Source: Flavobacteriales bacterium (GTDB lineage: Bacteria > Bacteroidota > Bacteroidia > Flavobacteriales_F > PHOS-HE28). From it: a stretch of 64,000 nucleotides of DNA. A program made the position numbers and the translations under genes. Below the pieces are notes generated by a model. That model was not told where the DNA came from. It saw only the letters and a list, made by a program, of their open reading frames with translations, and searched no databases. The stretch lies in assembly GCA_018057455.1 (NCBI GenBank), contig JAGPDT010000006.1, positions 2,272 through 66,271 on the forward strand, written 5' to 3'. This document shows, piece after piece, positions 1-64,000 of this stretch. How positions within the stretch are numbered: the stretch's first letter is position 1; each line of letters begins with the position of its first letter.

Positions 1-472
1 GGCTGAAGTACAATGCGTTCATCTGCCGGTCCGTGGCCAAAAGCACTTCTCCCGGGTCGTCCAAGTCGTGGTCCGAGGTTACTTCCTGGGCCAAGGTGGC
101 AATGGCCACGCCGGGCTGCTGCAGGCAGCGGCACACCTCCTCGATCTGTTCCGGTGCAATGAACGGCTCATCGCCCTGGATGTTCACCACCCCATCGAAC
201 TGTTCCTGTCCGGTTCGTTCCAAGGCCTCCCAACAACGGTCGGTGCCGCTGGGGTGCTTGGCCGAGGTGAGCACGGCCCGCCCGCCGATGGCCTGCACAT
301 GGTCCGCGATGCGGGCATCATCGGTGGCCACGGCCACATCGGCCAAGGCAGTACAAAGCCGGGCCTGTTCCAGCACGCGTTGCACCATGGTCTTGCCGCC
401 GATGTCCACCAAGGGCTTGCCCGGCAGGCGGGTGCTGGCGTAGCGGGCGGGGATCACACCGAGGATGCGCAT
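1..472 (-). CDS. kdsB: 3-deoxy-manno-octulosonate cytidylyltransferase (CMP-KDO synthetase), C-terminal part cut by window edge
   Basis: My translation of the minus strand from the ATG at 472-470 gives MRILGVIPARYASTRLPGKPLVDIGGKTMVQRV...VVNIQGDEPFI, which are typical KdsB N-terminal and QGDEP motifs. The ORF runs off position 1, so it is absent from the ORF track. Confidence 0.85.
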   Translation of the reverse strand, partial: MRILGVIPARYASTRLPGKPLVDIGGKTMVQRVLEQARLCTALADVAVATDDARIADHVQAIGGRAVLTSAKHPSGTDRCWEALERTGQEQFDGVVNIQGDEPFIAPEQIEEVCRCLQQPGVAIATLAQEVTSDHDLDDPGEVLLATDRQMNALYFS

Positions 473-478
473 GGCTTT

Positions 479-2884
479 TCAGATCGTGAGTGCGAGTTGC
501 AGGCGGCAAGCCCGGGGCGCTTCGATGGCCATGGGCCGGATGGCGTACACCTCATTGCTGAGGTTGGTGACCAGCAAGGAGATGTTCACCTGGTGGGTGA
601 GCGCGTAGCCGAGGCGTACGTCGGTGACCCAATCGCCCGAGGTGTGCGCGGCCATCCATTCTTCCACGCCGATCTCACCCAACTGACCCATCTGCTCGAT
701 CTGAATGAAAGCCTGGTCGATGTTGCGCACATGGCTGTTGTACCGCACGCTGATGCCCGGTGAGATCCGTTTCCAGGTGGCCCCGATGTCCCCCCGGAAG
801 AGGTCCTGCACGCGGAATTTCAGGATGTCATTGCGCGTGTCGGAGCTTGTGCTCAGGTAGGTGACGTTCTGTACCGCGCCCGTGGTGGAAACCGTTTGCG
901 CGTAGGCCTCGTTGGGCGTGGTGCTCACCGGCAAGGTATGCGTGTAGCCCAGCAGGAACCGCAGTTCCACCACACCCACCAAGCCCTTACCGGCCAGTTC
1001 AAACTCGGTACCGGTGATGCGCGCACCGCCGGTGTTGATGCTTTTGAAGCCGAAGCCGAGCAAATTGGCCGGGGAGCGGTCCGGGCCCCATTGCCCGAAG
1101 GTGAACTCCACGTAGCGGTCGAGGTCCTGCTGGAAGGCCACCATGTCCATATAACCTGAAACGCCGCCGAGCTTGAACCCCTGCTTGATGCCGCACTCCA
1201 CGTTCACGCTGGTCTCGGGCTTGAGCTCCGGGTTGGGGTAAATGTGGAGTGCCCCCACGGACGTGATGATGTACCGTTCCCCAATGGTGGGAAAACGGAA
1301 CCCCTGCCCGTAACTGGCCCGCAGGAAGGTACCCTCCCAAACTTGGTAGGTGGCCCCGGCACGCACCACCGGCTCGGCCTGCTCCAATTCATTCACCTTG
1401 AACCGCTCATACCGCACACCGGCGCTGACCATCAGCCGCGCCAACAATTTCTTGTCCACTTGCAGGTAGGCTGCCGTATTTGTTGCGGCGTTCTCGCCAT
1501 TTGCCGCCGGATTGCCGCTGTAGAGTTCGGCATGGCTGGCCACCTGTTGGCCCACCAGACCCGCCGTCATCGTGGTGGGCCCGAACAGCTCAAGCCTTTT
1601 CTGCAACTGGTACTCCGCATAGAACAGCTCGTTGGCGTTGCTTTGATTGCCGCTGTTCCTGAAGTGTTGGCCATAGAACCGGCCGTTCAGGCTGTGCCGC
1701 GTACCGTGTGGGCCGGTGTAGTGCACGAACGGGTCGAAATAGTACTGCGTGCCCACCGTGTTGGTGGTGGTATTGGGCATGGGCCGGTACAGGCCTTCGT
1801 GCAAATTGTCCCAAAGGAAGATGCTGGTGCTGCGGCTCTTCATCACGTTCCCGTTGAGGCCGTAGTTGAGCCCTTTGACCTTGTTGTTGCGCCACCGCGT
1901 GGCGAAGGTGAAGCGTACGCGATGGTCGTAGCCGCCGGTCCCGAGCCGGTATGGATCGTCCGCCAGGCTGTCAGGTGCGATGCGTTCCGGCCCGATGTAG
2001 CCCTGATCGCCCAGTGCATTGGCCGCCACCACCAGGTCGAACTGTTTGAAGCGCTGGCTGTGCAGGAAGCTTGCCCCGGTGGTGATCGGCGGACCGCCCC
2101 CCCACCATTTGGCATCGGGCTGGCCCGGTGCGTCATACGCTCCGCCGAAGACGGTGGCCCGCGTCTTTGGTGCTGCCCCCGGCCAACCCGTGCGCACATT
2201 GATCACCCCGCTGAGCGCCGCGCTGCCGTACAATACGCTGCTGGCCCCCTTGATCACCTCCACCTGTTCCACATCCTCCAAGGGCAGGAAGCTCCAGTTG
2301 GGCCGGCCAATGTCGCCGCTGAGGATGGGCATGCCATCGGCCAGCAGCATCACCCGGCTGCCAGCCCCGTAGCTGAAGCCGCTCCCCGCGCGGATCTGCG
2401 GGTCCCCGTCCACCACCACCACCCCCGGCACCTGGTCCAGTGCATCGGCCAGGTTGGTGGTGATCTTTTCGCGCATCAGGGCTACGGGCAGCACGCTCAG
2501 CGACTGGGTCACCTCCCCTACCCGTTGCTCGAATTTGCTGGCACTTACCACCACCAGGTCCAGTTGTGAGGTGGCCGGGTCCAAGGCCAGGTCCAACACC
2601 ACTTGCCCCCCGCCAGGCACGTTCACTTGCAGGTTGCGATCGGAAAAGCCGATGAAACGGGCCACGACCGGGTACACCCCGGCAGGCAGGACCATGGCAT
2701 ATCGGCCACTGTCGTCGGTGGTGGCCGCTCGCATGGGACCAAACGCGATGCTGGCGCCGGGCAACGGCTGCCGATCCTCGGCGCTGTACACGGTTCCGTG
2801 CACACGGCCGGTGGTGGCCGGAGGCTCCTGGCCGTGCAGGACCAACGCCAGCAACACCATGGCCCCCGTTGAAATGATCCTCAT
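479..2884 (-). CDS. TonB-dependent outer-membrane receptor with N-terminal carboxypeptidase-regulatory-like domain
   Basis: 801-aa ORF with an ATG start. It has a signal peptide, a CarboxypepD_reg-like segment (GRVHGTVYSAEDRQPLPGASI...GRYAMVLPAGVY), a plug-like region (VVSASKFEQR...DALDQVPGVVV), and a long Gly/Tyr/Asn-rich beta-barrel. Confidence 0.85.
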   Translation of the reverse strand: MRIISTGAMVLLALVLHGQEPPATTGRVHGTVYSAEDRQPLPGASIAFGPMRAATTDDSGRYAMVLPAGVYPVVARFIGFSDRNLQVNVPGGGQVVLDLALDPATSQLDLVVVSASKFEQRVGEVTQSLSVLPVALMREKITTNLADALDQVPGVVVVDGDPQIRAGSGFSYGAGSRVMLLADGMPILSGDIGRPNWSFLPLEDVEQVEVIKGASSVLYGSAALSGVINVRTGWPGAAPKTRATVFGGAYDAPGQPDAKWWGGGPPITTGASFLHSQRFKQFDLVVAANALGDQGYIGPERIAPDSLADDPYRLGTGGYDHRVRFTFATRWRNNKVKGLNYGLNGNVMKSRSTSIFLWDNLHEGLYRPMPNTTTNTVGTQYYFDPFVHYTGPHGTRHSLNGRFYGQHFRNSGNQSNANELFYAEYQLQKRLELFGPTTMTAGLVGQQVASHAELYSGNPAANGENAATNTAAYLQVDKKLLARLMVSAGVRYERFKVNELEQAEPVVRAGATYQVWEGTFLRASYGQGFRFPTIGERYIITSVGALHIYPNPELKPETSVNVECGIKQGFKLGGVSGYMDMVAFQQDLDRYVEFTFGQWGPDRSPANLLGFGFKSINTGGARITGTEFELAGKGLVGVVELRFLLGYTHTLPVSTTPNEAYAQTVSTTGAVQNVTYLSTSSDTRNDILKFRVQDLFRGDIGATWKRISPGISVRYNSHVRNIDQAFIQIEQMGQLGEIGVEEWMAAHTSGDWVTDVRLGYALTHQVNISLLVTNLSNEVYAIRPMAIEAPRACRLQLALTI

Positions 2885-2940
2885 CCCGCGTATTTTGGGC
2901 CGATAGCCGTGACGGCGAAAGTAGCGATCGGCATACAGCC

Positions 2941-4050
2941 ATGGACGATCAGCAGTGGATACACCGCATAGCCCTTTCCATGCTCAAGGGCATCGGCCCG
3001 GTGAATGCCCGCAACCTGGTGGCCTGGAGCGGAGGCGTGGATGCGCTGTTCACGGACCGGCTGCTGCGCCGTTCCTTGGACAAGGTTCCGGGGATCGGCC
3101 CGGTGCTTTCGGCATCGGTCAAGGACCCCGGCGTGATCAAGTCCGCGGAAAAGGAGCTGGCGTACGTGCGCAAGCAGGGGCTGCGGATGCTCTTCTATTT
3201 GGAAGCGGACTACCCGCGGCGGTTGGTGCAATGCGGCGATGCGCCGGTCCTGCTCTTCGTCAAGGGCGGTGGCCAGCTGGACCCGGCCCGTTGCGTATCC
3301 ATCGTGGGCACCCGAACACCCACGGCACCGGGCAAACACCTCTGCGAGCAGTTGGTGGAGGGGCTCACCGGTTGCGGTGCCACCATCATCAGCGGCCTGG
3401 CCTACGGCATCGACATTGTGGCGCACCGTGCCGCACTGCGCCACGGCCTGCCCACCGTGGCCTGCTTGGCCCATGGCCTGGACAAACTCTACCCCGGCGA
3501 ACACGCGGCCACGGCCAAGGAGCTGTGCGGCAACGGAGCCTTGGTGAGCGAACTGCCCAGCGGTTCACCCTTTGCACCGGGCAATTTCCCCGCGCGCAAC
3601 CGCGTGATCGCCGGGTTGAGCGACTGCACCATCGTGGTGGAGAGCGGCTCCAAGGGCGGCTCGCTGATCACGGCCGACATTGCCAACAGCTATGACCGGG
3701 AGGTGATGGCCTTCCCGGGCCGGCCCACGGATGAGCGGAGCACGGGCTGCAACAGGCTCATCCAACGCAACCAGGCCCATTTGGTCGCCTCGGCCCAGGA
3801 CGTGCTGAAACTGATGGAGTGGGACGCCGAAGCATTGAAGAAAGGGCCGGTACAGCCATCGCTTTTCACCGAACTGATGCCGGATGAGCAGGCGTTGGTG
3901 GACCTGATCCGCGCCCAAGGCAAGATTGACATTGATACCTTGTGCCACCGCAGCAAGATGCCCCAGCCGAAAGCGGCCGGGCTCCTGCTGAACCTGGAGT
4001 TCAGCGGTGTGGTGCGCAGCTTGCCGGGCAAGGTGTATGCCCTGAATTGA
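2941..4050 (+). CDS. dprA: DNA-processing protein DprA
   Basis: 369 aa. Contains SGLAYGIDIVAHRAAL, NFPARNRVIAGLSDCTIVVESGSKGGSLITA and a C-terminal winged-helix-like tail. Confidence 0.9.
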   Translation: MDDQQWIHRIALSMLKGIGPVNARNLVAWSGGVDALFTDRLLRRSLDKVPGIGPVLSASVKDPGVIKSAEKELAYVRKQGLRMLFYLEADYPRRLVQCGDAPVLLFVKGGGQLDPARCVSIVGTRTPTAPGKHLCEQLVEGLTGCGATIISGLAYGIDIVAHRAALRHGLPTVACLAHGLDKLYPGEHAATAKELCGNGALVSELPSGSPFAPGNFPARNRVIAGLSDCTIVVESGSKGGSLITADIANSYDREVMAFPGRPTDERSTGCNRLIQRNQAHLVASAQDVLKLMEWDAEALKKGPVQPSLFTELMPDEQALVDLIRAQGKIDIDTLCHRSKMPQPKAAGLLLNLEFSGVVRSLPGKVYALN

Positions 4051-4071
4051 GCGGGCCTGCCCGCAGCGGGT

Positions 4072-4983
4072 TCAATCCAGGCTGAAGTAGTCCGCGCTCT
4101 GGTAGCGGCCGCTGGACTCCTTCTCAAGCTGCATCAGGAGGTCATTGGCCAGGCTGCTGGCCCCGAAACGGAACCAATGCGAATGCAGCCATTCCGGGCC
4201 CAGCTCCTCTTTCACCATCATCAAGTAGTGCAGGGCTTCCTTGCTGGTGCGGATGCCACCGGCGGGCTTCATGCCGACCATCCCGCCGGTCTTCAGGAAG
4301 TGGTCACGGATCGCGTGCAGCATCACCAAGGTCACCGGCATGGTGGCCGCCGGGCTGATCTTGCCCGTACTGGTCTTGATGAAATCCGCTCCGGCGGCGA
4401 TGGCGATGTCGCTGGCCAGGCGCACCTTGTCGTAGGTGCCCAGCTCACCCGTCTCCAAGATCACCTTCAGCCGGGTTTTGCCGCAAACTTCCTTGATCGC
4501 GGCAATCTCGTCGAAGACGTACCGGTGGTCTCCGCTGTGGAACCGTCCCCGGCTGATCACCATGTCGATCTCATCAGCGCCTTCGCCCACGGCGTGCTTT
4601 GTGTCGGCGAGCTTCACCGCCCGGGGTGCCTGTCCGCTGGGGAAAGCCGTGGCTACCGCCGCCACCTTCACGCCGCTGGTGCCCAAGGCCTGCTTGGCGG
4701 CCCTCACCAACGTGGGGTACACGCAAACAGCGGCCACCGTGGGCAGGCCCGGCAGCCGGTCGTGCAGGTGCATCGCCTTGTAGCACAACTGCCGCACCTT
4801 GCCGGGGGTGTCCTGGCCTTCCAAGGTGGTCAGGTCGATCATGCCCAAGGCGAGCTTCATGCCCGCCACCTTGGCCTGCTGCTTGATGCTGCGCGTCTTG
4901 ATCCGCGCCACGCGCTCCTCCACACCTACCTGGTCGATGGTGGGCGACCCGGTGGGCAGGGATCGTACCGGGGAGAACGACAT
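4072..4983 (-). CDS. deoC: deoxyribose-phosphate aldolase (long form)
   Basis: Motifs IDLTTLEGQDT, VAAVCVYP, LKVILETGEL and FIKTSTGK (Schiff-base Lys). The track ORF begins at a TTG (5022); the first ATG is at 4983, so the start is uncertain. Confidence 0.8.
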   Translation of the reverse strand: MSFSPVRSLPTGSPTIDQVGVEERVARIKTRSIKQQAKVAGMKLALGMIDLTTLEGQDTPGKVRQLCYKAMHLHDRLPGLPTVAAVCVYPTLVRAAKQALGTSGVKVAAVATAFPSGQAPRAVKLADTKHAVGEGADEIDMVISRGRFHSGDHRYVFDEIAAIKEVCGKTRLKVILETGELGTYDKVRLASDIAIAAGADFIKTSTGKISPAATMPVTLVMLHAIRDHFLKTGGMVGMKPAGGIRTSKEALHYLMMVKEELGPEWLHSHWFRFGASSLANDLLMQLEKESSGRYQSADYFSLD

Positions 4984-5046
4984 GGGCTGATGGTTGGTCC
5001 CGCAGGGGCGGGCAATGGGCAAATATAAACGGGCTGCACCGCGGCA

Positions 5047-5823
5047 CTACCGGCTGCGGATCTCCTTGAGGGCGATCCGGAAGAAGGCGAGGTCATCCAC
5101 GAAATACCGCCGGAACATGCGCTTGGGTTCGGAAAGGAACCGGTGGAGGAATTCCAGGCCCAGCTTTTGCCAAATCCGCGGTGCACGTTGTTTCAATCCG
5201 GCATGGAACTCAAAGCTGGCACCGAGCAACAGGAACAAGGGCATCGGCTGTGCGGCGCCCCTCAGCCGTTCGACCAAGGCCAATGCCAAGCGCTCTTGTT
5301 TGGGGAATCCCAAGCCCAGGAACACCAACGGCACAGGCCGCGCCATGAGTTCATCCATCACGGCATCCACCACGCTTCCCTCGGCTTTCGCATCCGCGAT
5401 GGAATAGAATGGTGGCACCGTCCAGCACATGGCCTGGTTCTCCTTCTTCAATGCTTCCCCGATGGCCTCGTTGGCCAACACCATGAACACCGGTGCCTGC
5501 CGCTGGGCCAATTCCTTCCACAAGGCCGGGAACAGGTCGCTGCCCGCCAGCCGCGCCGGGAGTGCCTTTCCTTTCCTCAGCTTGCTGACCCACACGATCG
5601 GCTGCCCGTCGGGCAGTACGTAGCGCGCCTGGCTGATCCGTTCCAACAAGGCTACATGCTCCGCACGGTGAAGTTTAACGACCTGGTCCACGTTCGGTGT
5701 GCTCAGCAAAGGCAGCTCCCCGGCTTGCAGGGGCTGCAGGGGCCAGGCCAAGGCTTCCTGGATCACTGGACCATGATCGGCTGCGGCGATGAACGGCAGC
5801 CCGAACAATTCCACGCGCTCCAT
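5047..5823 (-). CDS. WecB/TagA/CpsF-family (GT26) glycosyltransferase
   Basis: 258 aa. Contains VFLGLGFPKQERLA and a C-terminal basic tail typical of TagA/WecG-type enzymes. Its ATG overlaps the stop of the upstream sulfotransferase by 1 nt. Confidence 0.8.
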   Translation of the reverse strand: MERVELFGLPFIAAADHGPVIQEALAWPLQPLQAGELPLLSTPNVDQVVKLHRAEHVALLERISQARYVLPDGQPIVWVSKLRKGKALPARLAGSDLFPALWKELAQRQAPVFMVLANEAIGEALKKENQAMCWTVPPFYSIADAKAEGSVVDAVMDELMARPVPLVFLGLGFPKQERLALALVERLRGAAQPMPLFLLLGASFEFHAGLKQRAPRIWQKLGLEFLHRFLSEPKRMFRRYFVDDLAFFRIALKEIRSR

Positions 5824-6842
5824 CAGGCTTGCTTGAGCCTGCGCCCCAACGTGTTCGCCACGTTGCGCATGCGCCCCAGGTTAAGGGCAAAAGCACCGAT
5901 CAGTTTGAAGGGAAAGCGAAGCCAGGCGGCCATCAGGCTGAGCGCCCCGGGCGAAACATCGGCCATTACATAGCCTTGCTCCGCCATACGGCTGCCGGAG
6001 GTGCGCTGGCAGATGGCCACCTCGGTGTGGTCCAGGCCCTTTTTCCAGCTCTCGCCGCGGTCCGTGCGGATCCCTTTCTTCGTATGGTCGTCCATGGCGC
6101 TGGAGCTGCCCGCATGCGGCACCTCCAACATGGCCGGTTCATAAGGAATGCCCACCACTTCGCAGATCTTGCGCATGGTGGCTTCCGGGCTGGTGGTCAG
6201 GTCCTCAAAGCGGATGCCCACTACATCAGGATCGCCGGCATGGCGCTTGGCCGCGTCGAAGCTGGAGTTCCACAGGCGCGCAATGGTGTAGGGATGGTAG
6301 TTCATGCGCAGCCTGCGCACTTCTTTGTCGGGCATGCCGGCCATGCCCAGGTCCTTGCGCATCCACTTGCGCTTCTGGGAAAGCAATACGGCCCGTGGAT
6401 CGCGGTACATCACAATGACCTTGGCACCGGGGAAGTGGCGCTTGACCTCGGCGATGTAGAAGATGTTCTGCGGTGTTTTCTCGCACGGTATCCGCTTGCC
6501 GTTCAAACGCGTCTCGTACGCCATGAAACCGGCATACACGTCCTTACGGTCGGCCTTTGGAGGCAATCCATCCAGCATCTGCTGCACGTCCGCATCGAAC
6601 TTGCCCGGCACCACTTCGGCGAAAAATCCATCGCGCTGCCGTGTGGTCAGCTTGGTGAGCAGCTCTTTGGCAGCGGCTTCATCCATCGGCTTGCCGTCGT
6701 CCGCCGGCGCCCAATACGTACCGTAGAAATGCGGTTCATTGATGCCGTGCACCAAGGAATGGTTGTTCATCACCCGCAGCATCATGGTGGTGCCGCTGCG
6801 TGAGTTGCCGACGATGAAGATGGGGCCTGTTGGTCCGGTCAT
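5823..6842 (-). CDS. sulfotransferase (Sulfotransfer_3-like)
   Basis: N-terminal PAPS 5-prime-phosphosulfate loop FIVGNSRSGTTMM and a 3-prime-phosphate motif MYRDPRAVLLSQ. The ATG at 6842 forms an ATGA overlap with the upstream stop (6839-6841). The track start at 6869 is an upstream extension. Confidence 0.75.
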   Translation of the reverse strand: MTGPTGPIFIVGNSRSGTTMMLRVMNNHSLVHGINEPHFYGTYWAPADDGKPMDEAAAKELLTKLTTRQRDGFFAEVVPGKFDADVQQMLDGLPPKADRKDVYAGFMAYETRLNGKRIPCEKTPQNIFYIAEVKRHFPGAKVIVMYRDPRAVLLSQKRKWMRKDLGMAGMPDKEVRRLRMNYHPYTIARLWNSSFDAAKRHAGDPDVVGIRFEDLTTSPEATMRKICEVVGIPYEPAMLEVPHAGSSSAMDDHTKKGIRTDRGESWKKGLDHTEVAICQRTSGSRMAEQGYVMADVSPGALSLMAAWLRFPFKLIGAFALNLGRMRNVANTLGRRLKQA

Positions 6843-7846
6843 GCCTGCTGCTTCTTGGGCCCCCACCACTGGAGCAGATCCACGCCCATCAGGCGGGAGA
6901 GCCGTTCAACATCCTGTTCGTAGTACGACCACACGGCCGCGGCCTGGTCGGCCGGCAAGGTGGGCATCTGCTTGCGTGAATACAGCATTTCCTTGAAGCC
7001 ACCGCGCAGCCGGCGCGGCACCAGGGCCTTCACCGTGCTGATGGCACCGCTCCGCACCAGCAGGCGGTTGAGCAAGGCGTTGCGTGGGACCGCCGCTTCA
7101 TTGAACTTGCCCGACAGGTCCATCGCTTCCATCGGCGCTACGCCAATGGTGGAGAACAAGTGCCGCATGGTGGCCATGGGATCCTCCTTGAACCGTTCAT
7201 GGAGCAAGATATGCACTTGTTCCTTGGGGAACAAGGCCAAGTAGCGTTCCACCTGTTCCGCGTACCGGCCCAACGCCAGGTATTGGTGATTGACGCCCCA
7301 GCCCTTCCGGGCGCGCTTGTCGTCCTGTTCAACCTCCTTGAGGAAGTCCTGCTCAAGGGTCTTCCCCTCGCGCAAATTCATGATGTATTGCGACCATGCA
7401 CGTTGTACCGGGTCCCGTAGCATGAAGATGATCCGGGACTTGGGGCTTGCCGCATGGATGGCCTTGGCTGCCGAGGGACATACGGCGTAAGAAGGACAGA
7501 CCTCCCCCACCACTTGGCCGGGGCGTGCATGGGCGAACAGGGCCGCATAGTGGGCCGGATCGGCCACTTGGGCAATGTGCACCACTTCTTTCATGCCCCC
7601 GTGGATGAATTTCCCCACGTCGAGCTTCACGTCCAAGGCATACTCCCGGAGGAAATCACCGGGCCGCATGTCGGCGCGTGCAAAGAAGTTGGTCTCCTTG
7701 ATGGGAGGCAGGTGGATCCCCGGGTGGCGGTCCAGCAGGTTGTACAATGCGGTGGTTCCGCCTTTCACCACGCCCACCACCAGAAAATCCGGGCAGAACG
7801 CGGTCTTGGCCTCCTCCTTGTCCGGCGTTGGTACGGTTGGGTTCAT
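6839..7846 (-). CDS. sulfotransferase (Sulfotransfer_1 / heparan-sulfate-3-O-sulfotransferase-like)
   Basis: Contains FLVVGVVKGGTTALYNLLDRHPGIHLPPIKETNFF and MLRDPVQRAWSQY. ATG start verified. Confidence 0.8.
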   Translation of the reverse strand: MNPTVPTPDKEEAKTAFCPDFLVVGVVKGGTTALYNLLDRHPGIHLPPIKETNFFARADMRPGDFLREYALDVKLDVGKFIHGGMKEVVHIAQVADPAHYAALFAHARPGQVVGEVCPSYAVCPSAAKAIHAASPKSRIIFMLRDPVQRAWSQYIMNLREGKTLEQDFLKEVEQDDKRARKGWGVNHQYLALGRYAEQVERYLALFPKEQVHILLHERFKEDPMATMRHLFSTIGVAPMEAMDLSGKFNEAAVPRNALLNRLLVRSGAISTVKALVPRRLRGGFKEMLYSRKQMPTLPADQAAAVWSYYEQDVERLSRLMGVDLLQWWGPKKQQA

Positions 7847-8213
7847 GCAGTTCGGATGCAGGTGGTGTGCTTGTTCGACTCAGCAAGGCAGCAGCATAGC
7901 GGACAGGCCTTGGATGGAACCTTGGGTACGGTGGCGTCCAAAGGCCGCATCCACGGAGATTCCGCTTCAATTTCCACACCCCATGCAGGTTCCATACCGA
8001 TCATTGCGCAGCTTGTTACGCCTTGCCCGGGTGCAGGTTGCACCGGGTGAAAAAAAAGAAGCTGAAGTGGACCGGTAACCTGCGATGGACGGGTGCGTTC
8101 AACGGCCGGTGCAAAGATGGGGCGTGCGGAACGCATTTTCTTTGCACGCCCTTCCATCCGCTTCCGCAGGGTGCCAACACCTCCACAAACCCAAAGCCAC
8201 CAGCAGAACTCCC

Positions 8214-8951
8214 ATGGTGATAAGTGACAAGCACCGGTTCGTTTTCGTGAACCTTCCGCAAACGGCCAGCACCGCCATCTCACGGGAGTTGGTGGACCAA
8301 TATGAGGCCCGCGAGTTCTGCTTCAAACATGCCCTGTACCGCACGGATTACCTGAAGGCGGCCAATGCGGAGCAGAAGAAGTACAGGGTGATCTCCGGCC
8401 TGCGCAACCCCATGGAGATCACGTTGAGCACCTACTTCAAGGTGCGCAGCGACCATGAAGGGCGCTACAGCGACACCAAGGCGAACAAGATCCAGCACGG
8501 TTTCCTGCGCAAGCACATCATGCTTTGGTGGAACGGCCGGAGCAACCGGGAGATCAACGAGAAGGGCCTGTCCTTCGCTGCATGGTTCATGCGCAACCAC
8601 CGCGTGCCCTATGCCAGCTGGAGCATCCTGGACCACCATCGCTTCGACAAGGTGATCCGGTTCGAGCACCTCCAGGCGGATTTCGCCGATGCGTTGCGCA
8701 AGTTGGGGGTGGAACAGACGCGGCCACTGCCCGTTGGCAACAAGACGGCCAAGGAAGGCAAGGACATCGCCACCTACTTCGATACCGAGGCTTCCCGCCG
8801 CCGGGCCAAGTTCGTGTTCGGCCCGTACATGCAGCAGTTCGGCTACGCCTTTCCCCCTGCATGGGACCACATCCAAGTGCCCGCTTCCGCCGTTGCGATG
8901 TACCGGGCCTTGAACGTGCTGCGCCGGTTCTTCTGGCTCTACCTCCGGTGA
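8214..8951 (+). CDS. sulfotransferase family-2-like protein with Gln in place of the usual loop Lys
   Basis: From the ATG at 8214: MVISDKHRFVFVNLPQTASTAISREL, GLRNPMEITLSTYF, and a C-terminal IRFEHLQADFADALRKLG...GNKT...FGPYMQQFGYAF. This pattern resembles bacterial and animal carbohydrate sulfotransferase family 2. The track start at 8085 is an unsupported extension. Confidence 0.7.
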   Translation: MVISDKHRFVFVNLPQTASTAISRELVDQYEAREFCFKHALYRTDYLKAANAEQKKYRVISGLRNPMEITLSTYFKVRSDHEGRYSDTKANKIQHGFLRKHIMLWWNGRSNREINEKGLSFAAWFMRNHRVPYASWSILDHHRFDKVIRFEHLQADFADALRKLGVEQTRPLPVGNKTAKEGKDIATYFDTEASRRRAKFVFGPYMQQFGYAFPPAWDHIQVPASAVAMYRALNVLRRFFWLYLR

Positions 8952-8961
8952 GGCCCGCTCA

Positions 8962-10284
8962 TCAAGCCGCCGGGGCCGGAAGGACCTGCCCGTTGATGCG
9001 CGAATAGTGGTGCATCAGGCCCAAGAGCAGCAAGGCCTGGCCCGTGTTCTGCGTCAGTTGGCCATTGGTGAGCGAATCGAGGAATAAGGCCAGCAGCAGG
9101 AACTTGCAGGTCATGAAGAGCAGGTCACCATTCCTGCCCTTCACCCGCAGCATGTAGATGGCCGCGATGAAGAACAGCAGGTACAGCAGGGCCATGCCCG
9201 GGTAGCCATAGATGAAGGCCAAGCCCAACCAGCCCACGTCCGCCGGGTAGAAGAACCCGAAATACTTGTCGTAACCCTCCTCGCTCCATTCGCGGCTGAT
9301 CCGCCCGTTGCCCACCCAGGGATGCTGCTTGATCTGGCGTTCGGCAATGGCCACTTCCACGGTGCGTACCGAAACCTCCGTGGCGCCGGAGGTGCTGCCC
9401 ATCACCGTGTGCATGGCGTCCATGAACATGAACCGGTACTGCTCCACCTTGTCCGGGGCCAGCAGTACGAAGAGCAGCCCGGCGAGCACCGCCGGCAGCA
9501 CCACGGGAAGCACCATGCGCGCGATGCGTTTCAAGGGCACATGCAGCAGGACAACGCCGGCCATGCCGATGGCCGTGACGGCCATGGAGGTGCGGTCCAT
9601 GCGGAACACCACCACATAGGCCGCAAAGAGCAGTGCATAGCCCAAGTCGGTCCACCGGTTGCGCAGGAACGCCCGTGCCGCGTAGTAGATGGCACCGAAA
9701 TAGATGGCGCTCATGTTGAAGCGGTAGTACGCCCCCCCGCCCTTTACGTCGTTGGCCCCGGCCAAGGGCGTGTCCTGGTAGGGGCCCGGATCGATGAACA
9801 AGGTGGCGAAGTAGAAATAGATCAGGCAGGTCCACGCCATGAGCACCAATGCGCGTTCCAATTGGGCCAAGGTGATCCACCCCTTGCGCAACCAATGGTA
9901 GATGGCCAGTACGCCGGACAGCAGGTAATAGTCCTTGAAGGCGATGATGCCCCAGATCACCGGCTGGCCGAACTCGCGTTTGGCACCGATCGCCGGAATG
10001 ATGGGCAACAACAGCAGCAGCAGTACATACGTTTCGAAGCCATTGATGGTCCAATCATCCATCAACGCACGCTGGATGATGCGCCACCCCAGCCATAGCA
10101 CCAACAAGGCCACCAGGGCCAGCTCGGCCACACCGATGGGCAGGCTCATGTGGCTCACGGTCAACATGCGCCAGACCAACGTGACGAGCACGGTGAGCAG
10201 GCCCACCGTGAGGCCATGGTACCTGAACGGCCAAGGCAAGGGGCTGGGCCCGGGATCCTGCTTGGCGGGGATCACCAACGCCAT
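8962..10284 (-). CDS. polytopic membrane protein, O-antigen polymerase/ligase-like (Wzy-type candidate)
   Basis: 440 aa, with many hydrophobic segments and one larger loop. It sits between sulfotransferase genes in a Wzx-containing operon. The assignment rests on context and topology, not on a specific motif. Confidence 0.55.
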   Translation of the reverse strand: MALVIPAKQDPGPSPLPWPFRYHGLTVGLLTVLVTLVWRMLTVSHMSLPIGVAELALVALLVLWLGWRIIQRALMDDWTINGFETYVLLLLLLPIIPAIGAKREFGQPVIWGIIAFKDYYLLSGVLAIYHWLRKGWITLAQLERALVLMAWTCLIYFYFATLFIDPGPYQDTPLAGANDVKGGGAYYRFNMSAIYFGAIYYAARAFLRNRWTDLGYALLFAAYVVVFRMDRTSMAVTAIGMAGVVLLHVPLKRIARMVLPVVLPAVLAGLLFVLLAPDKVEQYRFMFMDAMHTVMGSTSGATEVSVRTVEVAIAERQIKQHPWVGNGRISREWSEEGYDKYFGFFYPADVGWLGLAFIYGYPGMALLYLLFFIAAIYMLRVKGRNGDLLFMTCKFLLLALFLDSLTNGQLTQNTGQALLLLGLMHHYSRINGQVLPAPAA

Positions 10285-11186
10285 AGAGCGAACAGGTCTT
10301 TGGAAAGGTGGGCGGAGAGCTGTTCCACATCAGCCCGGTAGATGTCGCGCAGCCAGGCCCGGTCTTCGGGCTGAAGCCCGCCACCGTTCTGCATGTTCCG
10401 TTCCTTCATGTACTTCCTGGCCTGGCGTCGCTTCTCTTCGGGCACAAGCATACGCAACAGCGGGCGCACAATGCCTTTCACCGGGTTCTCCGTGGTGATC
10501 AACCGCTGCAGGGCGCGGAACCGCGGCTGCCCCGATCGGTTCTTGGCCTCCACCGGCGGCAGCGCCACCTTGGCCACCCCCACCAGGTCGAACACCCCCT
10601 TGATGAACCCCTCGGGGTCCTTGCGCAGGTCCTCGAAAAAGAAGACACGGGTGTGCGGGAAGGCCTCCAAATAGGCTTTCACTTGGGCGGCGTAGCGCCC
10701 CATGGCGATGTGGTGCCACATGAAGTCCCAGTTCTGCGCGGTACGCGCGGGCTCCTCGGCGATGGATTCCCGGAAGCCGAGCGGTTCATGGGTGTCCTTC
10801 ACGAAGTGCATGTACGACGACCATGCGCGCTCCACGGGATCGCGCAAAACGATGCCGATGCGGGTGTCCGCGCCCAGCACGGCCTTGATGCGGGGAATGG
10901 CCGTTTGGTGGTGGTACAGATAGCCCGTGCCCACCTCCACGGTGACCTTGCCTTCAAGACCGGTGTACAAACCGCGATAGGCCGCTTCCGATGTGACGAT
11001 GGTGCCCGGATCGCGCTGCATGGGATAGGCCAAGCGGCCTTGGCCCATGTGCTCATGGTCGAAGAAGAAGGATTCCTTGGTGGGGATGGCCACCTTGGGG
11101 TGCGCGCGCAGCGCATGCTCCATGGTGGTGGTGCCCGCTTTGGCGGTGCCCACGAACAAGCAACTGGGGAGGTTCTCACGCATCAT
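10272..11186 (-). CDS. sulfotransferase (Sulfotransfer_1-like)
   Basis: Contains LFVGTAKAGTTTMEHALRAHPKVAIPTKESFFF and VLRDPVERAWSSYMH. The ATG at 11186 forms an ATGA overlap with the upstream stop. The track start at 11195 is a GTG. Confidence 0.8.
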   Translation of the reverse strand: MMRENLPSCLFVGTAKAGTTTMEHALRAHPKVAIPTKESFFFDHEHMGQGRLAYPMQRDPGTIVTSEAAYRGLYTGLEGKVTVEVGTGYLYHHQTAIPRIKAVLGADTRIGIVLRDPVERAWSSYMHFVKDTHEPLGFRESIAEEPARTAQNWDFMWHHIAMGRYAAQVKAYLEAFPHTRVFFFEDLRKDPEGFIKGVFDLVGVAKVALPPVEAKNRSGQPRFRALQRLITTENPVKGIVRPLLRMLVPEEKRRQARKYMKERNMQNGGGLQPEDRAWLRDIYRADVEQLSAHLSKDLFALWRW

Positions 11187-12109
11187 CGGGCACACCAGTG
11201 GCCAAGGTCCCTCCCGATGGCCCGGGAAAGGCGGTCCACGTCGGCTTTGTAGTAGGCGTTCAACATTTCGCGCGCCACCTGCGGCATTGCCGGCCGGTCC
11301 AGCGCCTTCTTCAGCACGCGGTCCCGTTGGGCCCGGGCCTTGTTGCGCAAGCCAGCGGGCAAAAGATGGGAAAGGGAACGGACCAGCGGATTACGCCGGA
11401 TGGTGCGTACCAGTCCCCGGTTCTTGGGCACACCGCCGGGATTGGACTGCACCTGTTCCACTGCGCAAGTGGCCGCACCCGCCCTCTTGCAGATATCGTC
11501 AAAAGTCGCTTGCAGGTCCTTCAGGTCTTCCAGCAAGTACACCTTGAAATTGGGGAACGCCGCCTGGAAGCGCTCCACGGCTTCGGCATACAGGCCATAG
11601 CCGAGGTAGTCGAATCCCCAACGGTCCCATTTGCGCCGTTCCACCACGGCGGGGTCCACGGCTTGTTCGAAAGGCAAGTCTTCATGGCCGTTCCGCACCA
11701 GGTAGAGCCAATGCGAATAAGCCCGTTCCACGGGGTCGCGAAGGATGGCGCTCAGGGCCAATTGGCCCGCTTTTTCACCGTAGGTCCCTTGGAGGTGCGG
11801 GATGGCCGTGCCATGCCGGTACAGGTACGAGGTGGAACAATCGGCGATGAGGGCCTGGGGCGGTGCTGGTGCGTACAGGGCGGCATAGTCCTGCGGCCTC
11901 CAGACCAGTGTTTTCACGAAAGCCGCATCCCTGTATGGCGGCTGCTGGGCATTGAAGGAGAAGAAGTGCGGTTCCTTCTTGGCCATGGGAAGGAAGATGC
12001 CCGGATGCCTGGTGAACTGGTGGGCAATGGAGGTGGTTCCGCTCTTGGCCGCCCCCACGAGCAGGATGTCCGGCAACCGCACCGTCGCGTTATTCAGGCT
12101 GATCTGCAT
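11183..12109 (-). CDS. sulfotransferase (Sulfotransfer_1-like)
   Basis: Contains ILLVGAAKSGTTSIAHQFTRHPGIFLPMAKKEPHFF and ILRDPVERAYSHWLY. ATG start verified. Confidence 0.8.
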   Translation of the reverse strand: MQISLNNATVRLPDILLVGAAKSGTTSIAHQFTRHPGIFLPMAKKEPHFFSFNAQQPPYRDAAFVKTLVWRPQDYAALYAPAPPQALIADCSTSYLYRHGTAIPHLQGTYGEKAGQLALSAILRDPVERAYSHWLYLVRNGHEDLPFEQAVDPAVVERRKWDRWGFDYLGYGLYAEAVERFQAAFPNFKVYLLEDLKDLQATFDDICKRAGAATCAVEQVQSNPGGVPKNRGLVRTIRRNPLVRSLSHLLPAGLRNKARAQRDRVLKKALDRPAMPQVAREMLNAYYKADVDRLSRAIGRDLGHWCAR

Positions 12110-13487
12110 GCTTGCTGCTTCGGTTGGTCACCCAGGGAACGTAGTACATATTGATGCGGTGCTTGCGGTAGATGAGCACCGCACCGGCGATGTTCCACAA
12201 GCTGAGGGTGATCCCCGCCGCCGTGGCCGCGCCCAGCATGCCAAAGGGCGGGATCAGCAGCAGGTTGAGCAGCACATTGATGCCCACGGCGGCCACCACG
12301 ATCCGGGAGAAGGCCACTTGGCCGCCGGTCATGTTCAGGAAGGCCCCCACCATGCCGGAACTGGCCGAGATGAAGTGTGCCAGCGCCATGATGCGCAAGA
12401 TCGGCGCCCCGGCAACGAACTCCGGGCCCAGGATGCTCATGATGGGCGCCGCGAACACGATGAGCACCACGGTGACCGGCGCGGTGGTCCAGAACACCAG
12501 CTTGGCGGCGTAGTCCAAGGTCTCCTTCAATTCACCGTGCCGGCCCGCGTGGTACATCTCGGCGATCTTCGGCATGGCGATGGTCTTGATGGCGCCGATG
12601 ACGAACTCGATGCCGATGGAGATCTTCACGGCGGTGCCATAGATACCGATGATGTCCGAGGGGCGGTACCAGGCCAGCATGATGGTGTCCAGGCGGCCGT
12701 TGAGGCTGCTGGACAAGGCGGTGATGATCATGGGCAGGGCCAGGACCAAGTGCTCACGCATGTTGATGGCCATCGGCTTGGCCTGGTGCTTGGCCTCGAT
12801 CTGGCCGATGTAGCGGCGCACCAGCCCATAGCCCAGCAGCGCACATAAGGCGATCACGGCCGCATTGGCCACCACCGGGGCCATGGCCTCGCCCGGGATG
12901 AATAAAACCGCCAGCAAGGTGAGGCCCAACAAGGCAGGCGACCGCAACAGCTCCGATACCGCCACCCGTTTGGTGCCCCGGATGAACTCCACGTTCACCA
13001 GCAGCAGCGCGCTGAAGGGCAAGGTCACCGCCATGGCCAGCATCACCTGGGGCGGCAGGCCACCGTCCCCGACAACGCCGCGCAAGGCCAGCTCCCGCCA
13101 GGCCAGGAAGAGCAGGCCCAGCAACAAGGCGAAGGGCACCACGGTGCGGAGCACGCCGTTGTGCAACGGCCTCAGCTTGCCCCATTGCCCCTTGGCGCTG
13201 TATTCGGCCACGGACCGCACATTGGAGCTGCTCAGGCCAAGGGTGGCCAACACGCCCAACACGGCCATCCACGCGGTGAACAGGTTGTAGTAGCCGTTCC
13301 CCTCGGCACCGAAGCGGCGGGCGATCACCAGCATCAGCCCGTAGGTGAACAAGAAGCCCAGGATGCGGTACGCAAAGGCCACGGCACCACCGCCCACCAG
13401 CTCGCGCTGGCCTTTCTTCACGGGCAATTTCCGAAGGAGCTTACGCAGCTTCACGCGCCCTGCTTTTTTAAGGTCAACATGTTCCAA
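12090..13487 (-). CDS. wzx: oligosaccharide/polysaccharide flippase (Wzx, MOP superfamily)
   Basis: 465 aa, about 12-14 hydrophobic segments, and the typical basic N-terminus followed by ...IARRFGAEGNGYYNLF. The only start candidates are the TTG at 13487 or downstream GTGs, so the start is uncertain. Confidence 0.75.
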   Translation of the reverse strand: MEHVDLKKAGRVKLRKLLRKLPVKKGQRELVGGGAVAFAYRILGFLFTYGLMLVIARRFGAEGNGYYNLFTAWMAVLGVLATLGLSSSNVRSVAEYSAKGQWGKLRPLHNGVLRTVVPFALLLGLLFLAWRELALRGVVGDGGLPPQVMLAMAVTLPFSALLLVNVEFIRGTKRVAVSELLRSPALLGLTLLAVLFIPGEAMAPVVANAAVIALCALLGYGLVRRYIGQIEAKHQAKPMAINMREHLVLALPMIITALSSSLNGRLDTIMLAWYRPSDIIGIYGTAVKISIGIEFVIGAIKTIAMPKIAEMYHAGRHGELKETLDYAAKLVFWTTAPVTVVLIVFAAPIMSILGPEFVAGAPILRIMALAHFISASSGMVGAFLNMTGGQVAFSRIVVAAVGINVLLNLLLIPPFGMLGAATAAGITLSLWNIAGAVLIYRKHRINMYYVPWVTNRSSKHADQPE

Positions 13488-14827
13488 ACGGTCAGCAGGA
13501 TGACATAGACGTCCAGTGCAATGGACCAGTTGAGGATGTAGTAGCGGTCCGCTTCAACACGCTTTTCCATGAGGAAGAGCTCGTGGGTCTCACCGCGCAA
13601 TCCCTTGGCTTGTGCCAAGCCCGTGATCCCCGGTTTCAACCAGAGGCGCTCCATGTAGGGCCCGATCAACTTGTTGTACTCATCGGTGTGCGAGAGCATG
13701 TGCGGCCGCGGGCCCACCACGCTCATCTGGCCCAGGAACACGTTGAAGAACTGGGGCATTTCATCCAGGTTGCTCTTGCGCAGGAAATGCCCGATGCGGG
13801 TGATGCGCGGATCGCCCTTCACGGCCTGCTTCCGGTCCGAATCAACATTCACCCGCATGCTGCGGAACTTCATGCAGCCGAAGGGCTTGTTCACCAAGCC
13901 CGTGCGCTGCTGCACGAACAGCACAGGACCCTTTGAGCTCAACTTGATCAGCAGTGCCATCAGTGGATAGAGCCATGACATGACCAGCACGATCACCAGG
14001 CCGCTGAACACCAGGTCGAAGAACCGTTTCAGCGACCGCCCTATGATGTTCCTGTATTTCCGGGGGTCGATGGCCACCAGAGCGGTCATTCCCCCATCAT
14101 CGATGTACGACCGGAAGCCGGAACGGTGAAGCTGGTCGATCAGGCCGTTGATGAACACCACCCGGATGTCCTTCAGCGTACAGAACCGCACGATCGCCAG
14201 CACCTTCCGGTTGATCGGCTCTTGGGCGATGTACACTTGGTCGATCCGATGGGACACCACGTAACGGTCGAACTCCTTGATGGACATGTACTCCGGGTGG
14301 CCATCCTCCTTTTCCAGGTCGAACCGGGCCATCAACTTGTACCCATATTCCGGGTGCTCGCCCAGTTCGTCCATGAAGCGCTTGCTCACCGCATTGGAAC
14401 CCACGATCACGATCCGCTTGAAGTTGTAGCCCGCCTTCCGGTAGGCCCGGATGCCGCTCCAGATGGCAATGCGCGTGAAGCCCACGAGCAGGGAGAAGAA
14501 GAGGAACTGCCACCCGATGAGATTCTGCGGCAGGCCTTGGATGTCCACCATGTAGCTCACCGCCAGGGTGCCGAAGAGGGCTGTGACCAAGGAGGCCACC
14601 AGGTCCTGCACCACGGCACCGCCGCTCAGGCGCCGGTCCATGGGCCGGAAGGCGCCCAGCAGCGAGACGATCACCCAGATCAGGGCCGTGCAGCCCAGCA
14701 ACAGGCGGAACAAGGGCGAATGGAAGATGTCCAGATCACCGTCGGTGAAGTAGCTGGCCATCACCAAGGCCGCCGCCAAGGCCAGCAATTCGATGATCAG
14801 GTATACGTAACGCTCGTAACGGGCCAT
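13451..14827 (-). CDS. polyprenyl-phosphate glycosyl-1-phosphate transferase (WbaP/exopolysaccharide initiating enzyme)
   Basis: Four or five N-terminal TM segments and a C-terminal bacterial sugar-transferase domain (KRFFDLVFSGLVIVL...PFGCMKFRSM...DEMPQFFNVFLGQMSVVGPRP). The track start at 14869 is a TTG; the first ATG is at 14827. Confidence 0.85.
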   Translation of the reverse strand: MARYERYVYLIIELLALAAALVMASYFTDGDLDIFHSPLFRLLLGCTALIWVIVSLLGAFRPMDRRLSGGAVVQDLVASLVTALFGTLAVSYMVDIQGLPQNLIGWQFLFFSLLVGFTRIAIWSGIRAYRKAGYNFKRIVIVGSNAVSKRFMDELGEHPEYGYKLMARFDLEKEDGHPEYMSIKEFDRYVVSHRIDQVYIAQEPINRKVLAIVRFCTLKDIRVVFINGLIDQLHRSGFRSYIDDGGMTALVAIDPRKYRNIIGRSLKRFFDLVFSGLVIVLVMSWLYPLMALLIKLSSKGPVLFVQQRTGLVNKPFGCMKFRSMRVNVDSDRKQAVKGDPRITRIGHFLRKSNLDEMPQFFNVFLGQMSVVGPRPHMLSHTDEYNKLIGPYMERLWLKPGITGLAQAKGLRGETHELFLMEKRVEADRYYILNWSIALDVYVILLTVWNMLTLKKQGA

Positions 14828-14898
14828 GGATTCTCCTCGGGCAAAGATCGTGGAAGCAAGTTCGTTCAAGCCGGGTCAACGAAAACTTTTACCGTCCC

Positions 14899-14906
14899 CA
14901 AATATG
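14899..14906 (-). promoter_or_regulatory. candidate Bacteroidota -7 box (CATATTTG, 7/8 match to TAnnTTTG) for the initiating-transferase/wzx operon
   Basis: The plus strand reads caaatatg, so the minus strand reads CATATTTG. It lies upstream of the 14827/14869 start candidates. This is a motif match only. Confidence 0.3.
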
Positions 14907-15128
14907 GTGGAGCCGCGCCGGCGGACAGCCACGCCCGTACCGGAAGGCCCGGACCACCGGCCACAAGCTGCCCCGCCGGACCAGCCGATGCGGCGGGTTT
15001 GGAGGCATATTCGGCGCCAAGGACCAGACCGGCATGCAGCTGGCAGGAATGCAGTTTGTTGACCATACGGCGGTGAAAAAAGGCTTGAAATTGCCCTTGC
15101 TACGGTTTACAACCGGACAATGTTGCCC

Positions 15129-15136
15129 CATATTTG
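15129..15136 (+). promoter_or_regulatory. candidate Bacteroidota -7 box (CATATTTG) for the wza-wzc...cysN operon
   Basis: catatttg lies 52 nt upstream of the ATG at 15188, and a TTTAC about 20 nt further upstream could serve as a -33 element. The box overlaps the alternative ATG at 15134, which argues against that start. Confidence 0.3.
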
Positions 15137-15187
15137 CCGCCGGATCTGAAAGGCCGCCCCCAACGGCCGGACCAAAAAGCAACACAC

Positions 15188-16036
15188 ATGCTGGAAAAGA
15201 CCCCATGGCGGTTCACTTCGTGCCGCCCCCGGATCGATCGTGGTGTATCCACCCCCCTGACCTCCTTTCTGGGCCTGCTTGCCTTGGTTCTCCTCCTGGG
15301 CGGATGCGTGGGCAACCGCAAGATCGTCCTCTTGCAGGACCAGGAAGCCTTCGTGCCCCACGAATCGTTGGTGGACAAGACCTGGCTCCCAAATGCACCC
15401 GTGTTCACGATCCGGCCGGGGGATGTGCTGATGGTGACCGTGGAACACTCCCAACTGGTGAAGGACATCGTGCCCCAGACCACCTTGAAGAACATGGACC
15501 TCTACCGGTCCATCCAACACCCCTACCTGATCGGCCACACGGTGGACAAGGAAGGCAACATTGAGGTGCCCGAACTGGGCAAGGTGAACCTGCTGGGCAA
15601 GACCATCCGCGAGGCGGAGGAGGTCGTGCTGGCCAAGGCGGCCGAATATTTCTCCGACCCCGTTGTGAAGGTGGTCATGCTCAATTTCTCCATCTCCGTG
15701 ATCGGCGAAGTGAACAGGCCGGGCCGGTATCCGGTCTACAACAACGAGATGAACATGCTGGAAGGCTTGGCCTTGGCCAGCGACATGACCGTCCTGGCCG
15801 ATCGATCGCGCATCCGTGTGATGCGGTCGCGTGAAGGAGCGAACCATCTGTACTACGTGGACCTCAACGACCAGAACGTCCTTTCCAACCCGTACTTCTA
15901 TCTGCAACCCAACGATGTGGTCATCGTAGACCCGCTCAAGCGGCGCAAATTCACCGGCAGGGACCCCGGCGTGATCATCAGCCTGTTGACTTTCCTTGTC
16001 TCCGTTGTCAGTGTTTACGCCACCCTGAACCGATGA
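15188..16036 (+). CDS. wza: polysaccharide export protein (Wza-like, Poly_export + SLBB domains), lipoprotein
   Basis: Lipobox LLLLGGC, then FTIRPGDVLMVTV, VDKEGNIEVPELGKVNLLGKTIREAEE, ISVIGEVNRPGRY and YLQPNDVVIVDP. Confidence 0.8.
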   Translation: MLEKTPWRFTSCRPRIDRGVSTPLTSFLGLLALVLLLGGCVGNRKIVLLQDQEAFVPHESLVDKTWLPNAPVFTIRPGDVLMVTVEHSQLVKDIVPQTTLKNMDLYRSIQHPYLIGHTVDKEGNIEVPELGKVNLLGKTIREAEEVVLAKAAEYFSDPVVKVVMLNFSISVIGEVNRPGRYPVYNNEMNMLEGLALASDMTVLADRSRIRVMRSREGANHLYYVDLNDQNVLSNPYFYLQPNDVVIVDPLKRRKFTGRDPGVIISLLTFLVSVVSVYATLNR

Positions 16037-18324
16037 ACCAAGCGCATATGCCCCAGGCGACCACCCATGAAGATACGGACCTGAAGTCCTTCTTAGGCCG
16101 CTACCTGCGTGCCTGGCCTTTGATCGGCATGGCCGGTGTGGGCCTCTTGGCCCTGGTCATCTTCATCATGATGGCCGTTGCACCGATGTACTCCGGCAGC
16201 ACCAGCGTAGTGATCAATACCCCCATGCGGTACGACGACCCCAGCCGCTTGGTCCAGCCCAGGGACCCGGTGGCCCGCACGGATAAGAACTACTACCTGA
16301 ACGAACAGGTCCGCATCACCTCCCAGCCTATCGTGCGCAGTGTGGTGGAACAGCTCAACCTGCGCACCCAGTATGTGCAGGAGAAGTGGCCAGTGGACTG
16401 GGATGTGTACAAGAACTCACCCATCGTGGTGGAGTTGGACAGCAACTCCCTGCACAATGCGGGACGGGTGCCGTACAATGTGCCGTTCTACCTGCATGAT
16501 GTCAAGGGGGATAAGTTCACTTTGGTTGGTGAAGGCACCTATGGCACGGACGACCTGGAGATAGAGGTGGAAAAACCGGGCCAGTTCGGCGAGTGGATCA
16601 CACTGGACAGCATGCGCGTACGCATTCTGCGCGCCGGCAACAGCAAGATCCCCTTGGAAGGCCCCGATGCCGGGTCCTATGGCTTCGTGATCCGAGACAT
16701 CAATGTGGTGACCTTGGACCTCATGGACGCCTTGCTGGGCGAACCCGGCATTGCCGAGGCCACCACCGTGAACGTGACCCTGACGGCAGCGCCCAAGCAA
16801 AAAGTGCTGGACGTGCTCAACGCCATCGGTGAAACTTACACCGCCGTCCACTTGGCTGAGCAACGCGCCGAGCTGGAGAAGGCCATTACCTCCATGGAGA
16901 AGGAGATCGCCGTGGCCACCAGCGAGATGAACACGGCCAGCAAGGACCTTGAACAATTCAAGACCAGCACCTCGATCACCGACCTCACGCACTCCACCAT
17001 CATGCTCCAGGAAGAAATGCGCTCGGTGAACGCCCAGCGCGAATCCTTGATGGTGACCTCGAGTTACTATGACAACCTGGCGGCGATCCTGCGCCGCAGC
17101 GCGGATACCCAACCGCCCAGCCCCAAGGCCTATGGCATCACGGACCCCCTACTGAACGACATGACCGCCGAGTACACGTCCCTGCAGTCGGACGTGGCCA
17201 TGATGCGTGCCGAAGGCAAAACCACCAACCCCCAGTTTACCCGCCTGGTGCGTCTCCTGGAACAAAAACGGGCGAACATGCTGGTCACCGTGGAGAGCTT
17301 CCAGGCCAACACCCGGATCAGCCTGAAGAACGTGGACGCGCAGCGGGATGCACTGCTGGCCAAGCAAAGCAAAGTACCCGGTCAGGACCGTGTCCTGGTG
17401 GACATCGAACGCCAGCAACGCATGCTGGAGTCCGCCATCAATGACATGGTGGCCCGCCTCAGCAGCCTGAAGGTGCAGCACGCGGCCATCACGCCCAATG
17501 TGTATGTCACGGCCCCGGCCTACCTCACCGATGAGGAACCTTTCTTCCCGGACGTTGTGATCCTTCTGGCCGTGGTCTTCCTGCTGGCCTTGATCGCACC
17601 CTTGGGATACTTGGTGTTCAAGGCCCTGTTCAGCGATGCCATCCTCGGAGCCCAAGATTTGGCCAAGAACCTGCCCGGTGTGGCCGTGGCCGCCCAGGTG
17701 CCCTTCACCTCCAACCGCACCACCCGTGCCTTGATCGCCAACACCGCAAGTGAAGCGTACATGGAGGTGGCCAAACTGGCGGCCCTGCTTGAACAAAGCC
17801 GTGCCTCGATGCCGGAAGTGCTCCTGGTGTGCGGTGCCAATGGCAAGGAGGCCGTGGCCGCCACGGCCGAGCGCCTGGCGTGGATGCTCGCCCAGCGGGG
17901 CAACAACGTGTTGCTGGCCCATGGCCCTGGCCAGGCACCGCGCACCACCGACGCACCTTCCTCCTTGTCCGTACTTGACGCGAGCCAACTGGCCATACCG
18001 GCCGTACAGGAACGTGCACGGGCTCTGGATGCTTCCTTTGCCATCCTCACGGGCACCACGGCCGATGCCATGGCGATCATGGCCCGGGTGGGCGATGTGG
18101 ACCGCGCCTTGGTGGTGTGCCAACCCGGGATCACCACCCGGAAGGACCTGCAACGCATCGCATCCACACAAGCCAATGGCCAATTGCCTGCGCTGATGCT
18201 CGTATTGGACAGCGTGAAGGACAAGCCGCTGCCTTGCTTCGGCCTGCGCAAACGCAAGGGTGAACAACGCCTGGGCCTGTTCGGTTTTTTCCGCTACAAC
18301 TGGAGCCGCGCGTTGGGCCGTTGA
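16033..18324 (+). CDS. Wzc/GumC-like polysaccharide co-polymerase with a degenerate C-terminal BY-kinase-like domain
   Basis: 763 aa. It has an N-terminal TM segment plus Wzz-like region, a long coiled-coil periplasmic segment, a second TM segment (VVILLAVVFLLALIAPLGYLVF), and a C-terminal P-loop-like fold. That fold reads GANGKE at 17833-17850 where GxxGKS/T is expected, and FAILTGTT at 18037-18060 where hhhhDTPP is expected. There is no C-terminal Tyr cluster. The start overlaps the wza stop (ATGA). Confidence 0.75.
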   Translation: MNQAHMPQATTHEDTDLKSFLGRYLRAWPLIGMAGVGLLALVIFIMMAVAPMYSGSTSVVINTPMRYDDPSRLVQPRDPVARTDKNYYLNEQVRITSQPIVRSVVEQLNLRTQYVQEKWPVDWDVYKNSPIVVELDSNSLHNAGRVPYNVPFYLHDVKGDKFTLVGEGTYGTDDLEIEVEKPGQFGEWITLDSMRVRILRAGNSKIPLEGPDAGSYGFVIRDINVVTLDLMDALLGEPGIAEATTVNVTLTAAPKQKVLDVLNAIGETYTAVHLAEQRAELEKAITSMEKEIAVATSEMNTASKDLEQFKTSTSITDLTHSTIMLQEEMRSVNAQRESLMVTSSYYDNLAAILRRSADTQPPSPKAYGITDPLLNDMTAEYTSLQSDVAMMRAEGKTTNPQFTRLVRLLEQKRANMLVTVESFQANTRISLKNVDAQRDALLAKQSKVPGQDRVLVDIERQQRMLESAINDMVARLSSLKVQHAAITPNVYVTAPAYLTDEEPFFPDVVILLAVVFLLALIAPLGYLVFKALFSDAILGAQDLAKNLPGVAVAAQVPFTSNRTTRALIANTASEAYMEVAKLAALLEQSRASMPEVLLVCGANGKEAVAATAERLAWMLAQRGNNVLLAHGPGQAPRTTDAPSSLSVLDASQLAIPAVQERARALDASFAILTGTTADAMAIMARVGDVDRALVVCQPGITTRKDLQRIASTQANGQLPALMLVLDSVKDKPLPCFGLRKRKGEQRLGLFGFFRYNWSRALGR

Positions 18325-19559
18325 TGCACATGCGCCTGGTTTTCATCACGAACCAGTTGCCCTATCCGCCCCTGAGCGGCGGCGTCATCAAGTCCTGGAG
18401 GTTGCTTAGCCGCTTGGCCGGGGAGTTTGACGTGGTGTTGATCGCACCGCTCAAAGGGGATGATGAGCAGCATGTGGCCGCACTGAAGGCCCAACTGCCG
18501 AACGTGGAAGTGCATGCCGCCCCGGTGGAGCGCCCGCGCACCGGGCTGAACTTCCTGCGCAGCCTGGTGTGTGCGCCCACCCTCAATGTGTACCGCACCG
18601 CCAGCAAGCAGCTGCAGGCGGCAGCGGCTGCGGCCATTGGCCGGGCCGACCTGGTCCTGGTGGACCACTTGGAGGTGTTCCCTTATGTGCCCGTGCAAAC
18701 CAAGGTCCCCGTTGTCCTGCATCAGCACAATGCCGAATACATCATGTGGGAGCGGTCCAAAAAGGTGGCCCGCAACCTGGCCGAGAAGCTTGTGCTGGCC
18801 ATTGAGAGCGGACGGGTGAAACGGTATGAGCGCAAGGCATGCCTGCGGGCCGACCTGGTCTTTGCTGCGCCCAACGACCAGGATGAACTCATCAAAATAG
18901 GCGTGGCCAAGGAGAAATTCCACACCACCTTCCACCTGGGTGATGACAGCGGCCTGGATGCCCCGGACTTGCAATTCCATGAAGCCTTGGACAAGCTGCT
19001 CTATGTGGGCACATTGAGCTGGCCCGCCAATACCGATGGGCTCCTATGGTTCCTCTCCAGCGTTTGGCCCCGGTTGAAAGCCGGGCATCCGGCATTGACG
19101 CTGGACATCATCGGGCGCGGCGCCAGCGAGGAACTGCAGGAAGCCGTGGCCCGTGCACAGGGTACGGTGCTTCACGGATTCGTGGACGACCTGGAGCCCT
19201 TCTACCGCAAGAGCAAAGTGTTCATCGCCCCGCTGCGCTTCGGCAGCGGAACAAAGGTGAAAGTGATCACCGCGCTCTACCGCGGGCTGCCCTGTGTCAC
19301 CACCACCGTTGGTGCCGAAGGGCTGGACCTGCTGCACGGCAAGGAGATCTTCCTGGCCGATGATGCGGACGGCACGGTGAAGAGCATCCAAGAGCTGGTC
19401 ACCAACAGGAAGTCGTGGGAAACCGTTCGTGACAGCGGCCGCCTGAAGGCAAAAAATGAACTAGGTTGGAACCCTTTGTTGGACGATCACGTCCAAAGCC
19501 TCCGCAGTTTATCCCCCCCCCGGACCATAGCCGCCCCCCTATGCTCTTCAATTCCGTAG
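18324..19559 (+). CDS. glycosyltransferase family 4 (GT-B, Glycos_transf_1)
   Basis: MRLVFITNQLPYPPLSGG at the N-terminus, and LYVGTLSWPANTDGL...FIAPLRFGSGTKVKVITALYRGLPCVTTTVGAEGL in the C-terminal domain. Start candidates are 18324 and 18330; the track's 18321 is a TTG. Confidence 0.8.
   Translation: MHMRLVFITNQLPYPPLSGGVIKSWRLLSRLAGEFDVVLIAPLKGDDEQHVAALKAQLPNVEVHAAPVERPRTGLNFLRSLVCAPTLNVYRTASKQLQAAAAAAIGRADLVLVDHLEVFPYVPVQTKVPVVLHQHNAEYIMWERSKKVARNLAEKLVLAIESGRVKRYERKACLRADLVFAAPNDQDELIKIGVAKEKFHTTFHLGDDSGLDAPDLQFHEALDKLLYVGTLSWPANTDGLLWFLSSVWPRLKAGHPALTLDIIGRGASEELQEAVARAQGTVLHGFVDDLEPFYRKSKVFIAPLRFGSGTKVKVITALYRGLPCVTTTVGAEGLDLLHGKEIFLADDADGTVKSIQELVTNRKSWETVRDSGRLKAKNELGWNPLLDDHVQSLRSLSPPRTIAAPLCSSIP
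19513..19521. repeat. C9 homopolymer (the longest mononucleotide run I saw in the window)
   Basis: The sequence atCCCCCCCCCgg is read directly at 19513-19521. It lies in the last 16 codons of the GT4 ORF and 20 nt upstream of the MBOAT ATG at 19541. Confidence 0.9.
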
Positions 19560-20932
19560 ACTACCTCGTCTTCCTGCCCCTGGTACTGATCATGTACCAC
19601 CTGATCCCCAAGACGTACCGGTGGGTGATGCTCTTGGCGGTCAGCTACTATTTCTACATGAGCTGGAAACCGTTCTTCGCGGTGTTCATGCTCTTTTCCA
19701 CCATCGTGGACTACTGGTCCGCGATCCGCATGGAATCCGCACCGGACAAGAAGACCCGGCGCCTGTACATGGCCGCCAGCATGGCGGGCAACCTGGGCCT
19801 GCTGTTCTTCTTCAAGTACATGAACTTCTTCGCCTACAACGCCGAGGTGCTGTTCGGCGGGCTGGGGGTGTACTATGATTCGCCCGTGCTCAACATCATC
19901 CTGCCCTTGGGCATCTCCTTCTACACCTTCCAGAGCCTGAGCTACACCTTCGACGTGTACAAGGGCAAGGACAAAGCCGAGCACCACTTCGGCTACTTCG
20001 CGCTGTACGTGAGCTACTTCCCCCAGCTGGTCGCCGGCCCCATCGAACGCGCGGGCAACCTCATCCCTCAATTGCGTGCCAACATACCGGCCACCAACGA
20101 CGACATCCGCTACGGCATCAACAAGATCCTCCTGGGCTTCTTCAAGAAGGTGGTGGTGGCCGACAACATCGGCCCCTTCGTGGACCAGCTCTACGGCAAC
20201 GTGCCCAGCGCCTCGGGCCTGCAATACGCCATCGCCGCGGTGCTCTTCGCCGTGCAGTTGTTCTGCGATTTCAGCGGCTATACGGACATTGCCATCGGTT
20301 CGGCCCGCCTGATGGGCGTGCGGATCATGGAGAACTTCGACCGGCCCTTCCTCACCACCAACCTCAACGCCGCCTGGGCCAAGTGGCACATCTCCCTCAC
20401 CTCCTGGATCGGCGACTATGTATACCGGCCCTGGGTGCGCAGCAGGCCCGACCGCATCAAGCTCATCACCATCGCCGTGTTCGTCATCATCGGCTTCTGG
20501 CACGGGCCCACGTGGAACTTCGTGCTCTTCGGCCTCTTCCACGGCGTAGCCATGGTGCTCCAACGTGAGTATATCCGCATCAAACCGCTCAAAGCATTCA
20601 ACAACAGTGCCCCGATGAAGGTGTTCTGGACGATCTGGAACAGCAGCCTGATCATCTTCTCCTGCATCTTCTTCCGCAACAGCGCCACGGATTCCTTCAC
20701 GGTGATCCACCACATGTTCACGGACTTCCACCTCTCCATGGCCGACCTGCGCTCGGGCTACTTCTCCCAGATGGTCCTGGCCATCTTCTTCGCCCTCCTC
20801 GCCGTGGCCACTACCTTGCTTCCCCGCAGCCTGCGCTTCAAGCATGACAACCTCTACGTGCTGGGCATGCTGCTGGTGATCTTCATCTTTGGCTCGGATT
20901 CCATGAACCAGTTCATCTACTTCCAATTCTGA
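19541..20932 (+). CDS. MBOAT-family membrane-bound O-acyltransferase (AlgI/DltB-like)
   Basis: MLFNSVDYLVFLPLV start, LGISFYTFQSLSYTFDVY, YVSYFPQLVAGPIER and IGFWHGPTWNFVLFGLFHG (containing the conserved His). The track start at 19466 is an upstream extension. Confidence 0.85.
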   Translation: MLFNSVDYLVFLPLVLIMYHLIPKTYRWVMLLAVSYYFYMSWKPFFAVFMLFSTIVDYWSAIRMESAPDKKTRRLYMAASMAGNLGLLFFFKYMNFFAYNAEVLFGGLGVYYDSPVLNIILPLGISFYTFQSLSYTFDVYKGKDKAEHHFGYFALYVSYFPQLVAGPIERAGNLIPQLRANIPATNDDIRYGINKILLGFFKKVVVADNIGPFVDQLYGNVPSASGLQYAIAAVLFAVQLFCDFSGYTDIAIGSARLMGVRIMENFDRPFLTTNLNAAWAKWHISLTSWIGDYVYRPWVRSRPDRIKLITIAVFVIIGFWHGPTWNFVLFGLFHGVAMVLQREYIRIKPLKAFNNSAPMKVFWTIWNSSLIIFSCIFFRNSATDSFTVIHHMFTDFHLSMADLRSGYFSQMVLAIFFALLAVATTLLPRSLRFKHDNLYVLGMLLVIFIFGSDSMNQFIYFQF

Positions 20933-20938
20933 CCGCGG

Positions 20939-21961
20939 ATGAAGACCCTGGCACGCAACTCCGCCTTCTTCATCATCGCCTTCATCGGGGTGGCCCTTGG
21001 CATGGACCAGGTGGTGCAGCGGTGGTTCATCTTCAACGACCCCGCCAGCAACCCTTCCAAGATTCGGCGCCTGGTGGAAAGCGAGGACCCCGGGGAGATC
21101 CCCGTCTTCGGCAGCTCCAAGGGCCGCAGCGCCTTCATCCCGGACAGCTTGGCGCCCACGGTGTACAACTACTCCATGGAGCGTGGCAACTTCGACATCG
21201 TGGAATTCCTGCTGGAGACCGAACTGGCCAAACCCCGTAAAACCCCGGTGTTGCTCGAGTTCAACCACCGCTACTTCATCCATGCGCCCAGCTACACCAT
21301 CGACATGGCCACCTTCGCGCCCAACGTGGGGCTGCCCGGGGTGAGCGAATTCCTGGAGAAAAGCGGACGCCTGGAAACCCGGTTCATGATCCCCGGCCTG
21401 CGCTACTTCGGAAGCATTGAAGGCTATGTGCGCAAAGGCATGGACGAGGACGGCACCACCTCCAGGCAATCCGTGAAGGGCGGCTTGTTCACCGAACGTG
21501 CCGTAGGCCGCGAACAAATGGCCAACCAAGTGGCCGCCCGTGAACGGTCCATCGCTCTGCGCCAAAAGCTCGAGCACGCCAAGAACGATGTGAAGGAGGC
21601 CATCTCGGCCGAGGACCGCCACCGCCTGGTGGCGCTCAATTCGCTGCTCCTGTTCAACGCCCCCGAAGAGCGTGTGGCCCGCTTCGAGGAGCTGGTGGCC
21701 AGCCGCCCGGACCGCCAGATCCTGATGGCCTACACCCCCCAACACTGGAGCGAACTCAAGGGCATCGCCAACTTCCACGAGATCACCGCCCTGTTCGCCG
21801 AACTGCAGAAGCGCCACCCCAACCTGCATTTCTACGACTACTCCCACATGCAATTGCCGGACAGCGCCTACAAGAACAGCGCCCACCTGAACAATACCGG
21901 CGCAAGGGCGTTCTGCGAGGCATTCAAGCGCGACGCGGGGCAATACCTCCAAGCCCCTTGA
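20939..21961 (+). CDS. single-pass membrane protein, possible SGNH/DltD/AlgJ-like partner of the MBOAT
   Basis: 340 aa with an N-terminal TM segment (FFIIAFIGVALG), FGSSKG (a possible nucleophile Ser) and C-terminal DSAYKNSAHLNNTG (a possible Asp/His pair). Position directly after an MBOAT gene is the main argument, and the motifs are weak. Confidence 0.4.
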   Translation: MKTLARNSAFFIIAFIGVALGMDQVVQRWFIFNDPASNPSKIRRLVESEDPGEIPVFGSSKGRSAFIPDSLAPTVYNYSMERGNFDIVEFLLETELAKPRKTPVLLEFNHRYFIHAPSYTIDMATFAPNVGLPGVSEFLEKSGRLETRFMIPGLRYFGSIEGYVRKGMDEDGTTSRQSVKGGLFTERAVGREQMANQVAARERSIALRQKLEHAKNDVKEAISAEDRHRLVALNSLLLFNAPEERVARFEELVASRPDRQILMAYTPQHWSELKGIANFHEITALFAELQKRHPNLHFYDYSHMQLPDSAYKNSAHLNNTGARAFCEAFKRDAGQYLQAP

Positions 21962-22027
21962 TTCCCACGAATATTAGACCGACCTTTGCACCCCGAAAAC
22001 CGGGCGTTTCCCCAGCCTGTAGCCCCC

Positions 22028-22633
22028 ATGAGCACCCCCGCCAACATCCACCCGGTCTTTGACCGCCTGCTGCAACGGGCGGACAAGGAGGCCCTGCTTC
22101 GCCAGCGCGGTTGTGCCGTGTGGATGACCGGGCTGAGCGGCAGCGGGAAGAGCACCATCGCCATCGCCTTGGAACGCAAGCTCCATGCCGCCGGCCATTT
22201 CACCGCCGTGCTGGACGGGGACAACATCCGCACGGGCATCAACAACAACCTGGGCTTCAGCGAGGCCGACCGCACGGAGAACATCCGGCGCATCGCCGAG
22301 GTGGCCAAGCTCTTCGTGCAGAACGGCACGGTGGTCCTCTGCAGCTTCGTAAGCCCCACGATCGCCATCCGCGAACAGGCCCGGGGCATCATCGGTGCCG
22401 CCGACTTCCTCGAGATCTTCGTGGACACCCCGTTGGAAGAGTGCGAACGGCGCGACGTAAAAGGCCTGTATGCCAAGGCCCGGGCCGGTGAGCTGAAGGA
22501 TTTCACGGGCATCAGCGCACCGTTCGAGCCCCCACCGGCGCCAGCCTTGCGCCTGCCCACCACCGGCCGCAGCGTGGAGGCCACCTCTGAAGAACTTTTC
22601 CTGCACTTGGTGCAACGCATTAAACGGAACTGA
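22028..22633 (+). CDS. cysC: adenylyl-sulfate (APS) kinase
   Basis: Contains [53 protein letters not shown] and CSFVSP. The ATG at 22028 is preferred over 21986. Confidence 0.9.
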
Positions 22634-22643
22634 ACAACAAGCC

Positions 22644-23549
22644 ATGCATTCCTATCGCCTCACACACCTGAAGGAACTCGAAAGCGAGAGCATCCACATC
22701 CTGCGCGAAGTGGCCTCGCAGTTCGACAATCCCACCCTGTTGTTCAGCGGTGGCAAGGACAGCATCCTGTGCTTCCACCTGGCCCGCAAGGCCTTTTACC
22801 CGGCCAAGGTGCCCTTCCCCCTGCTGCACGTGGACACCGGCCACAACTTCCCCGAGGCCATCGAATTCCGCGACCAGCTCGTGAAGGAGCATGGCGCCCA
22901 CCTGCTCGTGGGCAGCGTGCAGAAGAGCATCGATGAAGGCAAGGTGCAGGAAGAAACCGGCTACTACGCCAGCCGGAACAAGCTCCAGACACACACCTTG
23001 CTGGAGTCCATTGAGACCCACAAGATCGATTGCGCCATCGGCGGGGCCCGCCGCGATGAGGAAAAGGCCCGTGCCAAGGAGCGCGTGTTCAGCCACCGCG
23101 ATGACTTCGGCCAGTGGGACCCCAAGAACCAGCGCCCCGAGCTGTGGAACCTGTACAACGGCCGCAAGCGCCCGGGCGAACACTTCCGGGCCTTCCCCAT
23201 CAGCAACTGGACCGAGATGGACGTGTGGCAGTATATCCTCCTGGAGAAGATCCCCATCCCCACCATCTACTTCAGCCATGTGCGCGAAGTGTTCGAGCGC
23301 GACGGCGTGATCTACGCCAACTCCCCCTTCATGCGCTTGAAGCCGGAGGAAAAACCATTCATGAAGCGCGTACGCTTCCGCACGGTGGGCGACATGAGCT
23401 GCACCGGCGCCGTGGATTCCCCGGCCGCCACTTTGGAGGAGATCATCGAGGAAGTGGCCTCCACCCGCACCACCGAGCGCGGCAGCCGCATGGACGACAA
23501 GCGCAGCGAGGCCGCCATGGAGGACCGTAAGAAGGAAGGTTATTTCTAA
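22644..23549 (+). CDS. cysD: sulfate adenylyltransferase subunit 2
   Basis: 301 aa. Contains LRELESESIHILREV, LLFSGGKDS, HVDTGHNFPE, RRDEEKARAKERVFS and ISNWTEMDVWQYI. Confidence 0.92.
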   Translation: MHSYRLTHLKELESESIHILREVASQFDNPTLLFSGGKDSILCFHLARKAFYPAKVPFPLLHVDTGHNFPEAIEFRDQLVKEHGAHLLVGSVQKSIDEGKVQEETGYYASRNKLQTHTLLESIETHKIDCAIGGARRDEEKARAKERVFSHRDDFGQWDPKNQRPELWNLYNGRKRPGEHFRAFPISNWTEMDVWQYILLEKIPIPTIYFSHVREVFERDGVIYANSPFMRLKPEEKPFMKRVRFRTVGDMSCTGAVDSPAATLEEIIEEVASTRTTERGSRMDDKRSEAAMEDRKKEGYF

Positions 23550-23633
23550 GCGGCACGCATTCCAGAACCACCACCGCCCAGGGGATGGCGGCCCCGGCCG
23601 ATCCCGCACACCAAACGCATCACAGACCAGAGA

Positions 23634-24905
23634 ATGAACTCAACCAACGGATACTTGGACATGGACCTGCTCCGCTTTACCACGGCGGGCAGCGTGGACG
23701 ATGGCAAAAGCACGCTGATCGGGCGATTGCTCTATGACAGCCGTTCGATCTTCGACGACCAGCTGGAAGCCGTGGAAAAGGCCAGCTCCAAACGCGGCAC
23801 CGGCGAGGTGGACCTGAGCCTGCTCACCGACGGCCTGCGCGCAGAGCGCGAACAGGGCATCACCATCGATGTGGCCTACCGCTACTTCGCCACGCCCCGG
23901 CGCAAATTCATCATCGCCGACACCCCGGGCCACATCCAGTACACCCGCAACATGGTCACCGGTGCCAGCACGGCCAACCTGGCGATCATCCTCGTGGACG
24001 CCCGCAAAGGGATCCAGGAGCAGACCAACCGCCATGCCTTCATCGCCTCCCTGCTGGGCATCCCCCACATCGTGTTCTGCATCAACAAGATGGACCTGGT
24101 GGACTACGACGAGGCCGTCTTCAAGGACATCCAGCACCAACTGGAGGACTTCAGCAGCAAGCTGGACGTCCGCGACCTGAACTTCATCCCCATCAGCGCA
24201 CTCAAAGGCGACAACGTGGTGCACCGCAGCAGCCGCATGGACTGGTACCAGGGCAGCACCCTGATGTACATGCTGGAGAACATCCATATCTCAGGCGACC
24301 GCAACCACATCGACCGGCGACTGGCGGTGCAGCATGTGATCCGGCCCATGACCGACGAATGGCATGACTACCGCGGCTTTGCGGGCCAGATCAACGCGGG
24401 CATCTTCCGTACCGGCGACACCGTGCAGGTGTTGCCCAGCGGCTTCCAGAGCGTGATCAAATCCATCCACCTGGGGGAACATGAAGTGAACGAAGCGTTC
24501 GCCCCGCAAAGCGTCACCGTGACCCTGCAGGACGAGATCGACATCAGCCGTGGCGACATGATCGTGGGCCCCAACAACCTGCCCCACAGCAGCCAGGACG
24601 TGGACGTGATGCTCTGCTGGCTGAACGAACGACCCTTGCAGCCCAACGGCAAGTACGTGGTGAAGCACACCAGCCGCGATGCCCGCTGCATGGTGAAGGA
24701 GGTGGCCTACAAGATGGACATCAACACCCTGCGCAAGTTCCCGGAGGACAACAAGGCCATTGGCATGAACGACATTGGCCGGGTGCATTTGCGCACCACC
24801 GTGCCGTTGCACTTCGACGCGTACAGCCGCAACCGCTTCACCGGAAGCCTGATCTTGGTGGACGAGGCCACCAACGAGACCGTGGCGGCCGGCATGATCG
24901 TCTAG
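23634..24905 (+). CDS. cysN: sulfate adenylyltransferase subunit 1 (GTPase)
   Basis: Contains LRFTTAGSVDDGKSTLIGRLL, EREQGITIDVAYRYF, DTPGHIQYTRNM and INKMDL (G1-G4 boxes). There is no fused APS-kinase domain. Confidence 0.9.
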   Translation: MNSTNGYLDMDLLRFTTAGSVDDGKSTLIGRLLYDSRSIFDDQLEAVEKASSKRGTGEVDLSLLTDGLRAEREQGITIDVAYRYFATPRRKFIIADTPGHIQYTRNMVTGASTANLAIILVDARKGIQEQTNRHAFIASLLGIPHIVFCINKMDLVDYDEAVFKDIQHQLEDFSSKLDVRDLNFIPISALKGDNVVHRSSRMDWYQGSTLMYMLENIHISGDRNHIDRRLAVQHVIRPMTDEWHDYRGFAGQINAGIFRTGDTVQVLPSGFQSVIKSIHLGEHEVNEAFAPQSVTVTLQDEIDISRGDMIVGPNNLPHSSQDVDVMLCWLNERPLQPNGKYVVKHTSRDARCMVKEVAYKMDINTLRKFPEDNKAIGMNDIGRVHLRTTVPLHFDAYSRNRFTGSLILVDEATNETVAAGMIV

Positions 24906-25300
24906 GTCGACCCACGCCGGTGGCGCCAGCGCAGCCAAGCGTACCCGGCAACGGCCCCGGCCGCATCGGCCAGCAGGTCCAGCACGTCGCCGTGCCGCCC
25001 CTGCCCCATCCACTGCTGCACCACTTCGATCACCGCACCATAGACCCCCGCGGCCAACATCGCCCAGGCGAACAGGACCGGCGGGGGTTCTTGCGGTCGG
25101 AGATTGGCCAGGGCCAGGCCTAACAACAAGCCTTGCACCCCGAAGAGAAAGGCGTGCACGAACTTGTCCAAGTGGATGACATCCGCCCAGGTCCAGCGCG
25201 GCACATCGCTCACGGGCATCAAGGTGAGCACCAGGATGAGCACCGCCCACAGCACCGCCCAAAGGGCCGCATGCCGCACGATAAAGCCGGGAATGGGCAC
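24902..25300 (-). CDS. VanZ-like membrane protein
   Basis: 132 aa with four hydrophobic segments and DKFVHAFLFG, a VanZ-family signature. GTG start, 3 nt after the gcvH stop. Confidence 0.65.
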   Translation of the reverse strand: MPIPGFIVRHAALWAVLWAVLILVLTLMPVSDVPRWTWADVIHLDKFVHAFLFGVQGLLLGLALANLRPQEPPPVLFAWAMLAAGVYGAVIEVVQQWMGQGRHGDVLDLLADAAGAVAGYAWLRWRHRRGST

Positions 25301-25303
25301 CGC

Positions 25304-25681
25304 TCAGGCGATGGTCGCCCCGTACTCGTCGGCCGTAAGCAGGGTGTCCAGCTGCTTGGCATCGGCCATCTGCACGCGCACCAGCCAGCCCGCACCATAA
25401 GGGTCCTTGTTCACGGCCGAGGGGTCGTCGGCCAGGGCGGGGTTCACCTCCAGCACCTTGCCTGCCACGGGCATGAACAGGTCGCTCACCGTCTTGACGG
25501 CCTCAATGGTGCCGAACACCGCTTCCTGCGCCACGTCCTCACCCTGGGTATTGATATCCACGAACACGATGTCACCAAGCTCGCTCTGGGCGTGGTCCGT
25601 AATGCCGATCACGGCCACTTGGCCCTCCACGCGGACCCATTCATGGTCCTTGCTGTATTTCAGTTCCGCCGGGATGTTCAT
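25304..25681 (-). CDS. gcvH: glycine cleavage system protein H
   Basis: 125 aa. Contains [24 protein letters not shown] and [21 protein letters not shown] (lipoyl-Lys motif). Confidence 0.9.
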
Positions 25682-25731
25682 TGCTGTTCCTGGATTGTGT
25701 GTTGGATGATGGTGCGCCGCAAAGATGCTGT

Positions 25732-28700
25732 TTATTGGGTCAATGTGAAGCGCAGGCTGATGCCGAGGTTGGTGTTGGCGCTGGGGAAGGAGGTGCTGAT
25801 CACCGGCTTGTTGATCACGCGCTCATAGAAGGCCCGCAGGTTCAGCCGCTGGTCGATCACGTAGTCCGCGCTGGTCTTCACCGAGATGATGTCCTGGCCG
25901 GCCGTTACCTGGTTCTGGCCTTCCTCCATCTTGCGGATCACCGTGTTGTTCTGGCGCCAGCTCAGGTCCACCCGCAGGTTCAGGTCGCTTTGCGGGGTCT
26001 TGCCGCCCAGCTGGAAGGGGAACTTCACGTTCTTGAACCGGTATCCGCTGCCGATCACATACTCCTTGCCGCGCACCTCGGTGACCTGGTAGTTGGTAAG
26101 GCCCAGGCTCAGGTTGCGGTCGCGGTTGTACTCGAACTTGGCGATCAGGCTGTTCTGCAGGGTGGCATCGAAGGTGATGAAGGGATGCATCACCTCGGAG
26201 ATGGTGACGGTCTGGATCTGGCGCTCGGGCAGGAAGTTGCCGCCCACGTCCAGCACGCTGCCGCCGGGCTCGTACAGCAAGTTGGTCTGGTAGCCACCGA
26301 TGTTGAAGGTGCTGCGGTAGCTGTGCTTCACCATGAAAGTGCGGAACAGTTTCTTGAAGAGGTCGATCTTGGTGAGCCCGTCGTAGGTGATGTCCCAGTT
26401 GGGCAAGGGTATCAGCTTGAAGGGATTGAGCTCCACCTTGTCCGCGCTCTTGCCGCTGTACGCCGCGAGGAAGGCGGGGATCACCACGTCCTGGTTCAGT
26501 GCGCCGTAGCCGCTCCAGTAGCTGCTGTCGGTGGGGGTGCTGCGCGGGTCCGCTTGTCCGAGGCGCTGGCTGATCACCTCACGGGCTTCCAGCATGTGCA
26601 GGAAGATGGTGTTCACGAAGTTCTCATCATCGCGGCTGAAGGCCGTGGCCCAGTTGATGGTGCTCACGCTGAAGTTGCCGAAATCCTGCGGGCTGTCGCT
26701 CACGTAGCGGCCCTCGGCCTCGTTCCAGCGGAAGAAGGAACTGCGGTTCTCGCTCCGGGTGCGCGTGGCCATCAGTTCGATCCGCATGCTCTTGAACGGC
26801 TCCAGGGATACGCGCCCGTTGATGGTCTCGGTGCGCGTGTTGGTATACGGGTTGAAGATGCTGGGGGTGCGCACCAGCCAATCGTTCCCGGCGGCTTCAC
26901 TGGCGAAGTCGCGTACATAGTTCCCGCTCAGGTCCTGGTTCTGCTCGCCGAGGATAAAGCCGAAGCCCGGCGCGCCGAAGCCCGGTGCCATGCCGATGGC
27001 GTTGCTGCCCATGCGCCAGCCCGGCAGCAGGATGCCGTTGGTCTGGCTGTAGGTGACCGTGCCCGTGCGAATGGTCATCAGCAGCCGCGCCAGCCCTTCG
27101 AAGGGATTGAACTTGGCACCTGTGGTTTCGGGCTGCTTGGGCTTCTCGGCCTGGTTCGCATCCTGGCCGGGCCGGCGGTTCGTGGGCGGGCGGGACCCGG
27201 CGCGGGCCTTGTCGTTGATCTTCTTGAAATACTTCACCTTGTTGTACAGGCTCACGAAGTTGAACTGGCCGCTGAGGTTGATGTTGCGCGAGTTCTGGAT
27301 GGTGTTGCCGATGCTGTCCTGGGTGAGCGGTGCACGGTCCCACTTGTAGCCCGCGCCATAGGTCACCGAGGAGGTGATCCAATCCGTGAGCGGCAGCTTG
27401 TCCAGCGGGAGGGTGTAGGTGACGTTCACCATGTGGTCGTAGGTGGTGGTCTCCCCGAAGTGCTTCATGCTGGTGAGCACGCTGTCCTTCCAGATGGCGT
27501 ACTGGTCGCGGTCATCGGTGTTGACGCGCCCGGCCGGCTCCCCGATGATCGAGTTGTTGTTGGCATTGAAATCCACCTTCAGGCTCTTGGTGAGCTCGTA
27601 CCGGAACCCGTATTGGTTGGTCCAGTTGAAGGTCTTGTTGTAGGTGGGCGCCGGGGGCAGGCTCTGGATGTCCGGGTTGGGCCGGATGAGCCGCTCCAGG
27701 TAGCTGCGGTCGATGGCCGTGCGGGCGGTGATCTGCTTGAAGCCGAAGTTGAAGTTGAAGTCCTTCACCAGGCGCAGCCACTTGGTCTTTCCCAGGAAGG
27801 CCACGTTCTCGAAGGGCTTCACCGGGCGTGGCTTCGGGTTGTGCTGGTAGGTGAGCCCGCCGCGGTAGGTGCGGGTGTTCTCGTACTGGGTGTTCACATC
27901 GTGGAACTCCTGGTCGCTGTATGCATAGGACAAGCCGAAGTTGGACACGTCGAAGAAGTACTCCCTGTCCTTGCCGGGAGCCCGTTCCTTGCGCACGTTG
28001 GTGAGGTTGATGCTGCGGCGGCGGGTGTAGGTGCGCAGTTCCTTCAGGCGTTGCTTCTTCTCCTCCCGTGTGAGGGCCCGGGTGGCGTCCTCCCACTCGA
28101 TGTCCGGGTTCAGGGGGTCGTACTGCGGGTTGATGATCTGTTCGGAGTAGCCCAGGTACATGGGCACTTTCACCCCGGTCTTCTCGGGCAGGAATTTGCT
28201 CATCTCCAAGTTGGCGCTCACGTCGATGCCGTAGCGGGTGTCGCGCTGGCGTTCGCTCACCTTCTTGTCGATGCCGCCCCAACCGGGGGTGCTGTAGTTG
28301 CCCGCCACGCTCAGCGTGCCCAGGTCGGCCAAGGAGGTGTTCACGCGGGCAATGGCGGCCCACCCGCCGCGCTGGTCGAAGTCGGTGAGGCGCAATTCGT
28401 TCACCCAGACTTCCACGCACTTGGCGCTGCCGTCATCGTTGGCCCATGGATTGGCCTGGTCGCCGTCGCGCTTGGGGTTCCTGATGCCGATCATGATGGT
28501 GTTCATCTGGCTCAGGTTGGGGTTGCCCACCACGGTGATGCGCCGGTCGCCCTCCATGGTGGAGAAGCGCTGGTTCATGGGGAAGCCCTGCTGGTTGCGC
28601 AGGATCTTCACATCGTTGAGCCGGGCGAACTCCACCACCATGTTGTTGGCCTCGGGCCACACGTTGTAGGGGTCGCTGTTGAAGTAGGCCGAGGGCACGG

Positions 28701-31700
28701 CAGGCACCTCGTATTCGTAGTAGTTCTGTTCGTAGTCGTTGCCCAGGCGGATGAACACGCTCACATCGCCGTAGGCCACCGGGCGTTCCGCGTCGCCGGA
28801 TTCAGCATGCACGTACATGCGCAGCTTCTTGTAGCTGCGGATATCGAAGTTCACGTTGCGGAAGGCCGCGCGGGCATCGCCGTCGCGCAGGCCGCAGGTG
28901 CTCAGTTCCAGGGATTGCTCGTTGAGGTTGCGCAGGTTGGCGCTGGCGATGTCCGTTTCCTGGTTGATGCCCGGGGGCAGCACGTAGTTCACGGGCACCC
29001 GGTTGCCGTTCTCCTCGATGTTCACCGCGGCCACGTCGAAGGTGGTCTGGTCCGGGTCGCCGCCGATGACTTCGCCGGGCGCTTCCAGGCTCTGGGTGTA
29101 CTTGCGCCATTCACCGCGCACGAAATCCAGGCGGGCGAAACGCATCACCAGGGGTTGCGACCAACCTTTGACGAACAGGCGCATGAAACGGATGGAGCGG
29201 AAGTCCTGGATGCCGTTGACGGCCTTCTCGGGCTGCCGTACCGGCACTTTGAACTGGTACCAGTACACCTCTTTGCCGCTGGGGGTGCGGCCCAGCACCC
29301 GGTCGGTGATGAACCCACGGCCCACCACCATTTCCGACGGGCGCAGGTTGATGCGGTACTGGAAGTAGGATTCGCTTTCGCTGAGGTTCTGGTCCTGGTT
29401 CACGTCTTCGGAAGTGGGCAGTGTGGTGGCCTGGATGGGGTAGTCCTCCGGGCTGTCCTCGTCGGTGATGGAGTTGCCCTCCAGGCCGTTGAATCGTTTG
29501 TAGCGGTCCAGGATGCTGCGTGCGGGGCTGTCGTAGTCGCTGCCGCGGAAATAGTGGTAGTCATCGGCCGAGGGGTCGCTCTGCCAGCGCGCCCGGGCGC
29601 CCGGGCTCAGCGCGTTGAGGTAGCCGGAGAAGAAGGCCTGTTCGTTCAATCCCGCTTGGAAGGCGTTGGCATCGCTGTTGGCCAAGCCGTCCATGCCCAC
29701 GTCCTGGTAGCGGTAGGTGTTCTGTTCGGTGATGGCGAAGGCGTTCACCACGCTCTGGGTGGTGGGCACCACGCCCCAGTTGGTCTGGTCGATGGTGGCG
29801 GCCTGGTCGCTGGGGTTCTTGGGCAGGCCGTTCTCGAAGCTCTTGCGGCCATCGCGCAGCGCATCCTCGCTGAGGTTGCCCAGGTTGATGTACAGGTCGC
29901 CGCCGGTGGTGTTCTGCGAATCCTCGTTGCTGGCGGGCTCCCCTTCGGCGTTGCTCACCGCCGTGTTGAAGGGGTCCATCAACCAGAACTGCACCGTTTC
30001 GATGTTGCTGGCCTCGAAATCGGTGGTGGTGATGCGCCGCTGGATCCCCGCCCAGCTCCCCTCGGGGTCCTGCAGGTTGCCGTTGTCGTCCAGGTTGGTC
30101 ACGTAGTTGTACGGCCCGCGCTCGCCGGGGTAGTAGGCCAGGTCCAGCACGGGGATGTTGCTGGGCGTGCCGGTGGCCAGCTGGCGGTTGGGGAACACCT
30201 CCTTCTCGAGCACTTCGCGTGAGCGGTTGTCCGTGTCGGACCCGTCGGGCAAGGGCGGCTTGAGGCTGTTGTTGTTGAAGAAGAGCGGGTCCACCACGTA
30301 CCAGGCGAGCAGCGCGCGCTTGAAGCCCGTGGCCAGCTCATCAATGAACTCGCCCTCGGGGAAGAGGTCGCCTGTCTGCCCTTGCGGGGTGGACGCCAGG
30401 AACCACTGGCTCTGGGTGCGCATGTCGATGTTGCTCACGCTGCCCTCAAAGTCGTCGATGTAGCTGGTGCCGCCCTTGCCGATGGCCTTGCTGTGGCCGG
30501 GGATCAGGTACGCCGCCTCGGCATTGGCGTCCATGGTGCTGGTCTCCTTGGTGGCGTACAGGGGCAGTTTGTCCAGCAGGCGGGTGATCAGCCCGCTCTC
30601 CTTCTTCCAGCTGCCGTCCAGGCCCAGGATGGTGTTGGCGATGGGTTCGTCGCCCACGTTCACTTTCTGGGTGAGCGGGCGCTCGTAGAGGTTCATCACG
30701 GTGCCGCCCAGGAGGAGGTCCTTGTTCACCTTGTAGTCGAAGCGGGCCCCGGCCAGGGTCTTGGTCTGTATGCTGAAGAGCGTGTTGCTCTCCAGGCTCA
30801 CGTTGATGGGGGTGCCGCTTTCGAGGATGCCCTGGTTGAGGATCTTCACCCGGCCCAGGTTGTAATCCACGGTGTAGTCCTGGTTCTCCACCAGGCGGAC
30901 CCCACCGGCGGTGACGCTCACCGATCCCTGGGGGATGTTCACGGAGTTGAGGCTGATCACGTCGCTGCTGGCGCTCTTGAAGCTGCCCTTCAGCTTGAAG
31001 CGGTTCAGTTCGGGCAGGTTCTCGGCGGCGGTCTTGGTGCTGTCGTAGAGCTGTTGGAACACGATGTTCTGGCGTACCAGCGTGTCTTGCACGGGCTGGC
31101 TTGGGTTGGGCCCGATGAGCTGCCGGTTGAGGTAGCTGCCGAAGGGCTCCAGCACGGGGAAGAAGATGCGCCCGTTCTGCGCGTTGACGGTGCCGCCGGT
31201 GGTGGCCGCGTTGTCCACCCAGTCGAACCAGCCGTCGGGGTTGGGCGCGCTCTGCATGTCCAGCCGGTCCAGTCCCAAGGCTTGCAGCAGGGGCTTCTGA
31301 TCGATGGGCGGGCGGGGGATGTAGTTGAGGTCCACGCCCGTGGTGGGGTTGTTGTAGAGCAGTTCCAGGCGGAAGTCCTGCGGGTTCACCTGGAAGGCGC
31401 CCAGGGAGTACACGTTCTTCATCATCAGGTCCCACAGCGGTTGCCGCGGGTCGGTGATGGTGCTCTTGAGCAGGCGCACCATGAGGGCGTTGGGCGGGGC
31501 CACCCCGTCGGTGCTGAATTCGCCCACTTGGAAGGTTTGCCCCTGGTAGGTGTACTGGTAGGCCACGGCCAACACTTCGTCGTTGTTCAGGTTCTGGTTC
31601 AGGCCGATGAAGCCCAGGCGTTCGTTGAGGGTGTATTCGCTGGGCAGCAGCAGGCGCGCGCTCTCCAGCTTCTCATAGTTCTTGCTGGCCTGCATGCCCA

Positions 31701-32979
31701 TCACCTGCAGGGCCGCCCCGGCCGAGGTGAAGGAGCGGATGCCGGCGTTGTTGGCCGTGCTGTTGTACAGGTTGTTGGCCTGGTTGCCCGGCAGGTTGCC
31801 CGCACCGTCCACCAGCACCCCTGCATTCACCAGGTTGGCGCTCACGCGGTTGCCCGCCACGCTGGCCGCGCTGGCATCCTCGCCCAGGTCGGTGAAGGCC
31901 ACGATGTTGCGGTTGTTCGTGTAGTCGCTGCGGGTGTTGGTCACCCACACTTCCACCTTGGTCACCTGGATGCCGCTGTTCACCGTGGGCAGGGTGCGCA
32001 GGGCGTTCTCGTAGTTGTCGCGGAAGAAGTGGCTGAGGAAGTAGTACTTGTTGGCTTCGTACTGGTCCGCCTTGATCTCGAAGTTGGTGGTCTGGGCCCC
32101 GCCGGCCACGGCGATGTTCTTGCGCTGGCCCTTTTCCTGGGTGAAGATGATCGTGGAGGTGAGCCGCCCGAAGCGCAGTTCGGTCTTCAGGCCGAAGAGG
32201 CTCTGGCTGCCTTGGATCAGTTGGCCGGTGAGTGGCAGGCTCACATTGCCCGCTTCCAGCTTCTGGATGATGTCGTCTTCGTCGCCGGCGAAGTTGAGCT
32301 TCACCTGGTTCTCGAAGTCGAAGGTGGCCTCGGTGTTGTAGCTGGTGTTGATCTTCAGCTTGGTGCCGATGTTGCCCACCAGGTTGAGCTGGATCTTCTG
32401 GTCGAAGTTGAAGGTGGTGATCTTGCGCTGGTCCACCGGGATCCGCGGGTTGTCGGTCTTGCTGGTGTTGAGCCCGAAGGTGACCTCGGCGCTGCCCTGC
32501 GGGCGGATGTCGATGTTGCAGCCGCCGAAGATCCGGCAGAAGGCCTCGCTGCGCACCTGGATGCTGGGGATCAATCCCTTGGCGGCCCGTTCGGTCTCCT
32601 CCTGGTTCTTCTCCAGCCAGTAGGTCTTCATGGACCGCTCCATGTCGTAGTTCATGTACTCTTCCAGCGACATGCTCTGCGGCGGGCGGAAGTCGATGTT
32701 TTCGCCCATGCGGCTGCGCAGGATGTACTGCCCGGTGGCCGGGTCGTAGAGCACATCGTTGGTGACGTTGCCCGGGGTGCCCAGGTCGATGGTGCCGGTG
32801 TTCCCGTCGCCGGTGGCGGGCGGGTCGGTGATGGGGTACTGCAGGTCGATCTGCGGGCTGTCCACCTGCATCACGGGGGCCAAGGCCCCGAAGGCAAGCG
32901 CCCCATGGGCCCCGGCGATCAGCAGCAACCACAAGGCCAAGGTGCGCAACAGGAAACGGTAAGGCGCGGGGTAGTTCAT
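25732..32979 (-). CDS. sprA: SprA, giant outer-membrane T9SS translocon / gliding-motility protein
   Basis: 2415-aa ORF with a signal peptide and a huge beta-rich sequence. The ruvA-sprA-gcvH neighbourhood is characteristic of Bacteroidota. Size and composition fit SprA/Sov. Confidence 0.9.
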
Positions 32980-32998
32980 CGCGGGGGCTGCAACAAGG

Positions 32999-33610
32999 TC
33001 AACCGTTCTTCAGGGTCAGGCGGATCAATTCCTCCACGCCCGGGAGGTCGTCCTTGTGTTCGTTCATCACCCGCTGCAATCCCCGCTCGGCCTTGGCCCG
33101 GTCCAGCCCCAGGGAGATCAAGGCCGATAACGCCTCGGCCTTCGCCGTAGTATTTCCACCGGCGCCCATGGGCAGGCGTTTTTCAATGGGGTCGTCCACC
33201 AGCTTGGTGCGCAGCTCCTGCACAATGCGTTGCGCCAGTTTGGGGCCGATGCCTTTCACCGCCTTCAGCACGCCCTCATCGCCGAGCATGATCGCCGCGC
33301 GCAGGTCGCCCGCCGGCCGCGCCCCCAGGATGGCCATGCCGATGGTGGCGCTCACGCCCTGCACATTGATCAGCTGGCGGAACAACCGCCGCTCCTCCAC
33401 TTCCAGAAACCCGTAGAGCTTGTGCTCGCTCCCCCCGCTGCGCACATCCACGCTTACCGCGTAGTGCACATGCAGGCGGCAGGCACCCTGCCCGGGCAAC
33501 CGGGCATACAGATCCGGGGTGATGTGTACCAGGTAGCCTACACCACCGCACTCCACCACCACGTGGGTGGGAGTGCGCTCCACAAGTTCGCCGCGAAGGC
33601 TTTCAATCAT
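32999..33610 (-). CDS. ruvA: Holliday junction DNA helicase subunit RuvA
   Basis: Contains MIESLRGEL...VVECGGVGY, LINVQGVSATIGMAIL and KGIGPKLAQRIVQEL (HhH motifs). Confidence 0.9.
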   Translation of the reverse strand: MIESLRGELVERTPTHVVVECGGVGYLVHITPDLYARLPGQGACRLHVHYAVSVDVRSGGSEHKLYGFLEVEERRLFRQLINVQGVSATIGMAILGARPAGDLRAAIMLGDEGVLKAVKGIGPKLAQRIVQELRTKLVDDPIEKRLPMGAGGNTTAKAEALSALISLGLDRAKAERGLQRVMNEHKDDLPGVEELIRLTLKNG

Positions 33611-33755
33611 TCAGGTCCGCCCACCCGGTTTGGGTTGCAGTGGGCACGGGGTACACGTGGGTCGATGCAACAAGGGGTTGATGAAAAAGGGCTGCAAAAT
33701 AAGCGGAACCGCCGAACTGCCTGCGCCGGTGCCAGCGACCACCGGGCCCGCCCTG

Positions 33756-33763
33756 CATCTTTG
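33756..33763 (+). promoter_or_regulatory. candidate -7 box (CATCTTTG, 7/8) abutting the Sir2 start codon
   Basis: catctttg is followed by 4 nt and then the ATG at 33768, which would give an essentially leaderless mRNA. Confidence 0.3.
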
Positions 33764-33767
33764 CCCC

Positions 33768-34463
33768 ATGCGCATCGTTTTCCTTACCGGGGCCGGCATC
33801 AGCGCCGAAAGCGGCCTGGCCACCTTCCGCGACAGTGGCGGTCTGTGGGAACAGTACCGCATCGAGGACATGGCCACGCCCGAGGCCTTCGCCCACAACC
33901 CGGCACTGGTGCTGCACTTCTACAATTTGCGCCGGGCACAGGTGCTGCAGGCCGCGCCCAATGCCGCCCATAGGGCCATTGCCGCCTTGGAGGCGGTGGC
34001 CGAGGTGCAAGTGGTGACCCAGAACGTGGACGACCTGCATGAACGCGCCGGCAGCACCAGGGTGCTGCACCTCCACGGGGAGATCCTCAAGGCGCGCAGC
34101 ACCGCCGACCCTTCGGTGGTGCTGCCCTGGAACCGGCCGGAGCTCAACTTGGGCGACCGGTGCCCCTTGGGTGCCCAGCTGCGCCCGCACATCGTCTGGT
34201 TCGGCGAGCAGGTGCCCCTGCTGGAGGAAGCCGCCGGGCGCGTGGCCATGGCCGACGTGCTGGTGGTGGTGGGCACTTCCCTGCAGGTATGGCCTGCGGC
34301 GGGCCTGTTGAAGGCCGCACCCGCAAGCGCATGCATCCACGTGGTGGATCCGCAGGCGGTTGGATCACCGTTGGCCGGCCGCACCGCCGTACGCCATTGG
34401 AAAGAAAAAGCCAGTATGGGCGTACCCATGCTGGCCGATCTGTTGCGGAAGGAATTGGACTAG
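33768..34463 (+). CDS. Sir2-family NAD-dependent protein deacylase
   Basis: From the ATG at 33768: MRIVFLTGAGISAESGLATFRDSGGLWE, VVTQNVDDLHERAGS, LHLHGE, LRPHIVWFGE and VVVGTS. The track start at 33567 is an extension. Confidence 0.85.
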   Translation: MRIVFLTGAGISAESGLATFRDSGGLWEQYRIEDMATPEAFAHNPALVLHFYNLRRAQVLQAAPNAAHRAIAALEAVAEVQVVTQNVDDLHERAGSTRVLHLHGEILKARSTADPSVVLPWNRPELNLGDRCPLGAQLRPHIVWFGEQVPLLEEAAGRVAMADVLVVVGTSLQVWPAAGLLKAAPASACIHVVDPQAVGSPLAGRTAVRHWKEKASMGVPMLADLLRKELD

Positions 34464-35227
34464 CGCACCACCACCAGGCGCTTGGTGGCCATGGCTTTTC
34501 CGTTGCGCTCCAATACGGCGAACCACACACCGCTGGCCAGCTCGTCCTCGCCGATCACCACCTGGCCTTGCGAAGCGCCCAAACGCTTCACCAGCTTGCG
34601 CTCGCCCAAGAGGTTGTACACGGCCAGCCGGTCGCCGGTGGCAGCGGTGGCCAGATCATAGCTCACGGTAATGGCGCTGCCCGTGGCCGGGTTGGGCCAG
34701 GTACTGAAGGTGCGCACGGCGGTGACCTCTTCGATGCCCACAGGCTCGGTGACGTTGAACACGAAGTCCACCCAGGTGCTGTCGTTCTCCGCGGCCAAGT
34801 CATACCACACATAGCGGAAGGTGGAAACCCCGGTATATTGTTTAGGCTTGTAGTAGGCATGGAAGCCATTGGCCGTTGCGCCCGCAGCCATAGGGATGGG
34901 GTCCGCGCCGATCCAAACCGGCGATGCACCGGCATTGCGCTCACCGTAGCACAGGTCCCAACAGAAGTAGTTGGTCGTACCGTGCAGCACGTCCAATTCG
35001 TAGCGCTTTACATTGATCGTGCGTGCCGTGCCGCTGGTGTTCTCCGCATTCAAGCCCATGCCGAGCAACTGGTCCATGTCGGTCACCTCGGCAGTGATCT
35101 GGATCGTGGTCCCGTTCACCACTTGAGCTTCCGTGTTGGTCAAGGTCACCACCGGCGTTTGGGCCACCACGTTGGTTGCTGCCATCAGGCCGGCCGCGAT
35201 GCTGAAGAGGGTCGTGTACTTTGCCAT
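34460..35227 (-). CDS. secreted protein with T9SS type-A C-terminal sorting domain (function unknown)
   Basis: Signal peptide MAKYTTLFSIAAGLMAATNVVAQ, and a C-terminal STWPNPATGSAITVSYDL...GVWFAVLERNGKAMATKRLVVVR. The central region contains a FCWDLCY Cys pair. Confidence 0.7.
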   Translation of the reverse strand: MAKYTTLFSIAAGLMAATNVVAQTPVVTLTNTEAQVVNGTTIQITAEVTDMDQLLGMGLNAENTSGTARTINVKRYELDVLHGTTNYFCWDLCYGERNAGASPVWIGADPIPMAAGATANGFHAYYKPKQYTGVSTFRYVWYDLAAENDSTWVDFVFNVTEPVGIEEVTAVRTFSTWPNPATGSAITVSYDLATAATGDRLAVYNLLGERKLVKRLGASQGQVVIGEDELASGVWFAVLERNGKAMATKRLVVVR

Positions 35228-35342
35228 GCTGCAAACTGGTTGATTGTTCCTTGACCACAAAGATAGCGGCCATTGGTTGCTGCCGCTCTGGTGGCGCGGT
35301 GCCGCCCGGCAGGAAGGAATCCAAGGAACTCAACGGTTTCGG

Positions 35343-35372
35343 TTGCGCCCTTGCCCTGGAACGCTACTTTTG
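35343..35372 (+). promoter_or_regulatory. candidate Bacteroidota sigma-A promoter (TTG-N19-TACTTTTG)
   Basis: TTG at 35343-35345 and a perfect TAnnTTTG (tacttttg) at 35365-35372, 51 nt upstream of the ATG at 35423. Confidence 0.5.
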
Positions 35373-35422
35373 GAATTGCGGACCATTCCGCTGCATGACG
35401 GAACCAACCAAAACCTCCTCCC

Positions 35423-36862
35423 ATGAAAAAGTCCTTACTCGTAGCTGCTTCCGTGGCCCTGCTCGGCGGCCCGGCACTCGCACAGTTGCCGGACAACACC
35501 ATCTGCCCGGATTGGACCGGAACAGACCTCAACGGCAACGTCCATAACCTGTACTCCCTGCTGGATTCTGGGTATACTGTCTTCATCGACGTCAGTGCAA
35601 CTTGGTGTGGGCCTTGCTGGAGCTACCACAACACCCATGCACTGAAGAACCTTTATGACACCTATGGGCCGGGTACTGCAGAGAATGCGGTGCGGGTTTT
35701 CTTCGTGGAAGGTGATGGCTCGACCACCTTGGCTGACCTCCAAGGCAACACCGGCCAGACCCAAGGGGACTGGATTGAAGGAACATCCTATCCCATCATT
35801 GACAACGCAAGCATCGCCAACCTGTTGGAAATCACCTACTTCCCCACCATCTACAAGGTGTGCCCCAACCGCGTGATCACCGAAGTGGGTCAGATGCCAA
35901 CCACCCAGTTGTGGAACTCCGTGGGCAGCTGCCAGGAGGCCATGGCCGGAACCGACGCAGGCCTGCTCCCCTCTTTGGGCAGCCTTACCGGCTGCGCCGG
36001 CAGTGATGTGGGCCTTACCGCCCGCCTGCAGAACTTGGGCACCCAGCCCCTGACCAGCGCCACTATCCAAGCCCGCATCGGCTCCAACGTGCTCGGTTCC
36101 ACCAACTGGACCGGCAGCCTGGACACCTACGAAGTGGAAGAAGTGACCGTAGCCAACTTCTCGCCCACGGGCACGTCCAACGTAACGTTGGAGATCACCA
36201 CCACCGACGGCAACGCCGCCAACAACACAACCAGCCAACTGGTAACGGCCGCCACCGCCATCTCCGGCATCAACGCCACCTTCAAGGTGAAATGCGACCA
36301 ATACGGCTCCGAGACAAGCTGGAAACTGTTCAACAGCGACAACGCCGTGGTCCATCAAGGTGGCCCGTACTCCAATTCGACCAACCAGACCGAGAATGTG
36401 TACACCTGGACCTTGGACGACTTGGAGTGCTACCGCTTGGAGGTGTACGATGTGTATGGCGACGGCATGTGCTGCAACTACGGCCAGGGCTATTTCAAGT
36501 TGGAATGGAACGGCTTCACCGTGCTGCAAGGCGGTCAATTCGGAGCTTCCACCACGAAGAATTTCTCCACCAACGATGCCGTGGCCAGCGTGGCAGGCAA
36601 CGAGCTGGAGCGCACACTGAACGTGTACCCCAACCCCACCAGCGGCCTGGTGAACTTGGAGTACAACTTGGAACAAGGCACCGCCATGAAGGTGCTGGTG
36701 ACCGACGTACTGGGCAAAGTGGTCATGGAACAAACGCTCCATGTGGCCACCGGCCTGCAGCGTGAATCCATCGACCTGGGCAACCTGGGCAATGGCATGT
36801 ACCTGCTGAAGCTCGACGCCGGCAAGTACCAGGCCACGCGCACCGTAACCGTCAACAAGTAA
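35423..36862 (+). CDS. T9SS-secreted thioredoxin-fold protein (WCGPC active site) with CARDB-like and Cys-rich middle domains
   Basis: Signal peptide, then FIDVSATWCGPCWSYH (a classic thioredoxin CxxC). A CARDB-like segment follows (LQNLGTQPLTSATIQARIG...NWTGSLDTYE), then a Cys-rich module (YDVYGDGMCCNYGQGYF). The C-terminal Por tail reads LNVYPNPTSGLVNLEY...GMYLLKLDAGKYQATRTVTVNK. Confidence 0.75.
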   Translation: MKKSLLVAASVALLGGPALAQLPDNTICPDWTGTDLNGNVHNLYSLLDSGYTVFIDVSATWCGPCWSYHNTHALKNLYDTYGPGTAENAVRVFFVEGDGSTTLADLQGNTGQTQGDWIEGTSYPIIDNASIANLLEITYFPTIYKVCPNRVITEVGQMPTTQLWNSVGSCQEAMAGTDAGLLPSLGSLTGCAGSDVGLTARLQNLGTQPLTSATIQARIGSNVLGSTNWTGSLDTYEVEEVTVANFSPTGTSNVTLEITTTDGNAANNTTSQLVTAATAISGINATFKVKCDQYGSETSWKLFNSDNAVVHQGGPYSNSTNQTENVYTWTLDDLECYRLEVYDVYGDGMCCNYGQGYFKLEWNGFTVLQGGQFGASTTKNFSTNDAVASVAGNELERTLNVYPNPTSGLVNLEYNLEQGTAMKVLVTDVLGKVVMEQTLHVATGLQRESIDLGNLGNGMYLLKLDAGKYQATRTVTVNK

Positions 36863-36878
36863 GATCCACCGCATTGAG

Positions 36879-36919
36879 AAAGGCCGACGGACCCGCTTGG
36901 GCCGTCGGCCTTTTCTTTG
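36879..36919 (+). terminator. rho-independent terminator
   Basis: A 10-bp perfect GC-rich stem (aggccgacgg / ccgtcggcct, extendable by 2 A-T pairs), an 11-nt loop, then ttttctttgg. It starts 17 nt after the stop at 36862. Confidence 0.75.
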
Positions 36920-36982
36920 GCCCAAGGTTTGAACACCGGGCCTACGTTGCACCTCTCACGCAGACCAACCCTCAAGATCCAA

Positions 36983-37474
36983 ATGCAGAAGCTCTTCCTT
37001 TCGATTGCCCTTTCAATTCCCCTCCTGCTCAGCGCCCAAAGCGGCAAACTGCCCGCCGTCACCGTGCAGAACATCAACGGCCAGAAGGTCTCCACAGGCA
37101 CTTGGTCCAACGGTGGCAAACCCATGATCATCAACTTCTGGGCCACCTGGTGCGCACCGTGCAAGCGCGAGCTCAACGCCATCCACGACCTCTACCCCGA
37201 TTGGCAGAAAGAGACCGGCGTGAAGCTCATGGCCGTGAGCATCGATGACAGCCGCAGCATGAATCGCGTGAAGCCCTATGTGAACGGACAAGCCTGGGAC
37301 TATGAAGTGTTCCTGGACCCCAACGGCGACTTGAAACGGGCCTTGAACGTGAACAACATCCCCCACACCTTCCTCGTGGACGGCAAGGGCAACATCGTGT
37401 GGCAGCACAACAACTACGAGCCGGGCGATGAGCACCAACTTTACCAGCAGGTGAAGAAGCTGGTGGGCAAGTGA
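36983..37474 (+). CDS. TlpA/ResA-family periplasmic thiol:disulfide oxidoreductase
   Basis: Signal peptide MQKLFLSIALSIPLLLSAQ, IINFWATWCAPCKRELNAI and NIPHTFLVDGKGNIV. The ATG at 36983 is preferred over the track's 36917. Confidence 0.8.
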   Translation: MQKLFLSIALSIPLLLSAQSGKLPAVTVQNINGQKVSTGTWSNGGKPMIINFWATWCAPCKRELNAIHDLYPDWQKETGVKLMAVSIDDSRSMNRVKPYVNGQAWDYEVFLDPNGDLKRALNVNNIPHTFLVDGKGNIVWQHNNYEPGDEHQLYQQVKKLVGK

Positions 37475-37502
37475 ACGCCCGGTCGTTCCTATCCACAGCG
37501 GA

Positions 37503-37536
37503 AGCCAGGGCCTTTGCGGCCTTGGCTTTCCTGCTT
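37503..37536 (+). terminator. candidate intrinsic terminator after the tlpA-like gene
   Basis: A 10-bp stem (agccagggcc / ggccttggct, with one G-U pair), a 5-nt loop, and a T-rich tail ttcctgctt. It starts 29 nt after the stop. Confidence 0.5.
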
Positions 37537-37741
37537 CCTGGACTCCCGCAGTGGTTTTCCAAAGGAGGCCCTGTGGCCCAACGCATGGATCATCCCGCCC
37601 TTGGCTCTTGCTTGTGCCGGAACATGGACCTACGCCATCCATTGCCCATAGGGATCCCATCCAACGGGCAAAGTAGATGCCCCTTCACACCGCACTTCCA
37701 CGGTGATCGCTACTTTCACGCGGCCACCACGGCCTATCCTT

Positions 37742-39433
37742 ATGAACGAAACAAAACTTGGCTTATCCCGCCGCCTCTTCGCCGCCGCCACGGCATTGGC
37801 CTTTGCCCAATTCCTGCTCGCCCAAGAGGGTGGCCAGGTCCATGGCAACTTCAATATGGACGGGCAACTGTACAATGATGACGAGGACATCGGCGCGGTA
37901 AAACCACCGGCCGACTTCGGCCTCAATGCGTGGACCAACCTCAACTACCGGAACGGGGCCGGTAATTTCGACGCGGGCATCCGCCTGGAAAGCTATGAAC
38001 CGGCCTTGCTGGGCTACCCGGCAGGCCAGGCCTACAAAGGATCAGGCCTCGGCTACCGCTACGCCACCTTCCGCGCCGACGGGTTGGAGATCACCGCTGG
38101 CAACTTCTACGAGCAGTTCGGCCAGGGCCTGGCCTTCCGCAGCTATGAAGAACGCTCCCTGGGCGTGGACAATGCCATGGACGGCGTACGCGTGAAGTTC
38201 ACCCCCGATACCGGCATCTACCTCAAGGGCATCATCGGCACGCAACGCCTGGCCTTCGACCGGGGCACCGTACAAGGCACCGGGGTCGTGCGCGGCATCG
38301 ATGGCGAGATCTCGTTGGCCGAGGCATTCCCCCATGCCTTTCCGGGCATGGCCGCCAAGGGCAACAACCTCTCCTTGGGCGGCTCCTTTGTCAGCAAATT
38401 CCAACCCGACCAGGACCCCTTGCTGGAGTTGCCGGAAAATGTGGGCCTATGGGCCGCCCGCGCCCATTACACCACCGCCAAATGGGACCTGTACAGTGAG
38501 TATGCCTACAAGATCAACGACCCCAACGGCAGCAACGCCAACATCTACAAACCCGGCCAAGCCCTGATGGCCAATGCCAGTTACAGCGTAAAAGGCCTGG
38601 GCATCAGGGCCGGGGCACATACCTACGACAACATGATGTTCCAAAGCGACCGGGGTGCCCCCACCTTGTTCGACCTCAACATCAACTATTTGCCCGCCTT
38701 GGCCAAGCAACACACCTACAACCTGCCGGCCACGCTGTATCCCTACGCCACCCAGCCCAATGGCGAGGTGGCCTACCAAGGCGAAGTGTTCTACAAGTTC
38801 AAGCGCGGAAGCAAACTGGGCGGCAAGTACGGCACCAAGCTCACCGTGAACTGGAGTGGTGCCTGGAGCCTGGACAGCACCGCACTGCCCAACGACACCG
38901 TGCATCTGCTCGGCTATGAGACCAGCTTCTTCTCCATGGGCCAGCGCCAGTACTTCAGCGATTTCAACGTGGAGCTGCGTAAAAAGCTCAGTGCCAACTG
39001 GGAACTGGCCCTCACCTACCTGAACCTGGTCTACGACATTGAAACCGTGCAGGGCAAGGCCGGCAAGCCAGTGGTCTACGCGGACATGTTCATCCTAGAA
39101 GGGCTCCATAGTTTCAATGACCGGAATTCGGTGCGCTTCGAGCTGCAACAGCTCAGCACCAAACAGGACCATGGCGACTGGGCCACGGCACTCGCTGAAT
39201 TCACCTTCAGCCCCCATTGGTTCCTGGCCATCATGGACCAGTACAACTACGGCGCCGACCTGGAAGCGGACCGCATCCACTACCCCATCGGCAGCGTGGG
39301 CTACATCCGGGGCGGTTCCCGCTTCACCTTCAGCTACGGACGGCAGCGCGCAGGCATCTTCTGCGTGGGCGGCGTGTGCCGCGTAGTGCCCGCCGCCAAC
39401 GGCCTTTCAGCATCGATCACCACAACATTCTAA
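37742..39433 (+). CDS. putative outer-membrane beta-barrel protein (resembles the Bacteroidota DUF6029 family)
   Basis: Signal peptide (LFAAATALAFAQFLLAQ), then GNFNMDGQLYNDDEDIG and about 540 aa of alternating Gly/Tyr/Asn-rich strands ending in ...ASITTTF. The family name is from memory and is not verified. Confidence 0.5.
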   Translation: MNETKLGLSRRLFAAATALAFAQFLLAQEGGQVHGNFNMDGQLYNDDEDIGAVKPPADFGLNAWTNLNYRNGAGNFDAGIRLESYEPALLGYPAGQAYKGSGLGYRYATFRADGLEITAGNFYEQFGQGLAFRSYEERSLGVDNAMDGVRVKFTPDTGIYLKGIIGTQRLAFDRGTVQGTGVVRGIDGEISLAEAFPHAFPGMAAKGNNLSLGGSFVSKFQPDQDPLLELPENVGLWAARAHYTTAKWDLYSEYAYKINDPNGSNANIYKPGQALMANASYSVKGLGIRAGAHTYDNMMFQSDRGAPTLFDLNINYLPALAKQHTYNLPATLYPYATQPNGEVAYQGEVFYKFKRGSKLGGKYGTKLTVNWSGAWSLDSTALPNDTVHLLGYETSFFSMGQRQYFSDFNVELRKKLSANWELALTYLNLVYDIETVQGKAGKPVVYADMFILEGLHSFNDRNSVRFELQQLSTKQDHGDWATALAEFTFSPHWFLAIMDQYNYGADLEADRIHYPIGSVGYIRGGSRFTFSYGRQRAGIFCVGGVCRVVPAANGLSASITTTF

Positions 39434-39447
39434 GCGCCCTTACCAGG

Positions 39448-40332
39448 ATGAACACCATGCGCTACCTCCTGCTTTCCCTGCTTGTCATCACTTCGCTCAG
39501 CAGTTGTGATATCGTCAATGCACCCAAGGGGGACATGGCCTCACCGACTCCACCCGGAGGAAGTACCGTTACCCGAAATGTGCTCTTGGAAGATTGCACC
39601 GGCTTCCGTTGCAACAACTGCCCCGATGCAGCCATCAGGGCCATGCAGCTCAAAGCCATCTACGGCGACCGTCTGGTAGTGGTGGGCGTGCACATGCTGG
39701 ACGAATTCGCCAAACCCGTGGAACCCTTGGACGACGGCTTCTATGATACAGACTTCCGCACACCGGCAGGTAATACATACCAGAGCCAAGGGGGTTTCGA
39801 TATCACAGCCCTGCCCATTGGGCTGGTGAACCGCAAGCCGTACAACGGCAGCATCCGTGTAAGCCGCTACAGCTGGAGCACCGCCGTGGCCGGCATGATT
39901 GACCAGCAGGCAGCCTTGGACCTGCGGATCGATACGTTGATATTCGACAGTGTTGCAGGTACCGTTTCGGGCGGTGTAAGCGCCGTGTTGCTGCAACCCT
40001 TGGCCACACCACACAACCTGACACTGTACCTTACCGAAGACCATGTGATCGACTGGCAGTTGAACAACCAGGCGAACCCACATGACGTACCCAATTACGA
40101 CCACCGGCATGTACTCAGGGGCGCTCTGAACGGAACGTGGGGAGAGGGTTTCTTGGATGCCAGCACGCAGGTGGGCGATACGGTGCACCTCACCTTCAGC
40201 CATCCCCTTCCACCGGCTCCGGCCACCGTGCTTGAACCCAACAATTGTGCTTTGGTGGCTTATGTGTACAGCACCAGTGGCTCGGACAAGTACGAGGTGA
40301 AGCAGGTTGTGGAACGCGAATTCCAGCCATGA
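39448..40332 (+). CDS. lipoprotein with thioredoxin-like CxxC region (Omp28-related family candidate)
   Basis: Lipobox LLVITSLSSC, then VLLEDCTGFRCNNCPDAA (CxxC in a thioredoxin-like context). It starts 14 nt after the preceding barrel gene. Confidence 0.5.
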   Translation: MNTMRYLLLSLLVITSLSSCDIVNAPKGDMASPTPPGGSTVTRNVLLEDCTGFRCNNCPDAAIRAMQLKAIYGDRLVVVGVHMLDEFAKPVEPLDDGFYDTDFRTPAGNTYQSQGGFDITALPIGLVNRKPYNGSIRVSRYSWSTAVAGMIDQQAALDLRIDTLIFDSVAGTVSGGVSAVLLQPLATPHNLTLYLTEDHVIDWQLNNQANPHDVPNYDHRHVLRGALNGTWGEGFLDASTQVGDTVHLTFSHPLPPAPATVLEPNNCALVAYVYSTSGSDKYEVKQVVEREFQP

Positions 40333-40515
40333 AAGAGCCGATCCACCGCACCCACATACCGATCCACAAGACCTGGCGTTCTCATGGTTTGGCCTGGTCG
40401 GGCTCCTTCAAGAATAGTTTGTGAACAGCGCCTGCGGTCAGTTGATTTCCGCCAGTCAAGGGCTTACCTTCATCCCTCGTTGAACGCCTGCAAGCGCAAA
40501 CACCCAGGAATCATC

Positions 40516-40731
40516 ATGAAGGAGAACGGAAAGAAGATGCTGGAGCTCAGCCAGCAGGTGCTCCAGAAAGTGAGCTTCGACCCCCGGTTGTTCCGGAAGG
40601 AATTGGTGAAGGCCGCCCGTTGGGTGCGCGGCAAGGACCAACTGCTGCTGAAAGCCTGGTGCCTGGCCACCTTCGGGCATGTGTACAAGGAGGTGATCAT
40701 GGAGGTGTTCCAGCATTCCATGCACGCCTGA
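40516..40731 (+). CDS. small hypothetical protein (71 aa)
   Basis: MKENGKKMLELSQQVLQKVSFDPRLFRKELVKAARWV..., with predicted helical character and no recognisable motif. The longer 40384 start is not supported. Confidence 0.35.
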   Translation: MKENGKKMLELSQQVLQKVSFDPRLFRKELVKAARWVRGKDQLLLKAWCLATFGHVYKEVIMEVFQHSMHA

Positions 40732-40752
40732 GCACGGCTTGCGGCTAACAGT

Positions 40753-41694
40753 TCATGGCCACAAGGTGCGAGGCCATTTCCGCAGGTACCGCAAATTCCG
40801 CATCAATCCGGCGTACTTCGTGCGCTTCACCGGGCTGCCGTAGAAGAGTTCCTCGTATCGTGCTTCACCGAGGTTGTGCCACGCATCGGCGGTCAGCTCC
40901 ATCAGTTCAGGCTTGGGGTTGAAGTCCGGCTCCTGGTGCGGTGTGCTGAAGCGGTTCCAGGGACAGACTTGCTGGCAGATGTCGCAGCCGAAGGCCCAAT
41001 TCTTGAAGTCGCCCGCATCGGCCGGGATCTCGTTCCGCAGCTCGATGGTGAAGTAGCTGATGCACTTGCTGGCATTGATGCCGTACAGGTCAATGGCATC
41101 CGTGGGGCAGGCCTCGATGCAGCGCCGGCAGGTTCCGCAGTGATCGGTGGCCGGTGCATCCGGGGCCAGCTCCAGGTCCAGGATGATCTCCGCCAGAAAG
41201 AAGAACGATCCCTGCCCCTTGCGGATGATGAGGCTGTGCTTTCCGCGCCATCCGATGCCGGACCGCTCGGCCCATGCCTTTTCCAGCACCGGCGCACTGT
41301 CCGTGAAGCAGCGCATGGCCACCTCGCCGAACGCTCCGGTGATGAAGGCCATCAAAGGCTTCATGCGTTGCTTGATCACCTTGTGGTAATCGCGGCCGTA
41401 GGCGTAGGTGCTCAGCTTGGGCGCTTCAGGATCGGTCTGCTTGCCCGGCGTGTAATAGTTGTAGGCCAAGCTGATCACGCTCTTCGCGCCGGGCACCAAT
41501 TGGCGCGGGTCCGTGCGCAGATCGAAATGGTTGGTCATGTAGCCCATCTCGCCATGCTTTCCGTGGCGCAGCCATTGCTCCAAACGGCTGGCTTCCTCCT
41601 CCAGGAATACCGCCTCGGAAATGCCGCACGCCAAAAAGCCCAATTCGAGTGCCTTGGCCTTGATGCGTTCGGAACGGTCCTTCAGATCGGTCAT
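40753..41694 (-). CDS. queG: tRNA epoxyqueuosine(34) reductase
   Basis: Contains CGTCRRCIEACPTDAI and CDICQQVCPWN (two 4Fe-4S motifs) and an N-terminal DUF1730-like region. Confidence 0.88.
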   Translation of the reverse strand: MTDLKDRSERIKAKALELGFLACGISEAVFLEEEASRLEQWLRHGKHGEMGYMTNHFDLRTDPRQLVPGAKSVISLAYNYYTPGKQTDPEAPKLSTYAYGRDYHKVIKQRMKPLMAFITGAFGEVAMRCFTDSAPVLEKAWAERSGIGWRGKHSLIIRKGQGSFFFLAEIILDLELAPDAPATDHCGTCRRCIEACPTDAIDLYGINASKCISYFTIELRNEIPADAGDFKNWAFGCDICQQVCPWNRFSTPHQEPDFNPKPELMELTADAWHNLGEARYEELFYGSPVKRTKYAGLMRNLRYLRKWPRTLWP

Positions 41695-41734
41695 TCAAGG
41701 ATGCAGGTTTATGCTGCCTCCTGCCCGGATACGC

Positions 41735-42760
41735 CTATTCAAACAGGCTCCCCGGCTTGGCTTCCGGAGCCTTGCCCAAGTGCTTGTAGGCCCGCTCGGT
41801 GGCCTGCCGGCCGCGCGGGGTGCGCATCAGGTAGCCTTCCATGATCAGGAACGGCTCATACACTTCCTCGATGGTGCCGCTCTCCTCGCCCACCGCCGTG
41901 GCCACGGTATTGAGGCCCACGGGACCGCCGCCGAACTTTTCGATGATGCACAGCAGGATGCGGTTGTCCATCTCGTCCAGGCCGTGGGCGTCCACGTTCA
42001 GGGCCTTCAAGGCGTGCTTGGCGATGGACATGCCGATGGTGCCGTCGCCCTGGATCTGGGCAAAGTCGCGCACGCGGCGCAGCAGCGCGTTGGCGATGCG
42101 CGGCGTGCCCCGGCTGCGGCGGGCGATCTCGTGGGCCGCTTCCTCGGCAATGGGCACTTGCAGCAGGCCGGCCGAGCGCTTGAGGATGCCGGTGAGCGTG
42201 TCGGCTTCGTAGTAGTCCAAGCGGCTGTTGATGCCGAAACGGGCGCGCAACGGGGCCGTGAGCAAACCGCTGCGCGTGGTGGCGCCCACCAGCGTGAATG
42301 GATTGAGGTTGATCTGCACCGTACGCGCATTGGGTCCCGCATCGATCACCAGGTCGATCCGGTAGTCCTCCATGGCGCTGTAGAGGTATTCCTCCACAAT
42401 GGGGCTCATGCGGTGGATCTCGTCGATGAAGAGCAGGTCGTTGGGCTCCAGGTTGGTGAGCAGGCCGGCCAGGTCGGCGGGCTTGTCCAGCACGGGCCCG
42501 CTGGTGATGCGCATGCCCACGCCCATTTCCTGGGCCACGATGCCCGCCAAGGTGGTCTTGCCCAGGCCTGGAGGGCCGTGGAGCAGCACATGGTCCAAGG
42601 CTTCGCCCCGCAGCTTGGCGGCCTGCACGAACACCTTCAGGTTGTCGGTAACCGCCCGCTGCCCGGCAAATTCCTCGAAACGCCGCGGGCGCAGCACTTG
42701 CTCCATCTCCTTGTCGGAGGCTGAGCGCTGTTCATGGCGTACGTCGAACGGTTCGGGCAT
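41735..42760 (-). CDS. ruvB: Holliday junction DNA helicase RuvB
   Basis: Contains [26 protein letters not shown] (Walker A), LFIDEIHRM (Walker B) and [17 protein letters not shown]. The ATG is at 42760; the track start at 42772 is a TTG. Confidence 0.93.
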
Positions 42761-42787
42761 GGGCGAGGTCAAAGGTAATCCGGCCTG

Positions 42788-43474
42788 TCATCGCCGGAGG
42801 TCGCGCCAGAGGTCACCCATGAACACCTTCAGCCCAAGCAGATAGACGGGGGCCGTGAGGGTCTCATCCAGTTCGGTGCGCACCAGCATCAGGCGGAAGC
42901 CCCAACCTGCATGGGCACCGAAGTACTTCAGAAAGCGGTACTGGATGGTCATGGCCGGTTCGTAGACCAGCAGAAAGGAGCGCACCAGGGTCCGCTGCCG
43001 CCCATCCACACCGGTGTAGGCCAGGGAGCCTTGGCCAACGCCCAGCTGCACCGGGATGCGCGCCTCCCAGGGGCCGCGCGCGTAGAAGGCGTATTCCACG
43101 TACGGCGCGAGGTAGCCCAGCCGCAGGCGTACCGGCACCCCTCCTTGCCCGTCCACGGTGCGCAGGCGCTGTACCTCGCTGGCCAACATGGACCAGCCCA
43201 AGCCGTACTGCAGCCGCCCGGCATGCTCCAGCCCCACCTTCACGCCCCATACACGTACGTTGCTGTTGCTGATGAAGGAACCCCGCGTGTCCAATTTGGC
43301 CACGAACCGGGGCGGGGCTTGGCTGAAGAAGGCCAAGCTGTCCAGCAACTGGGCGTGCAGGGGCACTGCACCGGCCACGCCGCCAACCAGGGCCCACCAC
43401 CGCACGACATGGAGCAGGGAAGCCCGCACTCCCGGTGCGGGCTTCCCTGTTGACCACCAGCGGCCCAGGCCCAT
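42788..43474 (-). CDS. hypothetical protein, possible small beta-barrel
   Basis: Alternating hydrophobic pattern and aromatic-rich strands (GLGWSMLASE, YLAPYVEYAFY, VYEPAMTIQYRF). It lies immediately downstream of ctaD. The start is uncertain (TTG at 43489, ATG at 43474). Confidence 0.4.
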   Translation of the reverse strand: MGLGRWWSTGKPAPGVRASLLHVVRWWALVGGVAGAVPLHAQLLDSLAFFSQAPPRFVAKLDTRGSFISNSNVRVWGVKVGLEHAGRLQYGLGWSMLASEVQRLRTVDGQGGVPVRLRLGYLAPYVEYAFYARGPWEARIPVQLGVGQGSLAYTGVDGRQRTLVRSFLLVYEPAMTIQYRFLKYFGAHAGWGFRLMLVRTELDETLTAPVYLLGLKVFMGDLWRDLRR

Positions 43475-43485
43475 GGGGCACCGGA

Positions 43486-45300
43486 TCAATGCCCTTCGTC
43501 CTCCTCGCCCGCCTCCATGGGCACCGTCTGCGGCACGAAGTCGTCCGCCTTACCGGGCTTGCTGTAGTCGTAGGGCCAGCGGTGCACCGTGGGCAGCGCG
43601 CCGGGCCAGTTGCCATGCAGGCGTTCCACCGGGGCGGTCCACTCCAAGGTGTTGCTGCGCCAGGGGTTTTGCACCGACTTCTGCCCACGCCAGATGCTGT
43701 GGAAGAAGTTGTAGGTGAACACCACCTGCACCACGCCGCCCAGGATGGCGAAGTAGGTGATGATCACGTTCAGGTCCATGAAGTGGCCTTGGAACATGGG
43801 GAACTCCGTATAGTCATAGTAGCGCCTGGGGCCGCCCGCCAGGCCCACGTAGTGCATGGGGATGAACACGCCATAGGCCGCGATCAGGGTGCCCCAGAAG
43901 TGCACATAGCCCAAGCGGTTGCTCATCATGCGGCCGTAAAGCCGCGGGAACCAGTGGTATACGCCGGCGAGCATGGCGAAGATGGCGCTCACGCCCATCA
44001 CCATGTGGAAGTGGGCCACCACGAAGTAGGTGTCGTGCACCTGGATGTCCAGTGCGCTGTTGGCCAGGATGATGCCGGTGAGGCCGCCGGCGATGAAGGT
44101 GGACACCATGGCGATGCTGAAGAGCATGGCCGGGGAGAAGACGATGTTCCCCCGCCACAGCGTGGTGATGTAGTTGAACACCTTGATGGCGCTGGGCACC
44201 GCGATAAGGATGGTGGTGAAGGAGAAGACTGCGCCCAGGAACGGGTTCATGCCGGTGATGAACATGTGGTGGGCCCACACGATGAAGCTCAGGAAGGAGA
44301 TGGCCATCAGGGAGCCGATCATGGCACGGTAGCCGAAGATGGGCTTGCGGCTCATGGTGGAGATCACCTCTGAACTGATGCCGAACGCGGGCAGGATGAT
44401 GATGTACACCTCGGGGTGCCCCAGGAACCAGAACAGGTGCTGGTAGAGGATGGGGCTTCCGCCCATGTTGTCCAACGCTTCACCGGCGATATGGATCTCG
44501 CTGAGGTAGAAACTGGTGCCCATCAGGCGGTCCATGATCAGCAGCACCACGGCGCTCACCAGCACGGGGAAGGCCAGCACGCCCACGATGGCCGTGAGCA
44601 GCAGGGCCCAGATCGTCAGGGGCAGGCGCGTCATCTTCATGCCCTTGGTGCGCAGGTTGAGGATGGTGACGATGTAGTTGAGGCTGCCCATGAGCGAACC
44701 CGCGATGAAGAGCACCATGCTGAAGAGCCAGAGGGTCATGCCCGCGCCCGAACCCGGAATGGCCTCCGGCAGCACGCTCAACGGCGGGTACACGGTCCAG
44801 CCGCCCGAGGCCGGCCCGCTTTCCACGAAGAGCGAGGAGAGCATCACGATGGAGGCCGCGAGGAAGAACCAGTAGGAAAGCATGTTGATGAACCCGCTGG
44901 CCATGTCGCGCGCGCCAATCTGCAGGGGGATCAGCAAGTTGCTGAAGGTGCCCGACAGGCCGCCGGTGAGCACGAAGAAGACCATGATGGTTCCGTGGAT
45001 GGTGACCAGGCCCAGGTACATCGAGGGGCTCAGCACACCGTCCGGCGCCCATTTGTCGCCCAGGAAGAACCGCGTGAAGGCAAAGCTTTCACCGGGGAAG
45101 GCGATCTGCAGGCGGAAGATCATGGACATGATCATGGCGATCCATGCCATCACGATGGCCGTGATGAGGAATTGCTTGCTGATCATCTTGTGATCGCGCG
45201 AGAAGATGTACTTCGAGATGAAGCTCTCCTGGTGATGGTGAAGTCCCGCGTGGGCGTGGCCGCTGTGGTCGGCAGCCTGCGGAGTAGCTACGGCGCTCAT
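43486..45300 (-). CDS. ctaD: cytochrome c oxidase subunit I
   Basis: Contains HKMISKQFLITA, TIHGTIMVFF, WAHHMF, FHMVMG and HYVGLAGGPRRY. The ATG at 45300 is preferred over the track's 45354. Confidence 0.93.
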   Translation of the reverse strand: MSAVATPQAADHSGHAHAGLHHHQESFISKYIFSRDHKMISKQFLITAIVMAWIAMIMSMIFRLQIAFPGESFAFTRFFLGDKWAPDGVLSPSMYLGLVTIHGTIMVFFVLTGGLSGTFSNLLIPLQIGARDMASGFINMLSYWFFLAASIVMLSSLFVESGPASGGWTVYPPLSVLPEAIPGSGAGMTLWLFSMVLFIAGSLMGSLNYIVTILNLRTKGMKMTRLPLTIWALLLTAIVGVLAFPVLVSAVVLLIMDRLMGTSFYLSEIHIAGEALDNMGGSPILYQHLFWFLGHPEVYIIILPAFGISSEVISTMSRKPIFGYRAMIGSLMAISFLSFIVWAHHMFITGMNPFLGAVFSFTTILIAVPSAIKVFNYITTLWRGNIVFSPAMLFSIAMVSTFIAGGLTGIILANSALDIQVHDTYFVVAHFHMVMGVSAIFAMLAGVYHWFPRLYGRMMSNRLGYVHFWGTLIAAYGVFIPMHYVGLAGGPRRYYDYTEFPMFQGHFMDLNVIITYFAILGGVVQVVFTYNFFHSIWRGQKSVQNPWRSNTLEWTAPVERLHGNWPGALPTVHRWPYDYSKPGKADDFVPQTVPMEAGEEDEGH

Positions 45301-45304
45301 GTTC

Positions 45305-46579
45305 TCAGTTCGATTCTTGGTTCGTTCCAGCAGCGGCCACGGGAGCTGCTGCACTGTCCGGCTTCAGGGTATCGGCGGCGGCGGCTTCCACGGCGGCCTT
45401 GGGGTCACCCGGCTTCTCGAAGACGGGCAGCATGATGTTCCACACCTTGAAGGCACCGGCCGGCTCCACCGTGAGCGTGGACTGCATGTTGTAGTGCGAA
45501 ATGCCGCATACCTTGTTGCACATCAGGATGTAGTCGAAGGCCTCGTTGCCGGTGATCGCCCGCATGCTGTCGGTGGTGATCGTGGGGTTGAGGTGCATGC
45601 GCGTGGTCATGCCCGGCACCGTGTTCATCTGTGCGCGCATGTGCGGCAGGTAAGCGCTGTGGATCACGTCCTGGCTGCGGCAAAGCAGTTCCACATCGGT
45701 GTTCACCGGCAGGTGGAACTCCTTGGTCACCTTGTCATCGGCCCCGTGCAGGTAGCTGCTGTTGCCGCCGTTGGCCTTGATGTCCTCCTCCATCAGGATT
45801 TGCAGGCCCATGAGCCGTTCGATCATGCGCCGCAGGTGGGCGATGTCCCCGTTCTGCTCTTCCAGCTTGTCGGCGGGCAGCACATCGGCCTTGGCGGCCA
45901 GGTCGGCCTCCGCCTTGGCCAAGTCCTGCTGGAGGGTGGCCAATCGGTCGCCCAAGGTTTTGCGCGTCACAATGCCCAAGGGGTTCTCGGCGGTGATCAG
46001 CCGGTAGTCGCTGGCGCCCAACTTGCCGTCCTTGCCCGGGTAGCGGAAGGTCCAGTCGAACTGCTTGGAATAGACCTCCACTTCCATGGTGCCCGGTGCG
46101 GGCGTGGCCGAGATCTTGTTCCAGATGACCAATGCGTAGATGATCGTTCCGATGAGCACGATGGTGGGGATCACCGTCCAGACCAGTTCCAACTTGTTGT
46201 TGTGCGGGTACCAATAAGCCCGTTTGCCGTCGCGGTGGTAGTACTTGCCCACATAGTAGAACAGGGCGATGTTGGTGCCGAAGAACACGATGCCCAACAA
46301 GATCCAGTTGTAGAGGTACATCCCGTCGATCCACACACCCTGGGTGCTGGCGGGCGGCGGCAGGAACACTTCATGGTAGCGGAAAGGCAGCCAGATGAAG
46401 AGGGCCAGGTAGAGCACCCCGAAGAGCCACATCAGGCGGCCCTGCGTCCGGTTGGCGTGTTCGGAGATCACTTCCTCGCGCGTTCCGCGCAACTCGCCGG
46501 TGAGCTCGGCCACGCGGCTCAGGCGCAGGACCACCATGAAGCCCAGCACCAGCACTGCAAGTATCAACAACGTCATCAT
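45305..46579 (-). CDS. coxB: cytochrome c oxidase subunit II (long Bacteroidota form)
   Basis: Two N-terminal TM segments and a CuA region: DVIHSAYLPHMRAQMN...LMCNKVCGISHYNM (H...CxxxCxxxHxxM). Confidence 0.85.
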   Translation of the reverse strand: MMTLLILAVLVLGFMVVLRLSRVAELTGELRGTREEVISEHANRTQGRLMWLFGVLYLALFIWLPFRYHEVFLPPPASTQGVWIDGMYLYNWILLGIVFFGTNIALFYYVGKYYHRDGKRAYWYPHNNKLELVWTVIPTIVLIGTIIYALVIWNKISATPAPGTMEVEVYSKQFDWTFRYPGKDGKLGASDYRLITAENPLGIVTRKTLGDRLATLQQDLAKAEADLAAKADVLPADKLEEQNGDIAHLRRMIERLMGLQILMEEDIKANGGNSSYLHGADDKVTKEFHLPVNTDVELLCRSQDVIHSAYLPHMRAQMNTVPGMTTRMHLNPTITTDSMRAITGNEAFDYILMCNKVCGISHYNMQSTLTVEPAGAFKVWNIMLPVFEKPGDPKAAVEAAAADTLKPDSAAAPVAAAGTNQESN

Positions 46580-46612
46580 GCCTGTTCGATTATGCGCGGT
46601 TAGGTCCGGGGA

Positions 46613-47821
46613 TCAAATGTGGTGGTGAACGCTTTCCTCCAGGAAGGGGTGGGACACCACGGTGAGCGGTGCCTTGGCCAAGGCGGCGAGCACCGTGCGG
46701 ATGAACGCCCCCAGGAACAGCGTGAAGAAGCCGATCTCCAAGAGGCCGATCTGCTCGAAGTGCGGTCCCAGGGTACCGGGCAGGATCAGCAGCAGGGTGT
46801 CCATCCAGTGGCCGATGAAGATCACCACGCCCACGCCGATCAGGAACTTGGGGGAGCGCTTGGCGTCACGGCTCATCAGCAGCAACATCGGCAAGGCGAA
46901 GTTGATGAAGAAGGTCGCCCAGGTCAACCAGGGATGACTGCTGAGCCGGGGCACGAAATAGGTCACCTCCTCGGGGATGTTGGAGTACCAGGTAAGCATG
47001 AACTGCTCAAAGTAAAGGTAGCTCCAGAGGAAACTCACGGCGAACATCCATTTGCCCATGTCCTGCAGGTGGCTGCCGGTCACTTGGGGCAGGTATCCCT
47101 TGCCCTTGAGGTAGAGCACCAGGATTACGGCGGTGATCATGCCGCTGGCCCACATGCCCCCGAAGACGTACCAGCCGAAGAGGGCGCTTTTCCAGTGCAC
47201 GTCAATGCTCATGATCCAATCCCACGCCAGCAGCGAGCTGAAGAAGGCGAAGAGCACGATGAACACCACGCTGCGCCGGTAGTTCTTCCAGTGGGAAGCG
47301 AGCAGGGCCTCGCCCGATTCCTTGTCCATGCGCAGGCTGTGTGCCCGGAACCAACGGGTGAAGAACACGAAGGTGCCGAGGATCAGCAAGGCGCGTACCC
47401 AGAAGAAGGGCTTGTTCAGGTAACCGGAAAGGAACCCGATGCGGGGGTCGAAGTGGTCGGCGTCGGCCGGGTCCAGGGCACGGGCATCCATCCAATGCCA
47501 GATGTGGTTGAGCCCGATGGAACCGGCCACCAGCACCAACAACACCGTCAACGCGCCCCAAGGCACATACATGGCGATGGCCTCGTACACCCGCTTCACC
47601 ATCACCGTCCACGCGGTCTCGGTCACGTGGTTCAGGGCGTAGAAGAACAAGGTGCCCAGGGCGATGAAGAAGAAGAACAGGGCATTGGCATAGAACGCCG
47701 CCCAGGAATATTGCTTGTGGTCGGAATGGTCGCCCACCACACCGATGGCCGCCATCACCAGGCCGATGACGATCAACGCCAAGGTGATGGTGCCGGCCCG
47801 TTTGCTTATGGTGAAGTTCAT
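46613..47821 (-). CDS. actF: alternative complex III subunit ActF-like polytopic membrane protein
   Basis: About 400 aa with about 10 TM segments, in the last position of the act block. The ATG at 47821 is preferred; the GTG at 47839 is an alternative. Confidence 0.7.
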   Translation of the reverse strand: MNFTISKRAGTITLALIVIGLVMAAIGVVGDHSDHKQYSWAAFYANALFFFFIALGTLFFYALNHVTETAWTVMVKRVYEAIAMYVPWGALTVLLVLVAGSIGLNHIWHWMDARALDPADADHFDPRIGFLSGYLNKPFFWVRALLILGTFVFFTRWFRAHSLRMDKESGEALLASHWKNYRRSVVFIVLFAFFSSLLAWDWIMSIDVHWKSALFGWYVFGGMWASGMITAVILVLYLKGKGYLPQVTGSHLQDMGKWMFAVSFLWSYLYFEQFMLTWYSNIPEEVTYFVPRLSSHPWLTWATFFINFALPMLLLMSRDAKRSPKFLIGVGVVIFIGHWMDTLLLILPGTLGPHFEQIGLLEIGFFTLFLGAFIRTVLAALAKAPLTVVSHPFLEESVHHHI

Positions 47822-47835
47822 TGCTGCTGATTTGA

Positions 47836-48525
47836 TCACTTGGCTTGGGTAGCTGCGGCTGCGGTGTCCTGGGCTGCGGGCCCACCGGCCATTTTACCGC
47901 CGTTCTGGAGGTACTTCACGTACTGCACCACCAACCAGCGCTCCTTGTGGTTGAGCTGGCTGGCATGGCTGCCCATGGCGATGTTGCGCCCGTAAGTGAT
48001 GGAATGGAAGACCTTGCCCTCGGGCAGGTCCTTGAGCTGGCTGCCGTCATAGGCGGGAGGAGGCGGGTAGTTGCCCTTGTTCACCACCGTTCCATCGCCC
48101 TTGCCTTTGGCCCCATGGCACTCGATGCAGAACTTGTCGTAGATCGCCTTTCCTTGCTCCACGGTGGCGTCGGTCATGGCAATGGGGCTGTGCAGCTCAC
48201 GGCCGGCCTGCTCATACCCCTCCGGGGTGTTGGGATAGGGGTATGGGAAGTTGAAGGCGGCATCGGCCTCGCTCCCGGCGAAGGGGATGGTGCCCTCCAC
48301 CGGCAAGCGTGCACTGGCCGTTGCCCGCTGGGCCGAGGCCAGGCTGTCGCCGAAGTAGTAGGGGTCCTGGCCGTAGTCCACGTACGCCTCAACGGCCGGG
48401 CTGCGGTACATGTCCGGCATGTACTCCAAGCCGGGGCTGTCCGGGTTGCTGCTGCATCCGGCCAGCAGGGCCACGCCGCCGATGGCGGCGGCGATCAAGC
48501 CGGGATTGAACTTCTTGCTCGTCAT
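47836..48525 (-). CDS. actE: alternative complex III subunit ActE (monoheme cytochrome c lipoprotein)
   Basis: Lipobox LLAGCSS and a single CIECHG heme motif. Confidence 0.75.
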   Translation of the reverse strand: MTSKKFNPGLIAAAIGGVALLAGCSSNPDSPGLEYMPDMYRSPAVEAYVDYGQDPYYFGDSLASAQRATASARLPVEGTIPFAGSEADAAFNFPYPYPNTPEGYEQAGRELHSPIAMTDATVEQGKAIYDKFCIECHGAKGKGDGTVVNKGNYPPPPAYDGSQLKDLPEGKVFHSITYGRNIAMGSHASQLNHKERWLVVQYVKYLQNGGKMAGGPAAQDTAAAATQAK

Positions 48526-48527
48526 GT

Positions 48528-49061
48528 TCAATAGTGGCGTTCATTGATCTCCAGCACGGCGGTGTCGCGCAGCATGCCCGTGATGGCCTCGGGGGCGTGC
48601 TGGTGATTGTCCTCGGTGCGCAGTTCGATGATGAACTTGTCGTCGGTGCTGCGCGGGTCCGGGTTGCGGGCCGGCATGCCGGGCAGGGTCTTGTTGCGGA
48701 TCAAATAGGTGATGGCCATGCCATGGGCGGCGCACAGCACGGTGAACTCGAACAGCACCGGCACGAAGGCAGGCACGTTCTGGTAGAAATACTGGTTGGG
48801 CTTGCCCCCGACGTTCATCGGCCAGTCGTAGATCATCATGTACCATGTGCCCAACACGGCCAAGGACAGGCCCATGATGCCGAACATGAACGATACGATG
48901 CCCAGGCGGGTGCGCTTCAGCCCGATGATGGGGTCGATGCCGTGGACCGGGAAGGGGCTGAAGACGTCGCGCACGTGCACGCCGGCGGTCACCAGCTTGC
49001 GCGCGGCATCCTTCAGCAGCTCGGGGTCCTCATAAACCGCGTAGATGACTTTGTTGGCCAT
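48528..49061 (-). CDS. actD: alternative complex III subunit ActD (DUF3341-type membrane protein)
   Basis: MANKVIYAVYEDPELL...VHVRDVFSPFPVHGID with two TM segments. Position between actC and actE. Confidence 0.75.
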   Translation of the reverse strand: MANKVIYAVYEDPELLKDAARKLVTAGVHVRDVFSPFPVHGIDPIIGLKRTRLGIVSFMFGIMGLSLAVLGTWYMMIYDWPMNVGGKPNQYFYQNVPAFVPVLFEFTVLCAAHGMAITYLIRNKTLPGMPARNPDPRSTDDKFIIELRTEDNHQHAPEAITGMLRDTAVLEINERHY

Positions 49062-49066
49062 GACGC

Positions 49067-50461
49067 TCAATGCTGGGATTTGGGTAAGGTGTCGCCCTTG
49101 TAGCTCTCGCCGCTGGACTTCAGGATGCTCTTGAGCTCATTGAGGGCCAGCACCGGGAAATAGCGTGCGAAGAGCAGGTACAAGGTGAAGAAGATGCCGA
49201 TTGTGCCCAGGAAGGTGCCCACGTCCACCCAGGAGGGGTAGAACATGGTCCAGCCTGAGGGCATGTAGTCGCGGTGCAGGCAGAGCACGATGATGTCGAA
49301 GCGCTCGAACCACATGCCCACGTTGATGACGATGGAGATGGCCCAGGCCCAGAAGAAGCTGGTGCGGATTTTCTTGAACCAGAGCATGCCGGGGATGAGG
49401 ATGTTGCAGATGATCAGCGCCCAGAACGCCCAGGCGTACTGGCCGGTGGCCGCACCCACCGACATGTAGGTGTAGTATTCGTATTCCACGCCGCTGTACC
49501 AGCCCATGAAGAACTCCGTGGCATAGGCCACGGCCACGATGCCGCCCGTGACCATGATCACGATGTTCATGTATTCCACGTGCTTGCGGGTCACGTAGGC
49601 CTCGAGCTTCATGGCCTTGCGCATGATCAGCAGCAGGGTCTGCACCATGGCGAAGCCCGAGAAGATGGCACCGGCCACGAAGTAGGGCGGGTAGATGGTG
49701 CTGTGCCAGCCGGGCACCAGCGAGGTGGCGAAGTCCATGGACACCACCGAGTGCACGGAGAACACCAGCGGGGTGGCCAGGCCGGCCAGCACCAGGCTCA
49801 CCTCTTCAAACCGCTGCCAGGCCTTGGCATTGCCGGTCCATCCGAAGGAGAGCACCGAGTAGAGGTTCTTCTGCCACTTCTTCTTCACGCGGTCGCGCAG
49901 GGTGGCGAAATCGGGGATCAGGCCGATGTACCAGTACACCAATGAAACCGAGAAGTAGGTGGAAATGGCGAACACGTCCCAGAGCAGGGCCGAGTTGAAG
50001 TTCACCCACAAGGACCCGAACTGGTTGGGCAGGGGGAACACGAAATAGGCCAGCCAGATGCGGCCCATGTGGATCATGGGGAACACGGCGGCCATGATCA
50101 CGGCGAAGATGGTCATGGCCTCGGCCGACCGGTTCACGGCCATGCGCCACTTCTGGCGGAAGAGCAGCAGCACCGCGCTGATCAGCGTGCCGGCGTGGCC
50201 AATGCCCACCCACCACACGAAGTTGGTGATGTCCCAGGCCCAGTTGATGGTCTTGTTCAGGCCCCAGACGCCGATGCCCTTGCTGAAGAGGTAGAGGATG
50301 CAGGCCACGCCGTAGAGGGCGATGATCGACGCGATGGTGATCAGTACGTACCAAGTGGTGGGGGCCTTGTTCTCGATGGGTGCGGACACATCGGCGGTGA
50401 TGTCGCCGTACGTCCTGTGGCCCAGGATGAGCGGGGGTCTGATCGCTGATTCTTGATGCAT
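49067..50461 (-). CDS. actC: alternative complex III subunit ActC (NrfD/PsrC-like quinol-interacting membrane protein)
   Basis: 464 aa with about 10 TM segments and NrfD-like W-rich helices (WDITNFVWWVGIGHAGTLIS). Confidence 0.85.
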   Translation of the reverse strand: MHQESAIRPPLILGHRTYGDITADVSAPIENKAPTTWYVLITIASIIALYGVACILYLFSKGIGVWGLNKTINWAWDITNFVWWVGIGHAGTLISAVLLLFRQKWRMAVNRSAEAMTIFAVIMAAVFPMIHMGRIWLAYFVFPLPNQFGSLWVNFNSALLWDVFAISTYFSVSLVYWYIGLIPDFATLRDRVKKKWQKNLYSVLSFGWTGNAKAWQRFEEVSLVLAGLATPLVFSVHSVVSMDFATSLVPGWHSTIYPPYFVAGAIFSGFAMVQTLLLIMRKAMKLEAYVTRKHVEYMNIVIMVTGGIVAVAYATEFFMGWYSGVEYEYYTYMSVGAATGQYAWAFWALIICNILIPGMLWFKKIRTSFFWAWAISIVINVGMWFERFDIIVLCLHRDYMPSGWTMFYPSWVDVGTFLGTIGIFFTLYLLFARYFPVLALNELKSILKSSGESYKGDTLPKSQH

Positions 50462-50476
50462 CTTTCCGGTTCTCTC

Positions 50477-53400
50477 TTAGGCTTTGTTGTTGTCCGCGTC
50501 GGTGGTGTTGCGCACCTTCACCAGGTAGGTGATGTTGGGCTGGGTGCCGATCTCTTCCAGCATCTCATAGCCGCGGGGATTGTCACGACCGGCGCGTGCC
50601 GCACTGTTGGTATCGTTCAGGTCGCCGAAGATGATGGCACCGTAACCACAGGCCGCGGAGCAGGCCGTTTGGATGTCGCCGTCGCGCACCGGGCGTCCTT
50701 CCTTCTTGGCGTCCAGCTTGCCTGCCTGGATACGCTGCACGCAGAGCGTGCACTTCTCCATCACCCCGCGGGCGCGCACCACCACGTCCGGGTTGAGCAC
50801 CATGCGGCCCAGCTCGTCCCACGCGGGGTTCACCTGGCCGAAATCCTCGGTGACGTAGTTGAACCAGTTGAAGCGGCGCACCTTGTAGGGGCAGTTGTTG
50901 GCGCAGTAGCGTGTGCCGATGCACCGGTTGTAGGCCATCATGTTCAACCCTTCGTCGCTGTGCGTGGTGGCCGCCACGGGGCACACCGTTTCGCAAGGCG
51001 CGTGGTTGCAGTGCTGGCACATCATGGGGATGAACAGCACCGACGGGTTGGTGCCCGGCTCTTCCATGGCCGACAGCTTGTCCGCCCAACCGAGGCCCCC
51101 GGTCTCCTTGTTTGTGTCGCTGCTGTAATAGCGGTCGATGCGCAACCAGTGCATTTCGCGGCTGCGGCGCACCTCGTCCTTGCCCACCACGGAGATGTTG
51201 TTCTCACTGTTGCAGGCGGTGATGCACGCCCCGCAGCCGATGCAGCTGTTCAGGTCGATGCTCATGCCCCAGCGGTGGCCCATTTCTTCGATGGGATGAT
51301 CGGCCCAGAGCGTGACGGAGGTGGCCGGCACACGGTCTTTGGCGTTGATGTGGCCGTCGTTGTTCACGTCCTCATGGACCGCCAACGTGTGGGGCTTGTT
51401 GTAGGTCTCCTCGGGCTTGTTCAAGGCCCACACGTTGAACGTGGTCTCCTTCACGATGCTGCCCCGTTCCATGCCGGTCATCTGGGTCTGCGTGAGGGCG
51501 ATGGCATAGGTGCGGCCGGTAGGTTCCACTGCCGCGGCCAGCGCCTCAAGGCGCACCGTATTGCCGCGCACCGCCGTCCATGGATAGGCGTTCCGGCCCA
51601 CGGGTGCCGGGCTTCCATCGGGGTTGCGCAAGCAGGCGGCACGGCCCACGCGCTCGCCATTGGCGCCACGGCCGTAACCCAAGGCCACGGCGATGGTCTT
51701 CGAGGCTTGGCCCGGGCTGAGCACGGCGGGGAGTTCCATGGCCACGCCGTTCACCGTGACCTTGAGCACTTGCGCCGGGCTCTCCTGGCCGATGTAGAGC
51801 TCCTTGAAGCTCTTGCCGGTGAGTGCGCTCAGGTCTTCCGGGCTGATGCAGATGTAGTTGTCCCAGGTGGCCTTGGTAATCGGGTCCGGCAGTTCCTGCA
51901 GCCATGGGTTGTTGGCGTGAAGACCGCTGGCCAAGGCTTCGGAGGCGTACACTTCCAGCTCCCATTCCCCGGCGCCTTTCACCCCTTCCAACGCGCGCCG
52001 GCCGGCATCGGCCAGGTCCGCGGTAAACGGCGTGGGCTCCGTGATGGCCGCGGCACCTTGGTACACGCCGTCGTGCAAACCTTGGTCCCAGGACGTGGTC
52101 AGGGTGGTCCTGCAGTTGGTCTGCACGAAGCTGCGCCAATCACTGTCCACGCCACTCCACTTCAGCAGGCTCTCACCCCATTGGCGCGTGTCGAACAGCG
52201 GGCGGATGGTAGGCTGGGTCAGCGCAAAGGAACCCACCTTGGGGCTGTGGTCGCCCCAGCTCTCCAGCCAATGGTGGTCGGGCGCGATCCAACTGCACAG
52301 GGAGGCCGTTTCATCGGCATGGCTGCCGAAGCTCACGCTCAAGGGCGCCTTCTTCAGGCCCGCCTTGAACGCCTCGGCATTGGGCAGCGTGTACGCCGGA
52401 TTGACGCCATGGATGAGGATGGCGCCGATGGTACCGGCGTCGAGGTCCTTCACCAGTTGCGCCATTACCGCATCATTGCCTTGGAAGAAGGGCGATGCAT
52501 TGCGGAGGTCGATGGTGCTCCCGTAGTTGCCCAGCATGCTGTTGATGCTGTTCACCAGCACCTGTACGCCTTCATCATTGGCACCACACATCACAACGCT
52601 CTTGCCGCGCGCGGCCACCAGCTCCTTGGCACATTGGGCCACGGACGCTGCCGCACCTGCTGGCAATTTGGCTGGTGGGGCGGCGCTTGTGCCCAAAGCA
52701 GAAGCAATGGCATTGTGCAAGGCCAGCACCACATGGGGGACTTCACTGGGCTTCACGGCAACCCGCTGGTCGGCATTGGCGCCGGTCATGCTCATGCGCG
52801 CCTCGAACTGCCAGTGGCGGCTCATGGGTTGGGCGGCGGTGGCTTGCTCGGGCTTGCGGCGGCTGGCATACTGCCAGGCGTTCTCCGTGGTACTGCCCCA
52901 GTTGCTCAGGAAATCCGCTCCGATGCCCACGACCACATCGGCCTTGGCCAGGTCATAGGACGGGAATGCCCATTTGCCGAAATTCTTGAGGTTGGCGCTG
53001 GAGATGCCCGCGTAGCTGATGGCGTCATACTGCACGTGGTCGACCCCGCCCACGGTGGCGATCACCGCGGCATCACCGCCCGTGATGGACAAGCCATGCT
53101 TGGCCTTGAACACCTCGATGGCCGCCTTGGTACTGGGGCTGATCACGGTGCCGGTGAGGAGCACGATGCGCTTGCCGGCGGCACTGGCCTGGGCCAAACC
53201 ACCGATGATGGCCTTGTCGGCATCGGCCCAAGCCTGCTGGGCCAACTGGCCATTGGTCACCTGCATGGGGCCGGAGAGGCGTTCGCTGTCATACAGGGAC
53301 AGCACGCTGCTGTTGATCCGGGCATTGACGGCGGAACGGCCCGAACGCGGGTCGCGGTTCACCCCGAAGCGGGGGTTGCCGGTGATGTGGATGGGGCGCC

Positions 53401-53740
53401 CTTCGCGGGTCTTCACCAGCACGCTGGCAAAGTCCTCGCCGTCGTAGTAGGTGCTGGCGTACCAGTTGGCCACCCCTGGGGTGATCTCCTCCGGTTTGTT
53501 GACGTAGGGAATGCTTTTGATCACCGGTGCCTCGCAGGCGGCCAAGGTGGCGGCGCCCACGGAGAAACCGAGGAACTTCAGGAAATCACGGCGGCTGGTG
53601 GTGCTGCCGGTGATGCTGCCATCGGCCAACACTTGGTCCAAGGGCATCGGCTCGTTGAACTCATGCGCGTTGGCTTGGGCTGGTGCGGCCGCAGGGTCCA
53701 ATTCGGACAGGTCCTGCCAATATCGCTTCGTGCTCGACAT
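50477..53740 (-). CDS. actB: alternative complex III subunit ActB (molybdopterin-oxidoreductase-like + 4Fe-4S ferredoxin domains, Tat signal)
   Basis: Twin-arginine signal SRRDFLKFLGF, and Fe-S motifs CIGCGACITAC, CQHCNHAPCETVCP and CIGTRYCANNCPYKVRRFN. The ATG at 53740 is preferred over the track's 53782. Confidence 0.9.
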   Translation of the reverse strand: MSSTKRYWQDLSELDPAAAPAQANAHEFNEPMPLDQVLADGSITGSTTSRRDFLKFLGFSVGAATLAACEAPVIKSIPYVNKPEEITPGVANWYASTYYDGEDFASVLVKTREGRPIHITGNPRFGVNRDPRSGRSAVNARINSSVLSLYDSERLSGPMQVTNGQLAQQAWADADKAIIGGLAQASAAGKRIVLLTGTVISPSTKAAIEVFKAKHGLSITGGDAAVIATVGGVDHVQYDAISYAGISSANLKNFGKWAFPSYDLAKADVVVGIGADFLSNWGSTTENAWQYASRRKPEQATAAQPMSRHWQFEARMSMTGANADQRVAVKPSEVPHVVLALHNAIASALGTSAAPPAKLPAGAAASVAQCAKELVAARGKSVVMCGANDEGVQVLVNSINSMLGNYGSTIDLRNASPFFQGNDAVMAQLVKDLDAGTIGAILIHGVNPAYTLPNAEAFKAGLKKAPLSVSFGSHADETASLCSWIAPDHHWLESWGDHSPKVGSFALTQPTIRPLFDTRQWGESLLKWSGVDSDWRSFVQTNCRTTLTTSWDQGLHDGVYQGAAAITEPTPFTADLADAGRRALEGVKGAGEWELEVYASEALASGLHANNPWLQELPDPITKATWDNYICISPEDLSALTGKSFKELYIGQESPAQVLKVTVNGVAMELPAVLSPGQASKTIAVALGYGRGANGERVGRAACLRNPDGSPAPVGRNAYPWTAVRGNTVRLEALAAAVEPTGRTYAIALTQTQMTGMERGSIVKETTFNVWALNKPEETYNKPHTLAVHEDVNNDGHINAKDRVPATSVTLWADHPIEEMGHRWGMSIDLNSCIGCGACITACNSENNISVVGKDEVRRSREMHWLRIDRYYSSDTNKETGGLGWADKLSAMEEPGTNPSVLFIPMMCQHCNHAPCETVCPVAATTHSDEGLNMMAYNRCIGTRYCANNCPYKVRRFNWFNYVTEDFGQVNPAWDELGRMVLNPDVVVRARGVMEKCTLCVQRIQAGKLDAKKEGRPVRDGDIQTACSAACGYGAIIFGDLNDTNSAARAGRDNPRGYEMLEEIGTQPNITYLVKVRNTTDADNNKA

Positions 53741-53760
53741 GTGTGTTCGCTGGATCGATC

Positions 53761-55080
53761 TTAATAATGGCACTTGGCACACTCAAAGCCGCCAAGTTCA
53801 CGTACGGTGATCTTCTCGTCCTCCAAGTATTTGCGCAATTCGCCCTGGCCCATGGGGGTGGTGGCCATGCGGCGGTGGATCTCCTGGTAGTAGCCATTGT
53901 CCGAACCGGCCACGGCCACTTCCTTGGTGTTGTGGCAGTCCAGGCACCACGCCATGGTCAGCGGGCTCCACTGTTGCACTTGGTCCATCTCGGTGTCCAC
54001 GGGGCCATGGCACTCCTGGCACTCCAATTTGCCCACGGCCACGTGCTGCTGGTGGCTGAAGAACACGTGGTCCGGCAGGTTGTGGACCTTGTTCCACACG
54101 ATGGGCTTCTGCTCGCCGGTGTATTTCATGGCGGCGGGGTCCCAACCGGTGGCCGCATAGATCTTGGCGATCTCGGCCGTGCCCGTGTTGGGGCCTTCAC
54201 TGATGGCCTGGTGGCAGTTCATGCACACATTGGCGCTGGGGATGCCGGCATGTTTGCTCTTCTCGGCGCCGCTATGGCAGTACTGGCAGTTGATGGCCAG
54301 GTTGTCCTTGCCGGCATGCAGGGAGTGATCGAAGGCGATGGGCTGGCTGGGCTTGTAGTGCGCCGCCTTGTCGCCACCGTACACCCCGATGTTGAAGAGG
54401 AAGTTCCACAGCAGCACCAAGGCCCACACCACCACCAGCAGCACGGTCACCGAAGCCCAGCCCTTGTTGCGCACGGCCCATTGGCGGATGCGGCCCCAGG
54501 TGCCCAAGGCAGGCTCAGGAGCAAGGCCTTGTTTTTCGCGGACCGCATTGGACAGTTGATGGCGCACGCCGCCCAGGGAGAGCAGCACCAGCAACAGGAT
54601 CAGGCCGGTGACCACCAGCCATTGCCACGAACTGGACGGCTCCTGGGCCGCAGCTTCAGGTGCGGCGGCTTCGGCCTGCTTGGCGCCGGCCGGGGCGAAA
54701 TTGTCCGCGTAGTAAAGCACCGCGTCAATCTCCTCGTTGGTGAGGGCCTGCGGCGGCATCACGATCTTGTTGTGTTCCTCGAAGATCTGTTTGGCATGGG
54801 CGTTGCCGGACTTGATGTAGCCCTGGCTGTCCTTGATCCACTCATGCACGTCGCCCTTGCCATCCCAGCGCTCCTTGGCCCCTTTCACCGCTGGGCCGGT
54901 CATGTCCTTGTCCGGCTTGTGGCAACTGCCGCAGTTGGCTTTGAAGATCTTCTCGCCGTTGTCGTACACCGCTTGGTCCACCTGTGCCGATGCAGGGGTG
55001 CCGGTCACGAGGAAAGCGAGCAGGACGATGTGGCCGCACAAACCGACCGGATGCTTAAAAAGCCTTGATACAAGGGACAT
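53761..55080 (-). CDS. actA: alternative complex III subunit ActA (multiheme cytochrome c with N-terminal class-I cytochrome c domain)
   Basis: Six CxxCH motifs (CGSCH, CQYCH, CMNCH, CQECH, CLDCH, CAKCH) and one internal TM segment. The ATG is at 55080; the track's 55089 is a TTG. Confidence 0.85.
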   Translation of the reverse strand: MSLVSRLFKHPVGLCGHIVLLAFLVTGTPASAQVDQAVYDNGEKIFKANCGSCHKPDKDMTGPAVKGAKERWDGKGDVHEWIKDSQGYIKSGNAHAKQIFEEHNKIVMPPQALTNEEIDAVLYYADNFAPAGAKQAEAAAPEAAAQEPSSSWQWLVVTGLILLLVLLSLGGVRHQLSNAVREKQGLAPEPALGTWGRIRQWAVRNKGWASVTVLLVVVWALVLLWNFLFNIGVYGGDKAAHYKPSQPIAFDHSLHAGKDNLAINCQYCHSGAEKSKHAGIPSANVCMNCHQAISEGPNTGTAEIAKIYAATGWDPAAMKYTGEQKPIVWNKVHNLPDHVFFSHQQHVAVGKLECQECHGPVDTEMDQVQQWSPLTMAWCLDCHNTKEVAVAGSDNGYYQEIHRRMATTPMGQGELRKYLEDEKITVRELGGFECAKCHY

Positions 55081-55123
55081 TCCAAACAATTTTGAAGGCG
55101 GACCACCATGGATTCGCGCCGGG

Positions 55124-55131
55124 CAAAAGTA
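55124..55131 (-). promoter_or_regulatory. candidate -7 box (TACTTTTG, perfect TAnnTTTG) for the act-cox operon
   Basis: The plus strand reads caaaagta. It lies 43 nt upstream of the actA ATG. I found no clear -33 TTG. Confidence 0.4.
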
Positions 55132-55188
55132 GGCGCGGAGCGATATGGGCGCATCCGCACTTCGCGCGGTAGCCGCGCCATTCCATTA

Positions 55189-55205
55189 TTTAGAACGGTT
55201 CTAAA
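55189..55205. promoter_or_regulatory. perfect 8-1-8 inverted repeat TTTAGAAC-G-GTTCTAAA (candidate operator / activator site)
   Basis: Read directly from the sequence. It is an AT-rich island in a GC-rich intergenic region, 58-74 nt upstream of the candidate act -7 box and about 165 nt upstream of the SPOR-gene -7 box on the other strand. Confidence 0.35.
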
Positions 55206-55349
55206 AATGTTGGCTCATCATACAAGCCGCATCATTGTTGAGCTTTCGCATGTCATCGGCCTGTCATATTCCGTGGTTGCAGCGCCCACGAATTGGCCTT
55301 GCGGGCCCCGGACCATCGGTTGGCATGCGTTCATTTCGTGGCCGCGTGC

Positions 55350-55378
55350 TTGCCCGATCCCCGCTACCGGTACTTTTG
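55350..55378 (+). promoter_or_regulatory. candidate promoter TTG-N18-TACTTTTG abutting the SPOR gene start
   Basis: TTG at 55350-55352 and tacttttg at 55371-55378, with only 7 nt before the ATG at 55386. This implies a near-leaderless mRNA. Confidence 0.45.
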
Positions 55379-55385
55379 GCCACCT

Positions 55386-55880
55386 ATGCGCCTGATCGCC
55401 CTGCTTTGTACGTTGTCCTGTGCCGGTGCGGCCTTGGCCCAGGAGGACCAGTTCCTCCACCAGCGCACACCTGCCCGATCCGCTGCCGTTGAAAGGCCGG
55501 TAGGCCGCCAACAGGACACGGCCCGTGTGCCCGTGGGCACGGTCACCATCGTGGAGAGCAGCCGGATCCAAGGCTATATGGTGGACTATACGGCCAAGAA
55601 GCGGGCGCTGAAGGGGTATCGGGTCCAGATCTTCCTCGGCGACAGGTCCCAGGCCGAAGCGGTGCGCCGCTCGTTCCTGCAACAGCATCCCGACATCCCG
55701 GCTTATCTCAGTTACCTGGCCCCCAATTTCCGGGTGCGCGTGGGCGACCTGCGCGACCGCATGGAGGCCGAATTCCTCAAGGACAAGCTGCGGCCCGCAT
55801 TCCCCGGATCCTATCTCGTGCCGGATGATATTCAACCGCCCAAGTTGAAGACCATCGCGGAATCCGGCACGGCCCCTTGA
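55386..55880 (+). CDS. SPOR domain-containing protein
   Basis: Signal peptide MRLIALLCTLSCAGAALAQ and a C-terminal SPOR-like repeat: GYRVQIFLGDRSQAEAVRRSFLQQHPDIPAYLSYLAPNFRVRVGDLRDRMEAEFLKDKL. Confidence 0.75.
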   Translation: MRLIALLCTLSCAGAALAQEDQFLHQRTPARSAAVERPVGRQQDTARVPVGTVTIVESSRIQGYMVDYTAKKRALKGYRVQIFLGDRSQAEAVRRSFLQQHPDIPAYLSYLAPNFRVRVGDLRDRMEAEFLKDKLRPAFPGSYLVPDDIQPPKLKTIAESGTAP

Positions 55881-55882
55881 TA

Positions 55883-55912
55883 CGAACGCCGCACCCGACT
55901 GCGCGGCGTTCG
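55883..55912 (+). terminator. stem-loop after the SPOR gene (10-bp perfect stem, no U-tract)
   Basis: cgaacgccgc - 10 nt - gcggcgttcg, beginning 3 nt after the stop codon. It lies between convergent genes (SPOR and infB). The lack of a T-run lowers confidence. Confidence 0.35.
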
Positions 55913-56016
55913 GGCACAACGCCCCCAGCGCCGGCATTTTCAACTTGGCCAACCAGGGCACTGGCGCCGGGATGGGCCGTACCGCCCGCGGTGCGCTGTG
56001 GCCAGCGCTGCTCCGG

Positions 56017-58782
56017 TCAGTCCGCCAACGTGCGCTTCACCTCCACCACCTCGAAGGCCTCGATGTGGTCGCCCACCTTGATGTCGTTGAAGTTCTTGAT
56101 GCTCAGGCCGCACTCGTACCCGTGGGTGACCTCCTTCACGTCGTCCTTGAAGCGCTTGAGGTCGCTGAGGTCGCCGGTGTACACCACGATGCTGTCGCGG
56201 ATCAGGCGCACCTTGCTGTTGCGCGAGAGCTTGCCGTCCAGCACATAACAGCCGGCCACCGTGCCTACCTTGCTGATGCGGAAGGTCTCGCGCACCTCGG
56301 CCGTGCCGATCACCTTCTCCTCCTGTTTGGGTGCCAGCATGCCTTCCATGGCTTGCTTGAGTTCCTCGATGGCGTCGTAGATGATGGAATAGAGGCGGAT
56401 CTCGATCTCTTCCTGCTCGGCCAGTCGGCGTGCGCCAACGGTAGGCCGTACCTGGAAGCCGATGATGATGGCGTTGGAAGCTGAGGCCAGCAGCACATCG
56501 CTTTCGGCAATGGGGCCCACCGCGCGGTGGATCACATCCACTTTGATCTGCTCGGTACTGAGCTTGAGCAATGAATCGGTGAGCGCTTCCACGGAACCGT
56601 CCACGTCACCTTTGACGATGATGTTCAGCTCCTTGAAGTCGCCGATGGCCAAGCGACGGCCGATCTCATCCAAGGTGATGTGCTTGCGGGTGCGGATGCC
56701 CTGCTCGCGCTGCAATTGATGGCGCCGCGTGGCGATCTGGCGGGCTTCCCGTTCATCTTCCATCACTTGGAAGCGGTCGCCGGCATTGGGCGCACCGTCC
56801 AGGCCCAGGATCGAAACGGGGACGGACGGACCGGCTTCGGCCACACCCTGTCCACGTTCGTTGAACATGTTGCGCACACGGCCGCTGTACTGGCCCACCA
56901 GCAGCACGTCCCCCTTATGCAGGGTGCCGCCCTCCACCAGCAGGGTGGTGACGTAGCCACGGCCCACTTCAAGGGTGCTTTCGATCACCACGCCGGTACC
57001 GCGCTTGCCGGGATCGGCCTGCAGCTCCAGCATGTCCGCTTCCAAGAGCACCTTCTCCAGCAGTTGGTCCACGCCCATGCCTTTCTTGGCGCTGATCTCC
57101 TGGGTCTGGTATTTGCCGCCCCATTCCTCCACCAGGATGTTCATTTGGGAGAGCTGCTCGCGGATCTTCTCGGCGTTGGCCTGGGGCTTGTCGATCTTGT
57201 TGAAGGCGAAGACCATGGGCACCCCGGCGGCCAGCGCGTGGTTGATGGCCTCGCGTGTTTGGGGCATCACGCTGTCGTCCGCGGCGATGACGATGATGGC
57301 GATGTCGGTGACCTTGGCGCCACGTGCCCGCATGGCGGTGAACGCCTCGTGGCCCGGCGTGTCCAGGAAGGTGATCTTGCGTCCGTTGTCCAGGGCCACG
57401 CTATAGGCCCCGATGTGCTGGGTGATGCCACCGGCCTCACCGGCGATCACGTTGGCCTTGCGGATGTGGTCCAGCAGGGAGGTTTTACCGTGGTCCACAT
57501 GGCCCATGACGGTGACGATCGGTGCACGCGGGGCGACCCGGTCCGGGTCATCGAACTCCTCCACGGTATCGTCCTGCACATCGGCCCCGACGAACTCCAC
57601 CTTGAAGCCGTACTCATCGGCGATCACCGAGAGGGTCTCGGCATCCAATCGCTGGTTGATGCTCACCATCATGCCCAGCGCGAAGCAGGCCTTGATGATG
57701 TCGGTGACGGGCATGTCCATCATGGAAGCCAGTTCGCTGGCGGTGACGAACTCGGTGACCTTGAGGGTGCGGCCCGCCAATTGGCGCGCTTGGTTTTCTT
57801 CTTCACGGCGCATGGAGCGTTCCATGCGCTTGTCCGTTTTACGTTTGGCCGAACGGCTCTTGCCGCCGCCGGTAAGCCGGGCCAAGGTTTCGCTCACCTT
57901 GCGCTTTACGGCATTTTCGTCCAGCTGCTCCGGAGGCCCTTGAGCGGTTTTGCGCTGCTGCTGCTGCACCACGCGGCCCACGTTCACCGGGCCGGTCTTC
58001 ACGATCCGCTTACGGCGGCCGCGGTCCGCATCACGGTCTGCGGGCTTGCGCTCACGCTCCTTGGGCAGTTCGATCTTGCCCAAGGTCTTCGGGCCGGTCA
58101 ACCGTTCCACGTTCACGCGGATGGTCTCCGGCTCCACTTTGGCCGGAGGTGGCGGTGGCGGTGGCGGCGCCGCTGGTGCCACGGGTGTGGCTGCCACCGG
58201 TTTCGGTGCCTCGGCAACAGGGGCTTCCTTCTTGGGTGCGGCCTTGGTCGCCCTCTTGGGCTCCAGGTCGATCTTGCCGATGGTCTTGGGTCCGGCCATA
58301 CGCTGGGGCGTGGCCTTGATCACGTCCGATGACCCATCCGGCGTGGTGCTTTCAGCACGGGGCTCCTCCTGCTGCCCGGCCTTGGTTGCAACCGGTGCCG
58401 GTTCCGCAGGTGCCGGTTCCACCGGCACCTGCGGAACCTGGGCCACCGGCTCAGGAACGGTCGCAGGTTCCACGGGCTGGGGAGCCGGGGCAGGCGGGGC
58501 GGCGGGTTCGGGTGCGGGGGGCGGTTCAGGCACGCTCGGCAAGGCCACGGCCTCACGCTCCTGGCGTTCCTGGATCACTTGTTTGCTGGCCTCCTTCTCC
58601 GCCTTGTCCTGGCCGAATTCCTTTTCCAGCAGGGCATACAGCTCGCCGGGGATCTTGGCGTTCGGCGATGCCTCCACGGCATGGCCCTTGGCGGCCAGGA
58701 ATTCCACCACGGTGTGCACACCGAGGTTGAAATCCCGGGTCACCTTGCTCAATCGTACCGTTTTCCCTGCCGTTTCACTCAT
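56017..58782 (-). CDS. infB: translation initiation factor IF-2
   Basis: 921 aa. It has a Pro/Ala-rich N-terminal linker and a GTPase core: [29 protein letters not shown]. Confidence 0.95.
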
Positions 58783-58829
58783 TCGCCTGCTCCTTGTTAA
58801 CCCTCCCTTGTGCGCACCCGCGGCACGTT

Positions 58830-60068
58830 TTACTTCGACAATTCCAATTTCAGGATCCGCAGCACCTCCAGAACGGTTTCATCCTCCAGGTCCGTGCGCT
58901 TGGCCAGTTCGTCCGGGGCCACTTCCAGCACGGACCGCGCGGTATCGCAGCCGATGTTCTTCAATGCCTCGAGGATCCATGGCTCGATCTCGTCCCTGAA
59001 CTCGTCCAGGTCCACATCATCGGTCACTTCATCGCTGTCGCGGTACACGTCGATGTCGAACCCGGTGAGCTTGCCGGCGAGCTTGATGTTGTGGCCGCCC
59101 TTGCCGATGGCCAAGGCCACCTGGTCGGGCTTCATGTACACCTCGGCCCGCTTGTTGGCCTCGTCCAGCTTGATCTCGCCCACTTTGGCGGGGCTCAGCG
59201 CGCGCTGGATCAGCAGCTGGTCGTTGGCCGTGTAGTTGATCACGTCGATGTTCTCGTTGCGCAGCTCGCGCACGATGCCGTGGATGCGGCTGCCCTTCAT
59301 GCCCACGCAGGCGCCCACCGGGTCGATGCGGTCATCGTAGCTTTCCACGGCCACCTTGGCGCGCTCACCGGGTTCACGCACGATGCGCTTGATGGTGATC
59401 AGCCCGTCGGCCACCTCGGGCACTTCCTGCTCGAAGAGCTTTTCGAGGAACTCCGGCGCCGTGCGCGAGAGCAGCACCACCGGGCTGTTGTTGCGCATTT
59501 CCACCTTCCATACCACGGCGCGCACCGTGTCGCCCTTCTTGAAGAAGTCGGTCTTGATCTGCTGGTCCTTGGGCATGATCAGCTCGTTGCCTTCATCGTC
59601 CAGCACCAGCGTTTCGCGCTTCCATACCTGGTACACTTCGCCGGTGATGATCTCGCCCACCCTTTCCTTGTACTTGGCATAGATGTGGTCCTTCTCCAGC
59701 TCCATGATCCGTCCCTGGAGGTTCTGTTTCAGGGAGAGGATGTTGCGGCGGCCGAAGTCGATGATCTTCACTTCCTGGCTGACCTCTTCGCCCACCTCGA
59801 AGTCGGGCTCGATCTTGAGGGCCTCGCTGAGGGCGATCTGCAGGCCTTCGTCCTCCACCTGATCATCGGCCACGATCTCGCGGTTCAGCCAGATCTCCAG
59901 GTCGCCCTTGTCCGGGTTGATGATGATGTCGAATTTGGCCTCTTCGCCGTACTTGCGCTTCACCACGCCGCGGAACACGTCTTCCAGGATGCCCATCATG
60001 GTCACCCGGTCGATGTTCTTGATATCCTTGAATTCCCCGAAGGATTCGATGAGGTTCACTGTGCTCAT
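58830..60068 (-). CDS. nusA: transcription termination/antitermination factor NusA
   Basis: S1 and KH domains ([42 protein letters not shown]). The ATG is at 60068; the track's 60080 is a TTG. Confidence 0.93.
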
Positions 60069-60076
60069 TGCACTGT

Positions 60077-60544
60077 TCAATTGAGTTTGATCGTAGCCTG
60101 CGTGCTTTTGATGGCGGTGAAGGGGACCACCGTTGTTTCCTCCGCCGGTTTGGGCTTGCGGCCCTTCACTTTGGACGGTTCCAGGATGCGGACCGTGAGC
60201 GCATCGGGGGCGAAAGCCTCCAGCAGCCCCACCAGTTTCCCGCCGTCGTGGAAGGCCAATTCCACCTCCTGGCCCAAGTGCTTGCGGTATTGGCGCTCCA
60301 CCTTGAAAGGCCGGCCCAGGCCGGGGCTGCCCACCTGTAGCTCCACGTCGTCCAAGGCCTCACCGAATGCGTCGCGCAGCGCTTTGTTGATGGTGCTGAG
60401 CACCGCCAAGGTCACCGGCGCCTCCTCGCCGTCCACCTCCACCACGGCCTTGCCCCCGGGGCGCACTTCGGCACACACCACAAAGTGCGCCGAGCCTTCC
60501 AGCTGGCGTTGCAGGGCTTGTTCCAATTGTTGGGAGGTGATCAT
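60077..60544 (-). CDS. rimP: ribosome maturation factor RimP
   Basis: Contains LQVGSPGLGRPFK and sits at the head of the rimP-nusA-infB arrangement. The ATG is at 60544; the track's 60571 is a TTG. Confidence 0.85.
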   Translation of the reverse strand: MITSQQLEQALQRQLEGSAHFVVCAEVRPGGKAVVEVDGEEAPVTLAVLSTINKALRDAFGEALDDVELQVGSPGLGRPFKVERQYRKHLGQEVELAFHDGGKLVGLLEAFAPDALTVRILEPSKVKGRKPKPAEETTVVPFTAIKSTQATIKLN

Positions 60545-60566
60545 GTGCCGGCCTGAACGGACCGGG

Positions 60567-60592
60567 AACAAAAAAGAGGGGCGGTCCCCTCT
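60567..60592 (-). terminator. rho-independent terminator on the minus strand
   Basis: On the minus strand the sequence reads agagggg-accg-cccctct followed by tttttgtt. It lies 180 nt downstream of hepT and just upstream of rimP. Confidence 0.5.
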
Positions 60593-60772
60593 TCCTCACT
60601 TTCGCCGCATCCGAACGGCCGCAAAGATAGCGCGATCGGGGGAATGGCCAAGTTTCAACTGAAAATGGGAATGGGGGGAGGAGAACTCCTGGACATGGGC
60701 ATACTGCCGCAGCGTCAAATTCCGCATGCCGGCCATACCTCCTTCACTTTTCCGGATGCAGCCTGATCTGGC

Positions 60773-61108
60773 TTAAGCATGGATCTTCTTCAGCTGCAGT
60801 TCAAGGATCGGGATGTCATATTGTATGATGGTCCAAATGATGCTCAGGTCTACACCAAAATAAACGTGGATCAGGAAGTTCCGAAAGCCTCTCATTCCCT
60901 CCCAATCCACTTCACCGTTTTCTGTGCGTAGCTCCATGGACAGATTCTTGGCCGCCTCACCGATCACCTCGAAGTTGCGGATCACGGCATCCTGGATGAT
61001 CACATCCGACTCGAACGCGGCTTGGTCCAGTTCGTCAGTCGCCATCAAAATGCGCCCGATGGCGACCCGAATATCCTGAAGGAGCAATGCATCCGACCGC
61101 CTAGACAT
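60773..61108 (-). CDS. hepT: HepT-like (DUF86) RNase toxin of a type VII toxin-antitoxin pair
   Basis: 111 aa with the Rx4HxY motif in FRNFLIHVYF. It overlaps the upstream mntA-like gene by 8 nt. Confidence 0.8.
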   Translation of the reverse strand: MSRRSDALLLQDIRVAIGRILMATDELDQAAFESDVIIQDAVIRNFEVIGEAAKNLSMELRTENGEVDWEGMRGFRNFLIHVYFGVDLSIIWTIIQYDIPILELQLKKIHA

Positions 61109-61391
61109 CGATCATGTCCTTGCGGATCGCCTCGTAATAACCCGGTTTGATGCCTCCACGTGAAACCAAGTCCACCTTTCGGCCCAGTAATGCCTGCAAC
61201 TCCTCCGCCAGACGGATGAACTGCATGCCAACAGGCTGCGAGAACTCCACCAGGACATCCACATCACTTTCCGGCCCGTCTTCGCTCCGGCTAACGGAAC
61301 CAAAAATAGCAAGGGACCGAATGGGGTACTTGGCCAATATGGCCGGCTTCGCGGCCCGCATCCGGTCCAACAGGTATTGCCTGGTTGACAT
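61101..61391 (-). CDS. mntA: MntA-like minimal nucleotidyltransferase antitoxin
   Basis: 96 aa. Contains LAIFGSVSRSEDGPESDVDVLVEF (the GSx10DxD polymerase-beta-type nucleotidyltransferase motif). Confidence 0.8.
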   Translation of the reverse strand: MSTRQYLLDRMRAAKPAILAKYPIRSLAIFGSVSRSEDGPESDVDVLVEFSQPVGMQFIRLAEELQALLGRKVDLVSRGGIKPGYYEAIRKDMIDV

Positions 61392-61396
61392 TTAAG

Positions 61397-61404
61397 CAAA
61401 TGTA
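61397..61404 (-). promoter_or_regulatory. candidate -7 box (TACATTTG, perfect TAnnTTTG) 5 nt upstream of the mntA ATG
   Basis: The plus strand reads caaatgta. On the minus strand this is TACATTTG-cttaa-ATG, with a TTG 17 nt upstream. This implies a leaderless transcript. Confidence 0.45.
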
Positions 61405-61469
61405 TCCATTTACAACGTTCGCAACCGACAGTGCGTGCGGTCCCCAACCCGTTTTGGCATTGAACCCGA

Positions 61470-63185
61470 TCACTCCCGCTGCACCACCAATTTCCGCGTA
61501 GCGGCTTTCCCTTCTGCCTTCACGCGCACCACGTACACGCCGCATTCCCAGCCCACCACGGGCACTGTGATGTCCGCCGTTCCCGTTGCCGCATACTTCA
61601 GCTTCCCCAGCACGTCATATACGTGTACCACGGTTGGTTGGCCTGTGGTTGAATGTATGATGAAGTGGTCGGTGGCCGGATTGGGGGAAATCGTGAACTG
61701 AATGTCCCGATCGATCTCCCGCACCGCCGTGGCGCTGGTGTCCACCACCAAAAAGCTGCCCATCATGCCATCATCCTCGTGGTGCAGCAGGTGGCAGTGG
61801 TACATGTAGGGCGTGGCATCATCAGCGAAGGTGGTGAACTGGGTGATGAACTTGGCGCTGTCGCCGGGCATCACCACCACCACGTCCTTCCAGCCGGTTT
61901 CGCTGGCGGGCGGCGGCACTCCGCTCTTTTCAATGATGTTGAACTGGATGTCGTGCATGTGGAACGGATGCGCCACCAGGGTCTTGTTCACGATGGTCCA
62001 GACCTCCACGGCATTCAGCGGGACCACCTCGTTGATGCTGTCCATGCTGAAGGTGTGGCCGTTCAACCCGAAGGGTCCGTGCGCCCGGTTGGGCGTATCC
62101 ATCGCCAGCAGGCGCAGGGTGTCCATGACGATGGTGCGCTGGTGGGTGGCGCTGGCCGTTTCGTAGGGCACGTAGGGCACGAGTGTAGCAGGAACGGTGG
62201 TGACAGGCGATGCGGTCGGCGCGACCACGTGGATCTGCAGCAGGCTGAAATCCGCGCCATTGAGGAAGTTGGCATGGTACTCATGGATGGTATCCGCGCC
62301 AGCACCCACGTTGGCGGCACCGTACACGCCGTCCGGCAGTTCGGAGGCGAAGCTCATGAGCTGCACGGATTGCCCCTGCATGCCGGTGAGGTCGAGCAGC
62401 ACCTCGGCACGCTCGCCGGGGCTGAGCATCAGGCGCGAAAGGGCGAGCGGTGCATCCTTCAGGCCGCCGTCCGTGGCGATCTGGTAGAAGGTTTGGCCAT
62501 TGCTGAAGCCGAAGTTCAGCGACCGCATGCTGTTGCCGTTGAGCAGGCGAAAGCGCAGCACTTGCGCAGGAGCATCGAATGCCGCGTGCAACGTGCCGTT
62601 CACCATCACAGCGGTGTCCATGTCCGTGGCGCTGGCGATCTGGGTGAGCACGTCGAAGGCGCGGGTCTGCACCGCGAGCGGGATGTCGTCCACGCCATAG
62701 GTGCGCGGCAAGTTGAGCGCTGCTTGGGCCTCGTCCTTCACCAGGAAGAAGCCCGCCAAGCCCATGGCCACTTGCCGCTCGGTTTGGCCCGCACCGTGCG
62801 GATGGTACCAATATGTACCGGCGTGGTTCCTCACGGTAAACGAAGGGCTCCAAGTGGCGCCCGGCGCGATGGGCTGGTGCGGACCGCCGTCGTTCATGGC
62901 GGACACATGCATGCCGTGCCAGTGCATGGTGGTGGCCATGGGCAGGTTGTTCGTCACGTTCAGTTGGATGCTGTCGCCGGTATGAACGATGATGGTGGGC
63001 CCCAGGAACGGCCCGTTGATGCCGTAAGTGGGCGTTGGTGTTCCATAGAAATCGCGGGTGCCGGTCTGCACGTCCAAGTTGAAGGAAGTGCCGGTGAGCG
63101 CCGGTGGAATGGCCAGTGGATTTTGGGCTTGTGCGGCCATGCTGGTGCATAACAGGATCGCGGGAATGCAGGTCTTCATTTGCAT
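61470..63185 (-). CDS. multicopper oxidase (laccase/CueO-like) with T9SS C-terminal sorting domain
   Basis: All four copper motifs are present: HWHGMH, WYHPHG, HPFHMHD and YHCHLLHHEDDGMMG. The Por tail reads FTISPNPATDHFIIHS...GVYVVRVKAEGKAATRKLVVQRE. An alternative ATG at 63179 forms an ATGA overlap with the upstream stop. Confidence 0.88.
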   Translation of the reverse strand: MQMKTCIPAILLCTSMAAQAQNPLAIPPALTGTSFNLDVQTGTRDFYGTPTPTYGINGPFLGPTIIVHTGDSIQLNVTNNLPMATTMHWHGMHVSAMNDGGPHQPIAPGATWSPSFTVRNHAGTYWYHPHGAGQTERQVAMGLAGFFLVKDEAQAALNLPRTYGVDDIPLAVQTRAFDVLTQIASATDMDTAVMVNGTLHAAFDAPAQVLRFRLLNGNSMRSLNFGFSNGQTFYQIATDGGLKDAPLALSRLMLSPGERAEVLLDLTGMQGQSVQLMSFASELPDGVYGAANVGAGADTIHEYHANFLNGADFSLLQIHVVAPTASPVTTVPATLVPYVPYETASATHQRTIVMDTLRLLAMDTPNRAHGPFGLNGHTFSMDSINEVVPLNAVEVWTIVNKTLVAHPFHMHDIQFNIIEKSGVPPPASETGWKDVVVVMPGDSAKFITQFTTFADDATPYMYHCHLLHHEDDGMMGSFLVVDTSATAVREIDRDIQFTISPNPATDHFIIHSTTGQPTVVHVYDVLGKLKYAATGTADITVPVVGWECGVYVVRVKAEGKAATRKLVVQRE

Positions 63186-63868
63186 GGGATCATGGGTTGG
63201 GTGGTGATAGTTGTACCGTCCGTCAAGGACATGAAATAGACCCCGTTGCTCCAGCCGGCGGTCGGTATCCGCAGCTGGCCACCGTTCAATGTTCCTGCTG
63301 CCATGATCCTTCCGGATCTGTCCATAATGCAGTATGGATGGATACCGGGCTTCAGCACGTTGATCAGAAAAGCATCTTGGGCGGGATCGGGGGAAACCGT
63401 GAACGCTTCTCCCCCGGTGGCCTCCCCTATTCCGGTGGCCTGCACGGTGAGCATGAACGTCAGCGTGTCCACGAGTCCTGGCGCGTCAATGTCCCACACG
63501 GCATAGCGGACCACCGCGGCCCCACCTTCCATGTGCGGCGTGATGTGCAGCAGTAAAAAGCCATAGTCTCCCGGAGCCACGGGTGCCATGCTTCCGCTGT
63601 CCAGCAGCGTGGTGTAGCAGGTTACGTTGTCACATACGTAGGCATCCCAGCCTTGAGGAACGCTTTCCTCCACCTTCCGCCAAGCCAAGTACAAACTGTC
63701 CGTCCCCGGATTCAGTTGCTGGATGCTGAGGGTTTCCAGATCTTCCAGCGCGCCGGTCATCGCGACCGTATCGCCCGGCAGGAGCACGTACGATTGGGCG
63801 GAGACGGACATGCACGATGCCAGCACCAACGCCGCTGAACAGGTCCGTATAGTCCGCACGGCACGCAT
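63176..63868 (-). CDS. secreted protein with T9SS C-terminal sorting domain (paralog-like to 34460-35227)
   Basis: Signal peptide, a VCDNVTCY Cys pair, VRYAVWDID...LTFMLTVQATGIGE, and the tail FTVSPDPAQDAFLINV...GVYFMSLTDG. Confidence 0.65.
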   Translation of the reverse strand: MRAVRTIRTCSAALVLASCMSVSAQSYVLLPGDTVAMTGALEDLETLSIQQLNPGTDSLYLAWRKVEESVPQGWDAYVCDNVTCYTTLLDSGSMAPVAPGDYGFLLLHITPHMEGGAAVVRYAVWDIDAPGLVDTLTFMLTVQATGIGEATGGEAFTVSPDPAQDAFLINVLKPGIHPYCIMDRSGRIMAAGTLNGGQLRIPTAGWSNGVYFMSLTDGTTITTQPMIPCK

Positions 63869-63909
63869 GGTTCAGGTCACGGCCCTCTTTGCCATTTGGT
63901 GCAGCTCCC

Positions 63910-64000
63910 TCATTCCAAGGATGGATGAAGCACGCACAGCTTCCGGATGCTCGTAGCCCCGTCCGCTGTGATCCGCACGAAGTAGAAGCCGTTCGGCCAA
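63910..64000 (-). CDS. 3-prime end of another T9SS-tagged protein (partial, N-terminus outside window)
   Basis: My translation of the minus strand gives ...WPNGFYFVRITADGATSIRKLCVLHPSLE followed by a stop at 63910-63912. This is a typical last strand of a Por secretion tail. Confidence 0.55.
   Translation of the reverse strand, partial: WPNGFYFVRITADGATSIRKLCVLHPSLE

What the first reader, a model, noticed from the sequence alone, without database searches (positions are those of the whole stretch)
5047..24905. A 20-kb Wzx/Wzy polysaccharide locus with five sulfotransferases and its own PAPS-synthesis module, predicting a heavily sulfated surface glycan
Seen in sequence:
- One contiguous cluster, arranged as two divergent operon sets plus one inverted gene, encodes an initiating polyprenyl-phosphate sugar-phosphate transferase, a Wzx flippase, a Wzy-like polymerase, Wza, and a Wzc-like co-polymerase.
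- It has only two glycosyltransferases (GT26 and GT4) and five proteins carrying sulfotransferase PAPS-binding loops.
- It also has an MBOAT acyltransferase with a putative partner.
- The operon ends with cysC, cysD and cysN.

Established knowledge:
- CysDN plus CysC make PAPS, the universal donor for sulfotransferases.
- Dedicated PAPS modules sit next to sulfotransferases in the rhizobial Nod-factor system (nodPQ/nodH).
- Sulfated bacterial exopolysaccharides are rare; the best genetic example I know is the cyanobacterial synechan (xss) cluster.

Inference:
- This locus makes a multiply sulfated, O-acylated capsule, EPS or O-antigen, that is, a glycosaminoglycan-like or algal-polysaccharide-like polyanion.
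- I am not aware of a characterised system of this kind in Bacteroidota.
- No cysH, cysI or cysJ is adjacent, which fits a PAPS-for-sulfation role rather than an assimilation role.
Basis: partly seen in the sequence, partly recalled or inferred. Interest (0 to 1): 0.8.

Follow-up and report, generated by a model that had tools for sequence, protein, structure and literature searches.

The report
Sulfated capsule/slime gene cluster in Flavobacteriales
An uncultured Flavobacteriales bacterium carries a complete surface-polysaccharide assembly line with five sulfate-adding enzymes next to the genes that make their sulfate donor. It most likely makes a densely sulfated slime or capsule, which is known from a few other bacteria but not yet described in this phylum.

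Summary
Window 5047-24905 encodes 17 real genes:
- the assembly and export set: an initiating sugar-phosphate transferase, Wzx, a Wzy-type protein, Wza and a Wzc-like co-polymerase;
- only two glycosyltransferases (GT26 and GT4);
- five soluble sulfotransferase-fold proteins;
- an MBOAT with a partner predicted to have a DltD-like fold;
- cysC-cysD-cysN.

Four sulfotransferases pass Pfam cut-offs. The fifth (ST5) fails Pfam but matches a solved bacterial sulfotransferase at E 3e-30. ST3 is the weakest and has an atypical PAPS loop.

The locus is not an assembly artefact. It recurs colinearly in other assemblies, and the same gene set, again with five sulfotransferases, recurs rearranged at about 40% identity in other Flavobacteriales MAGs.

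"Its own PAPS module" is only partly right. cysCDN is an ancestral Bacteroidota unit that normally sits between deoC and GcvH-SprA and appears to keep its own promoter box. The polysaccharide cluster lies inserted beside it. This cysC-type unit is the sulfation type: it is linked to cysQ and a sulfate symporter and never to cysH in 49 loci.

Clusters combining PAPS genes with sulfotransferases are already published for Vibrio and Cobetia, and a Wzx/Wzy cluster with sulfotransferases for cyanobacterial synechan. This is therefore a new variant of a known kind, with no chemistry behind it yet.

The parts
5047..5823 (-). GT26 (WecG/TagA/CpsF-family) glycosyltransferase. It probably adds the second sugar to the lipid-linked unit.
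   Evidence: Pfam Glyco_tran_WecG 126.7 bits. NCBIfam TIGR00696 99.6 bits, above its cut-off of 69.
5823..6869 (-). ST1: sulfotransferase of the Sulfotransfer_3 type, with 5'-PSB loop GNSRSGTT and 3'-PB motif RDPRAVLLS.
   Evidence: Pfam PF13469 106.6 bits. PDB CurM sulfotransferase and TPST hits. Motifs are invariant in orthologues from L089, L090 and L091. No hydrophobic segment.
6839..7846 (-). ST2: sulfotransferase resembling heparan-sulfate 3-O-sulfotransferase and PDB 3rnl.
   Evidence: Pfam PF13469 70.5 bits and PF00685 49.9 bits. PDB 3rnl E 4.5e-39; HS 3-OST E 2.5e-12; NDST. K-GTT, KE and R-P..R..S are invariant.
8214..8951 (+). ST3: divergent Sulfotransfer_2-type protein and the single inverted gene. 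It has an atypical PAPS loop (P-Q-T-A-S-T, Gln where Lys/Arg is usual).
   Evidence: Pfam PF03567 23.3 bits against a cut-off of 22. 67 homologue clusters, named 'sulfotransferase family 2'. AF2 pLDDT 91. The top ~45 Foldseek PDB hits are all sulfotransferases, but weak (best E 7e-3, TM 0.37). K38, H39, R64 and P66 are invariant; N65 and S72 are nearly invariant.
8962..10284 (-). Wzy-type repeat-unit polymerase. Membership of the O-antigen-ligase superfamily means WaaL cannot be excluded by sequence.
   Evidence: Pfam Wzy_C 34.3 bits, above its cut-off of 31.7. Multiple (roughly eight or more) hydrophobic segments. Conserved between ST genes in L089, L090, L091 and L093.
10272..11195 (-). ST4: 3rnl/HS-3-OST-like sulfotransferase.
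   Evidence: Pfam PF00685 43.8 bits. PDB 3rnl E 5.5e-43; HS 3-OST-3A E 4e-15. Motifs invariant.
11183..12109 (-). ST5: 3rnl/HS-3-OST-like sulfotransferase. It is below the Pfam threshold but full-length homologous to a solved sulfotransferase.
   Evidence: Pfam only 16.8 bits. PDB 3rnl E 3.3e-30 over residues 9-305. It aligns to HS 3-OST-1 across the PSB Lys and the E-x-H catalytic motif. Motifs invariant.
12090..13487 (-). Wzx flippase (MOP superfamily).
   Evidence: Pfam Polysacc_synt 61.4 bits, plus MurJ and MatE. Multiple TM segments.
13451..14869 (-). Initiating polyprenyl-phosphate hexose-1-phosphate transferase (WcaJ/EPS_sugtrans type).
   Evidence: Pfam Bac_transf 201.5 bits. NCBIfam TIGR03025 358.8 bits, above its cut-off of 295.55. 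The WcaJ model scores 377.1 against a cut-off of 410.75.
14870..15187 (.). Divergent intergenic region between the two operon sets; presumed promoter region.
   Evidence: Read directly from the sequence. There is one sigma-70-like match at 15106-15134, but the scan as a whole is not above shuffled expectation.
15188..16036 (+). [quoted passage not shown]
   Evidence: Pfam Poly_export 51.2 bits and SLBB_2 33.8 bits.
16033..18324 (+). Wzc-like polysaccharide co-polymerase with two TM regions. Its C-terminal ATPase domain is degenerate and it has no Tyr-rich tail.
   Evidence: No Pfam hit. NCBIfam Wzc residues 5-340 at E 2.5e-11. Orthologues in L089 and L091 hit Wzz/GNVR (L089 also AAA_31 weakly). 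The alignment shows GANGKE in place of GEGKS/T and loss of the Walker B Asp. TM regions at 25-61 and 501-538.
18321..19559 (+). GT4 retaining glycosyltransferase.
   Evidence: Pfam Glyco_trans_1_4 86.9 bits.
19541..20932 (+). MBOAT membrane O-acyltransferase (DltB/AlgI-like).
   Evidence: Pfam MBOAT 83.8 bits. Its best NCBIfam hit is DltB at 148 bits, below the cut-off of 375.
20939..21961 (+). Membrane-anchored extracytoplasmic partner of the MBOAT, from a family with no Pfam model and a predicted DltD/SGNH-like fold.
   Evidence: 55 homologue clusters, all annotated as hypothetical. 0 of 45 members hit a Pfam family. AF2 pLDDT 92. The top 12 Foldseek hits are all DltD, best E 1.5e-5, prob 1.0. 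G58-S59-S60, D308 and H316 are invariant. It always lies directly after the MBOAT.
21962..22027 (+). Spacer before cysC that carries a conserved promoter-type box (GACCTTTGCACCCCGAAA).
   Evidence: The block is conserved with L087 while the flanks have diverged. It lines up with TAnnTTTG-type boxes upstream of cysC in L007, L008, L010, L016, L052, L063 and L089. That TAnnTTTG is the Bacteroidota -7 promoter element is from my own knowledge.
22028..22633 (+). CysC, APS kinase.
   Evidence: Pfam APS_kinase 216 bits. NCBIfam TIGR00455 231.7 bits, above its cut-off of 138.7.
22644..23549 (+). CysD, ATP sulfurylase small subunit.
   Evidence: NCBIfam NF009214 450.3 bits, above its cut-off of 413.
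23634..24905 (+). CysN, ATP sulfurylase GTPase subunit. It is not fused to CysC.
   Evidence: NCBIfam TIGR02034 566.6 bits, above its cut-off of 336.1.

Best explanation
This is a Wzx/Wzy-dependent locus for an exported, multiply O-sulfated and O-acylated polysaccharide (capsule or slime) of an uncultured Flavobacteriales bacterium.

Proposed mechanism, with each step marked shown or inferred:
1. CysDN and CysC convert sulfate to PAPS in the cytoplasm. Enzyme identity is shown by equivalog-level matches.
2. The WcaJ-type transferase puts a hexose-1-phosphate on undecaprenyl phosphate. GT26 and GT4 extend it to a short, probably three-sugar, repeat unit. This is inferred from gene content.
3. 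Up to five soluble sulfotransferases sulfate different hydroxyls of the lipid-linked unit on the cytoplasmic face, because PAPS exists only there. This is inferred. That the five proteins are soluble with conserved catalytic motifs is shown.
4. Wzx flips the highly anionic unit. The Wzy-type protein polymerises it. The kinase-dead Wzc-like co-polymerase and Wza export it. This is inferred by analogy with group-1 capsules and synechan.
5. The MBOAT and its DltD-like partner O-acylate the polymer outside the cytoplasm. This is inferred from the fold and from strict gene pairing.

cysCDN is an ancestral, probably separately promoted, PAPS unit beside which the cluster sits. It is not a module that evolved as part of the cluster.
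For: - Gene identities.
- Overlapping or near-abutting reading frames point to operons: ST1/GT26, ST2/ST1, Wzy/ST4, ST4/ST5, ST5/Wzx, Wzx/PGT, Wza/Wzc, Wzc/GT4 and GT4/MBOAT.
- The sulfotransferases are interleaved with Wzx and Wzy, so their substrate is the polymer unit.
- None of the five sulfotransferases has a hydrophobic segment.
- K-GTT, the Lys-Glu catalytic pair and R-P..R..S are invariant in 11 ST2/4/5-type sequences spanning 25-47% identity.
- The same gene set with five sulfotransferases is kept at about 40% identity, but rearranged, in L089 and L091. There it is flanked by cysQ plus an SLC13 sulfate symporter on one side; in L089, cysC-cysD lies at the other end.
- Fully colinear copies exist in L087 and L090.
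- Of 49 Bacteroidota loci with cysC-cysD(-cysN), none has cysH within 10 kb, 25 have cysQ and 12 have the symporter. Of 31 loci without cysC, 11 have cysH.
- In Bacteroides thetaiotaomicron, a PAPS cluster next to a sulfotransferase (BT_0411-0415, including the sulfate importer BT_0412) is proposed to supply it, and that sulfotransferase (BT_0416) is experimentally shown (PMC9417993).
- Vibrio and Cobetia capsules with solved sulfated structures carry cysNDC plus sulfotransferases in their clusters, and the authors call this combination a hallmark (PMC11641403, PMC11766843).
Against: - There is no chemical, expression or genetic evidence. The organism is known only as MAGs.
- ST3 is marginal: Pfam just above the cut-off, Foldseek E 7e-3, and Gln in place of the PSB Lys/Arg.
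- Five genes do not prove five sulfates per unit. Paralogues may be alternative, partial or inactive.
- cysQ and a sulfate importer are not in the window.
- Co-transcription of cysCDN with the cluster is not shown, and a separate promoter box is likely.
- Among the 80 cysD loci, sulfotransferases lie within 10 kb in only 5 of 49 cysC-type loci against 0 of 31 others, which is not significant on its own.
- The Wzy_C family also contains WaaL ligases.
- Further glycosyltransferases could be encoded elsewhere in the genome.
Confidence: 0.72

Rival explanations
1. The product is a sulfated O-antigen or lipo-oligosaccharide attached to lipid A-core, not a free capsule or EPS. In this reading the Wzy_C protein acts as a WaaL-type ligase or as an O-unit polymerase feeding LPS.
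For: - Pfam Wzy_C (PF04932) covers both ligases and polymerases, and the match is only 34.3 bits.
- The polymerase-specific NCBIfam model scores only 15.5 bits.
- Sulfated O-polysaccharides are known in marine Gram-negatives (my own knowledge; the Vibrio paper also proposes a sulfated O-antigen).
Against: - A Wza (OPX) and a Wzc-type PCP-2a-like co-polymerase lie in the same locus and stay conserved with it across all relatives examined. Both are hallmarks of capsule/EPS export, not of the LPS pathway.
- No Wzz-only chain-length regulator or core-synthesis genes are adjacent.
Confidence: 0.12
2. The cysCDN genes are simply the cell's general (possibly assimilatory) sulfate-activation genes, and their adjacency to the polysaccharide cluster is an accident of insertion site. 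The cluster has no dedicated PAPS supply.
For: - cysCDN occupies the same ancestral position (deoC | cysCDN | GcvH-SprA) in relatives that lack the cluster there: L007, L023, L029 and L046. deoC is 76% identical to that of L007.
- A conserved promoter-type box persists before cysC.
- GC content of the cluster, cysCDN and the flanks is the same, 0.61-0.63.
Against: - The cysC-type unit is never linked to cysH in 49 loci, but is often linked to cysQ and a sulfate symporter. APS kinase is needed only for PAPS users.
- Independent rearranged versions again place sulfotransferase clusters next to the PAPS unit: L089 and L091 (cysC-cysD seen only in L089), and L052 and L063.
- Even under this rival the sulfotransferases would still draw on this PAPS. 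It weakens 'dedicated module', not 'sulfated glycan'.
Confidence: 0.3
3. The sulfotransferases act mainly on something other than the polymer repeat unit, such as a glycolipid, a small metabolite or a protein O-glycan, and only happen to be embedded in the locus. Alternatively, several of them are inactive paralogues, so the polymer is at most lightly sulfated.
For: - Characterised Bacteroidota sulfotransferases act on sterols and small molecules (PMC9417993, PMC13449962).
- ST1's nearest solved relatives are polyketide and tyrosine sulfotransferases.
- ST3 has an atypical PAPS loop.
Against: - The genes overlap Wzx, Wzy and GT26 reading frames.
- Orthologues of ST1, ST2, ST4 and ST5 are retained beside Wzx and Wzy at about 40% identity with invariant catalytic residues.
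- ST2, ST4 and ST5 are closest to carbohydrate (heparan sulfate) sulfotransferases.
Confidence: 0.15

Closest known systems
Synechan (xss) cluster of Synechocystis sp. PCC 6803 (PMC8205485)
   Same: Both are Wzx/Wzy-dependent EPS clusters with sulfotransferase genes inside the cluster and a PCP. The logic is the same: a lipid-linked unit is sulfated in the cytoplasm and then flipped.
   Different: - xss has 8 glycosyltransferases and 2 sulfotransferases (8 sugars: 2 sulfates). It has no PAPS genes and no OPX gene in the cluster, carries its own regulators (XssQRS) and is plasmid-borne in a cyanobacterium.
- This locus has 3 sugar transferases and 5 sulfotransferases, Wza in the cluster, cysCDN adjacent, an MBOAT/DltD-like pair, no regulator, and is chromosomal in Flavobacteriales.
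- Sequence relatedness to XssA and XssE was not tested.
Sulfated capsule gene clusters of Vibrio sp. KMM 8419 and Cobetia marina KMM 1449 (PMC11641403, PMC11766843)
   Same: Sulfotransferase genes and PAPS-synthesis genes (cysN, cysD, cysC; in Cobetia also cysQ and a sulfate permease) lie in one polysaccharide locus. The polymers are structurally proven to be sulfated, and in Vibrio also O-acylated.
   Different: - Those are ABC-transporter (kpsMTED/kpsSC) capsules of Gammaproteobacteria, with 70-80-gene loci, nucleotide-sugar operons and 1-3 sulfotransferases.
- This locus is Wzx/Wzy/Wza type, compact (17 genes), has five sulfotransferases and no nucleotide-sugar genes.
Bacteroides thetaiotaomicron BT_0411-BT_0416 PAPS cluster plus sulfotransferase (PMC9417993)
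   Same: Same phylum. A PAPS cluster with a sulfate importer lies next to a sulfotransferase that uses the PAPS. The matching unit in Flavobacteriales relatives is cysQ / SLC13 sulfate symporter / cysC-cysD-cysN.
   Different: - The acceptor there is cholesterol and other small molecules, with a single sulfotransferase and no polysaccharide machinery.
- In this window cysQ and the transporter are not adjacent.
Rhizobial NodPQ/NodH (and LpsS, KpsS) sulfation systems
   Different: The acceptor is a lipo-chito-oligosaccharide signal or LPS/K-antigen, and there is one sulfotransferase. NodQ is a CysN-CysC fusion, whereas here CysN (423 aa) and CysC are separate.
DltB/DltD D-alanylation pair
   Same: An MBOAT whose best curated match is DltB is followed directly by a membrane-anchored protein whose predicted fold best matches DltD.
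   Different: No DltA ligase or DltC carrier protein is present in the window. The MBOAT scores far below the DltB cut-off, and the partner has no sequence-level match to any Pfam family. The setting is a Gram-negative polysaccharide locus, so O-acetylation or another acylation of the glycan is more likely than D-alanylation.

Membership tests
Wzx/Wzy-dependent capsule/EPS pathway (group-1-like) | Initiating polyprenyl-phosphate sugar-1-phosphate transferase | tested here: met
   Bac_transf 201.5 bits. TIGR03025 358.8 bits, above its cut-off.
Wzx/Wzy-dependent capsule/EPS pathway (group-1-like) | Wzx flippase | tested here: met
   Polysacc_synt 61.4 bits, above its cut-off of 28.2.
Wzx/Wzy-dependent capsule/EPS pathway (group-1-like) | Wzy polymerase, as distinct from a WaaL ligase | tested here: inconclusive
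   Wzy_C 34.3 bits, above its cut-off of 31.7, but the family includes ligases. The polymerase-specific model TIGR04370 scores only 15.5 bits.
Wzx/Wzy-dependent capsule/EPS pathway (group-1-like) | OPX (Wza) exporter and PCP co-polymerase | tested here: met
   Poly_export plus SLBB_2. The Wzc N-terminal half matches at E 2.5e-11, and orthologues hit Wzz/GNVR.
BY-kinase Wzc (PCP-2a with active tyrosine autokinase) | Walker A (GxxGxGK[ST]), Walker B Asp and a C-terminal Tyr cluster | tested here: not met
   The window protein has GANGKE, no Walker B Asp and a single Tyr in its tail. L089 and L091 keep GEGKS/T and VIVD but also lack a Tyr cluster.
PAPS-dependent sulfotransferase superfamily | Family-level profile or structure match for each of the five proteins | tested here: met
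   - ST1, ST2 and ST4 are well above Pfam cut-offs.
- ST3 is 1.3 bits above its cut-off, and its top Foldseek hits are all sulfotransferases, though weak.
- ST5 is below the Pfam cut-off but matches PDB 3rnl at E 3e-30.

PAPS-dependent sulfotransferase superfamily | 5'-phosphosulfate-binding loop with Lys/Arg, and 3'-phosphate-binding R...S motif | tested here: met
   - ST2, ST4 and ST5: K-[GS]-GTT and LR(D/N)P..R..S are invariant in 11 sequences.
- ST1: SRSGTT and RDPRA..LS are invariant.
- Exception, ST3: the 3'-PB motif R64-N-P...S72 is conserved, but the loop reads P-Q-T-A-S-T. Across the family this position is Gln in 30 of 44 sequences and Arg in 11 of 44.
PAPS-dependent sulfotransferase superfamily | Catalytic activity with PAPS on a defined acceptor | not testable with these tools
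   This needs enzyme assays.
PAPS-synthesis module (CysDN + CysC) | ATP sulfurylase small and large subunits and APS kinase at equivalog level | tested here: met
   NF009214 450.3 bits (cut-off 413); TIGR02034 566.6 bits (cut-off 336.1); TIGR00455 231.7 bits (cut-off 138.7).
PAPS-synthesis module (CysDN + CysC) | Dedicated to sulfation: a second copy separate from the assimilatory genes, or no cysH in the genome | not testable with these tools
   The source genome was not returned by the genome scan (best hit 76% identity), and only 64 kb is visible. Indirect evidence: cysC-type loci never carry cysH (0 of 49) and often carry cysQ or a symporter.
PAPS-synthesis module (CysDN + CysC) | Accompanying PAP phosphatase CysQ and a sulfate importer, as in Cobetia, Bacteroides, L089 and L091 | tested here: not met
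   tblastn with cysQ and SLC13 from L007 and L089 finds nothing in the window.
ABC-transporter (Kps-type) sulfated capsule clusters (Vibrio/Cobetia type) | kpsMT ABC transporter and kpsSC Kdo-linker genes | tested here: not met
   No such domains were found among the genes of the locus or the window that were scanned.
Dlt D-alanylation system | DltA ligase and DltC carrier together with DltB and DltD | tested here: not met
   Only an MBOAT (DltB model 148 bits against a cut-off of 375) and a protein with a DltD-like fold are present. No AMP-binding or carrier protein was found among the window genes scanned.

The most novel reading that the evidence does not exclude
A conserved Flavobacteriales system builds a very short (about three-sugar) repeat unit carrying three to five sulfate esters plus O-acyl groups. 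That would be a bacterial polymer with a charge density at or above that of heparin or lambda-carrageenan, and it would require Wzx to flip a poly-sulfated lipid-linked unit. Such organisms would then be producers, not only degraders, of sulfated glycans. They would also be candidate sources of the unexplained 'sulfated glycosaminoglycan-like' signal reported in environmental and sludge EPS.
Probability: 0.2. Interest if true: 0.8.

Novelty: new variant of a known kind. Interest (0 to 1): 0.55.

Why it matters
- **Role of the phylum.** Bacteroidota, and Flavobacteriales in particular, are treated as the main degraders of sulfated algal and host glycans. One mat metagenome study found no sulfotransferase genes in its Bacteroidetes MAGs (PMC9723792).
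- **Recurrence.** This locus recurs in many uncultured Flavobacteriales. Its 340-aa marker protein has 55 sequence clusters and ST3 has 67. It consistently carries about five sulfotransferases for two or three glycosyltransferases. Members of this order therefore probably also make densely sulfated polymers.
- **A testable genetic handle.** Who makes the sulfated polymers detected in biofilm and granular-sludge matrices is an open question, and the literature says bacterial pathways are 'not well known' (PMC10483923, PMC7356697). This locus offers a concrete candidate.
- **An enzyme resource.** It also provides a compact set of soluble bacterial carbohydrate sulfotransferases related to heparan-sulfate 3-O-sulfotransferases, which could be useful for enzymatic sulfation.
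- **Limit.** The underlying principle is already published, and nothing here has been shown chemically.

Tried and rejected
- **Second cysDN copy or cysH in the source genome.** The single genome-contig scan with CysD returned only relatives at 76% identity or less, so this could not be answered.
- **ST3 against PDB by sequence.** Nothing meaningful came back. I had to use a predicted structure, and the fold match is consistent but weak.
- **Pfam for the Wzc-like protein and the 340-aa protein.** No hits. Scanning 45 family members of the 340-aa protein at E<=1 also gave nothing.
- **Terminator and sigma-70 promoter scan of 5001-25000.** Not above shuffled expectation: 22 terminator-like sites against 17 +/- 4.4, and 3 promoter-like sites against 4.5. 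No terminator-like site lies between the 340-aa gene and cysC. This neither proves nor excludes read-through.
- **Enrichment of sulfotransferases within 10 kb of cysC-type loci.** 5 of 49 against 0 of 31. The direction is right, but the numbers are too small to carry weight.
- **Source environment.** A literature search for the assembly and run accessions found nothing. My recollection that related MAG locus tags come from activated sludge is unverified, and I did not use it.
- **Recent horizontal acquisition.** Rejected. GC and third-codon-position GC match the flanks.
- **Assembly artefact.** Rejected. The sequence is identical in independent assemblies.
- **Glycosaminoglycan-like backbone or N-sulfation.** There are no deacetylase, amino-sugar or uronic-acid genes in the locus, so I make no such claim.

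Full report
**1. What is in the sequence**

The window is 62% G+C, so long spurious ORFs are common. I used third-codon-position GC to choose gene models. Every gene of the proposed locus has GC3 of 0.77-0.90, the same as the surrounding housekeeping genes.

Pfam and NCBIfam identify these genes:
- GT26/WecG at 5047-5823 (-).
- ST1 at 5823-6869 (-), Sulfotransfer_3 106.6 bits.
- ST2 at 6839-7846 (-), 70.5 bits.
- ST3 at 8214-8951 (+), Sulfotransfer_2 23.3 bits against a cut-off of 22.
- A Wzy_C protein at 8962-10284 (-).
- ST4 at 10272-11195 (-), 43.8 bits.
- ST5 at 11183-12109 (-), only 16.8 bits.
- Wzx at 12090-13487 (-).
- A WcaJ/EPS_sugtrans-type initiating transferase at 13451-14869 (-).
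- On the other strand: Wza (15188-16036), a 763-aa Wzc-like protein (16033-18324), GT4 (18321-19559), MBOAT (19541-20932), a 340-aa protein with no Pfam hit (20939-21961), then CysC, CysD and CysN (22028-24905). All three pass NCBIfam cut-offs.

Most neighbouring reading frames overlap or abut, as expected for operons. The same DNA occurs in two NCBI MAG assemblies labelled Flavobacteriales bacterium and in several independent run assemblies, so it is not a chimera.

The rest of the window is housekeeping: SprA of the type IX secretion system, RuvAB, alternative complex III plus cytochrome oxidase, and IF-2/NusA. It contains no cysH, cysI/J, cysQ or sulfate transporter.

**2. Are the five candidates sulfotransferases?**

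ST2, ST4 and ST5 match the solved sulfotransferase of Alicyclobacillus (PDB 3rnl) over their full length, at E 4.5e-39, 5.5e-43 and 3.3e-30. More weakly, they also match heparan-sulfate 3-O-sulfotransferases, and ST2 additionally NDST. So ST5 is a true member even though it fails the Pfam threshold.

I aligned these three with their eight counterparts from two distant loci. The PAPS 5'-phosphosulfate loop (K-x-GTT), a Lys-Glu pair at the position of the catalytic Glu of 3-OST, and the 3'-phosphate motif (R-x-P..R..S) are invariant.

ST1 belongs to the Sulfotransfer_3 type. Its nearest solved relatives are the CurM sulfotransferase and tyrosylprotein sulfotransferases. Its SRSGTT and RDPRA..LS motifs are invariant in orthologues.

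ST3 is the weak one:
- It has no sequence match in the PDB.
- Its Pfam score is just above the cut-off.
- The AlphaFold model is confident (pLDDT 91), and its top ~45 Foldseek hits are all sulfotransferases, but only at E of 7e-3 or worse and TM about 0.35.
- Its PAPS loop reads P-Q-T-A-S-T, with Gln where Lys or Arg is usual. K38, H39, R64 and P66 are invariant, and N65 and S72 nearly so.

I count ST3 as a probable but unproven enzyme.

None of the five has a hydrophobic segment. They must therefore act in the cytoplasm, where PAPS is made.

**3. The accessory proteins**

The 340-aa protein belongs to a family of 55 sequence clusters. All are annotated as hypothetical and nearly all come from Flavobacteriales MAGs. 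None of 45 members hits any Pfam model. With their alignment, AlphaFold gives pLDDT 92: an N-terminal membrane helix followed by a domain whose 12 best PDB matches are all DltD (best E 1.5e-5, prob 1.0), followed by SGNH esterases. G58-S59-S60, D308 and H316 are invariant.

The MBOAT's best curated match is DltB, though far below the cut-off. The two genes are adjacent in every locus I examined. There is no DltA or DltC, so I read the pair as an extracytoplasmic O-acyl (probably O-acetyl) transferase for the polymer, not as a D-alanylation system.

The Wzc-like protein has the two-TM topology and N-terminal similarity of a polysaccharide co-polymerase. Its distant orthologues hit Wzz/GNVR. In the window, however, the Walker A is GANGKE, the Walker B Asp is gone and there is no tyrosine-rich tail. 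It is a co-polymerase without a working kinase.

**4. The PAPS genes and their history**

I scanned one genome per species with CysD and obtained 80 loci, mostly Bacteroidota. Their identity to the window's CysD was 68-76%.
- In 49 of them cysC lies directly upstream of cysD(-cysN).
- I clustered the flanking ORFs and annotated the recurrent ones. None of the 49 cysC-type loci has a cysH-type PAPS/APS reductase within 10 kb. Twenty-five have an inositol-monophosphatase-family gene, which I read as cysQ, and 12 have an SLC13/CitMHS sulfate symporter.
- Eleven of the 31 cysC-less loci carry cysH, often with an ABC sulfate transporter.

So there are two kinds of unit, and the window has the PAPS-producing kind. 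In Bacteroides thetaiotaomicron a PAPS cluster of this kind (BT_0411-0415) lies next to an experimentally proven sulfotransferase, BT_0416, and is proposed to supply its PAPS (PMC9417993).

The synteny also shows that cysCDN is not part of the polysaccharide cluster by descent. In L007, L023, L029, L046 and others the order is cysQ-(symporter)-aldehyde dehydrogenase-deoC | cysC-cysD-cysN | TonB-GcvH-SprA. The window has deoC (76% identical to that of L007) at 4072-5022 and VanZ-GcvH-SprA after cysN. The 17-kb cluster sits exactly between deoC and cysC.

The 67-nt spacer before cysC keeps an 18-nt block (GACCTTTGCACCCCGAAA). It is conserved with L087 while the flanks differ, and it lines up with TAnnTTTG-type boxes before cysC in relatives. 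That motif is the Bacteroidota -7 promoter element (my own knowledge). cysCDN therefore probably keeps its own promoter. Read-through from upstream is possible, since no terminator-like site intervenes, but it is unproven.

**5. Conservation of the system**

- L087 and L090 (protein identities 59-90%) are colinear with the window from the TonB-dependent receptor and DprA through to SprA.
- L089 and L091 (about 40% identity) carry the same parts list rearranged: cysQ-symporter | Wza-Wzc-GT4-MBOAT-340aa | GT26 (seen in L091)-ST1-ST2-Wzy-ST4-ST5-ST5'-Wzx, followed in L089 by cysC-cysD. That is again five sulfotransferases, with a second ST5 paralogue replacing ST3.
- L052 and L063 have Wzx plus two or three sulfotransferases next to cysQ and cysCD(N).
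- L093 and L094 show further five-sulfotransferase Wzx/Wzy loci in other contexts.
- L088 and L092 keep the Wza-to-340aa module with an ECF sigma factor, but I could not see their sulfotransferase side.

Retention of the same enzymes with invariant catalytic residues over this distance argues for function.

**6. Mechanism**

The best-supported model has five steps.
1. CysDN and CysC make PAPS.
2. The WcaJ-type enzyme, GT26 and GT4 build a short lipid-linked unit. Gene count suggests three sugars, and no nucleotide-sugar genes are present, so the sugars come from common pools.
3. The soluble sulfotransferases decorate the unit on the cytoplasmic face.
4. Wzx flips it, the Wzy-type protein polymerises it, and the co-polymerase and Wza export it.
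5. The MBOAT/DltD-like pair acylates it outside the cytoplasm.

Shown: the protein identities, solubility, motif conservation, gene linkage and synteny. Inferred: the substrate, the number of sulfates, the order of steps and co-transcription with cysCDN.

The ratio of five sulfotransferases to three sugar transferases is the reverse of synechan, which has two sulfotransferases to eight glycosyltransferases and 2 sulfates per 8 sugars. Dense sulfation is therefore plausible, but five genes set an upper bound and are not a measurement.

**7. Comparison with what is known, and novelty**

- A Wzx/Wzy EPS cluster containing sulfotransferases is established for synechan (PMC8205485).
- Polysaccharide clusters containing both cysNDC (plus cysQ and a permease in Cobetia) and sulfotransferases, with NMR-proven sulfated capsules, are published for Vibrio sp. 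KMM 8419 and Cobetia marina KMM 1449. Those authors call the combination a hallmark of sulfated polysaccharide synthesis. These are ABC-transporter capsules.
- Kiritimatiellae (Pontiella) have a putative cluster with one sulfotransferase.
- Four full-text searches found no described sulfated-polysaccharide biosynthesis locus in Bacteroidota. One mat study reported no sulfotransferase in its Bacteroidetes MAGs.

The locus is therefore a new variant of a known kind. It combines Wzx/Wzy/Wza architecture, an adjacent PAPS unit, an unusually high sulfotransferase load and a DltD-like acylation partner, in a phylum known for degrading such polymers.

It is a good genome-mining lead, not a new principle, and nothing has been shown chemically.

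Noticed in passing
window 20939-21961: The 340-aa partner of the MBOAT belongs to a family with no Pfam model: 55 clusters, and 0 of 45 members hit Pfam. Its predicted fold best matches DltD. G-S-S, D308 and H316 are invariant, and the gene is always found directly after an MBOAT gene.
   Followed up: yes
window 16033-18324: The Wzc-like co-polymerase has a decayed ATPase domain (GANGKE, no Walker B Asp) and no tyrosine tail. Its 25%-identity orthologues in L089 and L091 keep the Walker motifs but also lack the Tyr cluster.
   Followed up: partly
window 21962-22027: An 18-nt block (GACCTTTGCACCCCGAAA) before cysC is conserved with L087. It aligns with TAnnTTTG-type boxes upstream of cysC in many relatives, which suggests cysCDN keeps its own promoter.
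   Followed up: partly
window 4072-5022 and 21986; L007, L023, L029, L046: deoC and cysC are direct divergent neighbours in many Flavobacteriales. Here the 17-kb polysaccharide cluster lies between them, and the cysQ, symporter and aldehyde-dehydrogenase genes that precede deoC in relatives are replaced by DprA and a TonB-dependent receptor.
   Followed up: yes
L088 808-4167; L092 995-4207: In more distant relatives an ECF sigma factor and two to three further genes (in L088 one encodes an outer-membrane beta-barrel protein) lie between the initiating transferase and Wza. This suggests a regulated version of the same export module.
   Followed up: no
P0088 (JGI contig, 355 aa): One homologue of the 340-aa protein is called as a single gene that also hits the APS-kinase Pfam model. 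This is either a gene-call fusion or a real fusion of the partner protein with CysC.
   Followed up: no
L093 and L094: Further Wzx/Wzy loci with five sulfotransferase-family genes occur in unrelated genomic contexts. L093 lies next to ribosomal protein genes. L094 has a polysaccharide deacetylase, which could permit N-sulfation.
   Followed up: partly
L090 5762-6676: In the colinear relative, deoC is called as two short ORFs (115 and 163 aa). It may be a pseudogene or a sequencing frameshift.
   Followed up: no
window 37703-39433: A 576-aa protein matches DUF6029 almost end to end (592 bits). Its function is unknown, and it lies near two T9SS-sorted proteins (34460-36862).
   Followed up: no
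window 42788-43489 and 46613-47839: Two well-supported ORFs (GC3 0.83 and 0.89) inside or next to the cytochrome oxidase / alternative complex III gene block have no Pfam match.
   Followed up: no
window 61470-63185: A multicopper oxidase carries a type IX secretion C-terminal sorting domain.
   Followed up: no
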